Below are positions 1-64,000 of a stretch of DNA of 64,000 nucleotides, one piece after another (within the stretch, counting starts at the first letter, position 1; every line of letters begins with the position of its first letter). Both the position numbers and the translations under genes were made by a program. The stretch spans positions 39,383-103,382 of the forward strand of contig JBMNVB010000005.1 of assembly GCA_050946575.1 (NCBI GenBank), written 5' to 3'. The notes beneath the pieces are model-generated. The model saw only the letters and a list, made by a program, of their open reading frames with translations. It ran no database searches and had not been told where the DNA came from. The DNA is from Anaerovoracaceae bacterium (GTDB lineage: Bacteria > Bacillota > Clostridia > Peptostreptococcales > Anaerovoracaceae).

Positions 1-83
1 CGGCTTCCCATCGCTGCCTTACAAGACCCGAGGCGCTCCCCTCCGGCCCGCCCGCTTCCCGCGGGATAAGTGACAATAAACAA

Positions 84-203
84 AGAGGCCCCGTGCGGAG
101 CCTCCGTGATTTTCGATCTGACTTCCTACGTCGGCATTATCCGCATCAGGTGAAGGGTCGAATAAATTCCTCTCAGCCCGCGTGCGCGAGCTCCCCTGTG
201 TTT
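84..203 (-). promoter_or_regulatory. TPP (THI-box) riboswitch plus intrinsic terminator; the regulated gene appears to start at ~11 and run off the window
   Basis: Minus strand reads CACAGGGGAGC..GGGCTGAGAGG..ACCCTTCACCTGATGCGGATAATGCCGACGTAGGAAG, matching the conserved THI-element cores. It is followed (84-106) by a GAGGCTCC/GGGGCCTC hairpin plus TTTGTTTATT. Confidence 0.85.
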
Positions 204-490
204 TTTTTATCAACAATGCAATAATACTATTAACAAATATATATTTCAAGTGAAAAATAATCCTTCACATTTGGTCAAAAACAAGTTAAAATTGGATTTA
301 ATTTAATACAATTAAAATGTAAACTCGGGAATTGGAAAATGCACAAGAATATGCCGAGATAATTTAGCCGGACATGAAAAGCGGAATGATGCTTAAACAA
401 ACATCAAAAAAATACTTTACAATTTACAATACCGTATGGTAAAATATATCGGGTATTAGATAATGAGTGTATATTCAGGGAAAAGATAAC

Positions 491-1660
491 ATGACTGATG
501 CCTATTTTTATACGTATTTATTTTTACTGATAGCCGAGATGATAATGAGTATAGTCATGCTCGGTAATCTGGACAGGAGCATCGGACGTGATTTTGAAGT
601 CAGGACCTTCAAGAATCTCATCCGAGTTTTTATGTTGTTCATCATAACGGAGTTTTTCTGGGTGGGGACGAATTCGGATGTGCTGCCTCTGTCGGAGAAT
701 ATCACTATCTTCGTATCGCTGCTGAACGTCGGTTCGATATCGACTGTGACTTATATCTGGTTCAAATATGTGCAGGCGAAGGTGCACCCGGAATTCGCGA
801 ATAATAAACTTGCGAATATTATATGGGCGCTGCCGATCGCCGTTGTTTATCTGCTCCGGATCTTCTCGATCAGGACTCACTGGCTGTTTTACTGCGTGGG
901 GAGCCATACATATCAGGGCAGATTCTATCCGCTCCTCGGGTTCCTGCTCATCGTCTATCTCGCGTACGCGACATGGATAGCCGTCATGAAAGGGCGCAGC
1001 GCTAAACTTTCTTCAGAAAGAGAAGAATACTACGCATTGATAAGATTCATAATCCCGCCCATCATAGCGCTGTTCATAGACGAGCAGGTATACTACACGC
1101 CGGTCGTCGGGCTCGGCGTGCTGGTCGGCATATTCATGGTATATGACCATACGATGAAATCGAAGATATTCAACGACGCGCTGACAGGGCTGAACAACCG
1201 CAGAAAGGCGGAAGACTTCATCGAGACATCCATCCCGAACGCGTCGACGGAGCACCCGCTCGTCATCTGCATGATGGACGTGGACAACTTCAAGAAGATA
1301 AATGATACATACGGACATAACGAAGGCGACAAGGCACTGATCATCATCAGCGAATGCCTGAAGGAAACGGCGTCTTCAAAATCGACGTTCGCCGGCAGGT
1401 ACGGCGGCGACGAGTTCCTTCTGATAGGCAGAAAAGAGTATTTCGGCGCTCCGAAAAAGTTCCGGCAGGATCTGGACGCGCTGCTGGATTCCATGTGCAA
1501 GTCGAACGGTATGCCGTACAGGATCTCGCTCAGCATGGGATGCGCGTATGTCACGGATCCGAATGAGTCCCGCGAGGAAGTCATAAGGCGCGCGGACGAC
1601 CAGCTTTACATGGACAAGCGGCGCCGGCAGAAACTTTCGTCGGAGCAGAAAATCGGATAG
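491..1660 (+). CDS. Membrane-anchored diguanylate cyclase (GGDEF domain)
   Basis: N-terminal multi-TM region, then DVDNFKKINDTYGHNEGD and GRYGGDEFLL (GGDEF motif). An alternative GTG start lies at 467. Confidence 0.85.
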   Translation: MTDAYFYTYLFLLIAEMIMSIVMLGNLDRSIGRDFEVRTFKNLIRVFMLFIITEFFWVGTNSDVLPLSENITIFVSLLNVGSISTVTYIWFKYVQAKVHPEFANNKLANIIWALPIAVVYLLRIFSIRTHWLFYCVGSHTYQGRFYPLLGFLLIVYLAYATWIAVMKGRSAKLSSEREEYYALIRFIIPPIIALFIDEQVYYTPVVGLGVLVGIFMVYDHTMKSKIFNDALTGLNNRRKAEDFIETSIPNASTEHPLVICMMDVDNFKKINDTYGHNEGDKALIIISECLKETASSKSTFAGRYGGDEFLLIGRKEYFGAPKKFRQDLDALLDSMCKSNGMPYRISLSMGCAYVTDPNESREEVIRRADDQLYMDKRRRQKLSSEQKIG

Positions 1661-1667
1661 AAAATCT

Positions 1668-1696
1668 GCAATGCCGTGAACCGGCATTGCTTTTTT
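1668..1696 (+). terminator. Rho-independent terminator after the GGDEF gene
   Basis: GCAATGCCG-tgaa-CGGCATTGC stem followed by TTTTTT. Confidence 0.8.
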
Positions 1697-1715
1697 AGTG
1701 GAGAAAGAGGATGTC

Positions 1716-2174
1716 ATGATAAGAAGAAGCAATGCCGCGGACTGCGGCGATATTTATGAGATGATCTGTGACATGGAGAAAGAGACCTTGGACAGGAACG
1801 TGTTCGACCTGATATACTTGGAACAGTTGAATAACGAAAATATGCTGTGTCTCGTCAGCGAAGACGGCGGCGGAGTCCGTGCGTTCATAAATCTGAGATT
1901 CGAGATGCAGCTGCATCACTGCGAGCGCATCTGCGAGATAATGGAGTTCGTCGTGAAAGACGGATACAGGGACCGCGGCCTCGGAGCCGCCGTGCTCGAA
2001 GCGGCCTTCCGCGCCGCCCGGGAAAACGGATGCGCACAGATAGAGGTCGCGTGCAATCAGCTCAGAGAAGACGCACACAGATTTTATATCCGCGAAGGCA
2101 TGAACAACTTCCACTATAAATTTTCCAAACGTCTTTCGGGCCGGGACAGCGGCGAAAACAGACTTGGCAGGTAA
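1716..2174 (+). CDS. GNAT family N-acetyltransferase
   Basis: GGAGAAAGAGGA RBS before the ATG. Acetyl-CoA binding-like core RDRGLGAAVLEAAFRAARENG. Confidence 0.75.
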   Translation: MIRRSNAADCGDIYEMICDMEKETLDRNVFDLIYLEQLNNENMLCLVSEDGGGVRAFINLRFEMQLHHCERICEIMEFVVKDGYRDRGLGAAVLEAAFRAARENGCAQIEVACNQLREDAHRFYIREGMNNFHYKFSKRLSGRDSGENRLGR

Positions 2175-2188
2175 ACAGAAAGGACCGG

Positions 2189-4177
2189 ATGGGGAGCAGA
2201 AAAGAAGCGATAAAAAAAGATTTCACAGTATGGAAGGGTTCCGGGCTGATCCTGATAATTATCGGCGTGTGCCTTACATTTTATTCGGAGGCGTCTCCGG
2301 CCGGCAAGGCGTTCTGCGTCGCGGCATACAGCGCAGCGGCTGTATTCTCACTGACGCCGGTCTCCCGTGACAGAGGGAAAATCATACAGCGCGTCCTGTT
2401 CGCGGTCTCCCCGTTGGCGTCATATTTCATACTGGAGATCTTTACGGGCGTCGGGACCGGAAACGCCGCGGCGAAGCTTTTCTCCGTGACCGGGGCCGTG
2501 AACATATTTATTCTCGTGCTCGTACTCTGGATGTGGTATGTGATCCTGAACAAGATCAAATCGGCCGCCGTGTGTGAGATCGCGTTCGCGTTCACGCTCG
2601 GCGGGGTGGATTACATACTCATAATGTTCCGCGATTCCCCGCTGCTCGCGCACGACATCGCATCTGCCGTGACGGCGGCCGGCGTGGCCTCGAATTATTC
2701 TCTCGTCCTGTCCGCTTCGGCCGCTTACTGCATGACGTTCGCGATAATATACCTCGCGGTGCTTGCATCAATGCACGGATACAGGAGCATCGACCGGCGG
2801 CGCCGGCTCGCGTGCTGCGGCCTTTTCCTCTGCGGGGCATTGATGCTTGCAGGCGTGATGACGGGCACGAACGCGATAGGGAAAACGGAGATATCCGGCA
2901 TTGATATAACCGGAAGTTTCAAAAAGAACGGGACGGCGCTGTCCTTTGCGATGAGCGTAAGGGACGCGAAGGTCGAAAAACCGGAAGGGTACAGCGTCGC
3001 AGCCGCGAAAGAGGCGGCGGAAGGATACAGGTCGGACAGTGCCGGGACCGGACTGACCGTGTCGGAGGAGCATCCGAACGTGATCGTGGTGATGGACGAA
3101 TCGTATGCGGACCTCAGTTATCTCGGGCAGTTCGATACGGCGCAGGACTATGCGCCGTTCTACAGGAGCCTGAGTGAAAATACGATCAAGGGCACACTGC
3201 ACACGTCGGTGTTCGGCGGGAACACGGCAAACACTGAATACGAGTTCCTTACCGGGAACAGCCTCGCATTCATGCCGCTCCATATGGTGCCGTTCAACTA
3301 TAAGGCAAAGGACGGTACGCCGTCTGTGGCCCGTACGCTCGCGGCGCAGGGATACGGCGGCGACATAGCGTTCCACCCCGGCAGGGAAAGTTCATATAAC
3401 AGGAACGATATATATCCCGCATACGGATTCAAAAAGGCGATGTTCCTGGATGATGCCGCGAGCAGCGAAATGCTGCGCGCCTATCTTTCGGACAGATCGG
3501 ATTTCGAAACAATAATGAGCGAATACGAAAAATACAGAAGCGGCGGAGCGTCTGATCCGTTTTTCATGTATAACATCACCATCCAGAATCACAGCGATTA
3601 CAATGATGCGAACGGCAGGGTGAGCGGCGCCGATTATCTCAGCGGAGATCTCTCCGGCTGCGAATCGACGGAGCAGTACCTGAAGCTAGTAAGGAAGACC
3701 GACGACGCGCTGAAGGACCTTATCACGTATTACGAAAAAACGGATGAGCCGACGGTAATAATCTTCTTCGGCGACCATCAGCCGATGGTCGATGAAAAAT
3801 TCTATGACGAGGTCCTCGGAAATACAGACGGGAACATCGAAAAGGAGGAACTGAAATACCGCGTTCCGTTCATGATCTGGGCGAACTACGATATACAGGA
3901 GGAAAGCGGCGTGCAGATCTCCGCGAATTATCTCGGGTCGTATCTCCTCGATAAGATCGGAGCGCGCATGACCGGATATGATAAATACCTTCTGGATCTT
4001 TACCGGAAAGTCCCCGTGATAACATCCGTCTGCTATATGGGAGATGACGGGAAAATCAGGGAGCGCGGCGAAAAATCGAAGTACAGCCAGTACCTGCGTG
4101 AATATCAGATCCTGCAGTATAACAATACAGTGGATGCGGAAAACAGGATCGGCGGATTTTTCAGACTGCGCGAGTAA
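2189..4177 (+). CDS. LTA synthase family protein (LtaS-like sulfatase-fold membrane enzyme)
   Basis: Five or more N-terminal TM helices, then an extracellular sulfatase-type domain (VIVVMDESYADLS, GGNTANTEYEFLTGNS, FFGDHQP). Confidence 0.8.
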   Translation: MGSRKEAIKKDFTVWKGSGLILIIIGVCLTFYSEASPAGKAFCVAAYSAAAVFSLTPVSRDRGKIIQRVLFAVSPLASYFILEIFTGVGTGNAAAKLFSVTGAVNIFILVLVLWMWYVILNKIKSAAVCEIAFAFTLGGVDYILIMFRDSPLLAHDIASAVTAAGVASNYSLVLSASAAYCMTFAIIYLAVLASMHGYRSIDRRRRLACCGLFLCGALMLAGVMTGTNAIGKTEISGIDITGSFKKNGTALSFAMSVRDAKVEKPEGYSVAAAKEAAEGYRSDSAGTGLTVSEEHPNVIVVMDESYADLSYLGQFDTAQDYAPFYRSLSENTIKGTLHTSVFGGNTANTEYEFLTGNSLAFMPLHMVPFNYKAKDGTPSVARTLAAQGYGGDIAFHPGRESSYNRNDIYPAYGFKKAMFLDDAASSEMLRAYLSDRSDFETIMSEYEKYRSGGASDPFFMYNITIQNHSDYNDANGRVSGADYLSGDLSGCESTEQYLKLVRKTDDALKDLITYYEKTDEPTVIIFFGDHQPMVDEKFYDEVLGNTDGNIEKEELKYRVPFMIWANYDIQEESGVQISANYLGSYLLDKIGARMTGYDKYLLDLYRKVPVITSVCYMGDDGKIRERGEKSKYSQYLREYQILQYNNTVDAENRIGGFFRLRE

Positions 4178-4239
4178 TCACCCCGCGGCGGTCTTGACGG
4201 AAAATCGCAAAAGGGGTATGCTTATTATCGGTTGACGAG

Positions 4240-4445
4240 ATGAAATTCGCAGGAAAGTGGCATTGCGCCCGCCGAAGGAGTAAAACTCTCAGGTGTCCGC
4301 GGCCGGACTGAGCTTATCGTCCGGGGATGAAAACTGTGGATGGATCGTCGCTCTGGAGAAGTCCGGCATCTAAGCCGGATGCCGAAGGTGCAACGCGCGC
4401 TATTAAGCGCGGCGAATCTCTCAGGCAAAAGGACAGAGCAGAGAA
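4240..4445 (+). promoter_or_regulatory. Tandem glycine riboswitch (two aptamers)
   Basis: Aptamer 1 (~4248-4312): GGAAAG..CGCCGAAGGAGTAA..CTCTCAGGTG..GGAC. Aptamer 2 (~4351-4440): CTCTGGAGAA..TGCCGAAGGTGCAA..AATCTCTCAGGCAAAAGGACAGAG. Both match the conserved glycine-aptamer cores. Confidence 0.85.
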
Positions 4446-4737
4446 CATGTACCCGCGGGCCGCGGGATGCGGCCGCCTGAAAACAATTCTGCCTTTATGT
4501 CCAAGACTGATACGGATCGCCGCGGCGTTCCGTTTTTCATTTTGAGAAAGCGGACATCCTCCCACGCAGCGCGTGGATCAGAGGCGCTTCCCGTAAAGAT
4601 GCCGGCGACAAAATCACCCCGTCATTTATTGCATAATGACAATGCGCTCCGCGGTATTCGGGGCGCACAAAAAACACAGCCGCGGTCCATGCCGCGGCTT
4701 TCCGCATTTCAGAAAAATACCGGCCCTGCAAAAAAAT

Positions 4738-4799
4738 ATTGCTAAATACTTTAGACTCGTGATATAATTTTTACATTAGTTGACAATTATCAACTAAGT
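4738..4799 (+). promoter_or_regulatory. Putative sigma-A promoter (TTGCTA-18-TGATATAAT) followed by the 22-bp palindrome TTAGTTGA-CAATTA-TCAACTAA
   Basis: Extended -10 at 4761-4769. Perfect 8-bp inverted arms at 4778-4799, about 50 nt upstream of the GNAT gene. Confidence 0.5.
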
Positions 4800-4850
4800 G
4801 CGGGCTATTTGCCGCAGGTAAGTTATAACTCGGAAAAGGGACGGAGTAAG

Positions 4851-5414
4851 ATGAGAAAACTGCCATTTGATTATGAGGCCGTCAGAAAGGACGGGACGAA
4901 GTGCGTCATGGAAATCAGACGCGCTGTACCGGCGGACCTCGATGAGGTGATGGTCCTGCAGAACTATGTGTTCTCGGGAGTGCCGGCAGGGGACTTCGCA
5001 TTGACGACGGAAGATGAAATCCGCGAATCGCTGCGCGAGGATTTCTGCCTCGTCGCGACTTGCAGGAAATCTATAGTCGCATTCACGCTTCTCGTTCTCG
5101 GACGCGACTCGTACAGGAATTACGGTACGATGCTCGGATATACAAAGGAGCAGCTCGCAAAAAGCGTTTCGTTCGACACATCGTTTGTGTCGCCGGATTA
5201 CCGCGGATTCGGACTGCAGAAACTGTTCTATGCCCTCAGAGAGGAATATGCCGTCGACTGCGGTGCGGAAAAAGGATTCGCGACGGTGGCGCCTACGAAC
5301 AGCATCAGCCTTGAAAACACGAAGCAGCGCGGTTTCAGAGAACTGACAAGGAAAAAGATTTACGGCGGACTTGAAAGGATAATCCTGGAAAAGGATATCG
5401 GAAAACCGGATTGA
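4851..5414 (+). CDS. GNAT family N-acetyltransferase
   Basis: AAGGGACGGAG RBS region then ATG (MRKLPFDY). Motif FVSPDYRGFGLQKLFYALRE is typical of GNAT motif A. Confidence 0.7.
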   Translation: MRKLPFDYEAVRKDGTKCVMEIRRAVPADLDEVMVLQNYVFSGVPAGDFALTTEDEIRESLREDFCLVATCRKSIVAFTLLVLGRDSYRNYGTMLGYTKEQLAKSVSFDTSFVSPDYRGFGLQKLFYALREEYAVDCGAEKGFATVAPTNSISLENTKQRGFRELTRKKIYGGLERIILEKDIGKPD

Positions 5415-5576
5415 CCGCATGACCGCGGTGATGCAGGCTGACCGCCTGCATATTTTTTTTCGGATGTAAAATCCGGTCCGCCATGTACACAGCGTGCTTG
5501 ATATAAACGCGGCCGTGTGTGATAATATATCTGATTTAATGAAGCGGCATCCGGCCGCAGGGGGGATTATAGATTT

Positions 5577-7118
5577 ATGAGAACTGAAAGAAACCGTGAG
5601 ACGCCCGGAGTTTCGGGCGCCCCGCGCAGCCGCAGGAAAAGAAAGAGCGGAAAGCGGAAACTTTTCGTCGTTCTTATAGTACTCGCAGTACTCATTGCTG
5701 GCGCGGGGATATACGCATACTCTTATGCCGCGTCTGCCGTATCGGACGCCGGCGGCGCGATCCTTAACGGCGTGAGCATTTCAGGCATTGATGTCGGAGG
5801 GATGACAAAAGATGAAGCGAAGAGCAAACTGGACGGACGCATATCCGATTCAGAAGACGCCGTCATTTCGCTGAAGGCTGGAGAGCGCGTCAGGAAAGTC
5901 ACATACTCTTCCTTTGATCCGGAATATGACTCGTCGCAGGCCGTGAGCGCAGCATATGACGTCGGCCGGAAGGGAAATCCGTTCAGAAGATATATCGAGG
6001 TTAAGCGCGCCGAGAAAAACGGGGAGGACATCAGTCTTTCGGTCTCTGTAAAAAAATCGAAGATCAGGAGCGTTCTCAAAAAGAACGAATCGAAGCTCGT
6101 CAGCACGCCGGTAAACGCGTACATCGTCGAGAACGACGGTAAGGGCGAGATCGTAAAAGGCAGGAAGGGCCATAAGATAATCTACGCTTCGTCGATCGAA
6201 GCGGTGAACAAGGCCGTTACGGCCGACTGGACAGGGAAAGACAGGACGGTCACGCTCAGTACGAAGAAGTCCGATCCCGATATCACGGCGTCGGATCTTA
6301 AGGGCCTTACGGATATAATGGGGACGTATCAGACGAGTTACTCGGGCAGCACGTACGGAAGATGCAAAAACATTGAAAACGGAGCGTCCATACTGAACGG
6401 CACGATCGTTGAGCCGGGCGAGGAGTTCTCCATGTATAAGACGGTCACGCCGTTCTCGCCGGAGAACGGATACTATCTCGCGGGAACGATCGTTGGCGAA
6501 AAGCACATCGACGATTACGGCGGCGGGATATGCCAGGTGTCGACAACGCTGTATAACGCCGTCATACGTTCCGAGCTCAAAGTTACGGAGCGTCACAATC
6601 ATTCACTGATGATCGGATATGTGCCGGTGTCCGCCGACGCGTCTATCGCAAGCGAAAATTTCGATTTCAAATTCAAAAATAATAAGGACGATCCGATATA
6701 CATTTACGCTCAGGCGGGAGGCGGCTCGATAAAGATCACGATATTCGGGAATGACAAGCGTCCTTCGAACAGGACAGTTGAATTCGAGTCCGTCGTCGTG
6801 AACTATATACCTTACGGCACGAAAGTGATAAAGAAGGACAATACGCTTGAGGCGGGGAAGAAGAAGATCGACACGCCGGGACAGACCGGCTGCAATGCCC
6901 AGCTGTGGAAAATCGTCCTCGTAAACGGGAAGGTGAAATCGCGCACGAAGTTCAATACCAGTCACTACAACAAGGTCGACCAGAAGGTGATACTCGGGAC
7001 AAAGAAGAAGACCACGACCGATACGAAGACCGACAAGACTGACACGACGACAGACAGCAGCAGTGACAGCAGTGATGACACGACCGATGACAGCACGGAT
7101 GATTCGTCGGATTCCTGA
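5577..7118 (+). CDS. VanW family protein with C-terminal G5 domain and acidic Thr/Ser/Asp tail
   Basis: N-terminal TM anchor, VanW core (GGGICQVSTTLYNAV), a G5-like segment (TPGQTGCNAQLWKIVLVNGKV) and a low-complexity TTDTKTDKTDTTTDSSSDSSDD tail. Confidence 0.8.
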   Translation: MRTERNRETPGVSGAPRSRRKRKSGKRKLFVVLIVLAVLIAGAGIYAYSYAASAVSDAGGAILNGVSISGIDVGGMTKDEAKSKLDGRISDSEDAVISLKAGERVRKVTYSSFDPEYDSSQAVSAAYDVGRKGNPFRRYIEVKRAEKNGEDISLSVSVKKSKIRSVLKKNESKLVSTPVNAYIVENDGKGEIVKGRKGHKIIYASSIEAVNKAVTADWTGKDRTVTLSTKKSDPDITASDLKGLTDIMGTYQTSYSGSTYGRCKNIENGASILNGTIVEPGEEFSMYKTVTPFSPENGYYLAGTIVGEKHIDDYGGGICQVSTTLYNAVIRSELKVTERHNHSLMIGYVPVSADASIASENFDFKFKNNKDDPIYIYAQAGGGSIKITIFGNDKRPSNRTVEFESVVVNYIPYGTKVIKKDNTLEAGKKKIDTPGQTGCNAQLWKIVLVNGKVKSRTKFNTSHYNKVDQKVILGTKKKTTTDTKTDKTDTTTDSSSDSSDDTTDDSTDDSSDS

Positions 7119-7141
7119 AGCCGCAAGTGACCCGGAAGCAG

Positions 7142-7179
7142 AAAATAAAAGGCGGGGCCTGAGCCCCGTCTTTCAGTTT
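7142..7179. terminator. Bidirectional terminator between the convergent VanW and S8 protease genes
   Basis: GGCGGGGC-ctga-GCCCCGTC hairpin flanked by an A-run upstream and a T-run downstream. Confidence 0.7.
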
Positions 7180-7186
7180 ACGGATC

Positions 7187-9079
7187 TTATTTCAGTTTGA
7201 ATGCCACCGGATTTGAGATCGGAGCGTATATCGTCTTGCTTCCGGATTTTCTTATCGCCCGCACCCTGTAGTAGTACGTCACGTTACGCTTCATTTTCAT
7301 TCGCAGGGATGTAGCCGGCCGGTTCACGGTGACTTTTTTATACACATTCCCGGTGGATGATTTTGACTTGCATACGTAAATCTGATACTGTGTAGCGTTC
7401 GGGACGCTTGCCCAGTACACTTTCACATAATAAGTCGAGTATTTTTTCACGGACTTTACCTTGCCCTTGTTCATGGTATACATCCATGAGGAATATACCG
7501 GAGCGGAGTTGCCGTTCGCGTCTCTTGCAATTACCCTGAACTGATATTTCGTCCCGAGCGAGAGGTTCTTCGCCGTGCATGTTGTGGTCCCGCTCTCCAC
7601 ATTCGAATCGACAGAATGGAACGTTCCGCCGTACTTACGGTACTGCACGGAGTATGAAGTCGCGTCCGACGTGCCCGTCCAGGATATTTTGATCGTCCTG
7701 TATCCGGTCAGAGCGATGCTCACGTCGCTTACCGGTTCGACATAGGCTGATTTCACTGCCTTGTAAGCGTTGATGAGGCCGCTGCCGAAATAAATATCCC
7801 ATCCCGACGTTCCGAGATCTGTCGCTGTCGACTCCACGATGTCCATGACCTGGTAATTCTTGAGGTCCGGATTCGCGGACCGGACGAGGGCCGCGACTGC
7901 CGTAGCACACGGCGTGGCCATGGACGTTCCGCTCATGGATATATAACTGCTTGTCGAACCGCCGGTATAGTAAGTGGAAAGCACGTCTTCTCCCGGAGCG
8001 GCGACATCTATATATTTGTTGTATTTTGAGAAACTGGAATGTTTATTATTAATATTCGTGGATCCGACGGCTAATACATAACTCAGATATGCAGGACTGT
8101 CTACAATATATGCATCTTCATAATAGACTATATTTCCGTTGGCGGCGCAGAAAACGATATCATAATTCGAATAAGCCTGTTTTATTGCACTGGCAAGCAG
8201 GCCGTCATCTTCAGAAGCATCTCCTCCGAAGCTCATATTTATCACTTTCGCTCCGCTTTGCGCGGCGTAGTTCACCGCATTGATGATATCCGCGTCATAC
8301 ATATTCTCTCCGTCTTCGCTGACGCCGCAGACGAACAGGTCGATGACATCGTTATTCGTCCCGGCAGCGATCCCGGCGCCGCCCAGCTGGTTATTATATG
8401 TCATATTAATGATGCCGCAGACGTGTGTGCCGTGATCCGAACCAGCGGAAAGTTCCCCTTTAAATTCAGACGAGGTCCCGTTCACGAATGTCCTTGAAAG
8501 AGCGGTGTCTATAGTGAGATCCTCGTGATCCGTCTGGCATCCCGTGTCTATGACACAGACCTTCACGCCCTGCTCATAACCGTTCGTATCCATGTAGGAC
8601 CAGGCGCTTTCGGCGTTTACCTTGCCGAGCTGCCAGCATTTTTTTGCTTCCTGAGTGCAGTAGGGATCCTTAGTCGTATCATCCACTGTATATGTATAGT
8701 TAGGCTGCACGTAGACCGCTCCGTCGGCGTTCTGCATGTCCTTCAGCGCTTCTTTTACGTTATCGGTGCTGACCGTGGCCAGCTTCGATCCGTCGAGCTG
8801 CGTCGTTACCGTTTCCGCAGAATAACCCTCTTCTTTTGTTTCCTGTTTTACCTCGGATTTCGATGTCGAGTCATCGAACAGGACCAGCACCTCGTCATCC
8901 GAGTACTCCTTTCCCTTTGTCAGCTCGCTGACCGACGGCTGCTCGGAAATGACCGAAGTCTGACTTTCCGATGATGCGGCTGTTTCGGCGTGCGCATAAG
9001 GAAGCGCTGCCGGCGTGAATGCCACCAGCATTACCGCCGATGTCACGACAGCGAGTATCTTGCTCTTCAATTTGTTCAT
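7187..9079 (-). CDS. Secreted S8 (subtilisin-like) serine peptidase with two C-terminal FN3-like domains
   Basis: Signal peptide MNKLKSKILAVVTSAVMLVAF. Catalytic triad motifs VIDTG, HGTHVCG, SGTSMATP. C-terminal repeats resemble FN3 (ISWTGTSDATSYSVQYRK..; VYWASVPNATQYQIYV..). Confidence 0.9.
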   Translation of the reverse strand: MNKLKSKILAVVTSAVMLVAFTPAALPYAHAETAASSESQTSVISEQPSVSELTKGKEYSDDEVLVLFDDSTSKSEVKQETKEEGYSAETVTTQLDGSKLATVSTDNVKEALKDMQNADGAVYVQPNYTYTVDDTTKDPYCTQEAKKCWQLGKVNAESAWSYMDTNGYEQGVKVCVIDTGCQTDHEDLTIDTALSRTFVNGTSSEFKGELSAGSDHGTHVCGIINMTYNNQLGGAGIAAGTNNDVIDLFVCGVSEDGENMYDADIINAVNYAAQSGAKVINMSFGGDASEDDGLLASAIKQAYSNYDIVFCAANGNIVYYEDAYIVDSPAYLSYVLAVGSTNINNKHSSFSKYNKYIDVAAPGEDVLSTYYTGGSTSSYISMSGTSMATPCATAVAALVRSANPDLKNYQVMDIVESTATDLGTSGWDIYFGSGLINAYKAVKSAYVEPVSDVSIALTGYRTIKISWTGTSDATSYSVQYRKYGGTFHSVDSNVESGTTTCTAKNLSLGTKYQFRVIARDANGNSAPVYSSWMYTMNKGKVKSVKKYSTYYVKVYWASVPNATQYQIYVCKSKSSTGNVYKKVTVNRPATSLRMKMKRNVTYYYRVRAIRKSGSKTIYAPISNPVAFKLK

Positions 9080-9163
9080 ATTGGAAACTCCCCCTTGTAT
9101 CTGCAATTTTATAATACCGGTCCGCAAAGGTCAATATAAGGTAGGAAGTTTGTTGGTCGTGTG

Positions 9164-10372
9164 TCACCGCTCGCGCGGGAGGCTGATCAGGAAGAATATC
9201 AATGCGCCGAGTATTGCGGAGATGTACGCCGGATGCGGGAGCCCCACTGCTTCGAATACGTTCGACACGGCGCCTATGACGGACGGCGTCACGAACTGGG
9301 CGAGATACAGCGCGGCAGATATAAGCGGAATCACAGTCGCTGCCGCGGCGCGCCCCGCCTTCGAAGACGCCGTGGAGATGATGTATGGGATGCCGAGCCC
9401 GTTCGCGAAGCCGATAAGGAATGAACCGACAATGGTCCCGATCCAGCCGCCCATGAACGCCAGCAGTATGTAGCCGAACAGGAACATGAGCGGGGCGACG
9501 ACGCGTGTGGCGCTGCCTATGTGAGCCTTGATGCGGACGAACGACAGGCCGCCGAAAAATGCGACAAGGTCCATCGCAGCCATTATGACTGAAATGAGAG
9601 CCTGCGGGATGACGCCGTCGGCCGTGGTCTCAATGGCGAAGTTCGACGGGTAGACGAAGAAAGTGAGCATAAGGAAAAACATCGCGGCGATATAGCGGGC
9701 GTATTTTTTCGCCGCCGCGCCCGTGCCTTTCGAGCGCCCTTCGTTTTCGCCGTCTTTTGAGCCGGCCTCAGTCCCGATCATGTCGCTCGGCAGAAATGCC
9801 GCACACAGTACCACGCTGATGAGCCCCATGAGATATACGAGGAAGCTGAGCCTCCAGCTCAGTGTCGCGAGCGCGCCTGCGAGCAGTGTCGCGATCACTC
9901 CTCCGAGCTGGTTCATTGCCGATGACCAGCCCATCATCTCTTCCTGGCGGCCGCGCGAAAAGTAGAATGTGATCAGTCCCGTGGAAAGCGGCATGACAAT
10001 GCCGACGCCGATCCCGACCACTGCCCTCGCAGCGAGCACGGTATATATATTGCTGAACAGGCCGGCGGCGCATCCGCCGACGGTGTACAGCGCGAGTCCG
10101 ATCATCACGAGCGGCTTTGACTTCAGATGCCTGCACATGATCGGGAACAGCAGATTCGTAATGAAGATGAACAGAGCCGGTACGCTGATGATCATCTGTA
10201 CGAGGAGCTTGCTTTCATCCGCGAAATATTTTTCTATGACTCCGAGCGCCGGAGCGACCGCGGCTCCCGCCATTACTGTCAGAAGAGACAGCGACAGGAT
10301 CGATACGGTGAGAGACCTCGACGGTCCCCGCGCTTCGAGCGAACTGTTTTCTTCTTTAGTGTTTCCCTGCAT
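9164..10372 (-). CDS. MFS transporter
   Basis: About 12 predicted TM helices and the typical MFS loop (MCRHLKSKPLVMIG). Confidence 0.8.
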   Translation of the reverse strand: MQGNTKEENSSLEARGPSRSLTVSILSLSLLTVMAGAAVAPALGVIEKYFADESKLLVQMIISVPALFIFITNLLFPIMCRHLKSKPLVMIGLALYTVGGCAAGLFSNIYTVLAARAVVGIGVGIVMPLSTGLITFYFSRGRQEEMMGWSSAMNQLGGVIATLLAGALATLSWRLSFLVYLMGLISVVLCAAFLPSDMIGTEAGSKDGENEGRSKGTGAAAKKYARYIAAMFFLMLTFFVYPSNFAIETTADGVIPQALISVIMAAMDLVAFFGGLSFVRIKAHIGSATRVVAPLMFLFGYILLAFMGGWIGTIVGSFLIGFANGLGIPYIISTASSKAGRAAAATVIPLISAALYLAQFVTPSVIGAVSNVFEAVGLPHPAYISAILGALIFFLISLPRER

Positions 10373-10548
10373 TGATGTAAAATCTTTTCCTTCCTGATTT
10401 GATGTAAACTTTAAAAAAACGCAAGCCCGTTCGGACTTACGCTTTTGCTGCTCAACAATGTAAATATATCAGAAATCACGCTCAAAAATCAAATGTTTTT
10501 TGGCAGGCGATTTTATGGCATAATGTTAATCGGAAGGGAGGTATTTGC

Positions 10549-11163
10549 ATGATCGAATCCGAAATCAAGGCATCGCTCGAGGGGATAGACCGTGAAGATC
10601 TTATCGCCAGGATCGGGCGGCTTGGCTTCAGGGCGGAAGAGTCGAAGCATCAGACTGATGTCTATTACAACGGACGCGACCGCGATTTCAGGAAGACGGA
10701 TGAGGCGCTCAGGCTCCGGCGGACGGAATACGCCGGCGGGTCGGAGAAATCCGCGATAACGTACAAGGGCCCGAAGATGGATTCCGTCACGATGACCCGT
10801 GAAGAGATCCAGACGGATGTGCGTGACGGGCAGGAGGCGGACAGGCTGATCCGGGCGCTCGGGTTCGAGCCTGTGATGACCGTGGAGAAAACGCGGCAGC
10901 GCTATACGAACTACGAACTCCTGGCTGACCCGAAACTCGACCGGACGTGGACGCCGGTCACGAAACACGCAATGGCTGTCTGCATCGATGATGTCAGCGG
11001 CCTCGGCCCGTTTATCGAGATCGAGATCCTGCTGAAGGATGACAGCGGTCTCGGAGCGGCACGCGCGAATCTCCATCAGATGCTGGACGTGCTGATGGTG
11101 CCGCAGGAAAACGCGACCACGAAATCGTATCTTGATCAGCTGATGGAAAAGAATGAGGAGTGA
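10549..11163 (+). CDS. CYTH domain protein (class IV adenylate cyclase / CyaB-like)
   Basis: N-terminal ESEIK (ExExK) motif and C-terminal FIEIEIL strand, typical of the CYTH fold. GGAAGGGAGG RBS. Confidence 0.7.
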   Translation: MIESEIKASLEGIDREDLIARIGRLGFRAEESKHQTDVYYNGRDRDFRKTDEALRLRRTEYAGGSEKSAITYKGPKMDSVTMTREEIQTDVRDGQEADRLIRALGFEPVMTVEKTRQRYTNYELLADPKLDRTWTPVTKHAMAVCIDDVSGLGPFIEIEILLKDDSGLGAARANLHQMLDVLMVPQENATTKSYLDQLMEKNEE

Positions 11164-11440
11164 GACGCGGCGGCGGTCTTGTACGCATGCCGGCCGGCTG
11201 AGCGGCTGCGGCCGCGATCCGTGTCGGCGGAAGTCCGGTCAGCGGGCGGCAGCCGGGATACGATGAGCGGCGGCCGGGTTGCGATGCAGGACGCGCATCA
11301 ATGCGGAAGTCCTGTCCCGGGATGCTGCGAATGAGAAAGAGATCCGGGGCGGGCTGCGGATATGATGCGGCCCCGGGATGCGCTGAACGGGATCCGCGGC
11401 AGAAGTTTCGCGGATGCACCGGCCCTGACCAGCGGGGAAA

Positions 11441-11468
11441 CACCGAGCATATATGCCGGTGCTTTTTT
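11441..11468 (+). terminator. Intrinsic terminator-like hairpin
   Basis: CACCGAGCATATATGCCGGTG hairpin followed by CTTTTTT. Confidence 0.6.
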
Positions 11469-11475
11469 AATTGGA

Positions 11476-11505
11476 CAAAATGGATGGGGATCCCCATCCA
11501 TTTTG
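11476..11505. repeat. 30-nt perfect palindrome with GGATCC core, followed by a T-run
   Basis: CAAAATGGATGGGGATCCCCATCCATTTTG reads the same on both strands. Followed by GTCATTTTTTCTTTTT. Confidence 0.9.
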
Positions 11506-11597
11506 GTCATTTTTTCTTTTTGCAGCGGTCGGAGAACTGACGATCTGACCGGAGGCCGGATACTCGGGCCCGGGGCGGGTTCCTGTCCGGGGCCGCG

Positions 11598-11809
11598 GAA
11601 ACAGGAATCCGCATTTTTGGGTGGGGTATTTTGAAATAGAGAAATTTCTCCACCCAATTTCCAACGTTTATCGGGCATTGATCCGGCGAAAAACGCGATT
11701 TCCCGATAATCCGTCCGGATCGATGCCTGCAGCCCAGTAAAAAAGGTGGGGAGATTTGTATATACGAAATTACCCCACCATTTTTGCTCATTCTCCAGAA
11801 AATGGAAGG
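11598..11809 (+). repeat. MITE-like triple-hairpin repeat element, copy F1 (left end diverged)
   Basis: Shares GGTGGGGTATTTTGAAATAGAGAAATTTCYCCACC .. GGGCATTGATCCGG .. GGTGGGGAnATTT..ATTACCCCACC ATTTTTGCTCATTCTCCAGAAAATGGAAGG with the four other copies. Confidence 0.85.
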
Positions 11810-11901
11810 CTGCGAGGCCCCCAGCACCGTCCCGACCCCGGCCGAATCAATGCAAAATCCCGCGTCGCAGCCTTGTTCCGGCTCCGAAAATCCGGATCGG
11901 C

Positions 11902-11985
11902 CCGGCCGAAATCCAGGAATGAGCCTGGCGCGCCGCCCCGACCCCGGCCGAAATCCAAGAATGAGCCTGGCGCGCCGTCCCGACC
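11902..11985 (+). repeat. Two 42-nt tandem 'solo left-end' copies of the element terminus
   Basis: CCGGCCGAAATCCA(G/A)GAATGAGCCTGGCGCGCCG(C/T)CCCGAC x2. The third repeat continues into full copy F2. Confidence 0.8.
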
Positions 11986-12204
11986 CCGGGCGAAATCCGG
12001 GAATGAGCATTTTAGGTGGGGTATTTTGAAATAGAGAAATTTCCCCACCCAAATTCCAACGTTTATCGGGCATTGATCCGGCAAAAAACGCGATTCCGCG
12101 AAAATCCGACCGGATCAACGCCTGAAACCCACAAAAAAAGGTGGGGAAATTTTCATATATGAAATTACCCCACCATTTTTGCTCATTCTCCAGAAAATGG
12201 AAGG
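11986..12204 (+). repeat. MITE-like triple-hairpin repeat element, copy F2
   Basis: Near-identical to F3 and to the reverse complements of 32781-32996 and 33070-33286. Confidence 0.9.
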
Positions 12205-12233
12205 TCGCGAGGTCCGCGGCGCCGTCCTGATCC

Positions 12234-12433
12234 CGGCCGAAATCCAGGAATGAGCATTTTAGGTGGGGTATTTTGAAATAGAGAAATTTCCCCACCCAAT
12301 TTCCAACGTTTATCGGGCATTGATCCGGCGAAAAACGCGATTCCGCGAAAATCCGGACGGATCAATGCCTGAAACCCACCAAAAAAGGTGGGGAAATTTT
12401 CATATACAAAATTACCCCACCATTTTTGCTCAT
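12234..12433 (+). repeat. MITE-like triple-hairpin repeat element, copy F3 (right end truncated)
   Basis: Same architecture; homology ends after CCCCACCATTTTTGCTCATT. Confidence 0.9.
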
Positions 12434-12609
12434 TTGCCCTTTTTTCCGCCCCCCCGGGCCGGGCCGCTGACCCGCCCCATCGGACCATGGCTCTGCATTT
12501 TGCTTTTCCGTCCCCCCGGACCGTGGTCCCGCGACCTGCCCGACCTGACCCCGGCACCGCATACGCTCTCCAGAGTCGCCGCAGAGCCCTATCCGGAGCC
12601 CGAAAACAG

Positions 12610-12666
12610 TTGACGCAGGCGGCCTGCACAGGTATAATCGAAATTAGTTTGATAATCAAAGTAATT
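12610..12666 (+). promoter_or_regulatory. Consensus sigma-A promoter (TTGACG-17-TATAAT) with an overlapping 25-nt palindromic operator (FabT-box-like)
   Basis: TTGACG 12610-12615, TATAAT 12633-12638. AATTAGTTTGATAATCAAAGTAATT at 12642-12666 has 11 of 12 arm positions complementary around A12654. Confidence 0.65.
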
Positions 12667-12677
12667 ACTGTCACGAA

Positions 12678-12935
12678 CCGGCCTGCGCCCGTCACGAGCG
12701 GAGCACCGGACCGGAGAAAAAGGACCCGGCCCGAGCCCAACACGAGCGGAGCACCGGACCGGAGAAAAAAGACCCGGCCCGAGCCCCGAACGAGCGGAGC
12801 ACCGGATCGGAGAAAAGGACCCGGCCCGAGCCCAACACGAGCGGAGCACCGGGCCGGAGAAAAAGGACCGGCCTGCGCCCGTCACGAGCGGAGCACCGGA
12901 CCGGAGAAAAAGGACCGGCCCTCGCCCGAAAACGC
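12678..12935 (+). repeat. Five tandem 47-48-nt GC-rich repeats in the fab leader region
   Basis: ACGAGCGGAGCACCGGACCGGAGAAAAAGGACCCGGCCCGAGCCCAAC-like units start at 12694, 12742, 12790, 12837 and 12884. Confidence 0.85.
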
Positions 12936-13038
12936 TTAGGAGCCAAGAGCCGAAGAAGCTGAGGGGCTCGGAATCCGACAGGCGGAAGCGCGAAGGATCG
13001 CAGAGGCGGAGACCGGATCCGGAACAAAGGAGCGAATT

Positions 13039-13992
13039 ATGCTTGATATATGCGAAATCCTCGGAACGAGGTATCCGATAATACAGGGAGCGATGGCGAG
13101 GATCGCGGATGCGGAGCTCGCGGCGGCCGTGAGCAACGGCGGCGGTCTCGGGATCATTGCGTCCGGCGGGGCGCCGGCGGACTGGCTGCGCGGCGAGATC
13201 GCGAAGGCGAGGAGCCTGACGGACAGGCCGTTCGGCGTGAATCTGATGCTGCTGTCCGAGAACATCGATGAACTCGTTGATGTCGTATGCGACGAGAAAG
13301 TGAGCGTCGTTACGACGGGAGCGGGGAACCCCGGAAAGTACATGGAGAAGCTGAAGGGCGCCGGGATAAAGGTCATCCCGGTCGTGGCTTCGTGCGCGCT
13401 CGCGGTCAGGATGCAGCGCGCGGGAGCGGACGCGGTAGTCGCGGAAGGAACGGAAGCCGGCGGGCACATTGGCGAGATCGCGACAATGGCGCTCACGCCG
13501 CAGGTCGTTGATGCCGTGGATATCCCGGTCATCTGCGCGGGCGGCGTCGCCGACGGACGGGGCCTTGCGGCGGCGTTCATGCTCGGCGCGAAGGGCGTGC
13601 AGGTCGGGACGCGGTTCCTCTCCGCGGACGAATGCAACATCGCGCCGGAATATAAAGAGGCGATCCTCAAGGCGAAGGACACGTCGACGACTGCCACGGG
13701 CCGGCGGTTCGGCCACCCGGTCAGATGCCTGCGCAACAAACTGACGCGCCGGGTGCTCAAACTCGAGGCCGAGGGCGGAACGGAAGAAGAAATGAACGAG
13801 ATGTGCACGGGGAGCCTGTCGGCGGCCGTCGTGCGCGGCGACGTGGAGAACGGCTCGGTCATGAGCGGCCAGGTCGCGGGACTCGTTAAGAAAACGCAGC
13901 CGGCGGCGGAGATCATCCGCGAAATGTTCGAGGAAGCGGCGGAAATATATAAAAGCCGCGAAGCCATCTGCACGAAAGAGAGGAGCATATGA
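13039..13992 (+). CDS. fabK: Enoyl-[ACP] reductase II (FMN-dependent, FabK)
   Basis: YPIIQGAMARIAD, AEGTEAGGHIGE and GGVADGRG..GAKGVQVGTRF motifs. First gene of the fab cluster. Confidence 0.9.
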   Translation: MLDICEILGTRYPIIQGAMARIADAELAAAVSNGGGLGIIASGGAPADWLRGEIAKARSLTDRPFGVNLMLLSENIDELVDVVCDEKVSVVTTGAGNPGKYMEKLKGAGIKVIPVVASCALAVRMQRAGADAVVAEGTEAGGHIGEIATMALTPQVVDAVDIPVICAGGVADGRGLAAAFMLGAKGVQVGTRFLSADECNIAPEYKEAILKAKDTSTTATGRRFGHPVRCLRNKLTRRVLKLEAEGGTEEEMNEMCTGSLSAAVVRGDVENGSVMSGQVAGLVKKTQPAAEIIREMFEEAAEIYKSREAICTKERSI

Positions 13993-14999
13993 AAATAGGA
14001 CTTGTGTTTTCCGGACAGGGCGCGCAGTACCCGGGCATGGGCCGGGATCTCTGCGAGAACAGCCCCGAGGCGGCGGCCGTTTTCGACGCGGCCGGAGACG
14101 AGATCAGGAAGCTCTGCTTTGACGGCACGAAGGAGCAGCTCGCGCAGACGCGCGTGACGCAGCCGACGATATATACAGTGACGATGGCGGCGTACGAGGC
14201 GTTCATGGCATCAATGCGGAAAGCCGGTCTTTCGGAGATCACGGAGGTGACGGGCCGCGCGGGATTCAGTCTCGGCGAATATGCGTCGCTCACGTCGGCC
14301 GGGGTCATCGACGACATCCGCAAGGGACTGGAGATCGTCGAGAAGCGCGGCGTGTTCATGCAGGAAGCGGGGCAGGACGAGAACGGAGAAAACATCAGCG
14401 GCATGACGGCGGCGCTCGGGAGAAGAGCGGCGGTCCTTGACGCGGTGGAAAAGGCGGCGCTCGAGACGGGAATGGTGATAGAGGCCGTGAACTTCAACAC
14501 GGCGTCGCAGACGGTCGTCGCGGGCGAGAAACCGGCGCTCGAGGCGTTTGCCAGGATCGCGAAGGAAAACAGGATCAAGGCGATACCGCTCAGTGTCAGC
14601 ACAGCGTTCCACTGCGCATTGATGAAGCCGGCGGCGGAGAGGCTGCTCCCGGTGCTTCAGGCCGCGGAGCTGAAATACCCGGACGCTCAGGGCATTCTCT
14701 ATTCCGACTCGACGGCGCGCGACATCATGGACGGATACGAAGGAGATCCGGATGACGCTGAAGCGGCCGGCGGGTATCTTGCCGAAATGATGGCGGCGCA
14801 GGCGATGAGCCCGGTGCACTGGCAGGAGATAACTGAGGACATGGCGGCGCGCGGCGCGAAGGCGATCATTGAATTCGGGCCGGGGAAGACGCTGACGGGG
14901 TTCACGAAGAAGAATGCGAGAGGCGTGCTGGCGCTGCACGTTGAGGATACGGAAAGCCTGGACGAGACGATCCGGGCGCTCTCAGAAAATGCGGGATAA
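13989..14999 (+). CDS. fabD: Malonyl-CoA:ACP transacylase
   Basis: FSGQGAQYPGMG and GFSLGEYASL (active-site Ser) motifs. 4-nt overlap with fabK. Confidence 0.9.
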   Translation: MKIGLVFSGQGAQYPGMGRDLCENSPEAAAVFDAAGDEIRKLCFDGTKEQLAQTRVTQPTIYTVTMAAYEAFMASMRKAGLSEITEVTGRAGFSLGEYASLTSAGVIDDIRKGLEIVEKRGVFMQEAGQDENGENISGMTAALGRRAAVLDAVEKAALETGMVIEAVNFNTASQTVVAGEKPALEAFARIAKENRIKAIPLSVSTAFHCALMKPAAERLLPVLQAAELKYPDAQGILYSDSTARDIMDGYEGDPDDAEAAGGYLAEMMAAQAMSPVHWQEITEDMAARGAKAIIEFGPGKTLTGFTKKNARGVLALHVEDTESLDETIRALSENAG

Positions 15000-15028
15000 A
15001 CTGATTAACGGAGAAAGAAGGAAGTAAC

Positions 15029-15772
15029 ATGCTCAAAGGAAAGAACGCCGTCGTTACGGGCGGCGACAGAGGTATCGGACGCGCGTCCGCGGAGCTGTTC
15101 GCGAAAAACGGCGCGAACGTGCTGATCGTTTACAGAAGCAATGACGAGCTCGCGAAGGAAGTCGCGGAAGAAATATCAGAGAAATACGGAGTCCGCGCAC
15201 TGACGTACAAAGGGGACGTCGCGGATCCGAAGACCGCGGAAGGCGCGGTCGCGCTGGCGAAGGAGGAATTCGGCTCGGTCGACATCCTCATGAACAATGC
15301 GGGGATCACGGCGGACAAGCTGCTCGCGCGCATGACGCCGGAGGATTTCTCCCGCGTCGTCGACGTGAATCTGAACGGCAGCTTCAATTTCATGAAGGCC
15401 GCTTCGAAGGTCATGATGAAGCAGCGCTCAGGGCGGATCATAAACATGGCGTCTGTCGCGGGCGTGAAGGGCAATCCGGGCCAGGTGAATTACGCCGCGT
15501 CGAAGGCCGGGGTCATCGGCATGACGCTTTCGGCCGCGAAGGAACTCGGAAGACGCGGGATCACAGTGAACGCCATCGCGCCGGGGTTCATTGACACGGA
15601 CATGACGGCGGTCCTGACGGACGAACAGAAAAGCAATGCCGCGGCAAACATCGCGCTCGGGCGCGCCGGCAAACCGGATGACGTGGCCGGAGTGGCGCTG
15701 TTCCTTGCGAGCGACCTCGCGTCGTATGTCACGGGACAGGTAATAGCTGTTGACGGCGGACTGATAATGTAA
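15029..15772 (+). CDS. fabG: 3-oxoacyl-[ACP] reductase
   Basis: SDR motifs TGGDRGIG, NNAG and YAASKAG. Confidence 0.9.
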   Translation: MLKGKNAVVTGGDRGIGRASAELFAKNGANVLIVYRSNDELAKEVAEEISEKYGVRALTYKGDVADPKTAEGAVALAKEEFGSVDILMNNAGITADKLLARMTPEDFSRVVDVNLNGSFNFMKAASKVMMKQRSGRIINMASVAGVKGNPGQVNYAASKAGVIGMTLSAAKELGRRGITVNAIAPGFIDTDMTAVLTDEQKSNAAANIALGRAGKPDDVAGVALFLASDLASYVTGQVIAVDGGLIM

Positions 15773-15795
15773 CAATGAGGAGAAAGGATCGGGAA

Positions 15796-17025
15796 ATGAG
15801 AAGAGTAGTTGTGACGGGATTCGGCGATGTGACACCTGTCGGGAACGACGCGGAGACATCGTGGAAGAATATCAAGAACGGCGTGAACGGCATCGACAGG
15901 ATCACGCACTTCGACACGGAAGGACAGAAATGCGTGATGGGCGCCGAAGTGAAGGATTTCGAGTATCCGGACAGGCGCGCGGCGAGGCGGCTGGATCCGA
16001 CGTCGCAGTTCGCGCTGACCGCCGCAGAGGAAGCTCTTAAGATGAGCGGGATCGTGAGCGGGGAGAATGTGGACCCGCTCAGGTTCGGAGTATACGGCGG
16101 AGCCGGCATCGGCGGAGTGCAGACGCTCGAGGGCCAGATACGCAAGGCTGAGAGCCGCGGCGATGTGAGACACGTCTCGGCATTGATGATCCCGATGACG
16201 ATCGCGAACCTGATCGCCGGCAACATTGCCATCAAGTTCAAGGCGAAGGGCCCGTGCATCGGCGTCGTGACAGCGTGCGCCGCGGGCACGCAGGCGATCG
16301 GAGAGGCGTTCAGGAACATCAAGGACGGCTACACCGATGTCATATGCGCCGGAGGATCCGAAGCAGCATTCGCGCCGGCCTGCTTCGCCGGTTTCGGGAC
16401 GATGAAGGCGACGACGCGGAAGGAAGACAGGGACCGCTGCTGCATCCCGTTCGACGCGGAGCGCGACGGGTTCGTCATGGGCGAAGGCGCGGGATTCGTA
16501 GTGCTGGAGGAGCTCGAACACGCGAAGGCGCGCGGAGCGAAGATCTACGCGGAGATCGCAGGCTACGGCTCTACGTGCGACGCGTATCACGTGACGATGC
16601 CGGAACCGGAGGGCGAAGGCGCGGCCAGCTGCATGAGACTCGCACTCGAAGAAGCGGGCATTGATGCGAAGGAAATCGATTACATCAATGCGCACGGCAC
16701 GGGTACGCCGTATAACGACGAGTTCGAGACTAAGGCCATAAAGATGGTGTTCGGAGAAGACACGAAGGTACCGGTCAGTTCGACGAAGAGCATGACGGGA
16801 CATCTGCTTGGCGCGGCCGGGGCGATAGAGGCGATTTTCTGCATACAGGCGATCAGGGACGGGTTCATACCGGCGACTATAAACTACAAGGTGCCGGATC
16901 CGAAATGCGATCTCGACTATGTCCCGAACGAAGGCAGGAATGCCGAGCTTTCGTGCGTTCTTTCGAACTCCTTCGGGTTCGGCGGACACAACGGAAGTAT
17001 TGTCATCAAAGCGCCGTCGGTGTAA
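15796..17025 (+). CDS. fabF: 3-oxoacyl-[ACP] synthase II
   Basis: VVTGFG.., active-site region ACAAGTQAIGEA, INAHGTGT, SNSFGFGGHN. Confidence 0.9.
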   Translation: MRRVVVTGFGDVTPVGNDAETSWKNIKNGVNGIDRITHFDTEGQKCVMGAEVKDFEYPDRRAARRLDPTSQFALTAAEEALKMSGIVSGENVDPLRFGVYGGAGIGGVQTLEGQIRKAESRGDVRHVSALMIPMTIANLIAGNIAIKFKAKGPCIGVVTACAAGTQAIGEAFRNIKDGYTDVICAGGSEAAFAPACFAGFGTMKATTRKEDRDRCCIPFDAERDGFVMGEGAGFVVLEELEHAKARGAKIYAEIAGYGSTCDAYHVTMPEPEGEGAASCMRLALEEAGIDAKEIDYINAHGTGTPYNDEFETKAIKMVFGEDTKVPVSSTKSMTGHLLGAAGAIEAIFCIQAIRDGFIPATINYKVPDPKCDLDYVPNEGRNAELSCVLSNSFGFGGHNGSIVIKAPSV

Positions 17026-17050
17026 AATATACCTCACAGGAGGTGGCGGA

Positions 17051-17854
17051 ATGAGCAGATGGAATAAACGTGATGTCAGAGGCTGGGCGGACAGGGCTGC
17101 CGCTTCGGTCAATGACGATTTTGAAAGAAGACGGAGGCAGGCCATGAAGAGTTCTGCCGTTAAAAAAGCGAGAAAGCGCGCGGATAAGTTCATGGACGAA
17201 GCGGCTGACTTCAGAGACAGCGCGATAGATTTCGCGGGTGAGACGCTCCAGGACGCGGCTGATTTCGCGGAGGATAAATTCGCGGACGCGGCGAAGGCCG
17301 CGGAGCCGTATATGACCAGGGCGAGGAAGCGCGCCAGGAACGCGGGGGACATTGCCGCCGAGCGAGCGAAATTCGCAGCGCAGAGGGCCCAGGAGATCAG
17401 CGAGGCTGCGGCCGTGAGGGCGCAGAACGCAGCGGAACGTGCGCAGGAGCTGAGTGACGCGGCGGCCGTAAGGGCTCAGAACGCGGCGGACCGCGCGAGA
17501 GAACTCAGGAAACGCGCCGAAGAGGCCCGTGAAGAGGCGGAAGACGTCGAAGTCATCGCCGTCGTCGAAGAAGAGGGCGAAAAGATGTCGCGCCGTGCGA
17601 AGAAGGCAGAAAAAAAGGCCCGCAGGGCTGCGCAGAAGAAATACGATAAAATGATGGATCGCACGGAAAAGAAGGAAGCCCGCCGGAATGAGAAGAAGGC
17701 AGGCAGGACTGAGACCAGCGATTCATATACGGACGAAATGGAGCTGGTACCCGTGAAAAAGAAAAGGAAAACGCGCAAGGCGGGGTATGCGGTGCTTGCC
17801 GCGCTCATCGCGCCGATAGCGTTCATCCTGATGAAGGACAGAAAAGATTTTTAG
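17051..17854 (+). CDS. Hypothetical tail-anchored, highly charged alpha-helical repeat protein
   Basis: GGAGGTGG RBS 6 nt before the ATG. Ala/Arg/Glu/Lys-rich with internal repeats (AAVRAQNAAERAQELSDAAAVRAQNAADRARELRK). Single C-terminal TM helix (AGYAVLAALIAPIAFILM). No recognisable family. Confidence 0.6.
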   Translation: MSRWNKRDVRGWADRAAASVNDDFERRRRQAMKSSAVKKARKRADKFMDEAADFRDSAIDFAGETLQDAADFAEDKFADAAKAAEPYMTRARKRARNAGDIAAERAKFAAQRAQEISEAAAVRAQNAAERAQELSDAAAVRAQNAADRARELRKRAEEAREEAEDVEVIAVVEEEGEKMSRRAKKAEKKARRAAQKKYDKMMDRTEKKEARRNEKKAGRTETSDSYTDEMELVPVKKKRKTRKAGYAVLAALIAPIAFILMKDRKDF

Positions 17855-17916
17855 TAATCAGTTGTAACTGAATGAGAAGCAGGGCCTGCGAAACGGGCCC
17901 TGTTTTCGGAGTGATC

Positions 17917-18351
17917 ATGAACAGAATTTTGGATAAAGAAGAGATAAAAAAGATACTTCCGCACCGGGAGCCGTTCCTCCTTATTGACGAAGTGACGGAG
18001 CTCGTGCCTGGGGAAAAGGTGACGGCCGTTAAGCATGTGTCGGAAGACGAATATTATTTTAAGGGGCATTTCCCGGGACATCCCGTGATGCCGGGCGTGC
18101 TTATAGTCGAATCGCTCGCGCAGGCCGGGGCGGTCGCCGCATTGTCGATACCGGGGAACGAGGGACGCATCGCGTTCTTCTCGGGAATAAACAATGCGAA
18201 ATTCAGGCGGCAGGTAGTGCCGGGAGACGATCTCAGGCTCGAAGTTGAACTCACACATTTAAGGTCGCGCGCCGGGAAGGGCAGCGCGAAGGCGTACGTC
18301 GGGGATGACCTCGCGTGCCAGTGTGATATCTCATTCATGTTCGCCGACTGA
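17917..18351 (+). CDS. fabZ: 3-hydroxyacyl-[ACP] dehydratase
   Basis: LPHREPFLLIDEV..HFPGHPVMPGVLIVESLAQ signature. Confidence 0.9.
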   Translation: MNRILDKEEIKKILPHREPFLLIDEVTELVPGEKVTAVKHVSEDEYYFKGHFPGHPVMPGVLIVESLAQAGAVAALSIPGNEGRIAFFSGINNAKFRRQVVPGDDLRLEVELTHLRSRAGKGSAKAYVGDDLACQCDISFMFAD

Positions 18352-18361
18352 CGGAGGAGTT

Positions 18362-19840
18362 ATGGAAACATCCGAACGCATCGACAAACTGCTTGTGAAT
18401 ATCTTCAATGTCGTCCTCAAAATGGAGGAGAAGGCATTGATGAGTTCGAGCACGCACGATCTTTCGCTGAACGAGATGCACACTCTCGCGGCGATCGGGA
18501 GCGAGCCGCTCAGCGGGCGCGGGGCGCGTCCGAAGACGATGACCCAGGTGGCGGCCATGCTGAAGATCAAGGTGAGTACGCTGACCACTTCCGTAAACCG
18601 CCTTGTCCGCAAGGGCTATGTCAGCAGGTCGCGCGCGCAGAGGGACGGCAGGATAGTGCTGCTCCGGCTCACGAAGGCCGGCCGCGACGCGGTGGAGGAG
18701 CACCGCGCATATCATAAGAAGTTCATCGCGGAGACGCTCGCGCTGCTCGATCCGCAGGAGCAGGAACTGCTCGCACGTTCGCTTGAGAGAATAAACGAAT
18801 TCGTATCGATGCAGCAGACGCCGCCGATCCGTGACCCCGAAAGTTTCAGGGCGAAGCCGCTCAGGATAGGGAATGTTGTTGTGCCGGTGCCCGTGTTCCA
18901 GGGCGGGATGAGCATCGGAGTATCGCTCGGAGGCCTTGCCGGAGCGGTCGCGAAAGAAGGGGCCGCGGGATGCGTCGCGGCCGCCGAATGCGGATTCGCC
19001 GAAGAGGATTACGAAGAGAACAGGACCGAGGCGAATATCAGAGTGCTCGAGCGCGAGATAAAAAAGGCGAAGAAGATCTCGGCCACGGGGACGCCGGGGC
19101 CCGTGGCGGCGAATATTCCTTATACGACGGAAAAATACGCGGACTACGTGGACGCCGCCATCAATGCGGGCGCTGACATGATCGTTACCGGAGCCGGCGT
19201 ACCGACATCTCTGCCCGGGATAGCCGAAGGAAGGAACGTAGCTCTCGTGCCCGTGATCTCATCACCGCGCGGCGCCCGGGTCATCATGAAGAACTGGAAG
19301 AAAAAATACGGGCGCATACCGGACGCCTTCATTTTCGAGGGCCCGTTTTCCGGAGGAACGCTCGGATACAGCGAGGAGAAGATAGATATCGCGCGCGAGG
19401 AATTCTACGCGAACATCGCGGAGACGAAGCAGGAGCTCGATGCCGCCGGCGGATGTCCTCTCATCGTGGGCGGCGGTATCAGGACGCTGCAGGACGCGCA
19501 GAAAGCTTACGCGTACGGCGCGGACGGCGTGCAGATAGGGACCAGATTCGTAACGACGGAGGAATGCGACGCGCCGGAGGGCTTCAGGAAGGCGTATCTC
19601 GACGCCGGCGAAGACGATGTGGCGCTGGTCGAAGGCGACGGCGGAAAGCCGTGCTGGGCCGTGAGGAACGCGTATGTGAGGAAACTCGAATCGGGCGGCG
19701 AACCGCTGCCGCTGACTGAAGCGGCCCTAATAACCGCCGGAGGAGACCTCGAGAACGGGATCATCATGTGCGGACGCGACTGCTGGAAGAACGACCGCAT
19801 CGAAAAAGTCGCGGATATAATCGCGGAGTTCACAGTGTGA
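18362..19840 (+). CDS. Fusion protein: N-terminal MarR-family winged-helix regulator plus C-terminal FabK/nitronate-monooxygenase-like TIM barrel
   Basis: Residues ~1-150 are MarR-like (LSLNEMHTLAAIG..VSTLTTSVNRLVRKGYV..DGRIVLLRLTKAGR). The rest aligns to FabK (VFQGGMS.., GGGIRT..GADGVQIGTRF), but the GGH motif reads GGTLG. GGAGGAG RBS. Confidence 0.8.
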   Translation: METSERIDKLLVNIFNVVLKMEEKALMSSSTHDLSLNEMHTLAAIGSEPLSGRGARPKTMTQVAAMLKIKVSTLTTSVNRLVRKGYVSRSRAQRDGRIVLLRLTKAGRDAVEEHRAYHKKFIAETLALLDPQEQELLARSLERINEFVSMQQTPPIRDPESFRAKPLRIGNVVVPVPVFQGGMSIGVSLGGLAGAVAKEGAAGCVAAAECGFAEEDYEENRTEANIRVLEREIKKAKKISATGTPGPVAANIPYTTEKYADYVDAAINAGADMIVTGAGVPTSLPGIAEGRNVALVPVISSPRGARVIMKNWKKKYGRIPDAFIFEGPFSGGTLGYSEEKIDIAREEFYANIAETKQELDAAGGCPLIVGGGIRTLQDAQKAYAYGADGVQIGTRFVTTEECDAPEGFRKAYLDAGEDDVALVEGDGGKPCWAVRNAYVRKLESGGEPLPLTEAALITAGGDLENGIIMCGRDCWKNDRIEKVADIIAEFTV

Positions 19841-19898
19841 CCGCATTCATGTTCCATGGCCGGCGCACCCGGTGTATAATGTTCCTGAGGTGGAACGG

Positions 19899-22800
19899 AT
19901 GCTGAATATTTACTACGGTCGTGAAGACACCGACCGCGACAGATTCATATATGAAAACATCAGCGGCAGGACGCTCGTGCTCGTACCTGATCAGTTTACA
20001 CTGCAGGCGGAGCGGGACGCCCTGTTTTATCTTGAGGCGAACGGGCTCCTGGACATCGAGATCATGAGCATGAACCGCCTGTTCACCCGCGTGCTGACGG
20101 AATGCGGAGGCGCGCGGCGCAGGATGATAAGCCACGAAGGCCGTCAGATGCTGCTCGCCAAAATACTGGCGAAGGACAAAGGAGATCTCGAAGTCTTCAG
20201 CCAGCTCACTGAGAACGCCGACTTCATCGCGATGGCGAACGACTTCATTTTCGAAGTGAAGCAGTTCGGATTCACGCCCGAGGAGCTCGGCAGGGTGAAG
20301 GACGGGCTCCCGGACGGACGCCTGCTGCGGCGCAAGCTGAGTGACATCGCGCGCGTATATGCGGATTACGAAGAAGCGATCGAGGGGAAATACGTCGACA
20401 CCGAAGACCGCGTCAGCCTTGTCGCGGAAAAGATCCCGGAGTCGGAGCTCATAAAAGGCGCAGAGATCTGGATATACGGATTCGACTATCTGACCCCGAA
20501 AAATCTCGAGATCATCGGAGCGCTGCTCAGGTCGGCCGCCGGCGTGAATGTGGTGCTGACGTACAGCGAAGGCGGCGCGGACGACGACGTGTTCGGCATC
20601 GGGAAAATCATGACAGAAAAGCTGCATCAATGCTCGGAGGACGCGGGGCAGGCGTGCCCGGCGCCCGTGAGGATCGACCCGGCTGAGTATCCGATAATGC
20701 GGAGAGCGCCGCTCGCGTTCATCGAGAAGAACCTGTTCGCGGTCCCCCCGGAGAAGATGCCGGTAAGAGCGGAAGAGACCGGCGACACTGCGGATGCGAA
20801 GGAGATAGAAGAGTGCGTCACGCTCGTACAGGCAGCGAACATCCACGCGGAAATGGAGACTGCCGCGTGCGAGGTGACGGAGCTCATCCGCGACCGCGGT
20901 CTTAAACTGTCCGATATTGTCATAATATGCAATGACCTCGAGGTCCGCGGCAGGATCGCGAAGCGCGTGTTCTCGCAGTACGGCATACCGCTGTTCATGG
21001 ACGAAACGCGCGACATCATGTCCAGTCCCGCAGTGAACTACGTATCGATGCTCCTGCGCGTGATCAGCCGCGGCTACAGGACCGATGACGTGACCGGCAT
21101 GATGAAGAGCGGCCTCACCGAGCTGACGGATGACGAGGCGGACTCGCTCGAAAATTACGCCCGCCGGTTCTCCGTCCGCGGCAGGAAAAGATGGGCGGAG
21201 CCGTTCACGAAGGGAATGGACGAAGACCTTGAAACACTGAACGCTCTGCGCGCGAAACTCATTGACCCGGTCGCGGAGTTCGACAGGCAGTTCACGGAAT
21301 GCCGCACGGCGGCGGACCGCATAGACGTGCTTTATGACTATCTCGCCGACAATGCGAAGCTGCCTGAAAAACTGGAAAAGGTAATAAATGAACAGCGCGC
21401 TCTCGGCCGCATGGACGAGGCAAACGAGACGGAGCAGCTGTGGAACGAGATCGTCACGATACTGGATCAGATGCATGAGATCCTCGGTGACACGCGCATC
21501 TCGAAGGAGAATTTCACGGAACTGTTCCTGACCGGAGTGCAGTCCACTCAGATCGGCGTGCTGCCGCCGACGCGCGACGTGCTGATGACGGGCACGATGC
21601 AGAGGTCGAGGACCGGACGGAAAAAGGCGGTGCTCGTCCTCGGAGCGAACGAGGATCTGCTGCCGAAGGCCGTTTCGGCCGGCGGCATCCTGAGCGAGGA
21701 CGAAAAGATAGAACTCGCCGGCAGAGGCGTCGAGATATGCCGTCTCGACAGCCTTCGCGTGCGCGAGGAGGAGATCGCCATATACAGGCACATCTCCGGA
21801 GCGACGGAATACCTGTATGTCAGCTGCTCCGCGTCGGACGAGGACGGCCGCAAAGCCAGACCGTCCGCGATCTTCGACACGCTCAGGGAAATATTCCCGG
21901 GGATAACAGTGCGCGGCGACATAGTCAGCGGGGCATTGACGGATAAGGACACATCAATGCGTATCATCCAGTCGAGGGCCGGCACTCTCCCGCATCTCGC
22001 GGCGGCTGTCCGTGATGCTGCGGCGCGCGGCGGGGATCTGCCGGATGTCTGGAACGATACTCTGAACTGGTATCTTGAGAACGATCCCGAAAGCGCCGCG
22101 ATGCTGCGGTCGGGTCTGATGTACAGGAACGAGGTGTCCCGCGTTTCCAGGGAGCGCGCGGCGGAGCTGTATAAAAAGGCCGGGAAGGACGCCCTTTCGG
22201 TGAGCCCGTCACGGCTCGAAAAGTACGGCAAGTGCCCGTTCATGCATTTCGTGCAGTACGGGCTGAGGCCTGACAACCCCAGGAAGTACGAGTTCGGGAG
22301 CCCGGAAATGGGTGAAGTGTGCCACAGCGCATTGATGCGCCTCGCGAAAGAGCTCACGACGCCCGGCGTCGCGATCACGGATCCCGGGTCAGACTGGCTG
22401 AAAAAGTCCGATGATGAGATCGACAGCATGGTGGATGAGATCGTCGGCAGCGATGCGGCGGAGTACAGGGAAGGTCTGCTTAAGGGTTCGAAGGCGGACG
22501 AATACAGGACGGAGCGGATGCGCAGGATGCTCCGCGGGACGGCGCGCAATATGGTAAGACAGGTAAGGCGCGGGCGCATCGAGCAGATGCTGTTCGAGGC
22601 GGAGTTCGGTCCGGGGAAGGAGCTTTCCGAAGTGAAACTCCCGGGTACGGACGTTTCGCTCCGCGGAAAGATCGACCGGCTGGACATAATGCCGTGCGAC
22701 TATGCGAAGGTAATAGATTACAAGACCGGCGGCGACAGGTATGACCGGTCGATGATAGAGGCCGGAGTGCAGCTCCAGCTGATGATCTACATGCTCGCGG

Positions 22801-23369
22801 CCAGGGCTTCGGACCTCCGCCCGGCGGCTGCGTTCTATTTCCATGTCGCGGAACCGGATGCTGACGCGAAGGAAGTGAATGATCCGGTGACGGAAGACGG
22901 AGAGCCGTCACAGAAACTGCGCGAAAAAATTTCCGCGGATGTCACGAAGACGTATCAGATGGACGGCATTGTCATGAACGAGCCGGGGGTAGTTGATTCC
23001 ATCGACTTTGTCGATGACGATGAAAACGTTGTCGTGGGGACCGGCAGGGAAACGGCCGGAGGCGTGCAGGACGAGACTGATCCCGACGACACAGGGACGA
23101 AGGGAACGGACGCGCTTTCGGGCACCGTGTTCAAAGTTACCAGATGGAACGCGGATAAATATATGAGCGAGACGGAATTCAATGATTTCCTGGACCGGTT
23201 CGGGGAGATGATCGGGAAGATGTGCGCCGAGCTTGAAGACGGCGATATAAAGATAGAGCCGAAGGTAAAGGGCAGGGAAAGAGTGTCATGCATGTACTGC
23301 GAATTCCGGGGGATCTGCAAATACGATGAAGAGGTGCCCGGATTCTCCAGCAGGAGGATAAAAAAATAG
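19899..23369 (+). CDS. addB: Helicase-exonuclease AddAB subunit B (AddB/RexB type with Fe-S nuclease domain)
   Basis: LVPDQFTLQAERDAL N-terminus. C-terminal PD-(D/E)XK block GKIDRLD..VIDYKTG, with Cys ligands (GKCPFMHF .. CMYCEFRGIC). Confidence 0.85.
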   Translation: MLNIYYGREDTDRDRFIYENISGRTLVLVPDQFTLQAERDALFYLEANGLLDIEIMSMNRLFTRVLTECGGARRRMISHEGRQMLLAKILAKDKGDLEVFSQLTENADFIAMANDFIFEVKQFGFTPEELGRVKDGLPDGRLLRRKLSDIARVYADYEEAIEGKYVDTEDRVSLVAEKIPESELIKGAEIWIYGFDYLTPKNLEIIGALLRSAAGVNVVLTYSEGGADDDVFGIGKIMTEKLHQCSEDAGQACPAPVRIDPAEYPIMRRAPLAFIEKNLFAVPPEKMPVRAEETGDTADAKEIEECVTLVQAANIHAEMETAACEVTELIRDRGLKLSDIVIICNDLEVRGRIAKRVFSQYGIPLFMDETRDIMSSPAVNYVSMLLRVISRGYRTDDVTGMMKSGLTELTDDEADSLENYARRFSVRGRKRWAEPFTKGMDEDLETLNALRAKLIDPVAEFDRQFTECRTAADRIDVLYDYLADNAKLPEKLEKVINEQRALGRMDEANETEQLWNEIVTILDQMHEILGDTRISKENFTELFLTGVQSTQIGVLPPTRDVLMTGTMQRSRTGRKKAVLVLGANEDLLPKAVSAGGILSEDEKIELAGRGVEICRLDSLRVREEEIAIYRHISGATEYLYVSCSASDEDGRKARPSAIFDTLREIFPGITVRGDIVSGALTDKDTSMRIIQSRAGTLPHLAAAVRDAAARGGDLPDVWNDTLNWYLENDPESAAMLRSGLMYRNEVSRVSRERAAELYKKAGKDALSVSPSRLEKYGKCPFMHFVQYGLRPDNPRKYEFGSPEMGEVCHSALMRLAKELTTPGVAITDPGSDWLKKSDDEIDSMVDEIVGSDAAEYREGLLKGSKADEYRTERMRRMLRGTARNMVRQVRRGRIEQMLFEAEFGPGKELSEVKLPGTDVSLRGKIDRLDIMPCDYAKVIDYKTGGDRYDRSMIEAGVQLQLMIYMLAARASDLRPAAAFYFHVAEPDADAKEVNDPVTEDGEPSQKLREKISADVTKTYQMDGIVMNEPGVVDSIDFVDDDENVVVGTGRETAGGVQDETDPDDTGTKGTDALSGTVFKVTRWNADKYMSETEFNDFLDRFGEMIGKMCAELEDGDIKIEPKVKGRERVSCMYCEFRGICKYDEEVPGFSSRRIKK

Positions 23370-23376
23370 GTACGCA

Positions 23377-23411
23377 GGGCGGGAGCGGGATATTTCGCTT
23401 CCGCCTTTTCG
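23377..23411 (+). terminator. Intrinsic terminator after addB
   Basis: GGCGGGAGCG..loop..CGCTTCCGCC followed by TTTTC. Confidence 0.6.
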
Positions 23412-23414
23412 GAA

Positions 23415-23453
23415 TAAAAAAAGGACTGCTGCCTGAAAGATACGGCAGCAGCC
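23415..23453 (-). terminator. Intrinsic terminator after tRNA-Thr
   Basis: Minus strand: GGCTGCTGCC-loop-GGCAGCAGTCC followed by TTTTTTT. Confidence 0.7.
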
Positions 23454-23458
23454 CTTTC

Positions 23459-23534
23459 TGGAGCTACTGGCCAGAATCGAACTGGCTACCTGCACGTTAC
23501 GAATGTGCTGCTCTACCGATTGAGCTACAGTAGC
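23459..23534 (-). tRNA. tRNA-Thr (anticodon CGU), CCA encoded
   Basis: Minus strand GCTACTGTAGCTCAATCGGTAGAGCAGCACATTCGTAACGTGCAGGTAGCCAGTTCGATTCTGGCCAGTAGCTCCA. It has a 7-bp acceptor stem, D-arm GCTC/GAGC, T-arm GCCAG/CTGGC with TTCGATT loop, and anticodon loop TTCGTAA. One A-C mismatch closes the anticodon stem. Confidence 0.85.
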
Positions 23535-23548
23535 AAAGGTACTTTGTT

Positions 23549-23577
23549 ATTATACTTATTCGCTTGATTCAAGTCAA
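23549..23577 (-). promoter_or_regulatory. Consensus promoter for tRNA-Thr (TTGACT-17-TATAAT)
   Basis: Minus strand TTGACT (23572-23577), 17-nt spacer, TATAAT (23549-23554), 14 nt before the tRNA 5' end. Confidence 0.7.
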
Positions 23578-24401
23578 CCGGTTTTCGTTTTTTCATTCAT
23601 TTTCCCGGTGCAGTAGCCGTCGGGATCAAGACTGATCTCAGCGAATCCCGCTTCGGTGAGAAAATCAGTTATCTCTTTTTCGTGCCTGCGGTACAGATCG
23701 AATTCTTCCGGCAGGAGTTCGATGCTTGCGGCATATCTCCCGGCCCCGTCACCGCCCCTTTCGATGATCCTCACACGGTACTGGGTGAAACCGGTCCTGC
23801 GGAGCAGGTCTTCTCCCTTTTCGACCATCAGGAGCTTATCGTCCGTGATGCGTTCGCCGGTCGGGAACCTGCTCGCGAGACACGCGAACGACGCCTTGTC
23901 CCATGTCGGAAGACCGTGCAGGCGTGAATAGAATCTTATGTCATCCTTCGTGAATCCGCATTCTTTCAGCGGGCTGACCACGGACAGTTCGGCCAGCGCG
24001 CGCATCCCGGGACGGAAGTCGCCTTCGTCGGACAGGTTCGTGCCGTCGCACATTGCCCCGAAGCCCTCCTCCTTCGCGATGCCGATCATCGTTTCAAACA
24101 ATGCGTGCTTGCAGATGTAGCAGCGGTCCTCCGGATTTTCCGCGAATCCCGGTATGGAAAGCTGATCGAGCCGGCAGACTCTGAGCCGGACGCCGGAGTC
24201 ACGCGCGAGCTTTATGGCCTCCGCCGACTCATGGCGCGGCACGCACTGCGCCTCGGTCATTACCGCGAGGACATTCTCCTCCCCAAGAGCCGCGGCCGCC
24301 GAATACAGCAGGTACGTGGAATCGACGCCGCCCGAAAACGCGACCGCGACGCGGCCGAGCTTCTTCAGATATTCAAACAGTTCCTTTTCCTTATCTATCA
24401 T
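23574..24401 (-). CDS. larE: LarE-family ATP-dependent sulfur transferase (PP-loop ATP pyrophosphatase)
   Basis: PP-loop VAFSGGVDSTYLL. Conserved CLASRFP cysteine region and RVRI..ASIEL C-terminal block, as in LarE. Confidence 0.75.
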   Translation of the reverse strand: MIDKEKELFEYLKKLGRVAVAFSGGVDSTYLLYSAAAALGEENVLAVMTEAQCVPRHESAEAIKLARDSGVRLRVCRLDQLSIPGFAENPEDRCYICKHALFETMIGIAKEEGFGAMCDGTNLSDEGDFRPGMRALAELSVVSPLKECGFTKDDIRFYSRLHGLPTWDKASFACLASRFPTGERITDDKLLMVEKGEDLLRRTGFTQYRVRIIERGGDGAGRYAASIELLPEEFDLYRRHEKEITDFLTEAGFAEISLDPDGYCTGKMNEKTKTG

Positions 24402-24411
24402 GGTTCTCCCT

Positions 24412-25452
24412 TTACAATATCGTCCCGCCGCCGAGAAGCAGACCGCCGTCGTAGAACACTACGGCCTGCCCTGCAGTAACTGCGCGCTGCGGTACGTCGA
24501 ATTTTACATCAATGCTGTCAGGATCTGTGCCCGGAGTGACTGTGCACGGCTGTTCGGGCTTTCTGTAGCGTGTCGCCGCGCTGCAGCGGATCCCGCCGTC
24601 CGGCAGCCGGCCGAACGCGATCCAGTTCACGTCCCCGGCGCGGAGAGTATCGGTATAGAGATTTTCTTCGTATCCGAGAACGACTTCGTTGCGCGCCGCG
24701 TCCTTGCGCACGACGTACATCGGCTTCTTCAGCGCGAGCCCCAGGCCCCTCCGCTGCCCGATCGTGTATCTGACGATCCCGCGGTGGCGGCCGAGCACGC
24801 GGCCGCTTTCGTCGACGAAATCCCCCGGCTCCGGCTCACGTCCGGTGTACGCTCCGATAAAGTCCGCATAGCCGCCGTCCACGAAACAGATATCCTGGCT
24901 CTCGGGCTTCCGCGCATTGATGAAGCCCTCGCGCTCCGCGACGGCGCGGACATCTTCCTTTGCGAGCCCCGACAGAGGGAACGCGGCCATGGCGAGCTGC
25001 TCCTGCGTGAGGGAATAGAGCACATAGGTCTGATCCTTTGCCCGGTCGGAAGCGCGTCTCAGAAGGTACCGCCCGTCCTCCGGGCGCCGCTCGAGCAGTA
25101 CATAATGACCGGTAGCGACCTTTTCGGCGCCGAGCTGCCTCGCGGCTTCGAACAGTTTCCCGAATTTGATCTCTCTGTTGCAGTCGATGCACGGGTTCGG
25201 TGTCCTTCCGCCTTCGTACTCCCGTACGAATTTCCCGATGACGAGCTTTTCGAATTCGTCTCTGAGATCGAGCACGCGGTGCGGTATCCCGAGCCGCGCG
25301 CAGACGGCGGCCGCGTCTTCGATGTCCCGCTCCCCGCCGCCGTGCAGCCTGAGCGTGACCCCGACGCAGTCGAAGCCCTCCTGTTTCATCAGATATGCGG
25401 CGACGGACGAATCCACGCCGCCGCTCATTGCTATAACCGCTCTGCTCTTCAT
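24412..25452 (-). CDS. mnmA: tRNA 2-thiouridine(34) synthase
   Basis: AMSGGVDSSVAAYLM PP-loop, NPCIDCN and ATGHY motifs. Confidence 0.9.
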   Translation of the reverse strand: MKSRAVIAMSGGVDSSVAAYLMKQEGFDCVGVTLRLHGGGERDIEDAAAVCARLGIPHRVLDLRDEFEKLVIGKFVREYEGGRTPNPCIDCNREIKFGKLFEAARQLGAEKVATGHYVLLERRPEDGRYLLRRASDRAKDQTYVLYSLTQEQLAMAAFPLSGLAKEDVRAVAEREGFINARKPESQDICFVDGGYADFIGAYTGREPEPGDFVDESGRVLGRHRGIVRYTIGQRRGLGLALKKPMYVVRKDAARNEVVLGYEENLYTDTLRAGDVNWIAFGRLPDGGIRCSAATRYRKPEQPCTVTPGTDPDSIDVKFDVPQRAVTAGQAVVFYDGGLLLGGGTIL

Positions 25453-25619
25453 TCCGGATCCTTTCCTGCCCTGTGATTATATCTTCCGGCGGGCGGAGGT
25501 GTCAATCAGGGGTTTTATGCCGCGCCGCCGGCGTTCCGCAGCACTGTATTTCCGAGCATTGTTGTGCTATAATATTAAGACTGTAATTGAAAACAGAGCA
25601 TATTTTGGGAGCGCAATAT

Positions 25620-27403
25620 ATGAACAGTAAAAAATATCAGAATGTTGACTATGAAGTGAGGGACATACGCGACCTCCGCGAGCTGATAAATTCATGCGCG
25701 GAGCTGTACGGGGAAAGTCCCGCTTTTCTTGTTAAGGATGAGCCGGGCGGGAAGTACAGGCCGATCTCTCACAGGGAGTGGAATATCGACGTAACGCGCT
25801 CGGCACCTGTTTTGTTAACAGGGGGCTGAAGGGAAAGAAGATCGCTGTCGTCGGCGAGAACAGTTACGAGTGGGTCGTGACGTATTTCGCGACGGTAAAC
25901 GGCTGCGGCGTCATCGTTCCCATCGACAGGGAGCTCGAAGAGGCGGAGACGCAGAACCTGCTCGAGCGGGCGCGGGTCTCGGCTATAATACACAGCGGAA
26001 AGGTCGCGGACAAGATCAACAAGATCGTTCCGAGGCTGAAGAACATTGAATTCGTGGCTGACATATCGCTCGGGCCGGGCGAGAAGCCGAAGCATCTTGA
26101 AGAGGGAGACGATGTGCCGCGGTTCGCGTGGTACGATCTTCTGGAAGAGGGAAAGCGGCTCGTCAGCGAGGGCAACAGGGATTTCATAGAGGCGGACATC
26201 GACAGGGAAGCGATGTGCACGCTGCTGTTCACGTCCGGGACGACCGGCATGGCGAAGGGAGTCATGCTGTCCCACAAGAACCTCGCGGCGAACGTCGTCG
26301 CGACAAGCCACTATGTAAAGATCATTGACACGAAGGTCGGGCTGTCGGTGCTCCCGATGCACCACACATATGAGATGTCGTGTCACGTCATGACGGGACT
26401 GTATCAGGGCATCGCGATAGCGATATGCGAGGGGCTCAAATACATCACAAAAAACATGCAGGAGGCGCAGGCGACTGTAATGCTGTCGGTGCCGCTCATA
26501 TTCGAAGCCATACACAAGCGCATTTTCAAGCAGGCGCAGAACGCAGGAAAACTCGATAAGCTGCGCCGGGGCATTGCTTTATCCAAGAAATACAAACTCT
26601 ACAACAAGCCGTGGATCACGAAGCGCATGTTCAAGGACGTGCATAAGACGTTCGGGAACCACATGACGCTGTTCATAGCGGGCGGCGCGGCCATCGACCC
26701 GAAAGTCATAGAGGACTTCGAGGCGATGGGCATCCCGATGATCCAGGGATACGGCATGACGGAAAGCTCGCCGATCATCGCGCTGAACCGCGACAGGTGC
26801 AGCAAGGCCGCGGCCGGAGGGAACCCGCTTCCCGGGACCGAGGTGAAGATCGTCGACCCGGATGAAGAGGGCAACGGAGAGATCTGGTGCAGGAGCGATT
26901 CGGTAATGATCGGATATTTCGAGAATGAAGAAGCAACGCGCGAGGTGCTGGACGAGGACGGATGGCTCGACACCGGCGATATCGGATATATAGACGATGA
27001 AGGCTACGTCTACATAACAGGCCGCCAGAAGTCGGTCATCATCACGAAGAACGGGAAAAACGTGTTCCCGGAAGAGATAGAATACTATCTCGGACTGTCC
27101 GACTTCATCACGGAAGCTCTCGTCCATGCGGTGCCTGACAGAAGAGGAGACAGCGTGGTCAAGGCGGAGATACTGCCGAATTTCGATAACATAGTCGAGG
27201 AGACGGGGCGCCATCTCGACGAGGATGAACTTATCGCGTTCATAAAAAACGAAGTCGAGCGCGTGAACAGTCTTATGCCGCTCTACAAGCGCGTGCGCAG
27301 GTTCAGCATCAGGCATAAGGATTTTGACAAGACGACGACAAGAAAGATAAAACGCTATAACGAGGAAAATCTTACTTCGGAGGGAAAGGAAACATCATGC
27401 TGA
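25620..27403 (+). pseudogene. Long-chain acyl-CoA synthetase (AMP-binding family) interrupted by a 1-nt frameshift at ~25780
   Basis: The N-terminal 54 codons (25620-25781, MNSKKYQNVDYEV..ISHREW) and the remainder (frame of 25778-27403, EYRRNALGTCF..) align colinearly to the paralog at 27397. One extra G after GG 25780-25781 restores a single ORF. AMP motif LLFTSGTTGMAKGV. Confidence 0.75.
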
Positions 27404-29217
27404 GCGAACAGGAATACAGAGAGAGAAAAGCGCAGGAACGCGAATATGCAGAGCATTTCGTGCAGAAATACATCAACGAGAGCACGGACCCGCTCGTCTA
27501 CTACAAACTCAGCCGTCCGATAACAGACCTCAAGGACCTGATCGAAAGCTCCGCGAGCGACGAATGGTACGGGGACCACACCGCTTTCTGGGAGAAGAAA
27601 ACGCACGACGGCCCGTACGAACCGATAACGTATAAGGAGATGCTGAAGACCGTGAACGCGCTCGGGACCGGCCTCATAGATCTCGGCCTCAAGGACAGAC
27701 GCATTTCCATAATCGGGGAGAACTGCTCGAAATGGGCGATGTCGTATTTCGGCATCCTGTGCGGCACCGGCATCTGCGTGCCGCTCGACAAGGAACTCGA
27801 TAAGGAGAACCTCATCGAGCTCATGAACGACGCGAACGTTACGGCGGTCATCGCCACCGGAAGATACACGGAAAAGATGAAGGAGATCCTGAGAGAAGGA
27901 TCAACGGATCTCGAGTATGTGATAAACATGAACGCCGAAGAGGACGGCGAAGACGAATACTCATGGACGAAGCTCGTCGAAAGAGGGCAGAAGCTGATAG
28001 ACGAGGGAGACCGGAGATTCCTGGACGCGCAGATCATTAACGATGAGCTCGCGGTGCTCATCTACACCTCGGGCACGACCGGAGCGTCGAAGGGCGTAAT
28101 GATCTCCCACAAGAACCTCGCGGCCGACCTGATGGCCAGCCCCACCGTCCTGATGGTAAACGACTGGGACATATTCTTCTCGGTCCTGCCGCTGCATCAC
28201 ACATACGAGTGCACGAGCGGGTTCCTCATCCCGATGTACAAGGGCGCCGCTGTCGCTTACTGCGAAGGCCTGAAATACATCATGAAAAACATGAAGGAAG
28301 CGAACCCGACGATGCTTCTCGGAGTGCCGGCGATCTTCGAACTGATATACAAGCGCATCTGGAAGGAGGCGGAGAAATCAGGCAAGGCCGGGGCGCTCAG
28401 AAAGGGTATAAAACTCAACAAATTCCTGAAGAAATTCGGCATTGACCGCAGCAAAAAACTGTTCGCGGACATCCACGCTATATTCGGTACGCGCATGAGA
28501 CTCGTGATCTGCGGCGGCGCTGCTATAAACCCGGCGGTGCTCGACTTCTTCAGAGATATCGGCATCAATGCGCTGCAGGGCTACGGTCTCACGGAGTGCG
28601 CGCCGATGGGAGCGCTCAATCCGGACCAGAGGCCGAAGTCATCATCGTGCGGACGCTGCTTCCCGGGATTCGACATCAAGGTGCATGACCCGGACGAAGA
28701 CGGCATCGGCGAGCTCTGGCTCAAGGGCGACAATGTGATGATGGGCTATTACAAGGATCCGGAGGCGACGGCCGAGGTCATCACGGACGGATATTTCCAC
28801 TCCGGCGACTACGGATACATCGACGACGAGGGATACGTCTACATCACCGGCCGCAAGAAGAACGTCATAATCGCGAAGAACGGAAAGAACGTGTTCCCGG
28901 AGGAACTCGAATATTACATAAACAACATCCCGTACGTGAAGGAATCGATGGTATTCCAGGAATCCGGAACGAACAGGGAGGACGTGATCATCGTGGCCGC
29001 GGTGCTGCTGGACGAGGAGGAACTGAAGGAGATCTCGCCCGACAAAGAACTTACGAAAGATGAAAAGATGGAAATGCTCTGGAAGGATGTAGACGCGATA
29101 AACAGGCGTCTTCCGATGTTCAAGCGCATAGTCCACGTCTATATCCGTGACAGAGAATTCGACAAAAATACATCCGCAAAGATAAAACGTTTCTCGGAGG
29201 AAAACAGAAGACACTGA
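27397..29217 (+). CDS. Long-chain acyl-CoA synthetase (AMP-binding family)
   Basis: LIYTSGTTGASKGV, GYGLTE and TGDYGYIDDEGYVYITGRKK motifs. The start overlaps the upstream stop (ATGCTGA). Confidence 0.85.
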   Translation: MLSEQEYRERKAQEREYAEHFVQKYINESTDPLVYYKLSRPITDLKDLIESSASDEWYGDHTAFWEKKTHDGPYEPITYKEMLKTVNALGTGLIDLGLKDRRISIIGENCSKWAMSYFGILCGTGICVPLDKELDKENLIELMNDANVTAVIATGRYTEKMKEILREGSTDLEYVINMNAEEDGEDEYSWTKLVERGQKLIDEGDRRFLDAQIINDELAVLIYTSGTTGASKGVMISHKNLAADLMASPTVLMVNDWDIFFSVLPLHHTYECTSGFLIPMYKGAAVAYCEGLKYIMKNMKEANPTMLLGVPAIFELIYKRIWKEAEKSGKAGALRKGIKLNKFLKKFGIDRSKKLFADIHAIFGTRMRLVICGGAAINPAVLDFFRDIGINALQGYGLTECAPMGALNPDQRPKSSSCGRCFPGFDIKVHDPDEDGIGELWLKGDNVMMGYYKDPEATAEVITDGYFHSGDYGYIDDEGYVYITGRKKNVIIAKNGKNVFPEELEYYINNIPYVKESMVFQESGTNREDVIIVAAVLLDEEELKEISPDKELTKDEKMEMLWKDVDAINRRLPMFKRIVHVYIRDREFDKNTSAKIKRFSEENRRH

Positions 29218-29239
29218 TCCGGGAGAAAGGAGGGCCGTT

Positions 29240-30325
29240 ATGGGTAATCCTAAACTCATCATCGATATGGAGAAGATCCGCTCGAACATCAGGGAGGTGA
29301 CGGAGCGCTGCAATGAACGCGGCATTTCTGTCGCGGGCGTCATGAAGGGACTGTCGGGTCTGCCGGAGGTCTCGGTCGCCCTCGAACAGGAAGGATGCGA
29401 CATCGTCGCGAGTTCCCGCCTGCCGCATCTGCGTGCGGCGCGCGAGGCGGGAGTGAGCGTCCCGCTCATGCTCATCCGGATCCCGATGATGTCGGAAGCG
29501 GAGGAAGTTATTGAAACGGCGGACATAAGTCTCGACTCGGACATCGACGTGCTCAAGGCTTTGAATGAAGCAGCAATGCACAGAGGCAAGGCTCACGGAG
29601 TGATCCTTATGGCGGACATCGGCGATCTGCGCGAAGGCTTCTGGGGAAACGACGAACTCGCTGACGCCGCCGAGCAGGTGGAAAAAGAGATGCCGGGGCT
29701 CAGGCTGCTCGGAGTCGGCACGAACATCGGATGCTACGGTTCGGTGTTCGCGACTGCCGAAAAGCTCCAGGAGCTCGTGACCGCCGCAGAGGCGGTGGAA
29801 GAGCGCATCGGCCGCAGGCTCGAGATAATATCCGGCGGCGCGACGTCATCGTTCATGAGAGTCGAGGACGGGACGATCCCCGACCGGATAAACCAGCTCA
29901 GGATCGGGGAAGGCATACTTATGGCGCGCGACTGGAAGGAGCTTTACGGATTCGACTACCCGAATCTGCAGACCGGGACGGTCATGCTGGAAGCCGAGGT
30001 CATCGAGGTCCGCGACAAGCCGTCGTATCCTGTCGGAGAGCTGACATTCGACGCGTTCGGAAATAAACCCGAATACGAGGACAGAGGCATCAGGAAGAAG
30101 GCATTGCTGGCGGCGGGGAACGCCGATTACGGTTATTACGACAAGATATACCCGCTGGACAAGGGCATCGAAGTGCTCGGCGCGTCCAGCGACCACACGG
30201 TGCTCGACGTGACCGACGCGTCGCGCGATATAAAGACCGGCGACACTCTGCTGTTCGACCTCGAGTACGCAACGATGCTGATGCTCAGCCATTCGCCGGA
30301 CGTCGAGATCGAGGTCATGGACTAG
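29240..30325 (+). CDS. Alanine/ornithine racemase-family PLP-dependent enzyme
   Basis: Fold-type III N-terminus with the PLP-lysine context GVMKG and a C-terminal beta-domain. Resembles Clostridial ornithine racemase-like proteins; assigned from memory of the family. Confidence 0.6.
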   Translation: MGNPKLIIDMEKIRSNIREVTERCNERGISVAGVMKGLSGLPEVSVALEQEGCDIVASSRLPHLRAAREAGVSVPLMLIRIPMMSEAEEVIETADISLDSDIDVLKALNEAAMHRGKAHGVILMADIGDLREGFWGNDELADAAEQVEKEMPGLRLLGVGTNIGCYGSVFATAEKLQELVTAAEAVEERIGRRLEIISGGATSSFMRVEDGTIPDRINQLRIGEGILMARDWKELYGFDYPNLQTGTVMLEAEVIEVRDKPSYPVGELTFDAFGNKPEYEDRGIRKKALLAAGNADYGYYDKIYPLDKGIEVLGASSDHTVLDVTDASRDIKTGDTLLFDLEYATMLMLSHSPDVEIEVMD

Positions 30326-30367
30326 GCCGCGGCAGGGCGCTATATAGGTAGAAAACCCGGACTGCCG

Positions 30368-30396
30368 TTGACAAAGGCTCCGGCGGCTAATACAAT
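30368..30396 (+). promoter_or_regulatory. Promoter for greA-lysS (TTGACA-17-TACAAT)
   Basis: TTGACA 30368-30373, TACAAT 30391-30396. Confidence 0.6.
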
Positions 30397-30450
30397 ATAC
30401 AAATGATTTCCGCGGCCGGCGGAGACAGATATAGAGGAGGAAATGCAAGG

Positions 30451-30924
30451 ATGGCAGAAGAACTTACACTTACCAGGGAAGGTTACGAGAAGATCAAGGC
30501 CGAATACGAGGAACTCGTCTCGAAGACGCGCGCCGAGATCGCCGAGAAACTGAAAGAGGCGAGGGCGTTCGGCGACCTGTCCGAGAACGCGGAATACGAC
30601 GCGGCGAAGAATGAGCAGGCCGAAGTCGAAGCCAGGATCGTGAGACTCGAGACGATGATGCGCGAGGCCAAGATCATCGAAAAGAGCGCGGCCGGAAGGA
30701 CCATAGTCAATGTCGGCAACAAGGTGACGGTAAAGAACGCAGAGACCGGAGACGAAAGCGTGTACGAGATCGTGGGAGCGACGGAGTCCGATCCGTTCAA
30801 CGGAAGGATCTCGAACAAATCGCCGATCGGGAAGGGCCTCATAGGGCACAGAGTCGGCGACAATGTGAGCATCGACATCCCGGACGGGTACATCAGGCTG
30901 GAGATATTGAAGATAGAAAGATAG
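30451..30924 (+). CDS. greA: Transcription elongation factor GreA
   Basis: LTREGYEKIKAEYEEL..AREFGDLSENAEYDAAK signature. GAGGAGG RBS. Confidence 0.95.
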   Translation: MAEELTLTREGYEKIKAEYEELVSKTRAEIAEKLKEARAFGDLSENAEYDAAKNEQAEVEARIVRLETMMREAKIIEKSAAGRTIVNVGNKVTVKNAETGDESVYEIVGATESDPFNGRISNKSPIGKGLIGHRVGDNVSIDIPDGYIRLEILKIER

Positions 30925-30934
30925 GAAAGGTAGT

Positions 30935-32455
30935 ATGAGCAAGGACAACAGACCGGAAGGACCTCTGACTGAAGAGGAGCTGACCGAACAGAGAAAGATC
31001 AGAAGACAGAAGCTGCAGGAGCTCCGCGACGCGGGAAGGGATCCGTACGTTATCGAGACGTGGGATCAGGACGCGTACAGTCAGGACATCAAGGACAACT
31101 TTGATGAGATGGAGGGAAAGGAAGTCACGATCGCGGGCCGCATGATGGCAAGAAGGATCATGGGCAAGGCATCGTTCATCGATATCCAGGACCTCAAGGG
31201 CCGCATCCAGTGCTACATAAAGCGCGACGACATCGGCCAGGAAGAATACAAGTGGTTCAAGAAATATGATATCGGGGACATCCTCGGGATCGTCGGCACA
31301 GTTTTCAAAACGAAACAGGGCGAGATCACAGTCGAAGCGACGAAGCTCGTGCTGCTCAGCAAGTCGCTCCAGGTCCTCCCGAACAAGTGGACCGGCCTCA
31401 AGGACACGGACCTCAGATACAGACAGAGATATGTGGACCTGATCGTGAACCCGGAAGTAAAGGACGTGTTCATCAAGAAAGCCGCCATCCTGACTGAGAT
31501 CAGGAGGACGATGGAGGAAGACCTCGGGTTCCTCGAGGTGCAGACCCCGATACTGAACACGATCGCCGGCGGCGGAGCGGCAAGACCGTTCGTCACGCAT
31601 CACAACACACTCGATATCGACCTGACACTGCGCATTGCCACCGAACTGCATCTCAAGAGACTCATCGTCGGCGGCCTCGACCGCGTGTACGAGATCGGCA
31701 GCGTATTCCGCAATGAGGGCATGGACAACAGGCACAACCCGGAGTTCACGTCGATGGAATGCTACCAGGCGTACGGCAATCTCGACACGATGATGCGCGT
31801 GACAGAGAAGATTTTCTGCAATGTATCGAAGAAGATAAACGGAACGCTCGAACTCGAATATCAGGGGAAGAAATTCGACCTCACACCGCCGTGGCGGTGC
31901 ATTGATATGACCGACGGCGTGAAGGAAGTGACCGGCGTCGATTTCCATAAGATCGACACGGATGAAGAGGCGCAGAAGGCCTGCCTCGACTACGGCCTCG
32001 ACCCGGAAGTCGTGAAGGGCAAGTCCCGCGGCAAGCTCATCGGAGAAATGTTCGAAACTTACTGCGAGGAAGCGCCGGGATACCTCGACGGACCTGTCTT
32101 CGTGACAGGGCACCCTGTCGACATCTCGCCGCTCGCAAAGCGCGACCCGAAGGACCCGCGCATCACGCGCCGTTTCGAAGCGTACATCAACGGCTGGGAA
32201 CTTGGCAACGCGTTCTCCGAGCTGAACGACCCGATCGACCAGTACGAAAGATTCGTCGAGCAGCAGCACGAACTCGACACCGGCGAGGACGAGGAAGCCC
32301 ACCCGATGGACCTCGACTTCGTCAATGCGCTCGAAGTCGGACTCCCGCCTACCGGCGGCCTCGGCATCGGCGTCGACAGACTGATCATGCTCATCACGAA
32401 CCAGAGCACGATCAGGGACGTAATACTGTTCCCGACGATGAAACCGCTGGACTAG
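30935..32455 (+). CDS. lysS: Lysine--tRNA ligase (class II)
   Basis: OB-fold N-terminus, class II motifs (FRNEGMDNRHNPEFT, GLGIGVDRL). Confidence 0.95.
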   Translation: MSKDNRPEGPLTEEELTEQRKIRRQKLQELRDAGRDPYVIETWDQDAYSQDIKDNFDEMEGKEVTIAGRMMARRIMGKASFIDIQDLKGRIQCYIKRDDIGQEEYKWFKKYDIGDILGIVGTVFKTKQGEITVEATKLVLLSKSLQVLPNKWTGLKDTDLRYRQRYVDLIVNPEVKDVFIKKAAILTEIRRTMEEDLGFLEVQTPILNTIAGGGAARPFVTHHNTLDIDLTLRIATELHLKRLIVGGLDRVYEIGSVFRNEGMDNRHNPEFTSMECYQAYGNLDTMMRVTEKIFCNVSKKINGTLELEYQGKKFDLTPPWRCIDMTDGVKEVTGVDFHKIDTDEEAQKACLDYGLDPEVVKGKSRGKLIGEMFETYCEEAPGYLDGPVFVTGHPVDISPLAKRDPKDPRITRRFEAYINGWELGNAFSELNDPIDQYERFVEQQHELDTGEDEEAHPMDLDFVNALEVGLPPTGGLGIGVDRLIMLITNQSTIRDVILFPTMKPLD

Positions 32456-32568
32456 CGGTGACGGGGCGCGGGATCCCGCGCTATCCGAACGCAGGAGCAT
32501 GCGCCGGGACGCAGTCTTTAATAAGGAAATCGAAAAAAACTGCCGCTGCAGGGCGGAAAAAAATGAGG

Positions 32569-32600
32569 AAAAACTGCCGCTTTCACAGCGGCAGTTTTTA
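32569..32600 (+). terminator. Intrinsic terminator downstream of lysS
   Basis: AAAAACTGCCGC-tttcaca-GCGGCAGTTTTT. Confidence 0.8.
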
Positions 32601-32607
32601 TCATTTC

Positions 32608-32732
32608 ATAAAACGGGCGCCGGCGGCGGGCGGCGCGGGCACAGTCGGCCGTGATCGGGGCGGCGCTTTGCTCCGGTCGTAAAACGGGCGCCGGCGGGCG
32701 GCGCAGGCACAGGCGGCCGGGATCGGGGCGGC
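32608..32732 (+). repeat. GC-rich direct repeat (~55 nt x2, period ~71)
   Basis: TAAAACGGGCGCCGGCGG(CG)GGCGGCGC(G/A)GGCACAG(T/G)CGGCCG(T/G)GATCGGGGCGGC occurs at 32608 and 32679. Confidence 0.8.
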
Positions 32733-32780
32733 ACCCGCGGCTCTGCGGGAATAGTCGGCCGTGTTCTGGGCTCCGCGGTC

Positions 32781-32996
32781 TTCCATTTTCTGGAGAATGA
32801 GCAAAAATGGTGGGGTAATTCCGTATATGAAAATTTCCCCACCTTTTTTGGTGGGCTGCAGGCATTGATCCGGACGGGTTTTCGGAAAATCGCGTTTTTC
32901 GCCGGATCAATGCCTCGAAAACGTTGGAAATTAGGTGGGGAAATTTCGCTATTTCAAAATACCCCACCTAAAATGCTTATTCCTGGATTTCGGCCG
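32781..32996 (-). repeat. MITE-like triple-hairpin repeat element, copy R1 (inverted relative to F copies)
   Basis: The reverse complement aligns end to end with 11986-12204, with scattered substitutions. Confidence 0.9.
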
Positions 32997-33069
32997 GGAT
33001 CGGGGTGGTGGACAGCGACCGATAGCCGGCGAAACTCGGACAGCCGGCGGCGCTCAGGGCTCTGAGGGC

Positions 33070-33286
33070 TTCCATTTTCTGGAGAATGAGCAAAAATGGT
33101 GGGGTAATTCCGTATATGAAAATTTCCCCACCTTTTTTGGTGGGCTGCAGGCTTTGATCCGGACGGATTTTCGGAAAATCGCGTTTTTCGCCGGATCAAT
33201 GCCTCGAAAACGTTGGAAATTAGGTGGGGAGATTTCGCTATTTAAAAATACCCCACCTAAAATGCTCATTCCTGGATTTCGGCCGG
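33070..33286 (-). repeat. MITE-like triple-hairpin repeat element, copy R2
   Basis: Same as R1. One arm of the central stem is mutated (GGCTTTGATCC). Confidence 0.9.
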
Positions 33287-33344
33287 GCCGCTACGGACTG
33301 CCGCTCGCTGCTCCGCAGCCACCCGTCCACAGTCCCGGCACAAG

Positions 33345-33458
33345 CCCTTTACAATCAATTTACATCGACCGGTCCCGTCCCCCTGCGCCCGGCCCGGCCG
33401 GCCCCGCCGCCTCCCGTTCGCAGCCCCCCGCACATCCCTTTACAATCAATTTACATCG
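33345..33458 (+). repeat. 23-nt direct repeat CCCTTTACAATCAATTTACATCG x2 (period 91)
   Basis: Exact copies at 33345-33367 and 33436-33458, separated by a Pro-codon-like GC-rich tract. Confidence 0.85.
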
Positions 33459-33460
33459 CG

Positions 33461-33551
33461 TTGACAATGCCGGCAGGCGCTTGTGATACTATGAAAATAG
33501 AGTAAAGAGAGTCAGGCGCCTGTGATACTATGAACAAAAAGAGTAAAGAGA
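33461..33551 (+). promoter_or_regulatory. Putative promoter of the ABC operon (TTGACA-18-GATACT with TGn); its -10/leader segment is tandemly duplicated (39-nt period)
   Basis: CAGGCGC(T/C)TGTGATACTATGAA..AGAGTAAAGAGAG occurs at 33474 and 33513. Confidence 0.5.
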
Positions 33552-33563
33552 GCGGGGAGAATT

Positions 33564-34520
33564 GTGACTGAAACTGTGCAGACTGAAAATGTGATCGAGG
33601 TCAGGGACCTCACTAAGCGGTACAAGGAGCTTACCGCGGTCGATGACATTTCGTTCGATGTCAGGAAAGGGGAGATCCTCGGCCTTCTCGGACCGAACGG
33701 GAGCGGCAAGTCCACGACGATAAACTGCATACTGTCGCTCCTGAGTTTCCAGTCCGGGAGCATCAGGATCTTCGGCGAGGAGATGAAGCCGGACCGTTAC
33801 GATATCAAGAAGCAGATCGGCGTTATTTTCCAGGAGATCGCCGTGTTCCGGGAACTTACGGTGCGGGATAACATCGACTATTTCTGCGGCCTGTATATTC
33901 CTGAAAAATCAACGCGCGCCGGCCTTGTTGACGGGGCCGTTGAATTCACCGGGCTGCGCGGCTATGAGAAATTCTATCCGAAGCAGCTGTCGGGCGGACT
34001 GATGAGACGCCTCAACATAGCGTGCGGCATTGCCCATAAGCCGAAGCTGCTGTTCGCGGACGAACCGACCGCCGCGATAGACCCTCAGAGCAGGAACAGT
34101 ATCCTGCAGGGATTCGAGACGCTGAGACAGCAGGGCGCGACCGTCGTCTACACGACGCATTACATGGAAGAGGTCGAAATGATCTGCGACCGCGTCATCA
34201 TCCTGGACAAGGGGAAAATCATCGCGTCGGGGACCATTGACGAGCTCAAGGACCTCGCGAACGTGAGGGAGAAGATCAGTGTGGAGATAATGGATCTCGA
34301 AGACGGACTGATGGAAGAGATCCGGGTCCTTCCGCATGTAATTGACGTGAAGAGAAACGGGAACACGCTGCACATCGCGTACGGAGCCGGTCACAACAAT
34401 CTGGCCGAGTTCATGGATTTCCTGCACGGACACGAACTGAGATACGACAAGGTATATTCCGAGCGTCCGACGCTTAACGATGTATTCCTGGAACTTACGG
34501 GAAAGGAGCTGAGGGACTGA
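33564..34520 (+). CDS. ABC transporter ATP-binding protein
   Basis: GTG start. Walker A GPNGSGKST, signature LSGGLMRR, Walker B LLFADEPT. Confidence 0.9.
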   Translation: MTETVQTENVIEVRDLTKRYKELTAVDDISFDVRKGEILGLLGPNGSGKSTTINCILSLLSFQSGSIRIFGEEMKPDRYDIKKQIGVIFQEIAVFRELTVRDNIDYFCGLYIPEKSTRAGLVDGAVEFTGLRGYEKFYPKQLSGGLMRRLNIACGIAHKPKLLFADEPTAAIDPQSRNSILQGFETLRQQGATVVYTTHYMEEVEMICDRVIILDKGKIIASGTIDELKDLANVREKISVEIMDLEDGLMEEIRVLPHVIDVKRNGNTLHIAYGAGHNNLAEFMDFLHGHELRYDKVYSERPTLNDVFLELTGKELRD

Positions 34521-35737
34521 TGTTCAGGCATAATTTCTCGTATTCCCTGAAGATACTGCTGCGGACAAAGTCCCTCATATTCTGGGTGCTCCTGTTCCCG
34601 GTGATCCTTGCGATATTCTTCAATATGGCGTTCTCGGGCATTGAAAATGAGCAGGCGTTCAGCCCGGTCGACATCGCTGTCGTGAAATATGAGGCGCAGA
34701 ACGCGGACGGAAGTGAGAAGACGAAGCAGAACGCGAAGATCTTCGAGCAGGCGATCGCGTCGCTCGGCAAAAAGGGCGACAGTGACCGCACGTTCAACAT
34801 AAAATATACGACGAAGGACAGGGCTGCATCAATGCTGAAAGACGGCAAGATCGAGGGGTATGTCGTCTCGGGGGAAAAGCCGTCCGTCGTCATCCGCGAG
34901 AACGGGATAGAGCAGACGATAATAAAAAGCGTCGTTGACGATATCCTTGTGAATACGGATATCGTTACTGAAGTGGCGAACAGGAAGATCGGGACCGCCG
35001 CGAGGCAGGCCGCGATGTCCGGCTCGGGAACTGTCGACACGGAGAAGATATATAAGGACACGGTGGATGAGGTCATGTCCCAGACAGCGAATATACGCGA
35101 CACTTCGCCGAACAATCTGAGCCTCACCGTCATCGAGTTCTATACGCTGATAGCGATGGTCTGTCTGTACGGCGGCACCGTGGCGCTCTCCGCGATGAAC
35201 AAGCATCTTCCGAACATGGATCCGAGAGGGCAGCGGACGAGCGTGAGCCGCGCCGGCAAGCTTTCGCTGATACTGAGCAGCGCCGCGGCGGCGTGGATAG
35301 TCCAGCTCGCAGGCATTGCCGTGGCGTTCATGTTCATCAGGTTCGCGCTCGGCATCGACTTCGGAGACCGCGCGGGACTGATACTGCTGCTGTCGGTCGT
35401 CGGATCACTCGCCGGCCTGATGCTCGGCATTGCCGTATCATGCACGCTTAAGATGAGCGAGAACGCGAAGGACGGATTCATCATAATAGTCACGATGGCC
35501 GGCTCGTTCTTCTCCGGCATGATGGGCGTTGATATGAAATACTATTTCGATCAGGCGGTACCGTTACTGAACAAAATCAATCCGGTCGCCATGATAACCG
35601 ACGGCTTTTACGCGTTGTACTATTACGGAGGATCGGGGAGATTCACAGACGATCTGATCGGGCTGATCGTATTCACGGCGGTCATGCTCGTGATATCGCT
35701 TATTAGTCTGAGGAGGCAGAGATATGACACCATTTAG
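34520..35737 (+). CDS. ABC-2 type transporter permease
   Basis: N-terminal TM, large extracytoplasmic loop, then 5 C-terminal TM helices. Start overlaps the ATPase stop. Confidence 0.8.
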   Translation: MFRHNFSYSLKILLRTKSLIFWVLLFPVILAIFFNMAFSGIENEQAFSPVDIAVVKYEAQNADGSEKTKQNAKIFEQAIASLGKKGDSDRTFNIKYTTKDRAASMLKDGKIEGYVVSGEKPSVVIRENGIEQTIIKSVVDDILVNTDIVTEVANRKIGTAARQAAMSGSGTVDTEKIYKDTVDEVMSQTANIRDTSPNNLSLTVIEFYTLIAMVCLYGGTVALSAMNKHLPNMDPRGQRTSVSRAGKLSLILSSAAAAWIVQLAGIAVAFMFIRFALGIDFGDRAGLILLLSVVGSLAGLMLGIAVSCTLKMSENAKDGFIIIVTMAGSFFSGMMGVDMKYYFDQAVPLLNKINPVAMITDGFYALYYYGGSGRFTDDLIGLIVFTAVMLVISLISLRRQRYDTI

Positions 35738-36884
35738 CGCCTGCCTCAGGATAATAAACAAGAACAAAATACTGATCATTGCCATAACCGCGCTGCTCCT
35801 TTTGTTCGGGTATTTCAATGCCCAGAATAACAGCGGCGGAGACACCTCGTTCAGGAGCGAGAAGCCGTCTGTCACGATAATAAACAATGACGAAGGCGGG
35901 GAGATCGCCGCCGGTCTGACGGAATATCTCGGGAAGAACTGCGAAGTGAAGAAGTTCGCGACAAAGGAGGAACTCGACGACGCTCTGTTTTACCGCAAAG
36001 TGTCGTACGTCATCACCATCCCGGACGGATTCACCGATTCTCTGATGAACGGCGGAGATCCGGAGATAGAAACGCGCTCTACAGGGACGTCGTATTCGAG
36101 CCTTGCCGGGACGATGCTGCAGCAGTATGTGAGGACCGTGAAGGAGTATTCCGGGTCAGCTGATGATGCTGCGGAGGTCGTCGATCTTGTGAGCAAGTCG
36201 CTCGATAAATCCGCTTCGGTGAAAATCGACAGGGTGTCCGATGTCGACGCGGAAGAACTGTCTTCGGCCGCGGCATATTTCAATTTCGAGAATTACGCGT
36301 TCATCCTGGCGGTGATCTATGTGGTCGGGATAATCCTGATGAGTTTCAGGGAGGACAACACCCGCCGCAGGATAATAGCGGGCGGTATGCCGCTCAGGCG
36401 GCACGACCGGCAGCTGATACTCTGCTGCAGCCTGTTCGCGCTGGCAATGTGGGCGTTCTATACGGTCATGGGATTGCTGCTGTTCCGCAATGCGATGTGG
36501 TCGGCAAACGGAGCGCTGTTCGCGCTGAATTCGTTCGTGTTCATGCTGTGCGTGCTCCTGCTCGGGTTCATGATCGCGGAGCTCGTCAGGACGCGGAACG
36601 CGCTGAACGGCGTGATGAACGTCGTGGCGCTCGGCACGAGTTTCATCTGCGGCGCGTTCGTCCCGCTGTATCTGCTGCCGCGCTGGGTAGTGAAGTCGGC
36701 GCACGTCCTGCCGTCGTACTGGTTCGTCGTGAACAACGACGAGATAGCGGCGCTGGACACAGTGACGAAGGACGCGCTCGCGCCGATACTGGCAAACATG
36801 GGCGCGGTGATCGGGTTCGCGGTACTGTTCTTCGCGTTGTCGCAGTTCTTCTCGTCGAGAGCGGCGAAAACGGGCGCGGCATAA
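35724..36884 (+). CDS. ABC-2 type transporter permease (second subunit)
   Basis: Same topology as the preceding permease. 14-nt overlap. Confidence 0.8.
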   Translation: MTPFSACLRIINKNKILIIAITALLLLFGYFNAQNNSGGDTSFRSEKPSVTIINNDEGGEIAAGLTEYLGKNCEVKKFATKEELDDALFYRKVSYVITIPDGFTDSLMNGGDPEIETRSTGTSYSSLAGTMLQQYVRTVKEYSGSADDAAEVVDLVSKSLDKSASVKIDRVSDVDAEELSSAAAYFNFENYAFILAVIYVVGIILMSFREDNTRRRIIAGGMPLRRHDRQLILCCSLFALAMWAFYTVMGLLLFRNAMWSANGALFALNSFVFMLCVLLLGFMIAELVRTRNALNGVMNVVALGTSFICGAFVPLYLLPRWVVKSAHVLPSYWFVVNNDEIAALDTVTKDALAPILANMGAVIGFAVLFFALSQFFSSRAAKTGAA

Positions 36885-36896
36885 AAGACATCTCAT

Positions 36897-36942
36897 CCGC
36901 GCTCCGGCATGGATCAATGCCCGGGGGCGCGGTCTTTTTTTT
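36897..36942 (+). terminator. Intrinsic terminator after the ABC operon
   Basis: CCGCGCTCCGGCAT-ggatca-ATGCCCGGGGGCGCGG plus T8. The loop/stem contains ATCAATGC. Confidence 0.8.
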
Positions 36943-37100
36943 CCTGATTTTTCCGCATTGACAGCGGACGTTAATCATGACACTTCGCCGGGAGTGTTCA
37001 GTTTTTTGGCATTATTTCAAATCTGTGAATTTAAGTTCTCTAAATCAGGTATTACGATGTAATATAGGGAACAATAAGTGTTCCGGAAACGTTATGGCAG

Positions 37101-37679
37101 TCACGATTTATCGGGCTGCCTGTTATTGAAGCCGAAAACGATCCGCCGGACATTTGTGTCGATGAGCGAACTCATCTCGCGGATCTCATCAACGAACGAT
37201 TCCGGCATGCGTTCGTTGAACCAGACCGTGCACTGGCCGACGAGTTCGTAGAACAAATAGGACGTAATGAGTTCCTTGTCGTGGTCGCTCAGGGCGAGCT
37301 GCGGGATATTGAATACTTTCGTATTGAGGAAGCGGCGCGCTATGTAGTCGCAGAGCTTGCGCAGATATTCGTCGGACGCGTAGCGGCTCCCGGAAAAGTG
37401 GACATGCATGAGCAGCTTCTTTCTGCTGAGCGCCTGTTTGTAAAGCGTAGTGAGGCTCTCCTCGAGCCCGGCGCCCTCCGGTACTGACGCGATGATACGG
37501 TCCACGCCATCGCGTATGATGGTGTCAAGCAGCTCCGGGATATTCGCGTAATGATAATAGAACGCGTTGCGGCTGATGCCGCAGCGCTCCGCGATTTTCC
37601 TGACCGTGATATCGGACAGCTTCTCCTCGTTGAGCATCTGTATGAACGTTTCTCGGATCACTTTATCAGTTACAGACAT
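37101..37679 (-). CDS. TetR/AcrR family transcriptional regulator
   Basis: N-terminal HTH (ITVRKIAERCGISRNAFYYHY). Confidence 0.85.
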   Translation of the reverse strand: MSVTDKVIRETFIQMLNEEKLSDITVRKIAERCGISRNAFYYHYANIPELLDTIIRDGVDRIIASVPEGAGLEESLTTLYKQALSRKKLLMHVHFSGSRYASDEYLRKLCDYIARRFLNTKVFNIPQLALSDHDKELITSYLFYELVGQCTVWFNERMPESFVDEIREMSSLIDTNVRRIVFGFNNRQPDKS

Positions 37680-37752
37680 ACTTACACCTCTTCCGGTGAC
37701 TTTATTATACCATCACCGGACGGAAAATACATGGGAAGGACGGTGCGCAGCA

Positions 37753-39183
37753 ATGAAAATAGTATTTATCACACCGACTACAAGAATAAAAAGGCTCGGC
37801 ATCTACCGCGCGGCCGGGAAAATATACGGTCAGCCGAATTCGATCACCGGCCCCCTCATCCTCGGCGGGATACTGAAACGCGCCGGGCATGATGTCGAAG
37901 TATACGAGGAGCTGAACGGCCCCGTACCGATGAAGCGTCTGCTGAAGGACACGGATGTGTTCTGCTTTTGCATAATGTCTTCGAACGCCCCGCGGGCGTA
38001 CGAGCTTGCGGACGAGATACGAAAGAGCAGCAATGCGAGGATCCTGATGGGAGGATTCCACGCGTCGGCGCTTCCCGAGGAAGCACTGGAGCACGCGGAT
38101 CAGGTACTCTGCGGCGAAGGGGAGAAGGTGATCCTCGATGTGGTCGAAGGACGCGTGACGGACAGCATCGTGCGATGCGAACCGATCCCCGATCTCGATG
38201 AAGTGCCGTTCCCGGATTACAGCATATTAAAGACGCCTGTCGTCAGCGCGAACGTGCTCTCGACGAGAGGCTGTCCTTTCAGGTGCACATTCTGCACGAC
38301 ATCCAGGATGTTCGATCCGTACAGGCAGCGCAGCGTTGACAATGTAATAGAGGAGATCCGGATGTACAAGCAGATGGGTTTCCGCTACATGAATTTTGAA
38401 GATGATAATTTCACAGCGGACAAGGAGCGCGCGAAGGAGATCTGCCGCAGGATGATAGCGGAGGATCTTACGTTCAAGGAGACGTTCTTCTTCGGGCGTA
38501 CGGACATGGCCAATGACGAGGAACTGCTGCGGCTCCTGAGCGAGGCGCATCTCACCCGTGTGCTGATCGGGATCGAGTCCCTCAATCAGGACGCTCTCGA
38601 CGCGGTGAACAAGGGCCAGAGCATAAACGACATCAAGCGGGCGTGCAGGGCGTGCGCCGAGCACGGAATACGCGTCATCGCGAGCATCGTGCTCGGGCTC
38701 GACCAGGACAGGAAGGAAGATATCCGCCGTTCCGTCGAGTTCACTAAATCGATAAATGCGTACCAGCTCCAGCCCGCGATACTGACGCCGTATCCCGGGA
38801 CTCCGGTATATAAGGAGATGGAGGAAGACGGGCGTCTCATCGATCATGACTGGGAAAAATACGACATGATGAACGTGACGTTCCAGCCGAAGAACATGTC
38901 GCCGTGGGATCTCCAGGAGGAGTTCTACAGAGCGACGAAACATTTCTATGATTTCAAATCTGTGAAATATATACGCGCATTGTTCGGGAATGAGTACGCC
39001 GGCAGGCGTCTCGGGCTTGCGATGGTCACGCGGCTCGGCACTGTCGGGGCCCATGCCGCATCGCATGTGAAGAATTCGATATATTATCAGATCCGTAATA
39101 CTGACTGGATCTATGCGCCGGAAAAGCCGGAAGACAAAACAGCCGGCATCGGAACTGAGCCCGAAGCCGACTGTCCTGTCTAA
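37753..39183 (+). CDS. B12-binding domain-containing radical SAM protein
   Basis: N-terminal Rossmann-like B12-binding domain (MKIVFITP..ILGGILKRAGHDVEVYE), radical SAM CPFRCTFC (CxxxCxxC). Confidence 0.8.
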   Translation: MKIVFITPTTRIKRLGIYRAAGKIYGQPNSITGPLILGGILKRAGHDVEVYEELNGPVPMKRLLKDTDVFCFCIMSSNAPRAYELADEIRKSSNARILMGGFHASALPEEALEHADQVLCGEGEKVILDVVEGRVTDSIVRCEPIPDLDEVPFPDYSILKTPVVSANVLSTRGCPFRCTFCTTSRMFDPYRQRSVDNVIEEIRMYKQMGFRYMNFEDDNFTADKERAKEICRRMIAEDLTFKETFFFGRTDMANDEELLRLLSEAHLTRVLIGIESLNQDALDAVNKGQSINDIKRACRACAEHGIRVIASIVLGLDQDRKEDIRRSVEFTKSINAYQLQPAILTPYPGTPVYKEMEEDGRLIDHDWEKYDMMNVTFQPKNMSPWDLQEEFYRATKHFYDFKSVKYIRALFGNEYAGRRLGLAMVTRLGTVGAHAASHVKNSIYYQIRNTDWIYAPEKPEDKTAGIGTEPEADCPV

Positions 39184-39232
39184 TAAAGGCTTTGGTATAT
39201 CTCAGGGCTGATGCCCCGGATTTACTGAGTTT

Positions 39233-39649
39233 TTATTCGGACAGATTCTGAAATCTCCTGGTGACGCGGATCAGTGCATCCGCGTCTTCTTTTCCGAGGT
39301 AGGATTCTATCTTTTTCTGCGCGCCTTCCCAGAGTATCAGGGCCTTGTCAACTGTTTCGTTCCCCTTGTCCGACAGGGTGTATGTCTTTCCGCGCCCTTC
39401 AGTCTGTTCTATCAGGCCGCGCGCTTCGAGAGGCCTGACATTCCTGACCATCGTGCTGCGCTCTATCCCGACCGCTTCGGCCCAGCGCGTGATATTCGCC
39501 GATCCGAGCCGCCTCAGGTTTATGAGCATGCAGTACTGCGGAGTCGTCACGTCCGCCGGCTTGAGTTCCTTATCGTAGAACTCAGTCAGCGCGCCCGCGG
39601 CTCTCCTTGAATTCGTGCAGTAGCATTCACTTATATTCAATCCCGGCAT
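39233..39649 (-). CDS. MarR family transcriptional regulator
   Basis: Winged-helix core (TTPQYCMLINLRRLG..ITRWAEAVGIERSTMVRNVRPLEARGLI). Confidence 0.8.
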   Translation of the reverse strand: MPGLNISECYCTNSRRAAGALTEFYDKELKPADVTTPQYCMLINLRRLGSANITRWAEAVGIERSTMVRNVRPLEARGLIEQTEGRGKTYTLSDKGNETVDKALILWEGAQKKIESYLGKEDADALIRVTRRFQNLSE

Positions 39650-39668
39650 TGATACCGCCTTCCTTTCT

Positions 39669-40217
39669 TCAGTCGTGTGTTATCCCTCTGTCGCGGAAGA
39701 TGTCCTTTCCGGTGATTGAGATCGGGATGCCGAGGCATGCGCAGTCACTGAAATAGCCGTTTTCCTCCGCGGTCTTCCCGACAGAGTACATTATCCTGTT
39801 GTCCACATTTGCGATCCCGGCCGCGGCCACCGCCGCTCCCAGGGCAATGCCGAGATCCGCGAATGCGAATCCGCATGTCCCGCCGGCCTTTCTGCATCCG
39901 CCGCAGTCGCCGAACCCGCAGAAGCCGCAGTGCGGCACTCCGCGCGGTTTTCTGTCAGCCGCCACGAGGACGAGGGCGTTCGCATTTCTGACATTGTCCG
40001 CGTCGCGTCCGTACCATGTCCAGCTCTTGTCGCCCATCTCGCGCTCGCCGAGCGCTTCCATCTTATCGCAGAATTCGTCCTTTTCCTTACCGGTCAGCAC
40101 CATGGTGTGCAGTGTGTCCTTGCCGTGCCCCTTCGGTGCGGTCCTTGCCGCCGCGCACATCGCTGCCGCAGTCTGCAGCGCGGCCTGTTCTTCCAGCTGA
40201 TCGCTTTTATATAACAT
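39669..40217 (-). CDS. DUF2148-like ferredoxin-domain protein
   Basis: GGAGGAAGA RBS. Cys-rich centre PHCGFCGFGDCGGCRKAGGTCGF, typical of DUF2148; assigned from memory of the family. Confidence 0.6.
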   Translation of the reverse strand: MLYKSDQLEEQAALQTAAAMCAAARTAPKGHGKDTLHTMVLTGKEKDEFCDKMEALGEREMGDKSWTWYGRDADNVRNANALVLVAADRKPRGVPHCGFCGFGDCGGCRKAGGTCGFAFADLGIALGAAVAAAGIANVDNRIMYSVGKTAEENGYFSDCACLGIPISITGKDIFRDRGITHD

Positions 40218-40422
40218 GAGTCTTCCTCCTTCCGGATATCCGGGTTCCGCGTTAGACTTTCTTCGAATATGTTTTCTTACTGTGTATATACACTTTAGCA
40301 TTGTGAAAAAAGTATGTCAAGCGGGACGCGAAATTTTTTCGGCGAACAGCCGTCTGATTACCCCGCGCGGCTCCGCATTGATGATATAATGAGTGCATCA
40401 ATGAGACGGAAAGGGGAAATAT

Positions 40423-41346
40423 ATGAGTGAAGATAAACTGAAAGAGGCTGCGCCTGTCACGATCGGCGTTGAGGATAAGTTCCATTACGTGATATCGGAC
40501 GACTGCCTGAGCTGCGGGACGTGCGCTGAGGCGTGCCCGACCGGCGCGATAGAGACGGGGAAGGATCATTACGAGATCGATGCGGAGAAATGCATTGACT
40601 GCGGCACGTGTTCGATGGTATGTCCCGTCGGCGCCGCTGCGAGCCCCATGGAATACAGAAACAGCATCAGCATCGAAGACATCGACATGGACAGCTGTTA
40701 TTTCGATCCCGGATGCGCGCCGGCTGCCTACAGGCCGCGTCTTCCGGAGGAGATGCTCGGGATGCTCAGGGATAATTTCGGAGATGTGAAGCTTCTGTGC
40801 GAATGCTGCAGGCATCAGCCGCGCGCCGTTTCCGGAAGAGCGACGATAATAAACAACTGCGCCGGCTGCGACCGCAGGTTCCGCTCGCTTTATCCGGGAG
40901 TGGATACCATCTCGTTCTGGGAAGTGATCGACGGGATAGAGGGCCTGGAGCTTCCCGATTACGGCGGCGCGAAGATGTCGGTGCACGATTCGTGCGGCTA
41001 CAGACACAAGCCGCAGGTGCACGCGGCGATCAGGAGCCTGCTGAAAAAGATGAATATCGAAGTGGTCGAGGCAGAACACAGCGGCATGCAGTCGGAATGC
41101 TGCGGCGATAATCTTTACGGCCTTGTGCCGAATGAGGAGGTCGAAAAGCGGATAAAGGCGCGCGCGGACGAATTCCCGTGCCAGGATGTGGTGGTCACGT
41201 GCATCGGATGCGCACGCGCGATGCAGAGCGGCGGGAAGAAGCCGCGGTTCCTGCCCGACCTTATATTCGGGCACGAGACCCCGTCAATGCCGGATACGCT
41301 GGATGAGTATCACTCGAGACTCGGCGACTACATCGCGTCGCACTGA
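40423..41346 (+). CDS. Fe-S protein: 2x[4Fe-4S] ferredoxin domain fused to a CCG (heterodisulfide-reductase-like) cysteine-rich domain
   Basis: CLSCGTCAEACP and CIDCGTCSMVCP motifs, then CCG-like CAGCDRR.. and ECCGDN..TCIGCARA. Confidence 0.75.
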   Translation: MSEDKLKEAAPVTIGVEDKFHYVISDDCLSCGTCAEACPTGAIETGKDHYEIDAEKCIDCGTCSMVCPVGAAASPMEYRNSISIEDIDMDSCYFDPGCAPAAYRPRLPEEMLGMLRDNFGDVKLLCECCRHQPRAVSGRATIINNCAGCDRRFRSLYPGVDTISFWEVIDGIEGLELPDYGGAKMSVHDSCGYRHKPQVHAAIRSLLKKMNIEVVEAEHSGMQSECCGDNLYGLVPNEEVEKRIKARADEFPCQDVVVTCIGCARAMQSGGKKPRFLPDLIFGHETPSMPDTLDEYHSRLGDYIASH

Positions 41347-41373
41347 CGGAGAATTATCAAGGAGGAGACAGTA

Positions 41374-42183
41374 ATGAAAATAGCACTTGCTCAGATGAAA
41401 ATGACGGCCGACGCGCAGGAGAACCTGCAGCACAGCCTCGGCCTGCTCAGGCAGGCCGCGGAGCGCGGCGCCGATCTGATAATGTATCCCGAGGTCCAGC
41501 TGTCGCCGTTTTTCGCGCAGTTCGAGAAAAGCGACGAGCGGGCGATAAAGGATCCATATGTTGTTAAGGAGGGCGGACCGGAGCTCACGGCGTTCCTCGA
41601 CGCGTGCAGGGAGAATTCGATAATGGCCTCGCCGAATTTCTACTACGAGGAGCGCGGCAGGAAGTTCGATACGAGTTTTCTCATCGATAAGGAAGGCCGG
41701 CTGCTCGGGACGCAGAAGATGGTGCATATCGCCCAGGCGGAGCAGTTCTACGAACAGGATTACTACACCCCGTCCGACGACGGTTTCATTATTTTCGATA
41801 CGGAATTCGGTAAGATGGCGATAGTCGTCTGCTTCGACAGGCATTACCCGGAGAGCGTGAGGACGGAGGCCGTCCGCGGCGCGGAACTGATCCTGGTCCC
41901 GACCGCGAATACAATGGCGGAGCCGATGGAGCTTTTCGAGCAGGAGATACGCGTGCAGTCGTTCCAGAGTTCATGCTATATAGCGATGTGCAACCGTACC
42001 GGTCTTGAGTCCGATATGGATTTCGCGGGCGAGTCCATACTTACGGATCCGGACGGCGTGACGGTCGCGAAGGCCGGAGCGGGGGAAGAACTTCTGATCG
42101 CTGATGTTGACTTTGAGAAGGTCCGGGCCGTGCGCTCGAAGAGGCCGTATCTGTCCCTGCGGAGAACTGATCTTTACGAGTAA
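41374..42183 (+). CDS. Carbon-nitrogen hydrolase (nitrilase superfamily) protein
   Basis: MKIALAQM.., PE.., and catalytic Cys context MAIVVCFDRHYPE. Confidence 0.8.
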   Translation: MKIALAQMKMTADAQENLQHSLGLLRQAAERGADLIMYPEVQLSPFFAQFEKSDERAIKDPYVVKEGGPELTAFLDACRENSIMASPNFYYEERGRKFDTSFLIDKEGRLLGTQKMVHIAQAEQFYEQDYYTPSDDGFIIFDTEFGKMAIVVCFDRHYPESVRTEAVRGAELILVPTANTMAEPMELFEQEIRVQSFQSSCYIAMCNRTGLESDMDFAGESILTDPDGVTVAKAGAGEELLIADVDFEKVRAVRSKRPYLSLRRTDLYE

Positions 42184-42194
42184 CAGATGATCAG

Positions 42195-42229
42195 GCGGCG
42201 GGCATTATGCTCCGCCGCTTTATTTTTTT
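42195..42229 (+). terminator. Intrinsic terminator
   Basis: GCGGCGG-gcattatgct-CCGCCGC plus TTTATTTTTTT. Confidence 0.8.
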
Positions 42230-42236
42230 GCAAAAG

Positions 42237-42279
42237 TTATTGACATATGTCGGTAACCGGATTATTATTGACATATGTC
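42237..42279 (+). promoter_or_regulatory. Two exact 15-nt boxes TTATTGACATATGTC (period 28) overlapping a TTGACA-17-TATTAT promoter
   Basis: Boxes at 42237-42251 and 42265-42279. Each contains the 10-bp palindrome GACATATGTC. Confidence 0.6.
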
Positions 42280-42294
42280 AGAAAGGAGCGCGTT

Positions 42295-43020
42295 ATGCCG
42301 AGACCGAGAAAATGCAGGAGAGTGTGTGAATATCCGCGCTGCACGAGTTTCGCGCCGGAAGACGGCGCGGGAGGCGGCTATCTCGTACTGTCGCTCGATG
42401 AATACGAGACGATCCGTCTTTTAGACCTCGAGGGATGCACGCAGTCAGAGTGCGCGGAGAGAATGAACGTCGCGAGGACGACGGTGACGGACATCTACAG
42501 CCGTGCCAGGCGCAAGATCGCGGACTGCATCGTGAACGGAAGGAATCTCGTCATCGCGGGCGGCGATTACGATCTGGAGCGGAAAAATCTCGGCGGAAAA
42601 AACGCACCGGGAAGGAAAGGAGAAACAGCAATGCGTATAGCAGTAACTTATGACAACGGAAATATCTTTCAGCACTTCGGAAGGACGGAGCGCTTCAAGC
42701 TCTACGACATTGAGAACGGGAGAGTGAAGGAAGCAGGCATCCTGGAATCCGGCGAGGCCGGGCACGGGGCCCTGGCGGGACTGCTGAAAGAGTCGGACGT
42801 TGACGCGCTGATCTGCGGCGGGCTCGGAGGCGGAGCGAAGACGGCTCTCGGAGAGGAAGGCATAAAAGTCTATGCCGGAGTGAGCGGGAGCGCGGACGAA
42901 GCGGCGGAAAGGCTCGCGGCCGGGACTCTGGAATATGTCGAAGACGCGAACTGCGATCATCACGGACACGGAAGCGGCGAAGGCTGCGGACACGGTCACG
43001 GACACGGATGCGGGCACTGA
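42295..43020 (+). CDS. DUF134 (putative DNA-binding) fused to a NifX/NifB-like cofactor-binding domain, with a His/Gly/Cys-rich tail
   Basis: MPRPRKCRRV.. DUF134 signature with a sigma70-r4-like HTH (ECAERMNVARTTVTDIYSRARRKIA). MRIAVTYDNGNIFQHFGRTERFKLYDI.. NifX-like domain. Tail DHHGHGSGEGCGHGHGHGCGH. Confidence 0.75.
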   Translation: MPRPRKCRRVCEYPRCTSFAPEDGAGGGYLVLSLDEYETIRLLDLEGCTQSECAERMNVARTTVTDIYSRARRKIADCIVNGRNLVIAGGDYDLERKNLGGKNAPGRKGETAMRIAVTYDNGNIFQHFGRTERFKLYDIENGRVKEAGILESGEAGHGALAGLLKESDVDALICGGLGGGAKTALGEEGIKVYAGVSGSADEAAERLAAGTLEYVEDANCDHHGHGSGEGCGHGHGHGCGH

Positions 43021-43158
43021 CCGGCAGGTTGAAGAAATCGGCATCGGAGATTGAATATTTTTCAGCATAAATGTGGAATGTATCCGATGCGATTCTGAAA
43101 TTTCGGTATATAATAAAATCGGAAAATTATTTACCGATATGAATAACGGAGGTGGATT

Positions 43159-44367
43159 ATGTCCAATTTGAAGTATACTGACAGAGTCCGGTATATGCAT
43201 GATTCGGCAATGTATATGCGCGGGCTTTTTGACAACATGACCGACCCGACCATGAAATCGTTCGGCGGCGGCGCGCCGGCCAGGGAAGCTCTTCCCATGA
43301 AGTACATGGAAAAGATCGCGTCCGAAGTCCTGAGCGACAGCGGCCGCGGCATGGAGGCGTTCCAGTATTCCGCGCCGTTCGGCCTGTATGATCTCAGAGA
43401 AGCGGTATGCGATCATCTGCTGAAGCCTACAGGGATCGAGGCGAAGCCGGAAAATGTCCAGATCGTCAGCGGCGGACTCGAGACGATGTGCCTCGCGTGC
43501 GAGCTGTTCATTAAGCCGGGAGACGTCATCATCACAGAAGCGCCTACGTTCCTGCACGTTACGGATACATTCAATATGTTCCAGGCTAAGATCGTTCCGG
43601 CGGAGTGCGACGACGGCGGCATGATCATCGAGGACGTGGAAAAGAAAATCAAGGAATATGATGCCAAGATGGTCTATATCGTTCCTACATTCAACAATCC
43701 TACGGGCAGGACTCTCAGCGTGGAACGCAGAAAGGCTCTCGCGGAGCTCGGCAGCAAGTATAACATCGTCATACTCGAGGACGACCCGTACAGAGACGTT
43801 CGTTATTCGGGAGAAGTGATGCCGGCGATCAGGTCGTTCGACAAGACGGGCAACACGATCATGGCCTGCAGCTTCTCGAAGATATTCGCTCCGGGCGCCA
43901 GACTGGGATATGCTGTCGCGGACGAGGACGTGATCTACGCTCTCAGAGACGTGAAGATAGCGACCAACTCGCAGCCGCCGGGGGTCAGCGAGGTCCTGTG
44001 CGCGGAATTCTTCAAGCGCGGATTCTATGAGGAAAACCTGAAGAACATGTGCGAGATATACAAAGAACGCAGGGACGTCATGACCGAGACGATGGACAGA
44101 TGCTTCCCGAAGGGCGTGAAGCGCACGCAGCCTGACGGCGGATACTACGTCTGGGTGACGTTCCCAGAAGGCTTCGACTGCGCGGAGCTGCAGAAGAAGG
44201 CGGAAGAGAAGAAGTTCACGTTCCTCGCCGGCGGAGAGTGGTTCCCGCATGAAGGCGACAGGTACAAGAACACGGCGAGATTCAACTTCACGACGCTGCC
44301 GCCGGAAACGATAAAGGAAGGTATCGAAACGATCGGCGCGATAGCGTGCGAAATGCTCGGCGAATAG
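43159..44367 (+). CDS. Class I/II PLP-dependent aminotransferase
   Basis: Typical fold-type I blocks (NPTGRTL, SFSKIFAPGARLGY PLP-lysine context). Confidence 0.8.
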   Translation: MSNLKYTDRVRYMHDSAMYMRGLFDNMTDPTMKSFGGGAPAREALPMKYMEKIASEVLSDSGRGMEAFQYSAPFGLYDLREAVCDHLLKPTGIEAKPENVQIVSGGLETMCLACELFIKPGDVIITEAPTFLHVTDTFNMFQAKIVPAECDDGGMIIEDVEKKIKEYDAKMVYIVPTFNNPTGRTLSVERRKALAELGSKYNIVILEDDPYRDVRYSGEVMPAIRSFDKTGNTIMACSFSKIFAPGARLGYAVADEDVIYALRDVKIATNSQPPGVSEVLCAEFFKRGFYEENLKNMCEIYKERRDVMTETMDRCFPKGVKRTQPDGGYYVWVTFPEGFDCAELQKKAEEKKFTFLAGGEWFPHEGDRYKNTARFNFTTLPPETIKEGIETIGAIACEMLGE

Positions 44368-44400
44368 ACGCATTGATGCGGTCATGAGGAGGAAATAACA

Positions 44401-45231
44401 ATGTCACAGAAGAAACTTACAGTCCCGCAGTTCAGGGAACTAAAAGCCGCCGGAACTAAGTTCACTATGGTGACGGGCTATGACTACACGTTCGCGCAGA
44501 TGCTTAATGAGAGCGAAACGGAAGTGATCCTTGTCGGGGATTCTCTCGCGAACATCATCATGGGCGAGGAGTCGACGCTGCCGGCGACGATGGATATCAT
44601 GATCCACCATATCCGTTCCGTCGTCAAGGGCGCTCCGACGACGTTCGTTGTCGGAGACATGCCGTTCGGTTCCTATCAGACGAGCCCGGAGCAGGCGGTC
44701 GATTCGGCCGTGAGGATGATGAAGGAAGGCGGATGCGACTGCGTGAAGCTCGAGGGCGGCGTGAATATGATCGACCGCGTAAAGGCCATCATCAATGCGG
44801 GCATCCCCGTAATGGGCCACATCGGCATGACGCCTCAGTCCACCGCGGCTCTCGGCGGGCACGGCGTGCAGGGCAAGGATTCAGCCGTTGCCGACAGGCT
44901 GCTCGCGGACGCTAAGGCTCTCGACGAAGCCGGCGTGTTCTCGATGGTGCTCGAATGCATCCCGAAGGGCGTGGCGAAGCGGATCACTGAAGAGGTCAGA
45001 TGCAGCACGATCAGCTGCGGAGCCGGTCCTTACTGCGACGGGCAGAACATGAACATGTACGACCTCGAGGGGATGTTCAGCGACTTCGTGCCGAAGTTCG
45101 TCAAGCATTACGCGGAGCTCCGCTCCGAGATGATCGGCGGACTGAATGAGTACCATAAGGAGACTCAGGACGGGACATTCCCGGATGAAGCGCACAGCTA
45201 TAACGCTGTAGTTCCGGGATACGAGGTATAA
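44401..45231 (+). CDS. panB: 3-methyl-2-oxobutanoate hydroxymethyltransferase
   Basis: FTMVTGYDY..ILVGDSLANIIMG..VKLEGG..GHIGMTPQS signature. Confidence 0.9.
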   Translation: MSQKKLTVPQFRELKAAGTKFTMVTGYDYTFAQMLNESETEVILVGDSLANIIMGEESTLPATMDIMIHHIRSVVKGAPTTFVVGDMPFGSYQTSPEQAVDSAVRMMKEGGCDCVKLEGGVNMIDRVKAIINAGIPVMGHIGMTPQSTAALGGHGVQGKDSAVADRLLADAKALDEAGVFSMVLECIPKGVAKRITEEVRCSTISCGAGPYCDGQNMNMYDLEGMFSDFVPKFVKHYAELRSEMIGGLNEYHKETQDGTFPDEAHSYNAVVPGYEV

Positions 45232-45247
45232 GATCCGATAATCACAC

Positions 45248-45279
45248 AGACCGGCCGCCGGCGCGCGGCCGGTCTTTTA
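45248..45279 (+). terminator. Intrinsic terminator after panB
   Basis: AGACCGGCCG-loop-CGGCCGGTCT plus TTTT. Confidence 0.75.
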
Positions 45280-45424
45280 CTGCGCCTCTTTCCGGGGCTG
45301 CGGCGCATTGATACCCGTCAGCTGCGGAATTTTTCGTATGCGGCGGGTTTCCCCTTTATCAGTGAACGCATACAAGATATAATTGAAGAAAGAATATTCT
45401 GAAAGCACCAGACAGGAGGACAAT

Positions 45425-46879
45425 ATGGCATTGATGACAGGACAGGAGTATGTGCAGAGCATACGAGACATGGATATGAAGATATACATGTTCGGGAAGA
45501 AGATCGAAGATCCGTCCCGGGATCCGGTGCTGCGTCCGTCACTCAACTCAGTGAAGATGACGTATGACCTCGCGCAGGATCCGGAATACAGAGACCTGAT
45601 GACAGCTCATTCTCCGTTCATTGACGGGACCGTGAACAGGTTCATGCACATCCACGAGAGCACGGATGACCTGATCAGAAAGGTCAAGATGCAGAGGCTG
45701 TGCGGAGAAAAGACGGGAGCGTGCTTCCAGAGATGCGTCGGGATGGACGCATTCAATGCGGTGTACAGCACGACTTACGAGATCGACGAGAAGTACGGGA
45801 CGAAGTATCATGAGAACTTCCTTTCGTTTCTGAAGTATGCGCAGGAGAAGGACCTTACGGTCGACGGCGCGATGACCGACCCGAAGGGGGACAGGAGTCT
45901 CCCGCCGCATAAGCAGGAGGATCCGGATCTGTATCTCAGAGTCGTTGAAAGAAGAGACGACGGGATCGTCGTAAGAGGCGCGAAGGCGCATCAGACAGGC
46001 ATCTGCAACTCGCACGAGGTGCTCGTCATGCCGACGATAGCGATGGGACCGGAAGATAAGGATTACGCCGTTTCGTTCGCAGTCCCGCTCGATGCGGAAA
46101 ACCTTTTCATGATAATAGGGCGCCAGTCGTGCGATACGAGAAAGCTCGAGGGCGCCGCGATGGATACAGGCAACCCGACGTTCGGTGGCGTCGAGGCGCT
46201 CGTCGTTTTCGATAACGTGTTCGTCCCGAACGACCGGATATTCATGAACGGCGAAACGGAATTCGCCGGCATGCTCGTCGAGAGATTCGCGGGATATCAC
46301 CGCCAGAGCTACGGCGGCTGCAAGGTCGGCGTCGGCGATGTTCTGATCGGTGCGGCGGCGTGCGCTGCGGACTGCAACGGTGTCAGCAAGGCCTCGCACG
46401 TCAAGGATAAGCTCATCGAGATGATCCACCTGAACGAGACGCTTTATTCCGGCGGCATCGCGTGCTCCGCGGAAGGAACGAAGACGAAGGCCGGGAATTA
46501 CATGATAGACCTCCTGCTCGCGAATGTCTGCAAGCAGAATGTTACGAGGTTCCCGTACGAGATAGCAAGGCTCGCCCAGGATATCGCGGGCGGCTCCGTC
46601 GTGACGCAGCCGTCGGAAAAGGACCTGCGCGACCCGAAGCTCGGGCCCTACGTCGAGAAATACATGGCCGGCGCGGTCGGCGTCCCGGCCGAAGACAGGA
46701 TGAAGATCCTGAGGCTCATCGAGAACCTCACGCTCGGCACGGCCGCAGTCGGATATCTGACGGAATCGCTGCACGGCGCTGGATCGCCGCAGGCGCAGAG
46801 GATAATGATCATGAGGCAGGGCGGCCTCGAGGAAAAGAAAAAGCTGGCTAAGGATATTGCGAAAATAAAGGATAAATAA
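45425..46879 (+). CDS. abfD: 4-hydroxybutyryl-CoA dehydratase/vinylacetyl-CoA isomerase family protein (AbfD-like)
   Basis: N-terminus MALMTGQEYVQSIRD and the Fe-S ligand context TGACFQRCVGMDA, characteristic of the AbfD/4-HPA hydroxylase family. Confidence 0.75.
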   Translation: MALMTGQEYVQSIRDMDMKIYMFGKKIEDPSRDPVLRPSLNSVKMTYDLAQDPEYRDLMTAHSPFIDGTVNRFMHIHESTDDLIRKVKMQRLCGEKTGACFQRCVGMDAFNAVYSTTYEIDEKYGTKYHENFLSFLKYAQEKDLTVDGAMTDPKGDRSLPPHKQEDPDLYLRVVERRDDGIVVRGAKAHQTGICNSHEVLVMPTIAMGPEDKDYAVSFAVPLDAENLFMIIGRQSCDTRKLEGAAMDTGNPTFGGVEALVVFDNVFVPNDRIFMNGETEFAGMLVERFAGYHRQSYGGCKVGVGDVLIGAAACAADCNGVSKASHVKDKLIEMIHLNETLYSGGIACSAEGTKTKAGNYMIDLLLANVCKQNVTRFPYEIARLAQDIAGGSVVTQPSEKDLRDPKLGPYVEKYMAGAVGVPAEDRMKILRLIENLTLGTAAVGYLTESLHGAGSPQAQRIMIMRQGGLEEKKKLAKDIAKIKDK

Positions 46880-46880
46880 C

Positions 46881-49800
46881 ATGGATAAGACAAAAATGAC
46901 AGTTATGGACGGCAATACCGCGGCGGCGTACATTTCATACGCGTTCACGGAAGTCGCGGGGATATTCCCGATAACGCCGTCCTCTACGATGGCCGAACTC
47001 GTGGACGAGTGGGCCGCGAACGGGAAAAAGAATCTGTTCGGGCAGCCTGTGCGGGTAGTGGAAATGCAGTCTGAGGGAGGCGCGGCCGGAACGGTCCACG
47101 GATCGCTGCAGTCCGGCGCGCTCACGACCACATATACCGCGTCGCAGGGACTGCTGCTGATGATCCCGAATATGTACAAGATCGCGGGCGAGATGCTGCC
47201 GGGCGTGTTCCATGTCTCGGCAAGGACGGTCTCGTCGCACGCGCTCTCGATATTCGGAGACCATTCCGACGTTATGGGAACGCGCAGCACGGGCTTCTCG
47301 TTCCTCGCTTCGGCGTCTCCGCAGGAAGTCATGGACCTCGGAGCGGTAGCCCATCTCTCGGCGATCCACTGCAGGATGCCGTTCCTCCATTTCTTCGACG
47401 GGTTCCGCACATCGCATGAGATGCAGAAGATAGAGAAGATCGATTACGAGGATCTGAGACCTTTAGTCGATGAGGAGCAGCTGAAAGCGTTCAGGAAAAA
47501 TTCCCTGAACCCGGAGCATCCCGCCACGAGAGGCACGACGGTGAACCCGGACGTGTTCTTCCAGGTCCGCGAAGCGAGCAACAGCCATTTCGCAGTCATA
47601 CCGGACGCTGTCGAGCATTATATGGAAGAGATAAAGAAGATCACGGGCCGCGAATATCACCTGTTCGATTATTACGGCGCGGAGGACGCGGAGCGCGTCG
47701 TCGTCCTGATGGGCTCCGCCGCGGAGACGGCAAAGGAAACTGTTGACGCGCTGATCGCGGCGGGCGAGAAAGTCGGCGTAATAAACGTCCATCTGTACAG
47801 ACCGTTCTCGGCGGAGTATTTCATGAGAGCGCTCCCGAAGACGGTCCGCAGGATCGCGGCGCTCGACAGGATGAAAGAACCGGGCGGTACCGGCGAACCC
47901 CTTTACGTCGACATATGCACAGTGCTGAGGCAGCAATGCATTGATGACGTAGATGTCATCGGCGGCCGCTACGGCCTTTCGCAGAAGGATACGACGCCGG
48001 GCCAGATAAAGGCGGTCTTCGACGAACTGAAAAAAGACGAACCGAAGAACGATTTCACGATCGGCATAAACGACGACGTCACGTTCACGTCGCTTCCGTA
48101 TGAGGAGCTCGACACCGCTCCGGAAGGTCAGCTCGGCGCGGTGTTCTGGGGCATGGGCTCGGACGGCACTGTAGGCGCGAACAAAAACTCGATAAAGATC
48201 ATCGGGGACGAAACGGATCTTTACTGCCAGGCGTTCTTCGTCTACGATTCGAAGAAATCCGGCGGGCTCACGCAGTCGCATCTGCGGTTCGGCAGGCAGC
48301 CGATACGCTCGCCCTATCTAGTGAACGCCGCTGATTTCATCGCATGCCACACACCGGCGTATGTGCGGCTGTACGACATGGTCCGCGGGCTCAAGGACGG
48401 CGGTACATTCCTGCTGAACTGCCCGTGGGACGAGGCGGCGCTCGAAACGCATCTCCCGGCAAAAATGAAGAGACAGCTCGCGGAGAAGGGCGCGGACCTC
48501 TATACGATAGACGCGATCGGGATCGCGAGAAAGATAGGGCTCGGGAACAGGACAAACACCATCCTGCAGGCCGCGTTCTTCGCACTCTCCGGCGTCATCC
48601 CGACAGAACAGGCGGTCAGCGCGATGAAAGACGCGATCTACAGGACGTACTATAAGCGCAAGGGACAGGCCGTGGTCGACATGAACAATGAATCCATCGA
48701 GTACGGCATAAAAGAACTGAGGAAGATAGACATCCCCGCGTCGTGGAAGGACGCGGAGGACGAGCCGGATACGCGCGACGTCCCGCCGTTCATAAGGGAA
48801 GTTGTCGATCCGATGAACAGGCAGGAGGGGAACGATCTCCCGGTCTCCGTGTTCACGAAGTTCGGCCTCGAGGACGGGACATGGTATTCGGGCTCGACGA
48901 AATACGAGAAGCGCGGGACCGCAGTCACCGTTCCCGAATGGGACAGCGCGAAATGCATCCAGTGCAACCTCTGCTCGTTCATCTGTCCGCACGCGGCCAT
49001 CCGGCCGGCGCTGCTCGATGATGAGGAAGCAATGCGGAAACCTGAGAATTTCGATACCGTGCCCGCGAAGGGGAAGGGCCTCGAAAAGTATCAGTACCGG
49101 CTGCAGGTGTCGCCTTACGACTGCACCGGCTGCGGGAGCTGCGTGAACAACTGTCCGGCGAAGGAGAAGGCCATCTCAATGCAGCCGTTCGAAGAACAGC
49201 TGAAGGAGGCCGAAAACTGGACGTTCTTCATTGATCAGGTCGAAAAGAAAGAAGACGCCGCCGGCGACGGCTCTGTCAAGGCGTCGCAGTTCAACAAGCC
49301 GTACTTCGAATTCTCCGGCGCGTGTGCCGGATGCGGCGAGACGCCTTACGTCAAGATCGTCACGCAGCTGTTCGGAGACAGGATGTACATAACGAACGCG
49401 TCGGGATGCTCGTCCGCGTACGGCGGGTCGACGCCGTCGACTCCGTACTGCACGGATAAGAGAGGATTCGGGCCGTGCTGGGCTATGTCGCTGTTCGAAG
49501 ACAATGCGGAATACGCGTTCGGGTATCTGCTCGGTCAGGACAGCGTGAAGGCTCAGGTAAGAGAGCGGGTCGAAAAACTCGCGGATGCGGGCATTGCCGA
49601 GGACGAATGCCGGGCGTATCTCGAAAACTGCGAAGACAAGAAACTTTCGCGCGGAGTATCGGACGCGCTCGTCGCCGCTCTTGAAAAGGCCGGTGACAGT
49701 GAAGACGCGGCATTCGTGCTGCAGAACAGAGAATATCTGAGCAAGAAGAGCGTATGGGCGTTCGGCGGAGACGGCTGGGCGTACGACATCGGATACGGCG

Positions 49801-50393
49801 GGCTGGATCACGTCCTCGCCTCGGGGAAAGACATAAACATGCTCGTGCTTGATACTGAAGTTTACTCGAACACCGGCGGGCAGTCGTCAAAGGCGACGCA
49901 GACCGCGGCCATAGCTAAGTTCTCCGCGGGCGGAAAGGAAACGCGCAAGAAAGACCTCGGCCTCATGGCAATGAGCTACGGCTACGTCTATGTCGCTCAG
50001 GTCGCGATGGGCTCGGACCCGGCGCAGACGCTGAGGGCGATCAGGGAAGCCGAATCATATAACGGACCTTCGATCGTGATCTGCTACTGCGCATGCATCG
50101 AGCACGGTGTAAAGGCAGGCATGGGCCTGAGCCAGCAGGAAGAGAAAAAGGCCGTCGAGGCGGGGTACTGGCATCTGTACCGCTACGACCCGAGGCTGAA
50201 GGAACAGGGGAAGAACCCGTTCCGGCTCGACTCGAAGCCGCCGACGGGCGACCTCCGGGCGTTCCTCGAAGGAGAGAACCGTTACGCTTCGCTCGAGCTG
50301 TCGTTCCCGGAAAAAGCGGAAAGACTCTTCGCGAAAGCGGAGCGCGACGCGAGAGAAAGACTTGCGAAATACGAGGAACTGGCAGGAGAATAA
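46881..50393 (+). CDS. nifJ: Pyruvate:ferredoxin (flavodoxin) oxidoreductase
   Basis: 1170-aa single-chain PFOR. Ferredoxin motifs CIQCNLCSFICP and CTGCGSCVNNCP; TPP motif GGDGWAYDIGYGG. Confidence 0.95.
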   Translation: MDKTKMTVMDGNTAAAYISYAFTEVAGIFPITPSSTMAELVDEWAANGKKNLFGQPVRVVEMQSEGGAAGTVHGSLQSGALTTTYTASQGLLLMIPNMYKIAGEMLPGVFHVSARTVSSHALSIFGDHSDVMGTRSTGFSFLASASPQEVMDLGAVAHLSAIHCRMPFLHFFDGFRTSHEMQKIEKIDYEDLRPLVDEEQLKAFRKNSLNPEHPATRGTTVNPDVFFQVREASNSHFAVIPDAVEHYMEEIKKITGREYHLFDYYGAEDAERVVVLMGSAAETAKETVDALIAAGEKVGVINVHLYRPFSAEYFMRALPKTVRRIAALDRMKEPGGTGEPLYVDICTVLRQQCIDDVDVIGGRYGLSQKDTTPGQIKAVFDELKKDEPKNDFTIGINDDVTFTSLPYEELDTAPEGQLGAVFWGMGSDGTVGANKNSIKIIGDETDLYCQAFFVYDSKKSGGLTQSHLRFGRQPIRSPYLVNAADFIACHTPAYVRLYDMVRGLKDGGTFLLNCPWDEAALETHLPAKMKRQLAEKGADLYTIDAIGIARKIGLGNRTNTILQAAFFALSGVIPTEQAVSAMKDAIYRTYYKRKGQAVVDMNNESIEYGIKELRKIDIPASWKDAEDEPDTRDVPPFIREVVDPMNRQEGNDLPVSVFTKFGLEDGTWYSGSTKYEKRGTAVTVPEWDSAKCIQCNLCSFICPHAAIRPALLDDEEAMRKPENFDTVPAKGKGLEKYQYRLQVSPYDCTGCGSCVNNCPAKEKAISMQPFEEQLKEAENWTFFIDQVEKKEDAAGDGSVKASQFNKPYFEFSGACAGCGETPYVKIVTQLFGDRMYITNASGCSSAYGGSTPSTPYCTDKRGFGPCWAMSLFEDNAEYAFGYLLGQDSVKAQVRERVEKLADAGIAEDECRAYLENCEDKKLSRGVSDALVAALEKAGDSEDAAFVLQNREYLSKKSVWAFGGDGWAYDIGYGGLDHVLASGKDINMLVLDTEVYSNTGGQSSKATQTAAIAKFSAGGKETRKKDLGLMAMSYGYVYVAQVAMGSDPAQTLRAIREAESYNGPSIVICYCACIEHGVKAGMGLSQQEEKKAVEAGYWHLYRYDPRLKEQGKNPFRLDSKPPTGDLRAFLEGENRYASLELSFPEKAERLFAKAERDARERLAKYEELAGE

Positions 50394-50419
50394 CAGGTAC
50401 ATCAACGCATTGATGCAAA

Positions 50420-50450
50420 AGGCCGCCGTGTGGAAACGGCGGCTTTTTTA
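50420..50450 (+). terminator. Intrinsic terminator after nifJ
   Basis: GCCGCCG-tgtggaaa-CGGCGGC plus TTTTTT. Confidence 0.85.
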
Positions 50451-50507
50451 TTGCTATCAAGGCTGCGGCAGAAGCATAATGCGGAATGCGTGACAAGCAG
50501 AGGAAAA

Positions 50508-50548
50508 CTTGACATCACAAGTTAGATATATTAAACTATTGTTAGTTA
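50508..50548 (+). promoter_or_regulatory. Promoter-operator module A (TTGACA-17-TAAACT with embedded AGTTAGATATATTAAACT imperfect palindrome)
   Basis: 34 of 41 positions are identical to the module at 51361-51401. Confidence 0.6.
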
Positions 50549-50582
50549 TATATAATATCAATTCGCAAACTGGGGGGATATT

Positions 50583-50882
50583 ATGAGTGTAGTAATAGTA
50601 GGCGGCAATGAATGCATGGAGTGCAGGTATAAGGAACTGTGCAGATCATATCACTGCAAGCCGAAGATCTTTCTGAAGTACAGCCAGGCGATGCAGAAGC
50701 AGATCGGGTCCCCGGATCTGATGATACTTTTTACAGGCACTGTGTCACACAAGATGGTTAAATGTGCGCTCAGCAAAGTGAAGGGGATGGATACCATGAT
50801 CGTGCGGAGCCGGTCGAGTTCGATGTCGGCGCTTAAGAATATCATGGAAGAATACGGCGGCGGTAAGAAAGCCGCGGGATGA
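50583..50882 (+). CDS. DUF2325-like small protein
   Basis: MSVVIVGGNE..DLMILFTGTVSHKM pattern recalled for DUF2325. GGGGGA RBS. Confidence 0.6.
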   Translation: MSVVIVGGNECMECRYKELCRSYHCKPKIFLKYSQAMQKQIGSPDLMILFTGTVSHKMVKCALSKVKGMDTMIVRSRSSSMSALKNIMEEYGGGKKAAG

Positions 50883-50905
50883 AAAAACGGGCCCGGGCCC
50901 GTTTT

Positions 50906-51280
50906 TTATTCCTGACTGCTGTTTTTGATGTATTTCTTCAGTGCGCGGAACGTCCTGTCGCTGATATCGTGTTCGACTTTGCAGGCGTCGTCCAGCGCGG
51001 TCTCCGGATCCACTCCTATGTCTTCGAAGAACGATGAGAGCAGCTTGTGGCGGTCGTAGATGTTCTTCGCTATTTTCCGTCCTTCGGCGGTCAGGGTGAT
51101 GATGTTCGCCCTGTCCATTTCTATATATCCTTCCTCGCGGAGTTTCTTCGTAGCGTAAGAAACGCTCGGCTTCGTCACGCCGAGTTTTTCCGCTATATCC
51201 ACGGAACGGATATAGCCGTGCTCCTCCTGCAGCATAAGCATTGCTTCGAGATAGTCTTCGGTCGATTTACTTATACTCAT
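50906..51280 (-). CDS. DtxR/MntR-family metal-dependent transcriptional repressor
   Basis: TEDYLEAMLMLQEEHGYIRSVDIAEKLGVTKPSVSYATKKLREEGYI (HTH) plus a dimerisation/metal domain (HKLLSSFF..VEHDIS). Confidence 0.85.
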   Translation of the reverse strand: MSISKSTEDYLEAMLMLQEEHGYIRSVDIAEKLGVTKPSVSYATKKLREEGYIEMDRANIITLTAEGRKIAKNIYDRHKLLSSFFEDIGVDPETALDDACKVEHDISDRTFRALKKYIKNSSQE

Positions 51281-51360
51281 TCTCTGTTCTCCGTACTGAA
51301 AAAATGGTGGATTTCTACCTTTGAATCTTATCATAACGGTATCCATATTACAAGATTCCG

Positions 51361-51401
51361 CTTGACATCCTGAATTAGATATATTAAACTCACGTTAGTT
51401 A
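51361..51401 (+). promoter_or_regulatory. Promoter-operator module B upstream of feoA (same architecture as 50508-50548)
   Basis: CTTGACATC-N5-TTAGATATATTAAACT-N3-GTTAGTTA. Confidence 0.6.
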
Positions 51402-51444
51402 AAGAACACTAACAACACTTCAATATATATAACAGGAGGAACCA

Positions 51445-51657
51445 ATGATGCCACTGACATTCGCAAAACCTGAAGAAACTGTCGTTATCAGGAAGATATC
51501 CGGCCCGGAAGACGCGCGCCGGCACCTCGCGGAGCTCGGATTCGTGGTGGGGGAGCCCGTCACCGTCGTGAGCGAGATAGCCGGGAGCCTGATACTGCAG
51601 GTGAAGGGAAGCCGCATTGCCATCGGCAGGGGAATGGCGGCAAGGATCATGATATAG
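51445..51657 (+). CDS. feoA: FeoA family protein
   Basis: SH3-like FeoA pattern (LGFVVGEPVTVV..IAIGRGMAARI). Confidence 0.85.
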   Translation: MMPLTFAKPEETVVIRKISGPEDARRHLAELGFVVGEPVTVVSEIAGSLILQVKGSRIAIGRGMAARIMI

Positions 51658-51675
51658 AGGAGAAGGAGGAATGAA

Positions 51676-51897
51676 ATGAAGACATTGCGTGAAACAAGTG
51701 TGGGAGATACCGTGCGGATCACACGGATCAACGGGCAGGGCGCGATAAAGCGCCGCATCATGGACATGGGCCTTACAAAGGGAACGGAGGTATACGTCCG
51801 GAAACTTGCCCCGCTCGGGGATCCGATAGAGCTTACGGTCCGCGGATATGAGCTGTCGGTCCGGAAAGCCGACGCCGAACGCATCGAAGTAGAGTAG
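51676..51897 (+). CDS. feoA: FeoA family protein (second copy)
   Basis: RRIMDMGLTKGTEVYVRKLAPLGDPIEL pattern. Confidence 0.85.
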   Translation: MKTLRETSVGDTVRITRINGQGAIKRRIMDMGLTKGTEVYVRKLAPLGDPIELTVRGYELSVRKADAERIEVE

Positions 51898-51933
51898 AAG
51901 TGTGTTTTTAATAGAGAGAAAGGAGAAAGCAAC

Positions 51934-54099
51934 ATGGCGATAAAGATCGCTCTTGCCGGGAACCCTAATTCCGGCAAGACAACGCTGTTCAATGATCTTA
52001 CGGGCAGTAACCAGTATGTGGGGAACTGGCCCGGGGTCACAGTCGAAAAAAAGGACGGCCGTCTCAGGACGGACCGGAATGTGATCATCCAGGACCTTCC
52101 GGGCATTTATTCCCTGTCCCCGTACACGCTGGAGGAAGTGGTATCGAGGCAGTATCTGGTATCGGAACGTCCGGACGCAATTATCGATATCATCGACGCC
52201 ACCAATATCGAAAGGAATCTGTATCTCACGACGCAGCTTCTTGAACTCAACATTCCGGTGGTCATAGCGCTCAACATGATGGACATCGTCCGCAGAAACG
52301 GCGACCGCATCAATATCGAAAAACTGGAAAAAGAGCTCGGCTGCACGATAGTGCCGATAAGCGCACTCAAGGGCGAAGGCGGGGATGAGCTCGTAAAAGA
52401 GGCCGTAAGAGCCGCGAGCTGCAGAATGAGGCCGGAGCCGCCGCACGTCTTCACGGGCTCCGTCGAGCACTGCCTCGCTCATATAGAAGAGTCGATAGAA
52501 AGGCGCGTGAAGCCGGAGAACCTGCGCTGGTACGCCGTTAAACTGTTCGAGCGCGACGAAAAAGTCCGCGAAGAGCTCGGACTTGAACAGGGCCTGCTTA
52601 ATCATATCGACGCGCATATAGCGGACTGCGAAAAGGAAATGGACGACGATTCGGAAAGCATCATAACGAATCAACGCTATGCTTACATTAATGAGGTGGT
52701 CACACGTTCCGTATCGAAGGCCGGCGCGAAGGAAAAGATGTCCGCGTCGGACAGGATCGACCGGATCGTTACGAACCGCGTGCTCGCGCTGCCGATATTC
52801 GCGGTGATAATGTTCCTCGTCTATTATATCTCTGTGACGACTCTCGGTACGGTCGTGACCGACTGGACGAATGATACGCTGTTCGGCGCCTGGATCCAGC
52901 CCGGCGTTCAGGGATTCCTTGAGGGAGCCGGAGCGTCCGAATGGGTGGTATCTCTCGTGGTCGACGGCATCATCGGCGGCATAGCGGCGCCCATTGGATT
53001 CGCGCCGCAGATGGCTCTGGTGTTCCTGTTCCTGTCGATACTCGAGGACTGCGGATACATGGCGCGCGTGGCGTTCATCATGGACCGCATTTTCAGGAGA
53101 TTCGGGCTCTCGGGCAAGAGCTTCATACCGTTCCTCATTTCATCCGGGTGCGGAGTACCGGGGATAATGGCGACGAGAACCATAGAAAACGAAAAAGACA
53201 GACGGATGACGATGATGACGACGACGTTCATACCGTGCGGAGCGAAGCTCCCGGTCATCGCCGCGATCGGCGGGTTCATCATGGGCGGAGCCTGGTGGGT
53301 GGCGCCTCTCATGTATTTCGTCGGCATAATCGTAGTTATCTGCTCATGCATAATACTGAAAAAGACAAAATTGTTCGCAGGCGAACCCGCCCCGTTCGTA
53401 ATGGAACTGCCGCAGTATCATGTGCCTTCAGTTCGCGGCGTGCTGCTTCACGTATGGGAGCGAGTATGGGCGTTCCTGAGGAAAGCCGGAACGATCCTGT
53501 TCCTCTGCTGCGTCGTCATGTGGTTCCTCGCGACATTCGGCGTGCAGAACGGGACACTCGGCATCGTTGCGGCGGAAGACAGTTTCCTGGCCGGCATCGG
53601 CGGCGCGATCAGCGTGATCTTCAGGCCGCTCGGCTTCGGAACATGGCAGGCCGTGGCGTCTTCATTGTCAGGCTTTGTGGCGAAGGAAGGCATCGTCTCC
53701 ACAATGGGTGTCCTTTCGGGGCTCGGAGAGATCGAGAGCTACACCGCTTCCATGCACAGTCAGTTCGCGGCGTTCTTCCCGACGAGCCTCGCCGCCGTTT
53801 CGTTCCTGTTCTTCAACCTGTTCGATTCACCGTGCCTCGCGGCTATATCGACGATGGCGAAAGAAATGGGATCGAGGAAATTCTTCTGGTTCGCTCTGCT
53901 GTTCCAGAACGTGCTTTCTTACTGCCTGGCATTGATGGTATACCAGTTCGGCGGACTGGCGATGGGAATCGTATCGTTCGGCCCCGCGACCGTTGCGGCT
54001 ATAGCGGTGCTCGCGCTGTTCCTGTATCTCCTGTTCAGGCCTGACAGAAACAGCGAGGTCAGATTAGAGGATGCGGAGCCCGGCAGGCAGGCGGCCTGA
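51934..54099 (+). CDS. feoB: Ferrous iron transporter FeoB
   Basis: G-domain GNPNSGKTTLFN, DLPGIYSL, NMMD. Large polytopic membrane domain. Confidence 0.95.
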   Translation: MAIKIALAGNPNSGKTTLFNDLTGSNQYVGNWPGVTVEKKDGRLRTDRNVIIQDLPGIYSLSPYTLEEVVSRQYLVSERPDAIIDIIDATNIERNLYLTTQLLELNIPVVIALNMMDIVRRNGDRINIEKLEKELGCTIVPISALKGEGGDELVKEAVRAASCRMRPEPPHVFTGSVEHCLAHIEESIERRVKPENLRWYAVKLFERDEKVREELGLEQGLLNHIDAHIADCEKEMDDDSESIITNQRYAYINEVVTRSVSKAGAKEKMSASDRIDRIVTNRVLALPIFAVIMFLVYYISVTTLGTVVTDWTNDTLFGAWIQPGVQGFLEGAGASEWVVSLVVDGIIGGIAAPIGFAPQMALVFLFLSILEDCGYMARVAFIMDRIFRRFGLSGKSFIPFLISSGCGVPGIMATRTIENEKDRRMTMMTTTFIPCGAKLPVIAAIGGFIMGGAWWVAPLMYFVGIIVVICSCIILKKTKLFAGEPAPFVMELPQYHVPSVRGVLLHVWERVWAFLRKAGTILFLCCVVMWFLATFGVQNGTLGIVAAEDSFLAGIGGAISVIFRPLGFGTWQAVASSLSGFVAKEGIVSTMGVLSGLGEIESYTASMHSQFAAFFPTSLAAVSFLFFNLFDSPCLAAISTMAKEMGSRKFFWFALLFQNVLSYCLALMVYQFGGLAMGIVSFGPATVAAIAVLALFLYLLFRPDRNSEVRLEDAEPGRQAA

Positions 54100-54141
54100 G
54101 CGGAGCCCGCACAGGCGTAATGACGAAAAGGGGTGATAACT

Positions 54142-54285
54142 GTGAGACTGGGATTTGTACTGACTCCGGCCGATAAAGCTGTTCTGGCGGTACTGCTGGC
54201 AGTTTTCCTCGTCGTCCTGCGTATTGTGATCGGATTCTTCCGCACGAAGCCGCGGAGGAAAGGCGACGAAAGGAGGTCATCATGA
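54142..54285 (+). CDS. Possible 47-aa single-TM protein (GTG start)
   Basis: AAAGGGGTGA RBS-like sequence, hydrophobic core AVLAVLLAVFLVVLRIVIGFF, basic tail. Its stop overlaps the next start (ATGATGA). No homology support. Confidence 0.3.
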   Translation: MRLGFVLTPADKAVLAVLLAVFLVVLRIVIGFFRTKPRRKGDERRSS

Positions 54286-54449
54286 TGAACATTGCGGATC
54301 TGATCATTCTGCTCGTGGTCGCGGCGCTGGTCATCCTGGCGGTCGTCCGCATGGCGCGCCGCAGGAAATCGTCCGGCACATTCTGCGAGCACTGCTGCGG
54401 AGGATGCGCGATGAGCGGTGAATGCCATAAATCAATGCAGAATAAGTGA
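54282..54449 (+). CDS. FeoB-associated Cys-rich small membrane protein (55 aa)
   Basis: AGGAGG RBS. MMNIADLIILLVVAALVILAVV TM helix followed by CEHCCGGCAMSGEC, the typical pattern of the small protein found after feoB in Firmicutes. Confidence 0.7.
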   Translation: MMNIADLIILLVVAALVILAVVRMARRRKSSGTFCEHCCGGCAMSGECHKSMQNK

Positions 54450-54456
54450 TCCTTTC

Positions 54457-54484
54457 AAGAGGAGCCCGGTGCTCCTCTTTTTTA
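54457..54484 (+). terminator. Intrinsic terminator of the feo operon
   Basis: AAGAGGAGC-ccggt-GCTCCTCTT plus TTTT. Confidence 0.85.
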
Positions 54485-54557
54485 TGCGCCGCGCTTTATT
54501 TAACCGCGGGAAAAAGTTATAATAACTGTCATCAGGTACACTGAAAGGGAGGCGGAA

Positions 54558-56024
54558 TTGACGAGAAAAAGGAATTATATCGGCGGCGAGTGGACGGAGC
54601 CGCTGTCCGGCGAATATCAGGAAGTTATTGACCCGGCGACGGAGGAGCCTTTCGCGGAAGCGCCGCGAAGCAGTGCGGAGGACGCGGAAGCAGCCGTTGC
54701 GGCCGCGCGGAGGTCGTTTTATGAGACCCGCGAATGGAGAGACCGTTCGGCGGAAGATCGTGCGGAGATGCTCCGGAAGATCAGGGATCTTATCCATCGG
54801 GACGCGGATGAGATCGCGGAGATCGAAACGCGCAACCAGGGCAAGCCGCTGCGTGAGGCGAAGGACGATGTCAGGGCGTCCGCGGACTGCTTCCGGTATT
54901 ATGCTGATCTGATAGAAGAAGAATCGCGCCGCGGCGCGGAGAAAATCCCGCAGGAGGGGGAGACGACCGCCTTTGTGGCTAAGGAGCCTGTCGGCGTGTG
55001 CGCCCTTATAACCCCGTGGAATTATCCGCTGCTGATGGCGGCGCAGAAAATCGCGCCGGCGCTGGCCGCGGGGAACAGCATTGTCGTGAAACCTGCATCA
55101 TATACGCCGCTCTCAACGATCAGGCTCTTTGAGCTCTTGGAAGAAGCGGGACTGCCGGCGGGAACGGCGAATCTCGTGACAGGTCCCGGAGGGACCGTCG
55201 GGGGCGCTCTTTCGCGCAGCCGCGATGTGGATATGATAACGTTCACCGGCAGCACCGAAGTCGGGCGCGGCATCATGGAGGCCGCGGCAGTGAATATAAA
55301 GAAAGTGGCCCTGGAGCTCGGCGGCAAGTCGCCCGTCATCATTTTCGATGACGCGGAGCTCAGACCGGCGGCGGAATGGGCCATGCAGGGCATATTCATG
55401 AATCAGGGCGAGATATGCTCGGCGGGCTCGAGGATACTCGTGAGCGAAAGCGTGCACGACGAATTCCTCGCATTGATGGTCGAAATGACAGAGAAGATGA
55501 CGGCCGGGGATCCCATGGAGGATCCCGACATCGGGCCGCTCGTCTCGAGATCGCATATGGAGAAGGTCCTCGCGTATATCGAAAGCGGCCTGCGGGAAGG
55601 CGCGAGGTGCGTGTGCGGAGGCCGCAGGATAGACCGGAAGGGATACTTTGTGGAGCCGACGATATTCGACGGCTGCCGTCCGGATATGAAGATCGTGCGC
55701 GAGGAGATATTCGGACCGGTCGCGGCAGTGCAGACATTCCGCGATGAAGACGAGGCCGTCGCGATGGCGAACGATACGGATTACGGGCTCGGAGGAGCCG
55801 TATTCACGAAGGACATGGACCGCGCGGCGCGTGTGATACGCGAAGTGAGGGCCGGCATGATGTGGGCGAACTGCTATAATGTCTCCGGGGCCGACATGCT
55901 CTGGGGCGGATACGGGATGTCGGGCATCGGCCGGGAAAACGGGCCGGAAGGGCTTGACGAATACCGCGAACTGAAGCAGGTGGTCATCAGCCGGGACTAT
56001 TCGATGCCGGGCTGGTATGTTTAG
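54558..56024 (+). CDS. NAD(P)-dependent aldehyde dehydrogenase (betaine-aldehyde DH-like family)
   Basis: TTG start after GGGAGG RBS. ELGGKSP, catalytic Cys context GEICSAGSR, FTGST motif. Confidence 0.85.
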   Translation: MTRKRNYIGGEWTEPLSGEYQEVIDPATEEPFAEAPRSSAEDAEAAVAAARRSFYETREWRDRSAEDRAEMLRKIRDLIHRDADEIAEIETRNQGKPLREAKDDVRASADCFRYYADLIEEESRRGAEKIPQEGETTAFVAKEPVGVCALITPWNYPLLMAAQKIAPALAAGNSIVVKPASYTPLSTIRLFELLEEAGLPAGTANLVTGPGGTVGGALSRSRDVDMITFTGSTEVGRGIMEAAAVNIKKVALELGGKSPVIIFDDAELRPAAEWAMQGIFMNQGEICSAGSRILVSESVHDEFLALMVEMTEKMTAGDPMEDPDIGPLVSRSHMEKVLAYIESGLREGARCVCGGRRIDRKGYFVEPTIFDGCRPDMKIVREEIFGPVAAVQTFRDEDEAVAMANDTDYGLGGAVFTKDMDRAARVIREVRAGMMWANCYNVSGADMLWGGYGMSGIGRENGPEGLDEYRELKQVVISRDYSMPGWYV

Positions 56025-56033
56025 GAGGAAAAG

Positions 56034-57002
56034 ATGGCATTCAATGAAGCTGAACAGAAAATACTGGACATAATAAGTACGGGACGCGGCGGGCTGCAGC
56101 ATATAGAGCGGCAGTTCGAAAACGGGGCGGATGCGAACTCGCTTGAGTCAGAGCCGGAAAAAGTGGAATCGGTCGGCGGCCAGCCGTATTACAGCACACT
56201 TGCGGGAGAAGCGCTGTACGAGAACAACGAAAGCGGATATTTCCGCCATTCGGATCTCCTGCGAATATTTCTCGACCGCGGATGGGACGCGAAAAAATAC
56301 GGAGCTTCCGTCATGAGCGACCTCGCGTATCAGGTGATGAACCGAAGGCGCTCGGATTTCTACTCGCTGTTTAAGACGATACTTGACGCGGCGGGCCCGG
56401 GCATGGAGCTCGCTCAGGCGTACTCCGGCATTAGTGCGGAGCGTGAATATTACGAAATGGGCACTCCCGTCGGGAACGACGGAGGAGAGAACGACGAGCT
56501 CGACAATTATCTGTTCGGTCTGGAACAGATGCTGAAAAAATATGAGGCGGGGGAAGACTATAACTCTGTTTTCCAGTATGATCTCGCTTACGGCCAGAAG
56601 GTGAAGAGCGTCCGCATCTCGGGAGAGCCGGTCACGGTCGACAGCGCCGAGGAATTCAGCGTTGCCGCGGGAGGCCGCGACGCGGGATTCTTCGCGGAGA
56701 TCGAACTTGAAGACGATACGCTCGTGATAGACAACGCGTATTTCGCGTATATCGATAACTCATCAATGCGCGGGGCCGAAGGAGAGTTCGCCGGCAGCGC
56801 GTCCGGATTCCTGAAAGACATGTCGTTCGAGGTGCTGAGATTCACGGTCAGCCCGTTCGGCAGGACGCCGGGCGGCATGAACACCGCGAGATTCAGGACC
56901 ATCGAGCTCGTATTCGACGAACTGAAATGCCTTACGTTCTACAACAATGAAGCGGAGCGGGAAGCGGGCGTAAGAAAAAGGACGCTTCCGGAGCGCCCGT
57001 GA
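56034..57002 (+). CDS. Hypothetical cytoplasmic protein (322 aa)
   Basis: Strong AGGAGG RBS and coding-like composition. No family recognised. Confidence 0.6.
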   Translation: MAFNEAEQKILDIISTGRGGLQHIERQFENGADANSLESEPEKVESVGGQPYYSTLAGEALYENNESGYFRHSDLLRIFLDRGWDAKKYGASVMSDLAYQVMNRRRSDFYSLFKTILDAAGPGMELAQAYSGISAEREYYEMGTPVGNDGGENDELDNYLFGLEQMLKKYEAGEDYNSVFQYDLAYGQKVKSVRISGEPVTVDSAEEFSVAAGGRDAGFFAEIELEDDTLVIDNAYFAYIDNSSMRGAEGEFAGSASGFLKDMSFEVLRFTVSPFGRTPGGMNTARFRTIELVFDELKCLTFYNNEAEREAGVRKRTLPERP

Positions 57003-57009
57003 TTTCGTT

Positions 57010-57588
57010 TTATCCTATCTGATCCGGATACTTGATGACCATGCACAGCCTGGTCATCTTTTTTCCTTTGTTCGCGTAGACATGCGGCTTGTCCGCCGTG
57101 TATCTGATCGAGTGGTCCGCCGGAACGACGAAATATTCTTCTCCGACCGTCAGCGCGAGCTCGCCGTCGTATACCATGACGAATTCCTCCGTGCCCTGAT
57201 CGTGCGGATCCGATTCCGAGATGCCGTTCGGGTCGAGCTCGATATACAGTATCTCGAAACTCCGCCCGGAATCCGACGGGAACACGGGGTAGATGCGGAA
57301 TCCCTCGAAATCGCCCTCGAGAGGATCGACGGACTTGTTGTCCACGATCTCGACATTGTTTTCGCCGGCGCTCATGAGGGACGTGAACGAGATCTTCAGC
57401 CCGGTGCATATCTTCCAGAGCGTCGCCACGGACAGCCCGCAGTTTCCGCGCTCTATCTGGCCGAGCATGCTCTTGCTGACGCCGGTCAGTTCCGCCGCCT
57501 CGTCAAGCGTCATGTTCCTCGTCTTTCTCAGTTCCTTCAAATTGTCCGCAATAATGCCGTTGAGTTCTTTCGGGTCCGATACCGCCAT
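57010..57588 (-). CDS. XRE-family HTH regulator with C-terminal cupin domain
   Basis: LRKTRNMTLDEAAELTGVSKSMLGQIERG HTH, and a cupin beta-barrel C-terminus. Confidence 0.85.
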   Translation of the reverse strand: MAVSDPKELNGIIADNLKELRKTRNMTLDEAAELTGVSKSMLGQIERGNCGLSVATLWKICTGLKISFTSLMSAGENNVEIVDNKSVDPLEGDFEGFRIYPVFPSDSGRSFEILYIELDPNGISESDPHDQGTEEFVMVYDGELALTVGEEYFVVPADHSIRYTADKPHVYANKGKKMTRLCMVIKYPDQIG

Positions 57589-57602
57589 TTATTCCTCCGT
57601 TG

Positions 57603-58343
57603 TCATTTGAATGATACCACATCAATGCCGTATGAGCCGGCGATGCTTTCATATCTTTCCATGGTCTCGTCTGAAGGTCTCGCGAACGATCTGTCCGGGA
57701 GATCCATGCCGAGCTGTTCGTATTTTACGTCTCCGAAACTGTGATAGGGAAGAAGCTCCAGAGACGCGCCGGGCGCATTGTCCCTTATTATCTCAAACGA
57801 GCGGCGCATCGTGTCCTCGTCCGCGTTCACGCCCTCTATCGTCGGAATGCGCACCACAAGCTCGTTATCGAGCATTGATGCCTTCCCGATATTTTCTATG
57901 ATGAGACTGTTCCCGACGCCCGTGAACTGCCTGTGCTTTTCCGGATCGGGGTGCTTGAGATCCATGAAAATGAGGTCCATTTTTTCCAGGACCGGCCGCA
58001 GCCCTTCGAAATCGAAGAAGCCGCACGTCTCTATCGCGAGACTGTAGCCCCTGTCGTACAGCGCGTCCGTCAGCTCAGCGAGAAATTCCGGCTGCGAGGT
58101 CGGTTCGCCGCCGGAAAATGTCACGCCGCCTCCCGAGAATCTGTAGAAGACATACTGCCTGTCTATCTCCTTCACGATCTCGCCGGTCTCAGCGTATCTC
58201 GTCATCGGGTTTTTCCGCGTCTGCCCCTCGGGATTCGCGCACCACGCGCACCTGAGAGGGCAGCCCGCCAGGAAAATATTCGTTCTTATGCCTTCGCCGT
58301 CATTGACGGAGAAGTTCTGTAGCTGCATTATGTAGCCGCCCAT
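57603..58343 (-). CDS. Glycyl-radical enzyme activating protein (radical SAM)
   Basis: GCPLRCAWCANPE (CxxxCxxC) cluster motif. Alternative start at 58328. Confidence 0.9.
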   Translation of the reverse strand: MGGYIMQLQNFSVNDGEGIRTNIFLAGCPLRCAWCANPEGQTRKNPMTRYAETGEIVKEIDRQYVFYRFSGGGVTFSGGEPTSQPEFLAELTDALYDRGYSLAIETCGFFDFEGLRPVLEKMDLIFMDLKHPDPEKHRQFTGVGNSLIIENIGKASMLDNELVVRIPTIEGVNADEDTMRRSFEIIRDNAPGASLELLPYHSFGDVKYEQLGMDLPDRSFARPSDETMERYESIAGSYGIDVVSFK

Positions 58344-58359
58344 TCGTCCTCCCGTCCTT

Positions 58360-60726
58360 TTAGAATACGTGCTCCGTGCGCGCTATGATCGCGTCCTGCA
58401 TCGATTTCGAAAGGTTCACGAACTGCGCGGAATATCCGGCTACTCTGACAAGCAGATCCTTGTAGTTCTCCGGATGTGCCTGGGCGTCTCTCAGAGTGTC
58501 GGACGATATGCAGTTGAACTGCACGTGGAACGCTCCGAGGGAGAACAGTGTCTGGATCATCGATCCGAGGTTCGCCTGTCCGCGCTTCGTCGCGACTACG
58601 TCCGGATTCAGCCTGAGGTTGAGCAGCGTGCCGCCGGAGTGGATCTCCTGATTTACCTTCGCTGTCGACTTCATCGCCGCGAGCGGTGTGGACTTGTCCG
58701 TTCCGACATACGGGCTCACGCCTTCGCTCGAAGGATCGCCGTTTTTCCTGCCGTCCGGCGTCGCGCCGAGGACGCGTCCCATCGGGATGTAGTTCGAGAT
58801 GCCCATGAATGCCGTCGTGAACGGCGAGCCGAATATATCCTTATATCCGTGGATCTCGTGATAGAAGTGGTTGGAGATCTCTGTCGCGATCTCGTCCACG
58901 TAATCGTCGTCATTGCCGTATTTCGGGCAGTTCTGAGCCTTCTCGCGCAGATCTTCGTATCCTTCCCAGTTCGCCTGCAGCGCTTTCGCGAGTATATCGA
59001 TGTCGCACACTCTGTCTTCGAATACGAGTTTCTTTATCGCCGCGAGTGAATTCGCCGCGACCGCGAGGCCGATGCCCGTGATGACGGGGCCGATGTTGTA
59101 TTTCGCTCCGCCGCGCGACAGATCCTTTCCGGATTCCATGCAGTTCTCTATGCAGGATGACAGGAACGGGCGCGGCACCTGATCTCTGTGGATGCGCTGC
59201 GCTTCCACTGTCAGTATCACGGAGTGCCTGCACAGATTGTCGAACTGGCGCAGGAATGCGTCCTTGACTTCCTCATATGTTTTGAACTGGGCCGCCGGCT
59301 TCTCGTCAAGGCCCATTTTTTCTCCGGTCATGAGGCTGCGCCCTTCGTTCAGCGCGTATTCTATCGCGGAGCCGAAGTTCATATTTACCGCCGCCGTCCA
59401 TTCGCCGGTCTTTCTGTTGTGAGGCACTACGCATCCGCAGTTGTTCCAGTCTCTCGCGTCTTCGGGTTCGTATCCCGCGTTCAGGAGCATCTGATATCCC
59501 ACGCTGTCCGAGTGGATCGCCGGGAAGCCCGTGCCCTTGCTCACGAGACTCGTGACCGCGTCAAGGAATTCCTTCGGGCAGTCCGCCTGCACTCTGACCG
59601 AGAGGCCCGGCTGATGCGTCTTTACCTCTTCCGTCGCCTTCATCGCCATATATGTCACCGGGTTCGTCCCGTCGCTCCCGTCGCGCTTCTTCCCGCCGAC
59701 CGTGAGGTTCTGGAACTGGTTATATCCCGCGAAGTAATCCGCCGTGTTCGAGGAGATCGTCCATACCCATTCCGAGTATTTGAGCCACAGCGCGTCTACG
59801 AGCTCCTGAGCGAATTCGGGGGTGATATTGCCTGAAGCAATGTCTGATTCGTAATATGGGTCCATATACTGGTCGAAGCGTCCGGGATTCAGCGAGAGTG
59901 GATTCTCGGACAGTATCCCGCCGATCTGGACGAACCAGATGAACTGCAGGGCTTCATAGAAATTCTCCGGAGGATTTTCCGGCACCCTGCGGCAGTTCTG
60001 CGCTATGACCCTCAGCTCTTCCGCGCGCTTCGGATCCTTTTCCTCCTTCGACATTTCCTCTGCCTTGTCGGCGTAGCGGTTCGCGTATCTGATAATGCCC
60101 TTCGAGGTCAGTATGATCGATTCGTAGAAATCCTTCTTTTCTTCGTCTTCGGGATCGGCGATATCGAGCTTGGATATATGATTCTCGGCTTCGGTCACGA
60201 TGCCGCCGAATCCTTTCTTGAACAGGACGCCCTGATAGTCCGGCGTCACTTCTCCGACGGCCTGGCGCCATTTCGAGTCACTGTCGATCACGCCCGTGTC
60301 CACGCCGATATGTTTCGTTTCTTCCGGAAGTCTCGCGAGGAACGCCTCCTCCAGCGATTTTCCCTTCCAGTACGGGAAAATGTTCTCACGGATGAATTTC
60401 CTCTGCTCTTCGGTGATCTGATACGGATCCTGCGGACGCTTGTCGAATGTATCCATTTCCTTATCGACCCACATCCACGAGAATTCGGGGGTCAGGATGC
60501 CGCACTTGCGGAATTCGCCCGTGGCTCCCACTATGAGCTCCCCTTCGAAAATGTGCACGCCGATCTGCGAGCAGCAGTCATAGAACGCCTGCGCCGAGCG
60601 GATGGCGGGGGACTTTCCTTCAGTCCTCTTATATGACTCCGTCCACAGCCATGCGCGTTCATATGAGATCTGCGGCTTCGAATTTACGTAATTCTGTCTG
60701 ATTTTCTCAATGCGATCAGTGACCAT
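58360..60726 (-). CDS. Glycyl radical enzyme, PFL/glycerol-dehydratase-like family, substrate unknown
   Basis: C-terminal RVAGYSAQF glycyl-radical motif (Gly codon 58435-58437). Cys loop NNCGCVVPH (59425-59439). N-terminus typical of the dehydratase-like subgroup (ERAWLWTESYK..ELIVG). Confidence 0.9.
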   Translation of the reverse strand: MVTDRIEKIRQNYVNSKPQISYERAWLWTESYKRTEGKSPAIRSAQAFYDCCSQIGVHIFEGELIVGATGEFRKCGILTPEFSWMWVDKEMDTFDKRPQDPYQITEEQRKFIRENIFPYWKGKSLEEAFLARLPEETKHIGVDTGVIDSDSKWRQAVGEVTPDYQGVLFKKGFGGIVTEAENHISKLDIADPEDEEKKDFYESIILTSKGIIRYANRYADKAEEMSKEEKDPKRAEELRVIAQNCRRVPENPPENFYEALQFIWFVQIGGILSENPLSLNPGRFDQYMDPYYESDIASGNITPEFAQELVDALWLKYSEWVWTISSNTADYFAGYNQFQNLTVGGKKRDGSDGTNPVTYMAMKATEEVKTHQPGLSVRVQADCPKEFLDAVTSLVSKGTGFPAIHSDSVGYQMLLNAGYEPEDARDWNNCGCVVPHNRKTGEWTAAVNMNFGSAIEYALNEGRSLMTGEKMGLDEKPAAQFKTYEEVKDAFLRQFDNLCRHSVILTVEAQRIHRDQVPRPFLSSCIENCMESGKDLSRGGAKYNIGPVITGIGLAVAANSLAAIKKLVFEDRVCDIDILAKALQANWEGYEDLREKAQNCPKYGNDDDYVDEIATEISNHFYHEIHGYKDIFGSPFTTAFMGISNYIPMGRVLGATPDGRKNGDPSSEGVSPYVGTDKSTPLAAMKSTAKVNQEIHSGGTLLNLRLNPDVVATKRGQANLGSMIQTLFSLGAFHVQFNCISSDTLRDAQAHPENYKDLLVRVAGYSAQFVNLSKSMQDAIIARTEHVF

Positions 60727-60755
60727 TGTTCCACCTCCGGATAATATCCCAAACA

Positions 60756-60824
60756 ATATTCTGTTTTTGTGTCTGATATTCTGTTTTTAAAGTACCATAT
60801 TATGCACGCGAGGTCAATATTCTG
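60756..60824 (-). promoter_or_regulatory. Three direct CAGAATAT repeats in the GRE promoter/leader, with a candidate TTGACC-17-TACTTT promoter
   Basis: Plus-strand ATATTCTG at 60756, 60776 and 60817. The first two extend to ATATTCTGTTTTT, 20 nt apart. Confidence 0.45.
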
Positions 60825-60953
60825 CACAAAGAATCGGGGAGAAATCAGGCACTTTTTTTTGCTTCTGCCCGGCGTCATCAATTCTCTTGCGCCGCGTCCG
60901 GTTTCAGTATAAACTGACTAAGGACCGTATATATTAGATGGAGGTATTTATTT

Positions 60954-61556
60954 ATGTATATTACTTTTCTTGACATGGAAGGCGTCATTACTCCGGAAAT
61001 CTGGATAGCGTTCTCCGAAGAGAGCGGGATCCCCGAACTGAAGAGGACGACGCGGGATGAGCCGGATTACGATAAACTCATGAAATGGAGACTGGGCATC
61101 CTTAAAGAGCACGGAATGGGCCTGAAGGAGATCCAGGCCGTCATCGCGAAGATCGACCCGCTGCCGGGAGCGAAAGAGTTCCTCGACAGGCTGCGCGAGC
61201 AGACCCAGGTCATCATCCTGAGCGATACGTTCGAACAGTTCGCCAGCCCGCTGATGAAGAAACTCGGCTATCCGACGATCCTGTGCAACACGCTCGAAGT
61301 GGCGGATGACGGCGAGATCACCGGATTCGAGATGCGCTGCAAGGACACGAAGCTCACGACAGTGAAGGGATTCCAGGCTTTCGGATACGATGCGATCTCG
61401 GCCGGGGACAGCTTCAATGACCTCGGCATGCTGCAGGCCAGCCAGGCCGGCTTCCTGTTCAGGACTACAGATCAGATAAAGAAAGATTATCCGGATCTCC
61501 CGGCGATAGAAACGTACGATGAACTGTACGATAAAATAATCGGGGTGATGGAATAA
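60954..61556 (+). CDS. thrH: ThrH-like HAD phosphatase (phosphoserine phosphatase/homoserine phosphotransferase)
   Basis: Colinear similarity to Pseudomonas ThrH as I recall it (LDMEGVITPEIWIAFSEE..TTRDEPDYDKLM..ILSDTFEQF..AGDSFND). Confidence 0.75.
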   Translation: MYITFLDMEGVITPEIWIAFSEESGIPELKRTTRDEPDYDKLMKWRLGILKEHGMGLKEIQAVIAKIDPLPGAKEFLDRLREQTQVIILSDTFEQFASPLMKKLGYPTILCNTLEVADDGEITGFEMRCKDTKLTTVKGFQAFGYDAISAGDSFNDLGMLQASQAGFLFRTTDQIKKDYPDLPAIETYDELYDKIIGVME

Positions 61557-61604
61557 CGGGATACACAACAGTGCGTCATCGTGATATAATCAGGATGTGA
61601 ATAT

Positions 61605-61800
61605 CATATGGCGCCGAGTTCTCCCGCATCGCGGGAGCTGAGAGGGAAGCGGGTCGGAATCCCGCGCGGTCCCGCCACTGTATTCGGAAGCGAGCCCAGA
61701 TAAAGGCCACTGGCGCGAGCCGGGAAGGCCGGGCGGAAGCAATGCCGTAAGCCAGGAGACCTGCTCGATGCCTGCCATGCGGGTGACGGAGGATCGCCCT
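61605..61800 (+). promoter_or_regulatory. Cobalamin (B12) riboswitch
   Basis: AGGGAAGCGGGTCGGAATCCCGCGCGGTCCCGCCACTGT core and B12-box-like GCCAGGAGACCTGC. Confidence 0.85.
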
Positions 61801-61830
61801 GCGGCGAATACACGCGACAGAAAAAACGGA

Positions 61831-61856
61831 ACTGCCCGAAAGGGCAGTTTTTATTT
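61831..61856 (+). terminator. Riboswitch expression-platform terminator
   Basis: ACTGCCC-gaaa-GGGCAGT plus TTTTATTTT, 27 nt before the downstream start codon region. Confidence 0.8.
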
Positions 61857-61882
61857 TCAGTCATTATCAGGAGGAGTGGAAC

Positions 61883-63670
61883 ATGGATACGGGGAAACGC
61901 ATACGCACAGCGGTACTTGCCGCGATCGTCGCGGTCTCGATGCTTGTGCCGCAGGTATCTTTCGCGGCCGCTGCGGACGACGGCGATGAACTTCCGGATC
62001 AGGCCGGATACACGCAGTCTCTGTGGAAATGGACATTCAGCGGGACGTCGGGAGGAACGTGGCAGAACGCCGTGACTCCGCCGGCTCTCATAAACGGCAG
62101 CATTTACGTTGCGGCCGGGGACAGGGTATATAAACTGGACGCGGAGACAGGAGAACAGGAAGCGAAGTCTCCTGATTTAGGAACGGCGCCGGCGTTCGGA
62201 TACGCGACGCAGCCGGTCACGTCCGACAGCGACGGAAATATCTATACGACGACGCAGCAGACCGAGAACGGCGTCACGACAACACATGTCGTGAAACTGA
62301 CGTCGGATCTTTCTTCGATATCCTGGACGAGCAGTGAAGGCATCACGGGGCAGAACATCTCGCCGGTCACATACATAAACGGCAGGATATACACCGGCAC
62401 ATTCACGAACACGAGCGGCGGAACGTATCAATGCATTGATGCGGAAAGCGGAGATACTGTGTGGACTGTGAAGAACGACGGCGGGTTCTACTGGTGCGGA
62501 GCCGCGGAGGTGAACGACAGTCAGGTCGTGTTCGGAAGTGAGGACGGCACGGTATATTCTGTTTCCGAGACAGCGGACAGCGCGGACGACATAGAGACGC
62601 TCACGCTTGAGGGCAGCATTGTCCGCAGCACGCCGGCTGTTTCGGGCAGCAATGTTTACATAACAACTAAATCGGAGACGGCGACCGCGAACATATACAG
62701 ACTTTCCGTCGGCGATGACGGATCTCTTACACAGGATGCGGCGGCGTCCTTCGGGGATTCCGTGAACACGCCGGTGATCTGCGACGGATATGTTTTCGCC
62801 GGGAATTCCGACGGAGAGGTCGCGGTATTCGACAGCGACCTGAACAAAAAGGCTTCCGCGAGCGCACCGGCATCCGTGCAGGGAGAGATGCTGGTGAGCG
62901 GCGGCAGCGGGAGCGGCTATTCGGCATACGTCACATATAATGCCAAGCCGGGAGGGATCGGTCTGGTTAAATTCAGCGCGGATCTTTCGGACGCGGAGTA
63001 CAGTTCGCTGTATAATCCGCTGGAATCGCAGTACTGCATATCGCCGGTCATAAGCGGGAACGGAGTCCTGTATTACAAGAACGATTCGAACACGATATTC
63101 GCCGTAAAGACAGGAGATCCGGACCGGTCACTGCTGAAGAATCTGAAGGCCGCGTCGCTCTCCTACAAATCGATCAGGATTTACTGGACGAAGCGCGATA
63201 ATGTGTCAAGATACGATATTTACAGATCGACATCGAAAACAGGCAAATATACAAAAGTGAAATCGCTGTCGGGAACGTCCGGGTTATTCACCGACACGAA
63301 TGTCACGTGCGGCCGCGCATATTATTACAAAGTGCGCGCGCAGCTTATCAGCGGGAAATACACCTCGATGACGGGCCCCGTTTCCGCGGTGCCGGTAGTG
63401 GCCGCGCCGAAGCTGTACGCGTACGCGGGGACAGCGAGCGTCACTCTTAAATGGTCGAAAGCGTACGGGGCTTCCGGATACAGAGTGTTCCGGTCGACGA
63501 GCAGGAGCGGCAAATACTCCTGCGTATGCACGACGAAATCGAACACGTGGAAGAATTCGAAGCTTTCCCGCAGGAAGATCTACTATTACAAGGTAAGACC
63601 GTACAGAATGGTCGGGAAAAAGCGCATATACGGCAAGTGGTCGAACGTTGCATATAAAAAGACAAAATAA
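61883..63670 (+). CDS. Secreted PQQ-like beta-propeller repeat protein with two C-terminal FN3-like domains
   Basis: Signal peptide (AVLAAIVAVSMLVPQVSFAAA). Repeated beta-propeller blade motifs (GDRVYKLDAETGE, GTVYSVSE, GEVAVFDSD, NTIFAVK). C-terminal FN3-like pair resembling the tail of the S8 protease. Confidence 0.8.
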   Translation: MDTGKRIRTAVLAAIVAVSMLVPQVSFAAAADDGDELPDQAGYTQSLWKWTFSGTSGGTWQNAVTPPALINGSIYVAAGDRVYKLDAETGEQEAKSPDLGTAPAFGYATQPVTSDSDGNIYTTTQQTENGVTTTHVVKLTSDLSSISWTSSEGITGQNISPVTYINGRIYTGTFTNTSGGTYQCIDAESGDTVWTVKNDGGFYWCGAAEVNDSQVVFGSEDGTVYSVSETADSADDIETLTLEGSIVRSTPAVSGSNVYITTKSETATANIYRLSVGDDGSLTQDAAASFGDSVNTPVICDGYVFAGNSDGEVAVFDSDLNKKASASAPASVQGEMLVSGGSGSGYSAYVTYNAKPGGIGLVKFSADLSDAEYSSLYNPLESQYCISPVISGNGVLYYKNDSNTIFAVKTGDPDRSLLKNLKAASLSYKSIRIYWTKRDNVSRYDIYRSTSKTGKYTKVKSLSGTSGLFTDTNVTCGRAYYYKVRAQLISGKYTSMTGPVSAVPVVAAPKLYAYAGTASVTLKWSKAYGASGYRVFRSTSRSGKYSCVCTTKSNTWKNSKLSRRKIYYYKVRPYRMVGKKRIYGKWSNVAYKKTK

Positions 63671-63691
63671 CAGAAACTGAGGAGGGTAAAG

Positions 63692-64000
63692 ATGAAACAT
63701 ATTGCAGGAACATTAGTGTGTGCGCTCGCGCTGGTCATCGCGGCCGCATTCATGCCGCAGCCGGCCGAAGCCGCGGGCAGCAGCGCCACCGTGACATTCA
63801 CGTCATCCACGGAATGGGGATTCAATCTCCTGAACCGGAAGGTGACCGCGACCAGCGGACTCGTGGAGAAATACTATCCCGATATCGAGGAAAGCTCGGG
63901 AGTAACGGCCGGAGACGTTCTCGTTGCCGCCCATATCCAGAAATACGGGAAGGCGTTCACGAATGATCCGACGGAATTCATGGAAATCGTGGACAGCGAT
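63692..64000 (+). CDS. Secreted protein, 5' partial (runs off the window)
   Basis: GAGGAGGG RBS and signal peptide MKHIAGTLVCALALVIAAAFMPQPAEA. The frame stays open to the window end; not listed in the ORF track because no stop is reached. Confidence 0.65.
   Translation, partial: MKHIAGTLVCALALVIAAAFMPQPAEAAGSSATVTFTSSTEWGFNLLNRKVTATSGLVEKYYPDIEESSGVTAGDVLVAAHIQKYGKAFTNDPTEFMEIVDSD

Follow-up and report, generated by a model that had tools for sequence, protein, structure and literature searches.

We know of no uptake-sequence system in Gram-positive bacteria, and a search of the literature turned up no Firmicutes in which such a signal had been reported, in keeping with a preliminary description of this DNA that could name no case in Clostridia-like Firmicutes. 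The uptake sequences USS and DUS occur in 1,471 and 1,892 copies per genome and have "approximately doubled" their own tripeptides (PMC2817400); turnover of DUS sites was described by Treangen et al. (PMC2397512), recently acquired genes are without DUS and USS (PMC2397512, PMC2817400), and uptake specificity in Haemophilus was measured as position-dependent (PMC3458573). For DUES, terminators account for about half of the sites (bioRxiv 10.1101/2025.10.24.684340), and DNA binding by ComEA and ComG has been described as not sequence-specific (PMC12236230).

Abundance and shape of the octamer

The window, a 64-kb stretch of DNA from an uncultured, gut-type member of the Anaerovoracaceae (Clostridia), contains 49 exact copies of the octamer GCATTGAT (28 on the plus strand and 21 on the minus strand; Table 1), approximately one per 1.3 kb, and the octamer is the commonest 8-mer of the window. 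All 49 coordinates and strands in the preliminary description were exact on recount; its GC content of 58-60%, however, was measured as 56.1%. Markov models of orders 0-3 predict 1.4-2.9 copies in the window, dinucleotide shuffles gave 2.9 +/- 1.7 (maximum 8), and a third-order model with perfect sites masked expects 1.5, an enrichment of ~32-fold. The comparison with a Markov null and a codon-preserving shuffle, which had been proposed earlier, revealed an excess over both in the window. The enrichment is not limited to the window: of the flanks on the same contig, one has 2 copies over its 7.8 kb and the other 4 over 9.7 kb (~0.4 expected in each), the readable 81.5 kb of the genome holds 55, for a density of one per ~1.3-1.5 kb in the window and the readable genome, and the same sites are present in independent JGI, Logan and ENA assemblies. 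Spacing of the copies is Poisson-like, and the excess of close pairs in the window is not significant (4 pairs vs 2.1 expected, p = 0.16). Among the inverted pairs described earlier, 16658/16684 and 62427/62433 are exact, but those at 21933 and 40395 have partners with a single mismatch.

The motif is sharp, with a hard core GCATTG and soft positions 3, 7 and 8, which are the only positions where one-mismatch variants are enriched; all such variants together form a small halo (71 observed vs 40 expected), and the best form of the motif is S-GCATTGAT-G. Thirteen sites had been described as extending to a quasi-palindrome; the extension was recovered as 13 copies of GCATTGATGC, but the palindromic reading itself is weak, as ATTGATGC occurs 15 times vs 49 for GCATTGAT, which is a truly asymmetric word. 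A related word, GGCATTGC, is mildly enriched.

Range and site history in relatives

Enrichment of the octamer is common to the window's lineage (W) and two sister lineages, T (94-98% nucleotide identity) and the sister species S (~80%). Lineage T kept 11/11 sites, and S carries 8 copies in 15 kb; the next lineage (~70-79% identity) has 0-2 copies and no enrichment, and in 78 other Clostridia loci the octamer is at background and no comparable word was found.

Alignment of orthologues, as the preliminary description had suggested, revealed shared sites together with turnover. Within a syntenic block, W and S have 4 sites in common, a further 5 occur in W alone and 4 in S alone. At none of the 5 testable sites does the outgroup carry the motif, and the non-motif orthologues differ from the octamer at 1-5 of 8 bases, transversions included. 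These alignments show independent gains in both W and S by multi-base substitution. Between W and T, 0/88 core positions changed vs 12/264 flanking positions (p = 0.03), and the chance of all 11 sites being intact is 0.04; the cores are conserved while the flanks change, on statistics that are modest (p about 0.03-0.1). Furthermore, a low-GC (49%), non-syntenic stretch of 6.7 kb in S, which is likely foreign DNA, contains zero copies (P = 0.028).

Table 1. Positions of the octamer copies, the MITE-like repeats and one terminator in the window.
Feature	Position	Strand	Context
Motif copy	1034..1041	+	CDS 467-1660(+), sense frame 0, A-L-I
Motif copy	2767..2774	-	CDS 2189-4177(+), antisense, A-S-M-H
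Motif copy	2837..2844	+	CDS 2189-4177(+), A-L-M (GCA TTG ATG)
Motif copy	2898..2905	+	CDS 2189-4177(+), frame 1, G-I-D
Motif copy	5785..5792	+	CDS 5577-7118(+), G-I-D
Motif copy	8277..8284	+	CDS 7187-9127(-), antisense, I-N-A
Motif copy	9198..9205	-	CDS 9164-10372(-), sense, A-L-I
Motif copy	10369..10376	+	CAT is ATG start codon of CDS 9164-10372(-)
Motif copy	11297..11304	-	intergenic, repeat-rich gap 11164-13038
Motif copy	11675..11682	+	within MITE copy 1, as GGCATTGATCCGG
Motif copy	11846..11853	-	end of MITE copy 1, intergenic
Motif copy	12070..12077	+	within MITE copy 2
Motif copy	12317..12324	+	MITE copy 3, apical stem, left arm
Motif copy	12361..12368	-	MITE copy 3, apical stem, right arm
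Motif copy	14210..14217	-	fabD-like CDS 13989-14999(+), antisense, A-S-M-R
Motif copy	14616..14623	+	fabD-like CDS 13989-14999(+), A-L-M
Motif copy	16180..16187	+	fabF, CDS 15775-17025(+), A-L-M
Motif copy	16658..16665	+	fabF, G-I-D; inverted pair with 16684
Motif copy	16684..16691	-	fabF, antisense, I-N-A; inverted pair with 16658
Motif copy	18434..18441	+	CDS 18305-19840(+), A-L-M; orthologous copy in S
Motif copy	19160..19167	-	CDS 18305-19840(+), antisense, I-N-A; W-only, S has ATAAAAGC
Motif copy	20626..20633	-	addB, antisense, H-Q-C, rare CAA; W-only, S has AGCAATGC
Motif copy	21953..21960	-	addB, antisense; common to S; one-off partner GGCATTGAC at 21933
Motif copy	22329..22336	+	addB, A-L-M; common to S
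Motif copy	24508..24515	-	CDS 24412-25452(-), sense, S-I-D; W-only, S has GAAAACGC, outgroup TTTCACGC
Motif copy	24914..24921	+	CDS 24412-25452(-), antisense, I-N-A; W-only, S has GCGGTCGG, outgroup GCATTCAC
Motif copy	28564..28571	-	CDS 27397-29217(+), antisense, I-N-A; common to S; outgroup ATAAATGC
Motif copy	31899..31906	+	lysS, C-I-D, rare ATT; W-only, S and outgroup have ...ATCGAT
Motif copy	32862..32869	+	MITE copy 4, stem arm
Motif copy	32906..32913	-	MITE copy 4, stem arm
Motif copy	33195..33202	-	MITE copy 5; partner arm is one-off GGCTTTGAT
Motif copy	34828..34835	-	CDS 34520-35737(+), antisense, A-S-M-L
Motif copy	36913..36920	-	intergenic, 29 bp past stop of 35724-36884; T-run next
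Motif copy	39646..39653	+	CAT is ATG start codon of CDS 39233-39649(-)
Motif copy	40375..40382	+	divergent intergenic region; one-off inverted partner 40395; kept in T
Motif copy	44370..44377	+	3 bp past stop of 43159-44367; kept in T
Motif copy	44791..44798	-	panB 44401-45231(+), antisense, I-N-A; kept in T
Motif copy	45305..45312	+	intergenic, 32 bp past terminator; in T core kept, both flanks changed
Motif copy	45428..45435	+	hpaB-like CDS, N-terminus M-A-L-M; kept in T
Motif copy	47938..47945	+	PFOR 46881-50393(+), C-I-D
Motif copy	50407..50414	+	14 bp past PFOR stop; terminator stem 50422-50443 8 bp on
Motif copy	53929..53936	+	feoB, A-L-M; kept in T
Motif copy	54431..54438	-	small CDS 54282-54449(+), antisense; terminator 54457-54479 19 bp on; kept in T
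Motif copy	55470..55477	+	aldehyde dehydrogenase CDS, A-L-M; kept in T
Motif copy	56762..56769	-	CDS 56034-57002(+), antisense, S-S-M-R; kept in T
Motif copy	57621..57628	-	CDS 57603-58343(-), sense, G-I-D; kept in T
Motif copy	57872..57879	+	CDS 57603-58343(-), antisense, A-S-M-L; kept in T
Motif copy	62427..62434	-	left half of 14-bp palindrome ATCAATGCATTGAT, CDS 61883-63670(+)
Motif copy	62433..62440	+	right half of 14-bp palindrome ATCAATGCATTGAT, CDS 61883-63670(+)
MITE-like hairpin repeat copy 1	11615..11846	+	carries motif copies, not their general source
MITE-like repeat copy 2	12010..12241	+	
MITE-like repeat copy 3	12257..12488	+	long hairpin fold, z=-5.95; apical stem is motif pair
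MITE-like repeat copy 4	32753..32998	-	opposite orientation
MITE-like repeat copy 5	33042..33287	-	
Bidirectional terminator	1668..1690	.	stem is inverted pair of GGCATTGC

Candidate explanations

We tentatively consider GCATTGAT(G) a putative "self-DNA tag", specific to its lineage and with a function like that of the DUS of Neisseriaceae and the USS of Pasteurellaceae, and would put this reading somewhat short of an even chance. Discrimination would take place when DNA is taken up or when incoming DNA recombines, and the source organism would be competent; no com genes are present in the readable 81.5 kb of the genome. A sequence-specific DNA-binding component, in a Gram-positive cell most plausibly part of a ComG-type competence pilus or DNA receptor, would recognise the octamer in double-stranded DNA in either orientation and would prefer fragments carrying it during natural transformation. 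Because the favoured fragments would enter the chromosome by recombination more often, substitutions that make or improve the motif would be passed on preferentially, a molecular drive to which selection for recombination among conspecifics may add; the octamer would therefore build up wherever it is tolerated, namely in non-coding DNA, at synonymous positions despite very rare codons, and at replaceable amino acids. If true, this would be a Neisseria/Haemophilus-type self-DNA tag in a Gram-positive bacterium, where none has yet been described. Every sequence feature that is counted here for the uptake tag would also arise if the octamer were under strong selection for an intracellular role.

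A Chi or KOPS role was rejected as unlikely because the octamer has no strand polarity, as the preliminary description had argued. When orientation was set against GC skew, as also proposed there, the 28:21 split (p = 0.39) was found under skew that is positive across the whole window; relative to the gene strand, 18 copies have the same orientation and 15 are antisense, with 84% of coding sequence on the plus strand. No replication or transcription bias of the octamer was found in the window.

Codon usage or a protein effect was likewise rejected as the cause, since 33 coding copies were observed vs 2.7 +/- 1.5 in synonymous-codon shuffles (maximum 8). The enrichment acts at the level of DNA and not of protein, consistent with the selection or generating process on DNA that had been proposed, and the octamer bends the codon use and protein sequences of its host genome. 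Peptide positions able to spell the motif do so in 33 of 68 cases (49%), with very rare codons (TTG is 3% of Leu, GCA 10% of Ala, CAA 1% of Gln and ATT 10% of Ile codons); the eight Ala-Leu-Met sites written GCA-TTG-ATG, and the rarity of TTG that had been judged by eye, were both borne out. Peptides encoded by the octamer are 1.7-fold over-represented (69 vs 40 expected). The coding copies were said to occupy every frame, and this holds for the five stop-free frames but not for the sixth, which contains TGA and is empty. ORFs hold 67% of the copies, whose density is 2-3 times higher in non-coding DNA.

Dispersal of the MITE-like repeats was rejected as the source of the octamer, because these repeats carry only 7-8 of the 49 copies, as had been recognised earlier. 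The octamer itself builds hairpins in two settings only, at the apical stem of the MITE and in the 14-bp palindrome ATCAATGCATTGAT, and no stem of the predicted intrinsic terminators in the window is built by an exact copy. The earlier placement of copies in intergenic hairpins and terminators is mostly not upheld; those at 36913, 44370 and 50407 do lie shortly after stop codons, but none is in a terminator stem. CpG deamination was rejected as a source.

Comparison with known DNA-tag systems

The resemblance of the putative self-DNA tag to DUS, USS and cyanobacterial HIP1, raised in the preliminary description, is backed by sister-species sharing with turnover, core conservation, peptide inflation and absence from the low-GC island. 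HIP1 matches the pattern in part, and, unlike DUES, no copy of the octamer forms a terminator stem. Its density is of the same order as that of USS and DUS, its share within ORFs compares with 65% for H. influenzae uptake sequences, and the inflation of its peptides is set beside an approximate doubling of uptake-sequence tripeptides (PMC2817400). Furthermore, the soft positions of the motif resemble the position-dependent uptake specificity of Haemophilus (PMC3458573), the turnover of sites between W and S is like that of DUS (PMC2397512), and the octamer is missing from the low-GC stretch of S as DUS and USS are from recently acquired genes.

Abundance, placement and shape of the octamer

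The octamer GCATTGAT and its reverse complement ATCAATGC together account for 49 sites in the window, of which 28 are on the + strand and 21 on the - strand. Every coordinate in the copy list of the preliminary description proved exact; however, the GC content of the window is 56.1% rather than the 58-60% assumed there. The pair is the top-ranked 8-mer of the window, and GC-rich low-complexity words rank below it. Dinucleotide-preserving shuffles of the window gave 2.9 +/- 1.7 copies (maximum 8), and Markov models of orders 0-3 gave 1.4-2.9; when the perfect sites were masked, the Markov-3 expectation fell to 1.5, which corresponds to an enrichment of approximately 32-fold. Higher Markov orders appear to explain more of the count because the sub-words are common through the motif itself. 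Nor is the enrichment confined to the window; the preliminary description had named such a confinement as damaging to its claim. Two flanking stretches of the same contig, L108 (1-7813) and L111 (12119-21788), contain 2 copies in 7.8 kb and 4 copies in 9.7 kb, respectively, versus approximately 0.4 expected in each, and the total for the genome is 55 copies in the 81.5 kb read. The window has 7.7 copies per 10 kb, 2-3 times the density of these flanks (2.6 and 4.1 per 10 kb). Polysaccharide-synthesis genes and a lower GC content (53%) characterise the upstream flank.

A gene map of the window was built by codon-usage log-odds, and it agrees with the gene calls on fetched contigs. The genes are ordinary housekeeping genes, including fab genes, addB, mnmA, lysS, greA, ABC transporters, panB, PFOR, feoAB and a glycyl-radical enzyme. 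Thirty-three motif copies are in coding sequence, 14 are between genes, and 2 overlap start codons; at the latter, the CAT of the motif is the ATG start of a minus-strand gene, and the word covers the start together with 5' untranslated bases. Non-coding sequence (7.85 kb) contains 16 copies, or 2.0 per kb, compared to 0.6 per kb in genes, and 7 copies in 4.9 kb are left when the two regions of a MITE-like hairpin repeat (MITE) are subtracted. The coding copies are read as A-L-[IM] (10), x-I-D (8), x-S-M-x (7), I-N-A (6) and x-Q-C (2), and 18 are sense and 15 antisense to their gene. All frames had been said to be used; this holds for the five stop-free frame/strand combinations, but the sixth, which would contain TGA, is empty.

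Shuffling of synonymous codons within genes produced 2.7 +/- 1.5 copies (maximum 8) versus the 33 observed, so the excess, which the preliminary description had proposed to measure genome-wide against Markov and codon-preserving nulls, was upheld by both in the window. Among the 68 peptide positions able to spell the word synonymously, 33 (49%) do so despite the codon shares of the window (Leu, 3% TTG; Ala, 10% GCA; Ile, 10% ATT; Gln, 1% CAA), in agreement with the earlier claim that the motif imposes rare codons. The encoded peptides are also over-represented, at 69 versus 40.3 in composition-preserving shuffles (1.7x); therefore, many copies arose via amino-acid replacements, and the word bends protein sequences as well as codon usage. 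Taken together, the null-model counts exclude chance, and the synonymous shuffle and the five different frame/strand readings rule out codon usage and protein motifs as explanations.

The 24 one-mismatch neighbours of the word occur 0-12 times each in the window. With perfect sites masked, they total 71 versus 40 expected, and the excess is limited to position 7 (GCATTGCT, 12 versus 1.1 expected; GCATTGTT, 6 versus 1.4), position 8 (GCATTGAC, 7 versus 1.4) and position 3 (GCGTTGAT, 6 versus 1.5). One-off variants at positions 1, 2, 4, 5 and 6 showed no excess in the masked window, and this identifies GCATTG as the hard core. The flanks favor S at -1 (37 of 49 copies) and G at +9 (32 of 49), and 13 copies have the form GCATTGATGC. 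The asymmetry of the word is genuine, since the window has 49 copies of GCATTGAT but only 15 of the mirror 8-mer ATTGATGC. Mild enrichment (14 and 12 copies; 23 sites besides an inverted pair in a terminator stem) was also seen for a related word, GGCATTGC/GCATTGCT, which may be a tolerated position-7 variant of the main motif. A 14-bp perfect palindrome, ATCAATGCATTGAT, consists of two overlapping motif copies and is found twice in this genome. The Rfam matches in the window (one tRNA and four riboswitch aptamers) do not carry the motif.

Locations of the features discussed (window coordinates unless a locus is named; L103 is from the sister species S, L111 from a flank of the window)
Feature	Location	Strand	Remarks
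TPP riboswitch	106-207	-	Rfam gathering score reached
Bidirectional terminator	1668-1690		After GGDEF gene; stem is an inverted pair of GGCATTGC/GCATTGCT
Tandem glycine riboswitch	4240-4446	+	Rfam gathering score reached
Motif copies overlapping start codons	10369-10376; 39646-39653		Genes on minus strand
MITE-like repeat	11615-12488; 32753-33287		About 240 bp, five copies
Short GC-rich tandem/dispersed repeats	12677-12934; 11901-11984; 32621-32774; 33310-33458		47-48 bp x5, 42 bp x2-3, 44 bp x3, 58 bp x2; in two long intergenic gaps beside the MITEs, upstream of fabK and an ABC transporter operon
addB region	19872-23534		addB is not followed by addA
tRNA beside addB	23462-23534	-	With convergent genes in place of addA, likewise in S
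lysS, window	30935-32455		506 aa, then MITE region
lysS, S	L103 13563-15491		642 aa, with C-terminal tRNA_bind domain
Low-GC island, S	L103 15078-18000		45-48% GC; MreB-like_C, HTH_26 and DUF6036 proteins
Cobalamin riboswitch	61599-61782	+	Rfam gathering score reached
ATCAATGCATTGAT, first copy	62427-62440		Inside PQQ-repeat gene
ATCAATGCATTGAT, second copy	L111 about 15951-15964		Between convergent genes, after asnS/aspS-like gene

Lineage range and turnover of individual sites

The window corresponds approximately to positions 62,953-126,952 of a 207,736-bp JGI metagenome contig, and Logan, ENA and NCBI-MAG assemblies contain this sequence as well, which indicates that the motif is not an assembly artefact. 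Loci anchored on LysS in the species-representative genome collection assign the window to Anaerovoracaceae, Peptostreptococcales, Clostridia. AddB, taken as an ORF from its GTG start, had no exact record, and an AddB-anchored metagenome scan returned relatives at 32-48% identity only, among the matches listed. In addition to the 81.5 kb of this genome, approximately 45 kb from two sister lineages was read, and these are designated T and S, with W for the lineage of the window.

Lineages compared and their content of the word
Lineage	Loci	Nucleotide identity to window	Motif
W	Window	Reference	49 copies in 64 kb
T	L114, L115 (lineage from SRR11702762)	94.0% and 98.1%	11 of 11 window sites in range kept
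S	L003, L103-L105, L107 (mutually identical; GTDB representative JAZAUJ01)	~80%	8 copies in 15.1 kb of synteny versus 9 in the window
Next lineage out (outgroup; GC 51%)	L004, L083-L089	~70-79%	2 copies (14 kb) and none (10.4 kb)
78 other Clostridia loci	L005-L082	More distant	Background motif count

An unbiased Markov-3 screen of 8-mers placed ATCAATGC at the top for each W and S locus and revealed no comparably enriched 8-mer, or dialect, in the loci outside W, S and T. Abundant 8-mers were seen in 21 kb of an unrelated contig of "bacterium isolate H07686" (L082; TTGCAAAA, 20 copies, and CAAAATCG, 18 copies) and in another Clostridia locus (L077; AATCTGTG, 10 versus 0.3 expected); repeat arrays or further abundant words are possible explanations.

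In the block that is syntenic between W and S, four sites are orthologous, five are present in W only, and four are present in S only. Both the shared and the lineage-specific sites represent gains, because the outgroup does not have the word at any of the five positions covered. Orthologous sequences without the motif differ from it at 1-5 of the 8 positions, across the whole word and with transversions included (e.g., ATAAAAGC, GAAAACGC and GCGGTCGG). Alignment of orthologues, a comparison suggested in the preliminary description, indicated that the cores are conserved: between W and T, 0 of 88 core positions differ versus 12 of 264 flanking positions (one-sided p = 0.03; small numbers), and the chance that all 11 8-mers would be intact, as estimated from the fraction of random 8-mers that are identical, is 0.04 (again from small numbers). 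In the comparison of W with S, 4 of 9 sites have stayed intact, versus 21.6% of random 8-mers; these numbers are likewise small.

A non-syntenic 6.7-kb stretch of S with a GC content of 49% versus 56.5% contains no copies (P = 0.028 at the local density, for a single region). The low-GC island of S, which is absent from the W sequence compared and also has no motif copies, was probably acquired recently. Viral contigs with 14-bp double-site matches, among the matches listed, carry the motif at chance level (86 extra copies in 1.01 Mb). Once chance, codon and protein effects, mobile elements, polar signals and a single-step repair bias are set aside, the explanation left is a directional force that acts on the double-stranded word as a whole, whichever way it is oriented; this force was already at work in the ancestor shared by W, S and T and has persisted in each lineage.

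The origin of the word is recent enough for its gains to be readable in the alignments: two sister lineages carry it, and the next lineage out is without it. Together with the host phylum and the asymmetry of the word, this offers a natural experiment on how such words arise, and a contrast in gene content between the carriers and the non-carrier sister lineage could reveal the recogniser, whether a pilin, ComEA, a methyltransferase or another protein. The word could also serve as a lineage marker in metagenome binning.

Explanations for the abundance of the word

The explanation ranked first, and held tentatively, is that the word may be a lineage-specific self-DNA tag coupled to uptake or recombination, which would act like the DNA uptake sequences of Neisseriaceae (DUS) and Pasteurellaceae (USS). 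About a quarter of the weight is left for something not yet conceived. Two known phenomena have such a signature: DNA uptake sequences and HIP1, the highly iterated palindrome of cyanobacteria. HIP1 (GCGATCGC) embeds the GATC and CGATCG sites of two orphan methyltransferases and has been unexplained for 30 years.

A functional word of the HIP1 type is possible, although less probable than an uptake- or recombination-coupled tag; an intracellular protein (an orphan DNA methyltransferase, a nucleoid protein or a repair protein) would recognise GCATTGAT, and selection for nucleoid organisation, repair or stimulation of recombination would keep the word abundant without any uptake bias. Similar to HIP1, the present word is an octamer in tens- to hundreds-fold excess (its approximately 32-fold is inside the 15-300-fold range of HIP1), it has spread by nucleotide substitution into all usable frames, and it is conserved between genomes beyond expectation (PMC5861425). 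The two also have in common lineage-specific variants and the lack of a gene-level (RNA or peptide) role, and the present word has no link to the direction of transcription. However, HIP1 is perfectly palindromic and is linked to two methyltransferases (PMC4390886), whereas the present word is asymmetric and contains no known methylation palindrome, with GATC confined to its MITE copies in the window, and the 81.5 kb read has no DNA methyltransferase gene. HIP1 has a periodicity of 10-90 kb; in the 64-kb window only short-range spacing is visible, and it is indistinguishable from Poisson (CV 0.93), with an ordinary number of close pairs and an ordinary largest gap. Regular spacing at this scale was therefore rejected, and an excess of close inverted pairs was not significant outside the MITEs.

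Repair or mutation bias is an improbable explanation, by which a very-short-patch-type enzyme or deamination of methylated sites, such as CpG to TpG in the palindrome GCATCGATGC, would convert near-matches to GCATTGAT and the word would be functionless. A single transition separates the form GCATTGATGC from the perfect palindrome GCATCGATGC, both orientations would be equally frequent if deamination struck either strand, and the site in lysS is a single C-to-T change from GCATCGAT, with the sister species and the outgroup reading ...ATCGAT where the window reads GCATTGAT. However, that site is the only one of eight alignable lineage-specific sites that fits a single C-to-T step, and the neighbour words GCATCGAT (6 versus 4.2 expected) and GCACTGAT (2 versus 2.1) are neither depleted nor enriched; CpG deamination of GCATCGATGC was thus rejected as a general origin. 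The one specific transition and depleted neighbour word of very-short-patch repair were not found at these sites. Altogether, the multi-position gains, the neighbour words at expectation and the conserved core contradict a single-step bias, and the inflation of the encoded peptides through amino-acid replacements also speaks against it.

The five MITE copies are predicted to fold into a long hairpin (z = -5.95) with nested GGTGGGG/CCCCACC hairpins, and the apical stem (GGCATTGATCCGG/CCGGATCAATGCC) contains the word as an inverted pair; together, they carry 7-8 of the 49 copies. The word also ends in TTGAT, which is the target/TAM of ISDra2-type elements. It is nevertheless very improbable that the copies are footprints of this family or of an IS200/IS605-type element with a target ending in TTGAT, and for most copies this reading is already refuted: 41 of the 49 have flanks with nothing in common except S at -1 and G at +9, as expected from the earlier statement that the repeat family is not their source, and 33 are in frame inside conserved housekeeping genes, so that neither the homology beyond the core nor the intergenic position of MITE/REP elements was observed. 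Moreover, orthologous alignments show substitutions rather than insertions, and the MITE was found in lineage W alone among the loci compared, while the motif is common to W, S and T.

A polar maintenance signal, either an AddAB Chi site or an FtsK/SpoIIIE-orienting KOPS/SRS motif, can be dismissed almost entirely, as the preliminary description had argued: the core chromosome holds the word in great excess, an addB gene lies in the window, and the word, like these 5-8-mers, is read as DNA rather than via host genes, but Chi and KOPS/SRS motifs are strongly co-oriented with replication and the known Chi and KOPS motifs are G-rich, whereas the present word is not G-rich, is several times denser than known Chi sites, and has no strand skew (28:21, p = 0.39) even though every 8-kb bin has a positive GC skew and the + strand carries 84% of the coding sequence, which indicates that neither replication nor transcription polarity is involved.

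Comparison with DNA uptake sequences

To our knowledge, sequence-biased DNA uptake is known from two proteobacterial families only, and we know of no uptake specificity in a Gram-positive host. The cores of the known sequences are GCCGTCTGAA (DUS) and AAGTGCGGT (USS), the uptake receptor of Neisseria is a ComP-type minor pilin, and inverted pairs that form intrinsic terminators are typical of Neisseria and weaker in Pasteurellaceae. A full-text search for the raw word returned primer sequences only, and no report of a comparable word in Firmicutes was found in the part of the literature searched. The word could be the first self-recognition sequence of the uptake-signal type in any Gram-positive bacterium, a claim made with even more reserve than that of an uptake- or recombination-coupled tag; alternatively, it could be an asymmetric self tag recognised by an intracellular system not yet known. 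If the uptake reading is true, the word would be a third independent case, in another phylum and with an asymmetric word. A ComG-type competence system would then be expected to contain a DNA receptor with sequence specificity, evolved recently, after the split from the lineage at ~70-79% identity, and natural transformation would be frequent in an uncultured anaerobic member of the Anaerovoracaceae; the word could also be exploited to make these anaerobes transformable. DNA binding by the Gram-positive ComG pilus and ComEA has been described without sequence specificity (PMC12236230), and the 81.5 kb read of this genome contains no com, pilin, DNA methyltransferase or candidate recogniser gene; the approximately 45 kb read from T and S likewise has no competence, DNA methyltransferase or candidate recogniser gene.

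The present word differs from DUS and USS in its unrelated sequence and in its host, a Gram-positive obligate anaerobe (Bacillota, Anaerovoracaceae) known from metagenome contigs alone; in addition, its halo of mismatched copies is small. About half of DUES are in terminators (bioRxiv 10.1101/2025.10.24.684340), whereas 0 of the 49 exact copies are inside the intrinsic-terminator stems predicted in the window. The hairpins and terminators reported in the preliminary description are accordingly reduced to the apical stem of the MITE, the 14-bp palindrome and four copies that are 8-60 bp from a predicted terminator. The resemblance to DUS/USS or HIP1 proposed there fails for the terminator stems and the perfect palindrome, but stands for density, the lack of polarity, and sharing among lineages with turnover.

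The word is, like DUS and USS (approximately 1 copy per kb of a sharply defined 9-12-mer), short, sharply defined and present about once per 1-1.5 kb, in equal orientations. About two-thirds of the copies are in ORFs, similar to the USS of H. influenzae, and both codon use and tripeptide frequencies are bent, the latter by 1.7x compared to an approximate doubling by uptake sequences (PMC2817400). The hard and soft positions of the core are comparable to the position-dependent stringency of uptake sequences (PMC3458573). As uptake sequences are common to sister taxa (PMC3630211), so is the present word common to close relatives and absent farther out, with sites that are kept and yet individually gained and lost. 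New DUS copies arise opposite poorly matching orthologues, their cores are conserved in permissive places, and they are absent from recently acquired genes (PMC2397512); likewise, new copies of the present word are opposite poorly matching orthologous sequence, its cores are conserved at otherwise permissive positions, and it may be missing from foreign DNA, having no copy in one apparently foreign 6.7-kb region of S. Finally, a methylation-dependent increase in natural transformation has been reported for HIP1 (bioRxiv 10.1101/2024.09.10.611283), and because of this the uptake and HIP1 readings may converge on one principle, namely a self tag that favors conspecific recombination.

Follow-up and report, generated by a model that had tools for sequence, protein, structure and literature searches.

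Twin palindromes at a fixed spacing mark a dispersed family of intergenic repeats in an Anaerovoracaceae bacterium

The unusually long gap between cyaB and fabK in an Anaerovoracaceae bacterium contains an array of three direct copies of a repeat unit that recurs across the genome; nhmmer recovered 38 full copies at 19 loci on 7 contigs, all of them intergenic, in the 1.51-Mb genome. The family is, as judged from the collections searched, previously undescribed. We consider it rather probable that these are non-coding, non-autonomous palindromic repeats of a REP/BIME- or MITE-like kind, with a predicted side effect as transcription terminators or insulators. An earlier sequence-only reading of the window (the whole 64,000-nucleotide stretch that was analysed) had proposed a genuine, dispersed and unrecognised repeat family rather than a local duplication; the count of 38 copies at 19 loci agrees with this proposal and rules out an occurrence at two loci only.

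The cyaB-fabK gap is about 1875 bp, compared to a median gene spacing of 31 bp in the genome, in agreement with the earlier description of the gap as unusually large. No credible gene was found between positions 11164 and 13038, either in the list of open reading frames or with a codon-usage gene caller. The features of the gap, together with two further copies in the window, were as follows.

11164 to 13038, no strand: cyaB(CYTH)-fabK intergenic region, about 1875 bp, containing the array
11476 to 11505, plus strand: predicted terminator of the upstream CYTH gene (terminator scan), a 30-nt perfect palindrome followed by a T-run
11601 to 11808, plus strand: copy F1 (nhmmer, 217.5 bits), with palindromes at 11620-11654 and 11745-11779
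11809 to 11900, plus strand: long GC-rich linker of the ~90-nt type (flank alignment of all copies), with one ATCAATGC octamer
11901 to 11942 and 11943 to 11984, plus strand: two 42-nt direct repeats (repeat search of the window)
11985 to 12203, plus strand: copy F2, a full unit (nhmmer, 241.7 bits)
11985 to 12000, plus strand: leader of F2 (motif coordinates)
12001 to 12009, plus strand: left end of F2, GAATGAGCA (motif coordinates)
12015 to 12049, plus strand: left palindrome of F2 (motif coordinates and folds)
12052 to 12071, plus strand: conserved linker of F2, AATTCCAACGTTTATCGGGC (motif coordinates)
12069 to 12081 paired with 12110 to 12122, plus strand: central stem of F2 (folds)
From 12128 into the right palindrome, plus strand: CCCAC-A7 of F2 (motif coordinates)
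12140 to 12174, plus strand: right palindrome of F2 (motif coordinates and folds)
12175 to 12188, plus strand: T5 run and TGCTCATTC of F2 (motif coordinates)
12188 to 12203, plus strand: right extension of F2, CTCCAGAAAATGGAAG (motif coordinates)
12204 to 12231, plus strand: short GC-rich linker of 28 nt, yielding the 247-bp period
12232 to 12437, plus strand: copy F3, the last of the array (nhmmer, 222.6 bits), with palindromes at 12262-12296 and 12387-12421
12610 to 12666, plus strand: predicted fab operon promoter TTGACG-17-TATAAT with the palindromic operator TAGTTTGATAATCAAAGTAATT (promoter scan, 11/12 matches)
32780 to 32998, minus strand: family copy in a second, inverted array (nhmmer, 241.4 bits, and covariance model match)
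33069 to 33287, minus strand: family copy in the same inverted array (nhmmer, 243.2 bits, and covariance model match)

The three direct copies reported in the gap were thus recovered by nhmmer, and a repeat search detected them as a 232-nt direct-repeat family of three copies (89% and 78% identity to the reference) whose starts are 395 and 247 apart. F2 and F3 accordingly repeat with a period of 247 bp and not 248 bp as first stated. F1, which was labelled the 'founder' copy of the array, is a divergent copy that has a degenerate left end (AACAGGAATCCGCA) and its closest relative at a different locus; F3 is without the right extension. The two 42-nt repeats noted ahead of F2 are present and carry linker plus GAATGAGC: in each, the end of a linker is joined to 8 nt from the start of the left end (CCCGGCCGAAATCCAGGAATGAGC), and the GC-rich sequence after them is unrelated. 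Linkers homologous to the long linker separate copies at other loci, and periods of ~300-310 bp were found in arrays on contigs C1, C3, C7, and C9. The 28-nt short linker recurs in a four-copy array on contig C6.

The array lies between the terminator of the CYTH gene and the fab promoter. The stem of that terminator (GGATGGGG/CCCCATCC) is similar to the palindrome of the element, and no further loop-less palindromes of this kind were found in the genome. The fab promoter and its operator fall outside the element, form the downstream boundary of the array, and are both conserved in the sister species. Public gene calls place a 262-amino-acid open reading frame without a Pfam match on the minus strand across the array (positions 11507 to 12295). 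This frame was rejected as a real gene by codon-usage scoring, and it runs through the repeated palindromes.

The unit measures about 190 bp end to end, or 247 to 310 bp with its linker, and the end-to-end distance was 186 to 187 nt in all 38 copies. Each unit contains two near-identical 35-bp palindromes (76 in the genome) flanked by A and T tracts, each palindrome having a G+C clamp, GGTGGGG/CCCCACC, around an A/T-rich centre. The distance between the two palindrome centres was 125 ± 0.5 bp in 38 of 38 copies. The GGTGGGG-N21-CCCCACC hairpins that had been described in the array were found at 11620, 11745, 12015, 12140, 12262, and 12387, whereas shuffled sequence gave no match to the pattern. 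Stems mostly extend into the A/T-rich part, often giving ~12 to 15 pairs with loops of 5 to 9 nt, though not in every copy. The interval between the palindromes is made up of two conserved linkers, first TTCCAACGTT (AAATTCCAACGTTT) and then GCAGCCCAC-A6, with a variable hairpin in the centre. The unit is closed by outer inverted ends, GAATGAGCA and TGCTCATTC, that are conserved in most copies.

Most of the anatomy given in the sequence-only reading was recovered. The terminal inverted repeats are 48 to 49 nt long and 75 to 78% complementary, with an inverted-repeat signal that comes mostly from each end being itself a palindrome. The extra segment said to allow alternative pairing is present as CCCAC-A6/7-GGTGGGG, as is, in the array copies, the central stem GGCATTGATCCGG/CCGGATCAAYGCC. 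The octamer called hyper-abundant, GCATTGAT, is the commonest in the genome (890 copies, both strands counted). The central stem built from octamers is nevertheless no family-defining part because it is absent from minor subfamilies and from relatives.

Mean pairwise identity among the 38 copies was 78%, with a maximum of 97%, and no two copies were identical. Despite this divergence, the four stem heptamers showed no variation, and neither did the AACG motif or the A and T tracts; the segments GGTGGGG, TTT, AA, and CCCCAC(C) did not vary across the 38 copies. Avoidance of GGTGGGG outside the elements, as for a toxic or recognised site, was rejected (27 occurrences observed versus 21 expected). 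Folding energies of the right hairpin were -13 to -23 kcal/mol, reaching -30 kcal/mol when the A6 and T5 tracts beside it were included. The right module, A5-7 / GGTGGGG...CCCCACC / (A/T)T4-6, has the shape of an intrinsic terminator.

The family forms arrays with conserved linkers. Of the 31 arrayed copies, 25 have their nearest relative within their own array, which shows that arrays grow by local duplication. The genes around the 19 loci are convergent at 7, divergent at 5, and in tandem at 7, with the element co-directional at 3 of the tandem loci versus antisense at 4. The orientation of the element agreed with the direction of replication (GC skew and gene strand) at 11 of 19 loci, so that no orientation bias relative to replication or to neighbouring genes was detected across the loci. 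Gaps of at least 700 bp number 48 in the genome and consist largely of repeats in 33 cases. The genome has other hairpin-array families, which have GGTG...CACC stems and an AACGTT motif in common.

Relatives of the element were sought outside this genome. BLASTN of the unit against 40 relatives gave no match; the relatives in the sister species (G002) were reached only with a profile HMM followed by a covariance model. G002 has at least 15 full copies with GGTGGTGC/GCACCACC stems. The covariance model R1, built from the G002 copies only, recovered the copies described here with E values as low as 2.7e-14, together with elements from other genera whose stems differ (GGTACTGA, ACACTGTGAAT, ATGTTGCTAA, and GATAGAAACA). 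The stem sequences of these relatives are wholly different and pairing is retained. These matches show that the family belongs to a superfamily that extends to the sister species and to a small number of further genera within this bacterial family. Palindromes are 125 bp apart in 11 of 15 G002 copies, 123 to 125 bp in genome G158, and 121 bp in the single element of genome G090. G158 has at least three stem types.

The sister species retains the cyaB(CYTH)-fabK order with a gap of 182 bp, versus about 1875 bp here, although it is too diverged for an exact empty site to be defined. Since the orthologous site in the sister species is without them, the array insertions are shown as apparent gains in this lineage. 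Five other assemblies of the species were 100% identical at the locus, and no FabK with an identity between 82% and 100% was present in the protein collection. The signature GGTGGGG-N19-23-CCCCACC-N3-TTTGCTCAT was absent from other species among 185,579 representative genomes and from JGI metagenome contigs; an exact 21-mer gave one chance match, in Domibacillus. Plasmid and phage collections gave no match to the element. An Rfam scan of the locus at permissive E values returned chance matches only (for example, 6S at 23.7 bits versus a gathering score of 46.4), and a scan of the G002 copies returned none on the elements.

Compensatory change in the stems, which the sequence-only reading had suggested seeking with a covariance model, was found between genomes and was absent within this one, in which the stems are invariant. 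Pairs were counted on centred ungapped hairpin segments because a MAFFT alignment of hairpins across genomes mis-registered the stems. Six stem positions were 93 to 100% paired, with 3 to 5 pair types each, and four of the six were paired in 30 of 30 hairpins. Cells changed on both sides numbered 140, versus 35 to 53 in slid controls. Covariation within G002 was weak (13/500 shuffles).

A search for a mobilising enzyme found none. The earlier statement that no transposase lies nearby holds and extends, for Y1_Tnp, DDE_Tnp_1, and rve, to the whole assembly, which is 93% complete; a cognate gene could for that reason lie in the missing part. A Y1/RAYT gene (PF01797) is absent from this genome (G000) and from G158, G090, G089, and G162, and a RAYT gene flanked by repeats was not found. 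G002 has two Y1 genes, both in IS200-like copies whose own end hairpins are unrelated, and one of these genes adjoins an element; with no Y1 gene here, a RAYT/REPIN system was rejected. Three tyrosine recombinases are encoded on contigs without copies and were rejected as movers, since no such gene is near any copy. In the flanks of the 38 copies and at single-copy loci, no recurrent direct repeat indicative of a target-site duplication was seen at the ends; element boundaries are blurred by variable outer extensions, with no sharp edge definable. All 75 matches to the end motif fall inside the short copies, and none belongs to a longer or autonomous element with the same ends.

REP and BIME sequences are extragenic imperfect palindromes of 21 to 65 nt that occur in many copies, singly or in mosaic clusters, and they act as terminators and mRNA stabilisers (PMC6006769). 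The element resembles them in its many-copy extragenic 35-nt palindromes, its mosaics with conserved linkers, the possibility of several families per genome, and the lack of target-site duplication. In canonical REP sequences the 5' tetranucleotide GT[AG]G lies 0 to 2 nt 5' of the hairpin foot. GTGG, one of its two forms, is present in this genome and in G002, where it is paired within the base of the stem (G-GTGG-GG here and G-GTGG-TGC in G002), and is absent from the stems of G158 and G090. REP sequences also have a RAYT, which this assembly, G158, and G090 are without (no RAYT/Y1 gene), and the unit, in which two palindromes at a fixed distance of 125 bp enclose a conserved core, is far larger than a REPIN. 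Families of hairpin repeats for which a mobilising enzyme is defined (REP with RAYT) are known mainly from Proteobacteria; REP/BIME hosts are Proteobacteria, while the element occurs in a lineage of Clostridia.

The likeness to Correia, BOX, RUP, or ERIC elements that had been suggested holds for the architecture of Correia, RUP, and BOX, and for none of them by sequence (185,579 representative genomes). Because there was no Rfam match and the signature occurs in no other species, the element is not itself one of these. Correia (Neisseria) and RUP (Streptococcus pneumoniae) elements are likewise non-coding and dispersed between genes, are 100 to 250 bp long with terminal inverted repeats, and form long hairpins if transcribed. 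They have TA target-site duplications and recognisable ends of a parent insertion sequence, and MITEs of this type can carry terminator or promoter activity. The element, in contrast, has no target-site duplication, parent element, or sequence relationship to them. BOX elements, also of S. pneumoniae, share a modular structure with conserved ends, a variable middle, and tandem modules in a Gram-positive host, and to our knowledge have no known transposase. However, BOX repeats the internal boxB within one element, whereas here whole units with linkers are repeated, and BOX has neither twin identical palindromes at a fixed spacing nor sequence similarity to the element. PATEs of the IS200/IS605 type also have similar subterminal hairpins at both ends, no target-site duplication, hairpins whose sequence varies while the structure is kept, and a short conserved motif beside the hairpin; by analogy, that motif could serve as a guide or cleavage site. 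Unlike PATEs, the family has no Y1 transposase and no replication-strand bias, and the IS200 hairpins of G002 have a polarity (CACC...GGTG) opposite to that of the element stems.

Several other explanations of the twin palindromes were weighed. It is conceivable, though unlikely, that the palindromes are bound as duplex DNA by a dimeric protein, which might be a site-specific recombinase or a partition or nucleoid protein, with the arrays as phased binding platforms or products of site-specific recombination. The palindrome is lox/FRT-like, with 13-bp arms around a 9-bp A/T spacer; 125 bp is approximately 12 helical turns, which would put both sites on the same face of the helix and permit bridging, and arrays with a 247-bp period place palindromes every 125 or 122 bp. 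Spacing is kept across genera while the intervening sequence is not, and arm identity is higher for the two palindromes of one element (0.69) than for palindromes of different genomes (0.38). The invariant, non-covarying arms in this genome, the weak covariation in G002, the indifference of the elements to orientation, and the three tyrosine recombinases point the same way. However, no candidate protein is linked to the family, the recombinase genes being on copy-free contigs; inner arm positions are frequently mismatched; and the stem types of G158 would require several binding specificities. Somewhat less probable still is that the unit is a putative gene for, or part of, a structured noncoding RNA with three stem-loops and conserved single-stranded linkers, in which the right hairpin and U-tract would be the terminator and the arrays tandem small-RNA genes. 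Full covariation between genomes, the conserved unpaired linkers TTTCAACGNTTGCGGGC and CGCTGCAGCCC, the constant length, and the terminator-like right end are consistent with such an RNA. Nevertheless, a promoter scan found no sigma-70-type promoter inside or ahead of the units, no Rfam family matches, the central hairpin is not conserved between subfamilies, and orientation is random relative to neighbouring genes. The twin long hairpins are prone to misfolding (RNAalifold pairs the left arm with the right arm), and the near symmetry of the elements gives them scores on both strands.

The sequence-only reading had called the elements MITE-like. Were the unit a classical MITE, it would derive by deletion from a DDE-type insertion sequence whose transposase binds the 49-nt terminal inverted repeats; this we regard as improbable. 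The partial complementarity of the repeats with their outer ends, the small, non-coding, dispersed, and intergenic character of the unit, and the sister species without the insertion at the orthologous site are all as a MITE would have them. On the other hand, the reading is weakened by the lack of a target-site duplication at the 38 copies, of an autonomous or longer element with the same ends, and of DDE_Tnp_1 or rve in the assembly. Most of the inverted-repeat signal is due to self-palindromic ends, and across the superfamily the ends change completely while internal linkers are conserved, the reverse of what MITEs usually show. The copies include no identical or near-identical pair, which argues against a recent burst and gives no support for recent mobility. 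Simple local tandem duplication of an intergenic segment would account for copies within an array being closest relatives, and a protein-coding gene for the 262-amino-acid product in public gene calls, which has no Pfam match; both are very hard to reconcile with 19 loci on 7 contigs, relatives in other species, and the rejection of the frame by codon usage.

The favoured reading, of non-autonomous REP/BIME- or MITE-like repeats, supposes that the elements were spread in trans by an enzyme that would recognise the hairpin or palindrome together with a conserved flanking motif, and that may now be lost, unassembled, or of an unrecognised type. Arrays would then have been enlarged by unequal recombination or slippage between units. 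The A-tract-hairpin-T-tract modules are predicted to be bidirectional intrinsic terminators or insulators between transcription units, which would explain why the elements are tolerated only between genes.

The fixed 125-bp spacing and the conservation of the stems exceed the constraint usual for selfish or neutral repeats, and the family may have a host function. The core of the module, TTCAACG / GCAGCCC, is conserved, and the stems have been replaced in step between genera. There is a small chance that the twin-palindrome module is the signature of a new system, either a novel hairpin-guided mobile element or a phased platform for binding or looping by a host protein. In the former case the mover could belong outside the known Y1, DDE_Tnp_1, and rve classes; in the latter, a host DNA-binding protein could organise intergenic DNA. 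If such a system exists, the other hairpin-array families with GGTG...CACC stems would be substrates of the same machinery.

The arrays have practical consequences, since they disrupt short-read assemblies, with contigs ending inside them, and yield spurious gene calls such as the 262-amino-acid "hypothetical protein." In this compact 1.5-Mb genome of a gut member of the Clostridia, most of the long intergenic regions are given over to hairpin-repeat arrays. With no RAYT, DDE transposase, or target-site duplication, yet under strong constraint, the family lends itself to studying how repeats of this kind spread and are retained. If the units are bidirectional terminators, they would provide the organism with ready-made insulators between operons.

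Three direct copies of a 232-nt repeat lie in the gap between the cyaB (CYTH) gene and fabK, with inverted arms of 48-49 nt that are 75-78% complementary. Repeat, pattern and profile searches returned the region much as the sequence-only reading had described it, with three copies, inverted arms and hairpins, and with every named sub-part in place, except that the period between the second and third copies is 247 bp rather than 248 bp. The profile search placed copies of this twin-hairpin element (family A) in the window as follows.

Copies of the twin-hairpin element in the window (window coordinates are those of contig C5 with an offset of 39382)
11601-11808, plus strand, copy F1
11985-12203, plus strand, copy F2
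12232-12437, plus strand, copy F3
32780-32998, minus strand, family copy, second inverted array
33069-33287, minus strand, family copy, second inverted array

The pattern GGTGGGG-N21-CCCCACC had 8 matches in the window, 6 in the cyaB-fabK array and 2 in the inverted array at ~32.8-33.3 kb, where two more such hairpins lie beyond the mismatch limit of the pattern search; shuffled sequence gave zero matches. The 21-nt loop described earlier holds for these stems as such, but pairing usually runs on into the A/T-rich "loop", often giving ~12-15 pairs and loops of 5-9 nt. The gap had been called non-coding, and a codon-usage caller likewise placed no gene in 11164-13038. Public pipelines annotate a 262-aa minus-strand ORF without a Pfam hit across the repeats (window 11507-12295); it fails codon-usage scoring and crosses the palindromes, and the call is probably spurious.

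On one side of the array is the terminator of the CYTH gene, and on the other the fab promoter. The 30 nt of the terminator (window 11476-11505) form a perfect palindrome with no loop, AAAATGGATGGGG-ATCCCCATCCATTTT, which resembles the palindrome of the element less its A/T centre and has no second site of its kind in the genome. A 47-48-nt GC-rich unit (ACGAGCGGAGCACCGGACCGGAGAAAAAGGACCCGGCCCGAGCCCAAC; window 12677-12934) is repeated five times in tandem after the fab operator and ahead of the start codon of fabK, which gives fabK a 5' leader of ~370 nt, compared to an operator-to-ATG distance of 22 nt in the sister species. Short-read assemblies of the same species from other samples (L012-L018) all match the window at 100% identity wherever they overlap it, and they break off within the repeats (window 11679, 11847 and 12700).

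The suspicion of an unrecognised repeat family was correct. In the 1.51-Mb assembly (18 contigs, 93% complete), the profile search detected 38 full copies, spread over 19 loci and seven contigs, and one further copy cut by a contig end. All 19 loci are intergenic; the gaps measure 490-1875 bp, compared to a genome median of 31 bp. The flanking genes are convergent at 7 loci, divergent at 5 and tandem at 7 (3 co-directional and 4 antisense), and element orientation matches the local direction of replication at 11 of the 19, which is the chance level. Single copies occupy 7 loci, and the others hold arrays of 2-4. A 28-nt linker gives an array period of 247 bp and a ~90-nt linker one of ~300-310 bp; linkers are homologous from locus to locus. 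Several arrays start with a divergent-type copy with the left flank AACAGG. Copies fall into several subfamilies, with a mean pairwise identity of 78% (maximum, 97%). The closest relative lies within the same array for 25 of 31 arrayed copies, and therefore arrays grow, or are homogenised, locally; growth probably proceeded by unequal recombination or slippage.

In 38/38 copies there is little or no variation in the two GGTGGGG and the two CCCCAC(C) blocks, in AACG of the linker CAAATTCCAACGTTT, or in the A-run that precedes and the T-run that follows the right palindrome. The central GGCATTGATCCGG stem is limited to the major subfamily, and minor subfamilies carry other small hairpins there. 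AATGAGCA and TGCTCATT are separated by 186-187 nt in all copies, and the spacing of the palindrome centres is 125 ± 0.5 bp in all 38. In the rest of the genome GGTGGGG shows no avoidance (27 observed versus 21 expected).

Further repeat families occur in this genome, in which 33 of the 48 gaps of ≥700 bp consist largely of multi-copy repeats. Family B is a palindrome of ~170 nt with outer arms GTGGCGGCCG / CGGCCGCCAC and inner arms GCACGCAAAAATTCCAACGTTT / AAACGTTGAAAAAATTGCGTGC, which shares the CAAATTCCAACGTTT module with the twin-hairpin element and sometimes has a TTGCTCAYT right end. In family C, 12-16 units of ~51 bp make up a tandem array, and each unit combines a hairpin (GGTGACAG-loop-CTGTCACC) with the spacer GGAGCGGATTTTGAACGTT. 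Units of family D (C1 99203-99647) are ~100 bp long, with AATAACTGGCA / TGCCAGTTATT hairpins. Stems of the GGTG...CACC type and an AACGTT motif are common to all the families.

Sites of families B and C, by contig
C7 503-593 and 1770-1864, family B
C10 503-593 and 782-872, family B
C18 284-374, family B
C4 31513-31591, family B
C1 139142-139230, family B
C8 61569-61661 and 64963-65053, family B
C7 6619-7459 and 13428-14189, family C
C8 48868-49512, family C
C1 174505-175402 and 221745-222367, family C
C2 30635-31250, family C
C11 12817-14165, family C
Many contig ends, family C

The commonest octamer of the genome, GCATTGAT/ATCAATGC, has 890 copies on both strands (~0.6 per kb; in the window, e.g., 11675, 12070, 12317 and 12361) and is without an extended consensus. 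It favours intergenic DNA (33% of copies versus 12% of bases), is rare in sister-species loci (~0.1 per kb), and has only ~57 copies within families A and B.

Dispersal, which the sequence-only reading would have gauged by BLASTN in the full genome and relatives, was evident from the profile search of the element's own genome. BLASTN against 40 relatives yielded 0 matches. Signature scans of 185,579 species genomes and of metagenome contigs returned nothing, and plasmid and phage collections had no match to the element. The nearest named FabK proteins (81-82% identity) belong to Anaerovoracaceae and 'Eubacteriaceae' MAGs. The sister species from which these proteins come keeps the CYTH-fabK synteny with the same promoter and operator in a gap of only 182 bp, and therefore the 1.7 kb of repeats is a gain in the window's lineage.

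A profile HMM gave a weak match upstream of the sister species' CYTH gene, and the element there is homologous, with the same part order and stems GGTGGTGC/GCACCACC. In the same-genus sister species G002 there are 15 or more full dispersed copies, and each one that could be judged is intergenic. A covariance model (R1) built from G002 copies alone finds the copies of the window's genome with E values down to 2.7e-14, and also matches other genera of the family, with 7 matches in G158, 1 in G090 and weaker ones in two genomes (5/151 genomes positive); an order-wide sample of 200 genomes added two weak single matches only. Stems in the other-genus genomes are entirely different (GGTACTGA, ACACTGTGAAT, ATGTTGCTAA, GATAGAAACA), with pairing kept and the linkers TTTCAACGNTTGCGGGC and GCAGCCC retained. 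The palindromes are spaced by 125 bp in 11/15 copies of G002; the spacing in G158 is 123-125 bp, and that of the single G090 element is 121 bp. The left and right palindromes of one element are more alike than palindromes of different genomes. In 30 hairpins centred by best pairing, a choice that favours the unslid register, six stem positions were paired in 93-100% (four of them in 30/30) with 3-5 pair types each, 140 cells were changed on both sides versus 35-53 with the partner slid, and 77% of cells were paired versus 43-49% in slid controls. The covariation suggested earlier as a check is found between genomes, with little or none within one genome.

A cognate transposase with the same ends, another check suggested earlier, did not emerge: 75/75 end-motif matches lie inside the short copies, and the assembly has no longer element with these ends. 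Y1_Tnp (RAYT/IS200), DDE_Tnp_1 and rve are absent from the 93%-complete assembly, and its three tyrosine recombinase genes are on contigs without element copies. The two Y1 genes of G002 were considered as mobilisers and rejected; both have flanks built like those of IS200, in which the hairpins run with the opposite polarity (CACC...GGTG), and this marks them as ordinary IS200 copies; one happens to lie ~150 bp from an element. The two copies, diverged and IS200-like, are at L061 (G002:C30) 1310-2050 and L063 (G002:C5) 1290-2000, with Y1 transposases of 163 and 178 aa and end hairpins CACCC...GGGTG / CCACC...GGTGG, then TTATGATT. G158 and G090 have no Y1 gene. Neither a target-site duplication nor a sharp boundary was definable at copy flanks.

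The description that fits best is a new family, in a small and patchy superfamily, of palindromic repeats that are intergenic and non-autonomous. Like REP/BIME sequences, as summarised in PMC6006769, it consists of extragenic palindromes in mosaic clusters with conserved linkers, is one of several families per genome and lacks target duplication, but unlike them it has no RAYT in the assembly. GTGG, a REP tetranucleotide, is present at the stem base, though paired within the stem, and it is missing from the stem types of G158 and G090. Inverted ends, small size and dispersal resemble MITEs, the label given by the sequence-only reading; that label is not established, because there is no target-site duplication or parent element. 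A defining test thus failed for each class, and the element is therefore filed under neither. Dispersal probably relied on a trans-acting enzyme that read the hairpin and the conserved adjoining motif and that would now be lost, unassembled or unrecognised.

The 125-bp spacing and the sequence invariance within a genome represent a stronger constraint than neutral repeats usually show. Both would suit a phased protein-binding or recombination platform, which is a live but less probable candidate. They would also suit a structured RNA, a candidate still alive but weakened, because no promoter was found, the two hairpins do not differ, either strand scores with the model, orientation is random relative to neighbouring genes, and Rfam has no match. 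By form, the A-tract-hairpin-T-tract modules may be bidirectional intrinsic terminators; the right hairpin has a predicted fold of -13 to -23 kcal/mol by itself, and of as low as -30 kcal/mol when the flanking tracts are included. The place of the array, after one terminator and before the next promoter, suggests that insulation there would be harmless or useful.

Follow-up and report, generated by a model that had tools for sequence, protein, structure and literature searches.

The last gene of the fab operon in this Anaerovoracaceae bacterium encodes a FabT-like MarR repressor domain joined, in one polypeptide, to a TIM barrel that derives from FabX and lacks the catalytic histidine and the iron-sulfur site of that enzyme. 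We analyzed the gene within a window of 64,000 nucleotides, the whole stretch of DNA considered here. Because the histidine and the Fe-S site are lost and the domain is nevertheless strongly conserved, the FabX-derived half is most likely a sensor and not an enzyme. On the basis of these sequence comparisons, we favor with modest confidence an autoregulated FabT-type repressor that carries a non-catalytic, FabX-derived acyl-ACP receptor, in which the acyl-ACP step is one that we infer.

The fab operon and its fusion gene

The genes run in the order fabK-fabD-fabG-fabF-orf-fabZ-fabT::fabX, all on the forward strand. The fusion gene sits inside the fab cluster as its last member, and this synteny is kept in five further genomes. 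The first gene, fabK (13039–13992), encodes a bona fide enoyl-ACP reductase II, which scores 470 bits on TIGR03151 (cut-off 453) and contains AEGTEAGGHIGE. It is followed by fabD (13989–14999), fabG (15029–15772), and fabF (15775–17025), assigned from the list of open reading frames, synteny by tblastn, and the Pfam labels of an orthologous contig, L036. Between fabF and fabZ lies a genus-specific open reading frame (17051–17854) for a Lys/Ala/Glu-rich protein of 267 aa, which matched no family in a Pfam search and is conserved in L036 and partly in genome G002. The fabZ gene (17917–18351) was taken from the same list; its L036 orthologue is labeled FabA/FabZ by Pfam, and it is 58–78% identical to the fabZ of relatives.

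The fusion gene (18362–19840; protein P0002) is an uninterrupted open reading frame of 492 aa that starts 10 nt past the fabZ stop, with a GGAGG ribosome-binding site 4–10 nt upstream. A preliminary description of this DNA had called the product one polypeptide with a MarR/FabT-like domain and a barrel, and this holds: within the single frame, Pfam places MarR/MarR_2 at residues 32–99 and NMO at residues 174–491 (E = 6e-33). For the winged-helix MarR half (aa 1–150; 18362–18811), the top NCBIfam regulator model is the FabT model NF050133, at 113 bits over residues 10–148 (next model, 45; equivalog cut-off, 200), and S. pneumoniae FabT (PDB 6jbx) matches residues 5–148 at E = 1e-20. This domain is also 46% identical to a stand-alone FabT heading a fabH-acpP-fabK operon in genome G055, and the AF2 model of the fusion has a helix/wing pattern of the MarR type. 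Next comes a conserved linker (aa 151–170, MQQTPPIRDPESFRAKPLRIG; 18812–18871), with the consensus MQxxxPxKxxxPxxLKPxxLG throughout the alignment of the fusion family. The remainder (aa 171–492; 18872–19840) is the FabX-derived FMN TIM-barrel domain, assigned by sequence and fold match and catalytically degenerate. The AF2 model of the fusion has a pLDDT of 90.8 and a pTM of 0.86. Public records name these proteins “nitronate monooxygenase,” an annotation error that hides both the regulator and its FabX ancestry.

The best promoter-like site within 12400–20100 is TTGACG-17 nt-TATAAT at 12610–12638 (forward strand), which matches 11/12 consensus positions and is taken as the fab operon promoter. 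A palindrome, TTTGAT-A-ATCAAA (AGTTTGATAATCAAAGT, 12646–12662), begins 8 nt after its -10 box. Read on the minus strand, the palindrome matches the streptococcal FabT-box consensus ANTTTGATTATCAAATT (PMC11452403) at 16/17 positions, with a chance expectation of 0.02 per window. It is the sole site with 0–1 mismatch in the 1.51-Mb genome, and a look for a wider FabT regulon returned no further site of this quality there. G002 and G010 carry the identical box ahead of fabK, and G011 and G025 a near-identical one. The promoter-then-box layout recurs in all four of these relatives, and the box is conserved irrespective of whether the genes are fused or separate. A FabT-box-like operator at this promoter had been proposed beforehand, and as judged by its sequence the palindrome makes a convincing candidate. 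Another palindrome, at 4778–4799, was rejected as a FabT box; its arms differ (AGTTGA) and its spacer is 6 nt. A 2-mismatch box at C2:48048 precedes a gene for a 5S-type carboxyltransferase subunit, but lies upstream of that gene’s -35 box.

Ancestry and active site of the barrel

The preliminary description took the barrel to be FabK-like, an inactivated copy of the enoyl-ACP reductase. Our searches point to a different parent. A sequence search against the PDB found H. pylori FabX at E = 6e-51 and FabK structures at E = 1e-13 to 3e-16, and Foldseek returned FabX at E = 4e-29 (TM 0.81) and FabK at 8e-19. On TIGR03151, the fusion barrel reaches 84 bits against the cut-off of 453, whereas the real FabK of the operon reaches 470. 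Since the E-values of both the PDB sequence search and Foldseek favor FabX over FabK, we regard the barrel as derived from FabX; FabK ancestry is ruled out by these searches and the TIGR03151 score, and the parent becomes an acyl-ACP dehydrogenase/isomerase. The best match in sequence and fold, H. pylori FabX (HP0773; PDB 7e1q, 9lt5), is an FMN/[4Fe-4S] decanoyl-ACP dehydrogenase/isomerase for unsaturated fatty-acid synthesis (PMC8626469). FabK (PDB 2z6i, 7l00, 5gvh) is likewise a member of the NMO-family FMN TIM-barrel superfamily, with its GGH motif at the homologous position, but it is far more distant, lacks the FabX-type ACP dock and Fe-S subdomain, and is encoded by a separate gene in the operon.

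Scoring of the catalytic and FMN residues on an alignment with FabX showed that the FMN contacts are kept and the catalytic His is lost. FabX residues N99, E175, Q240, and T243 are kept as N251, E326, Q391, and T394, as are the Gly motifs G181/G182 and G371/G372, and the FMN-binding-like blocks singled out earlier, VFQGGMS and GGGIRT..GADGVQIGTRF, are both present. FabX docks acyl-ACP via helix α7, R164, and T130 (PMC8626469). At the level of sequence, the ACP-dock residues T282, R303, K310, and K315 are kept in the fusion, SSPRGARVIMKNWKKKYGR contains seven basic residues versus seven in the FabX α7 helix, and the PPant contacts S149 and G184 of FabX are kept as S300 and G335. Across the degenerate subclades, K152 is found as R and K159 as K or R, R164 is K in 5/7 subclade consensuses, and S149 and G184 are invariant.

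The fusion carries FEGPFSGGTLGY where the operon’s FabK has AEGTEAGGHIGE, which aligns Thr333 (codon ACG, 19358–19360) with the catalytic His182 of FabX, a His in FabK also; the His-to-Thr replacement had been read correctly from the start. Ser273, the partner of His182, is Gly425, and Arg280 is Trp, within an altered active-site loop, GDGGKPCW (aa 425–432; 19634–19657), that stands in place of SPVGMPGR. Furthermore, a deletion of ~20 aa (at 19703–19711) removes the [4Fe-4S] cysteine loop with FabX C300, C304, and C308, the fourth cluster ligand, C320, is Pro450, and no CxxxCxxxC-type motif occurs anywhere in the fusion protein. Of 71 columns with conservation of at least 90% across 135 His-type proteins, the window’s clade retains 56 and alters 15, the latter including L101, H182, S273, P274, G276, R280, and the four Cys. 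Conservation among His-type proteins is at least 94% at Ser273, Pro274, Gly276, and Arg280. The window’s clade has changes at all four, although the window protein itself keeps Gly276. The loss thus appears targeted to catalytic and cluster positions. FabX loses its activity upon either substitution, H182F or H182Q, and cannot do without its [4Fe-4S] cluster (PMC8626469). Because these substitutions abolish activity in the parent enzyme, the fusion’s FabX-derived domain should, by analogy, be catalytically inactive.

Distribution, origin, and selection

A survey of domain architectures for MarR+NMO fusions found the two-domain arrangement in 114 retrieved protein clusters from Anaerovoracaceae-type bacteria. 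By genome, the fusion was found in two of the same genus and in four other genera of the family, and the identical protein is present on 3 contigs. Since the architecture recurs in more than 110 clusters and in six of the family’s genomes, a frameshift or chimeric-assembly artefact can be rejected.

About 90 of the 114 fusion clusters (~80%) keep His182, Ser273, and all four cluster Cys. Since the His and all four Cys are kept, most fusions look like complete enzymes. From the alignments, loss of the His is not a property of the whole fusion family, and the clade that holds the window protein is derived and degenerate. All four clusters of its own clade have Thr at position 182, and sister lineages have Y, L, I, Q, or R. 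On trees that included the trait columns, a minor caveat, the Fe-S loop requires 1 change, a single deletion common to the whole degenerate clade (support 98/87), and the His position requires 3: one large degenerate clade, P0128, and the unresolved P0020 and P0124. Many independent losses of the His, which we also considered, are only partly true on this careful tree. The degenerate subclades diverge to ~48% identity, and the clade is by all appearances old.

Relatives preserve other arrangements of the two genes. In G025, fabZ, fabT, and fabX are separate adjacent genes at the 3′ end of the operon, with a TAG stop and a 41-nt spacer at the position of the linker. In G055, two FabT boxes lie upstream of a stand-alone fabX, and in G047, fabT and fabX are divergent with FabT boxes between them. 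Comparison shows fabT and fabX linked before the fusion, as predicted FabT-regulated neighbors in relatives, and apparently fused once.

Purifying selection acts on the His-less domain as strongly as on real enzymes. Estimates of dN/dS are 0.079 (FabX-like half), 0.075 (MarR half), 0.075 (FabK), and 0.054 (FabG), values that are approximate because dS is ~1 in the only usable pair. At 50–60% MarR identity, barrel identity is 0.49 in degenerate versus 0.63 in His-type proteins, and this faster evolution of the barrel relative to MarR in degenerate lineages may partly reflect relaxed constraint.

We found no second FabX-like gene and no other FabT-like gene in the genome, and neither FabH nor Fak was found there. 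None of the five genomes that carry a His-less fusion has FabH, and all three with a His-type FabX have it. As the genome has one ACP and no Fak system, a dedicated AcpB-type co-repressor is not evident.

Candidate function and relation to known systems

Acyl-ACP strengthens the binding of FabT to DNA (PMC9083066), in agreement with the co-repressor role given in the preliminary description. In the mechanism that we favor, a dimer of the MarR domain would bind the palindrome AGTTTGATAATCAAAGT, overlapping the transcription start of fabK-fabD-fabG-fabF-orf-fabZ-fabT::fabX. Acyl-ACP, FabT’s known co-repressor, would be captured in the substrate tunnel of the dead FabX domain, and an occupied tunnel would lead to tighter DNA binding. 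Accumulating acyl-ACP would therefore shut down FASII, the repressor’s own gene included. The Fe-S cluster of FabX closes off the exit of the tunnel (PMC8626469); this plug would limit chains to ~C8–C10, and its removal may permit longer ones. The earlier idea that an inactivated enzyme serves as the sensor fits the data, with a dN/dS of 0.079, ACP-dock residues that are kept, and catalytic positions that drift. Against the sensor reading stand the 113-bit score of the MarR half, which is under the NCBI FabT equivalog cut-off of 200, a genome without FabH and Fak, a barrel that evolves faster than MarR in degenerate lineages, and canonical FabT, which binds acyl-ACP with no added domain. The kept FMN contacts fit a redox role or a residual enzymatic role just as well.

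Strong purifying selection and the retention of the FMN contacts, the PPant contacts S149/G184, and the ACP dock would also suit a domain that is still an enzyme with altered chemistry, either isomerase-only or an NAD(P)H-dependent enoyl-ACP reductase, within a bifunctional trigger enzyme. All four clusters of the window’s clade share the PCW motif, and FabX-type proteins can run reductively, since overexpression of an F. nucleatum FabX homologue partly offsets FabK inhibition (PMC11091888). We nevertheless consider such an enzyme unlikely. The domain has lost the His with its Ser partner, as well as Arg280 and all four Cys, and the inactive H182F and H182Q mutants and the essential cluster of FabX argue against activity (PMC8626469). 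Residues at position 182 are chemically unrelated (T, Y, L, I, Q, R), which is unexpected for a catalytic site, and a normal FabK is present in the same operon. Candidate alternative residues for altered chemistry are the clade-specific Cys431 of the KPCW loop and the Tyr in a sister clade. The His-type fusions are probably bifunctional trigger enzymes.

The domain could instead sense redox conditions or NAD(P)H through its flavin, with the redox state of bound FMN, and not acyl-ACP, modulating DNA binding by the FabT domain and coupling FASII to reducing power. The window protein and most degenerate subclades retain all four FMN side-chain contacts together with the Gly motifs, and FabX H182F still holds ~80% FMN, but H182Q cuts the FMN content to 28% (PMC8626469). 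An L-type degenerate subclade and the G012 lineage have lost the FMN contacts (N99S/A, Q240L, T243D), yet keep the fusion and the ACP-dock residues, so flavin is not the common denominator. With a Rex-like redox repressor already encoded in the genome, we judge a flavin sensor rather improbable.

A purely structural role, as an oligomerisation or stability scaffold or a frozen accident with sensing by the MarR domain alone, would suit the faster evolution of the barrel than of MarR in degenerate lineages, the pTM of 0.86, which suggests that both halves of the model pack as one unit, and canonical FabT, which binds acyl-ACP without an extra domain (PMC9083066) so that sensing has no obvious need of the appended one, but we think it quite unlikely, as a dN/dS of 0.08 across 322 residues exceeds the constraint expected of a mere scaffold and the surface ACP-dock residues R303, K310, and K315 and PPant contacts S300 and G335 are specifically retained.

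If the repressor with a non-catalytic acyl-ACP receptor is placed within its family, a wider and more tentative reading is that the FabT::FabX proteins form a natural series from trigger enzyme to pure sensor, converted together with FASII reduction; we regard this as possible but doubtful. In His-type members, an active FabX would make the cis double bond and report acyl-ACP flux to its own DNA-binding domain. In the window’s clade, deletion of the Fe-S plug would have opened the tunnel, and the dead enzyme would read long-chain acyl-ACP for FabT. Were the series real, it would give the first structural handle on acyl-ACP recognition by a FabT-class repressor, and it would suggest that this clostridial lineage makes its unsaturated fatty acids anaerobically with FabX. 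Candidates for the step of unsaturated fatty-acid synthesis in Anaerovoracaceae and related anaerobes are the His-type relatives.

FabT of Streptococcus, Enterococcus, and Lactococcus (PDB 6jbx; PMC9083066; PMC11452403) has in common with the fusion the winged-helix MarR domain, a gene within the fab operon that it regulates (predicted for the fusion), a 17-nt palindromic operator of the same sequence class at the promoter (16/17 to consensus), and, by analogy, probably its acyl-ACP feedback logic. Unlike FabT, which has ~145–150 aa, the fusion has 492 because of the added ~320-aa FabX-derived domain, and its gene comes at the end of the operon and not at its head. It also falls short of the FabT equivalog (113 versus 200 bits), and no AcpB-type co-repressor is evident. 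With FabX, the fusion shares the TIM barrel, the FMN residues, and the α7 ACP dock with T130, R164 (as K), and S149/G184. It differs from FabX in having Thr at His182, Gly at Ser273, Trp at Arg280, and Pro at C320, in lacking the C300/C304/C308 loop, and in being joined to a DNA-binding domain. The existing structural model of acyl-ACP recognition by FabT has been called unreliable (PMC9083066). In streptococci and enterococci, FabT is the master regulator that governs membrane fatty-acid synthesis, and a FabT covalently joined to a domain with a solved acyl-ACP complex, that of FabX, offers a direct experimental route to this recognition.

Enzyme folds serve as sensors in FapR (hot-dog fold, malonyl-CoA) and in MocR/GabR/PdxR (aminotransferase-like domain on a GntR wHTH), and further enzyme-fold regulators include the ROK repressors (sugar-kinase fold) and the trigger enzymes PutA and BirA. 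Like the fusion, these combine a DNA-binding domain with a pathway-enzyme-derived domain for metabolite recognition, but their folds and ligands are other than those of the fusion. To our knowledge, none of them uses an NMO/FabX barrel or pairs with FabT. A search of the literature outside subscription journals, for FabT with FabX, MarR+NMO fusions, and FabX in Clostridia, returned no description of this architecture, consistent with the earlier statement that no characterized example was known. Unlike the enzyme-fold regulators above, the FabT::FabX family contains active-looking and dead versions within one protein family, and these stand side by side with one unfused pair as a clean case for following the conversion of an enzyme to a sensor.

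The fused fabT::fabX gene and its distribution

The last gene of the fab operon (18362–19840, plus strand) is a single ORF encoding a 492-residue protein, P0002, which starts 10 nt past the fabZ stop codon and is preceded by the ribosome-binding site GGAGG. Pfam places MarR/MarR_2 at residues 32–99 and NMO at residues 174–491. The best NCBIfam match of the N-terminal half is FabT (NF050133), at 113 bits against an equivalog cut-off of 200, with the next MarR model at 45. The C-terminal half reaches only 84 bits with the FabK model TIGR03151 (cut-off 453), which the operon's own FabK (13039–13992, plus strand) matches at 470 bits. The fusion is preceded by fabK-fabD-fabG-fabF, a 267-aa ORF of no known family, and fabZ. 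This Lys/Ala/Glu-rich ORF (17051–17854), for which no Pfam family was found, has counterparts in the closest relative (L036, 4261–5064) and, in part, in the congeneric G002; other genera lack it.

We searched 5.8 billion proteins for homologues of P0002. The best 120 are almost exclusively full-length two-domain proteins from Anaerovorax, Aminipila, Sinanaerobacter and metagenome-assembled genomes of Anaerovoracaceae and Eubacteriaceae, all publicly annotated as "nitronate monooxygenase." The fused architecture occurs in 114 of the retrieved clusters. Two further congeneric genomes and four other genera of the family also encode it, always at the end of fabK-fabD-fabG-fabF-fabZ-fabT::fabX. The two domains therefore do share one polypeptide, as the preliminary description proposed, and the frameshift or assembly artefact it allowed for can be set aside. 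In the comparison genome G025 (L030, G025:C6, 7102–8705), fabT (161 aa) and fabX (358 aa) are distinct genes divided by 41 nt at the 3′ end of this operon, and this FabX has the His and all four Cys; the arrangement either predates the fusion or reflects a later split of it. Elsewhere in the order, other families have FabX-like proteins of 355–376 aa that stand alone, and there fabT comes first in a fabH-acpP-fabK operon. P0116 (384 aa, from a 2.8-kb metagenome contig) joins a FabG-like N-terminus to a Thr-type FabX-like domain at query residue 148 and may have arisen by deletion or by chimeric assembly. Our literature searches found no published description of the FabT::FabX architecture; FabT repressors and enzyme-derived sensor domains are already known, and the fusion is a variant of both.

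Ancestry and conservation of the barrel

A PDB sequence search with the C-terminal half returned Helicobacter pylori FabX (7e1q, 9lt5 and others) at E = 6e-51 and FabK structures at 1e-13 to 3e-16. Foldseek, run with an AlphaFold2 model of the fusion built from 69 family members (pLDDT 90.8, pTM 0.86), likewise ranked FabX first (E = 4e-29, TM 0.81) and FabK second (E = 8e-19). On both rankings, we reject a FabK ancestry of the barrel in favor of FabX. FabX is an FMN/[4Fe-4S] decanoyl-ACP dehydrogenase/isomerase of unsaturated fatty-acid synthesis. Its catalytic His182 (H182F and H182Q are inactive) is positioned by Ser273, its essential cluster, with ligands C300, C304, C308 and C320, plugs the tunnel exit, and ACP docks on helix α7 (K152, K159, R160, R164) plus T130 (PMC8626469).

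The fusion carries FEGPFSGGTLGY where the operon's FabK has AEGTEAGGHIGE, and the reported replacement of the GGH histidine by Thr holds: in an alignment of 160 family members with FabX, Thr333 falls at His182. The same alignment shows Ser273 replaced by Gly, Arg280 by Trp and L/M101 by Pro. Of the four cluster cysteines, three are removed by a deletion of ~20 aa and one is replaced by Pro. The FMN contacts N99, E175, Q240 and T243, the Gly motifs and the PPant contacts S149 and G184 are retained; in the ACP dock, T130 and K159 are unchanged, K152 is Arg and R164 is Lys. The window's clade retains 56 of the 71 columns that are ≥90% conserved in 135 His-type proteins, and the 15 altered columns include active-site and cluster positions.

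Across the family, E175, H182, S273 and all four Cys are intact in 90/114 fusion clusters. Trees (quick, 124 rows; careful, 46 rows) recover the fusions as monophyletic (support 100/99) and all proteins without the Fe-S loop as one clade (98/87); the loop was thus lost once. Within this degenerate clade, position 182 is T, Y, L, I, Q or R. P0020 (Y) and P0124 (Q), just outside it, lack the His and retain the Cys, which suggests that His loss may have preceded loop loss. In a separate lineage, P0128 and G012, the His is gone along with some FMN contacts, and the Cys remain. The His loss of P0002 belongs to one derived clade nested in a larger fusion family, most of whose members look catalytic. 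All degenerate subclades have R152 and K/R159 without exception, and K164 almost so; FMN contacts are missing from some of them.

The His-less domain is under strong purifying selection. Between the window gene and L036 (87% amino acid identity), the dN/dS values are 0.079 (FabX-like half), 0.075 (MarR half), 0.075 (FabK) and 0.054 (FabG); they are approximate because dS is ~1. Within the Thr clade, barrel (65–67%) and MarR domain (59–63%) are equally conserved; taken over the entire degenerate clade, barrel divergence relative to that of MarR is somewhat higher than among His-type proteins.

The FabT box and the fab leader

A predicted operator, the FabT box AGTTTGATAATCAAAGT (12646–12662), lies 8 nt after the fab promoter TTGACG-17-TATAAT (12610–12638). 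Its minus strand matches the published streptococcal FabT consensus ANTTTGATTATCAAATT (PMC11452403) at 16/17 positions (0.02 matches expected by chance per window), and no other such site occurs in the 1.51-Mb genome, which bears out the FabT-box-like operator noted earlier. G002 and G010, whose box is identical, show this layout ahead of the operon, as do G011 and the unfused G025. In G055 (L032, G055:C9, 9148–9206), from another family of the order, a stand-alone fabX is immediately preceded by two boxes with one mismatch each, and in G047 the stretch separating the divergent fabT and fabX contains FabT boxes. Since these boxes adjoin unfused fabX, FabX would have belonged to the FabT regulon before the fusion arose.

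The leader between box and fabK start is filled by a tandem array of 5.3 copies of a 47-nt unit (12678–12929); the array would be a recent insertion, as the G002 box is only 41 nt from fabK. Just upstream of the promoter (11600–12434), a 247-nt repeat containing GGTGGGG...CCCCACC hairpins occurs in about three copies and, together with a 42-nt sub-repeat, resembles MITE or REP elements. The palindrome TTAGTTGACAATTATCAACTAA (4778–4799), which follows a −10 box in front of a different gene, was rejected as a FabT box; because its arms and 6-nt spacer both differ, it probably serves as operator for another regulator of the MarR type.

Role of the barrel and its genomic setting

We lean toward the most economical reading, that the FabX-derived half is a tethered, non-catalytic acyl-ACP receptor. 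The FabT domain and operator, the lost catalytic residues, the retained ACP dock and FMN pocket, and purifying selection all favor it, as do published findings: acyl-ACP acts as co-repressor of FabT (PMC9083066), and FabX itself is an acyl-ACP binder. The proposed pseudoenzyme sensor is partly supported, with its parent enzyme corrected from FabK to FabX. Residual or altered catalysis, with the FMN pocket kept and the catalytic His and cluster gone, is unlikely. We give a little less weight to a flavin redox sensor, set beside FMN contacts that are kept here and missing from some subclades, and the same to a purely structural role for a barrel whose ACP dock is conserved.

The only NMO genes in G000, the genome in which the window is C5:39383–103382, are fabK and the fusion, and no further FabT-like gene turned up in its assembly, which is 93% complete. 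All five genomes with a His-less fusion (G000, G001, G002, G010, G012) lack FabH, and all three with a His-type FabX, fused or adjacent (G011, G016, G025), have it; the genomes compared are few and not phylogenetically independent. Neither FabH, DegV/FakB nor an AccA/AccD-type carboxyltransferase was found in the same 93%-complete assembly, which encodes one ACP (C7, ~15.1 kb, beside a Rex-like gene), PlsX, PlsY, one 12S-type carboxyltransferase (C7:48618–50081) and a biotin-carboxylase domain in an 1184-aa frame (C2:175096). At C2:48048–49547, the promoter TTGAAT-17-TATAAT is preceded by a FabT-like box with two mismatches, ACTTAGATAATCAAAGT. The gene that follows, whose 465-aa product (HMGL-like + PYC_OADA) is similar to a 5S transcarboxylase or oxaloacetate-decarboxylase alpha subunit, may be a second FabT target tied to malonyl-CoA supply.
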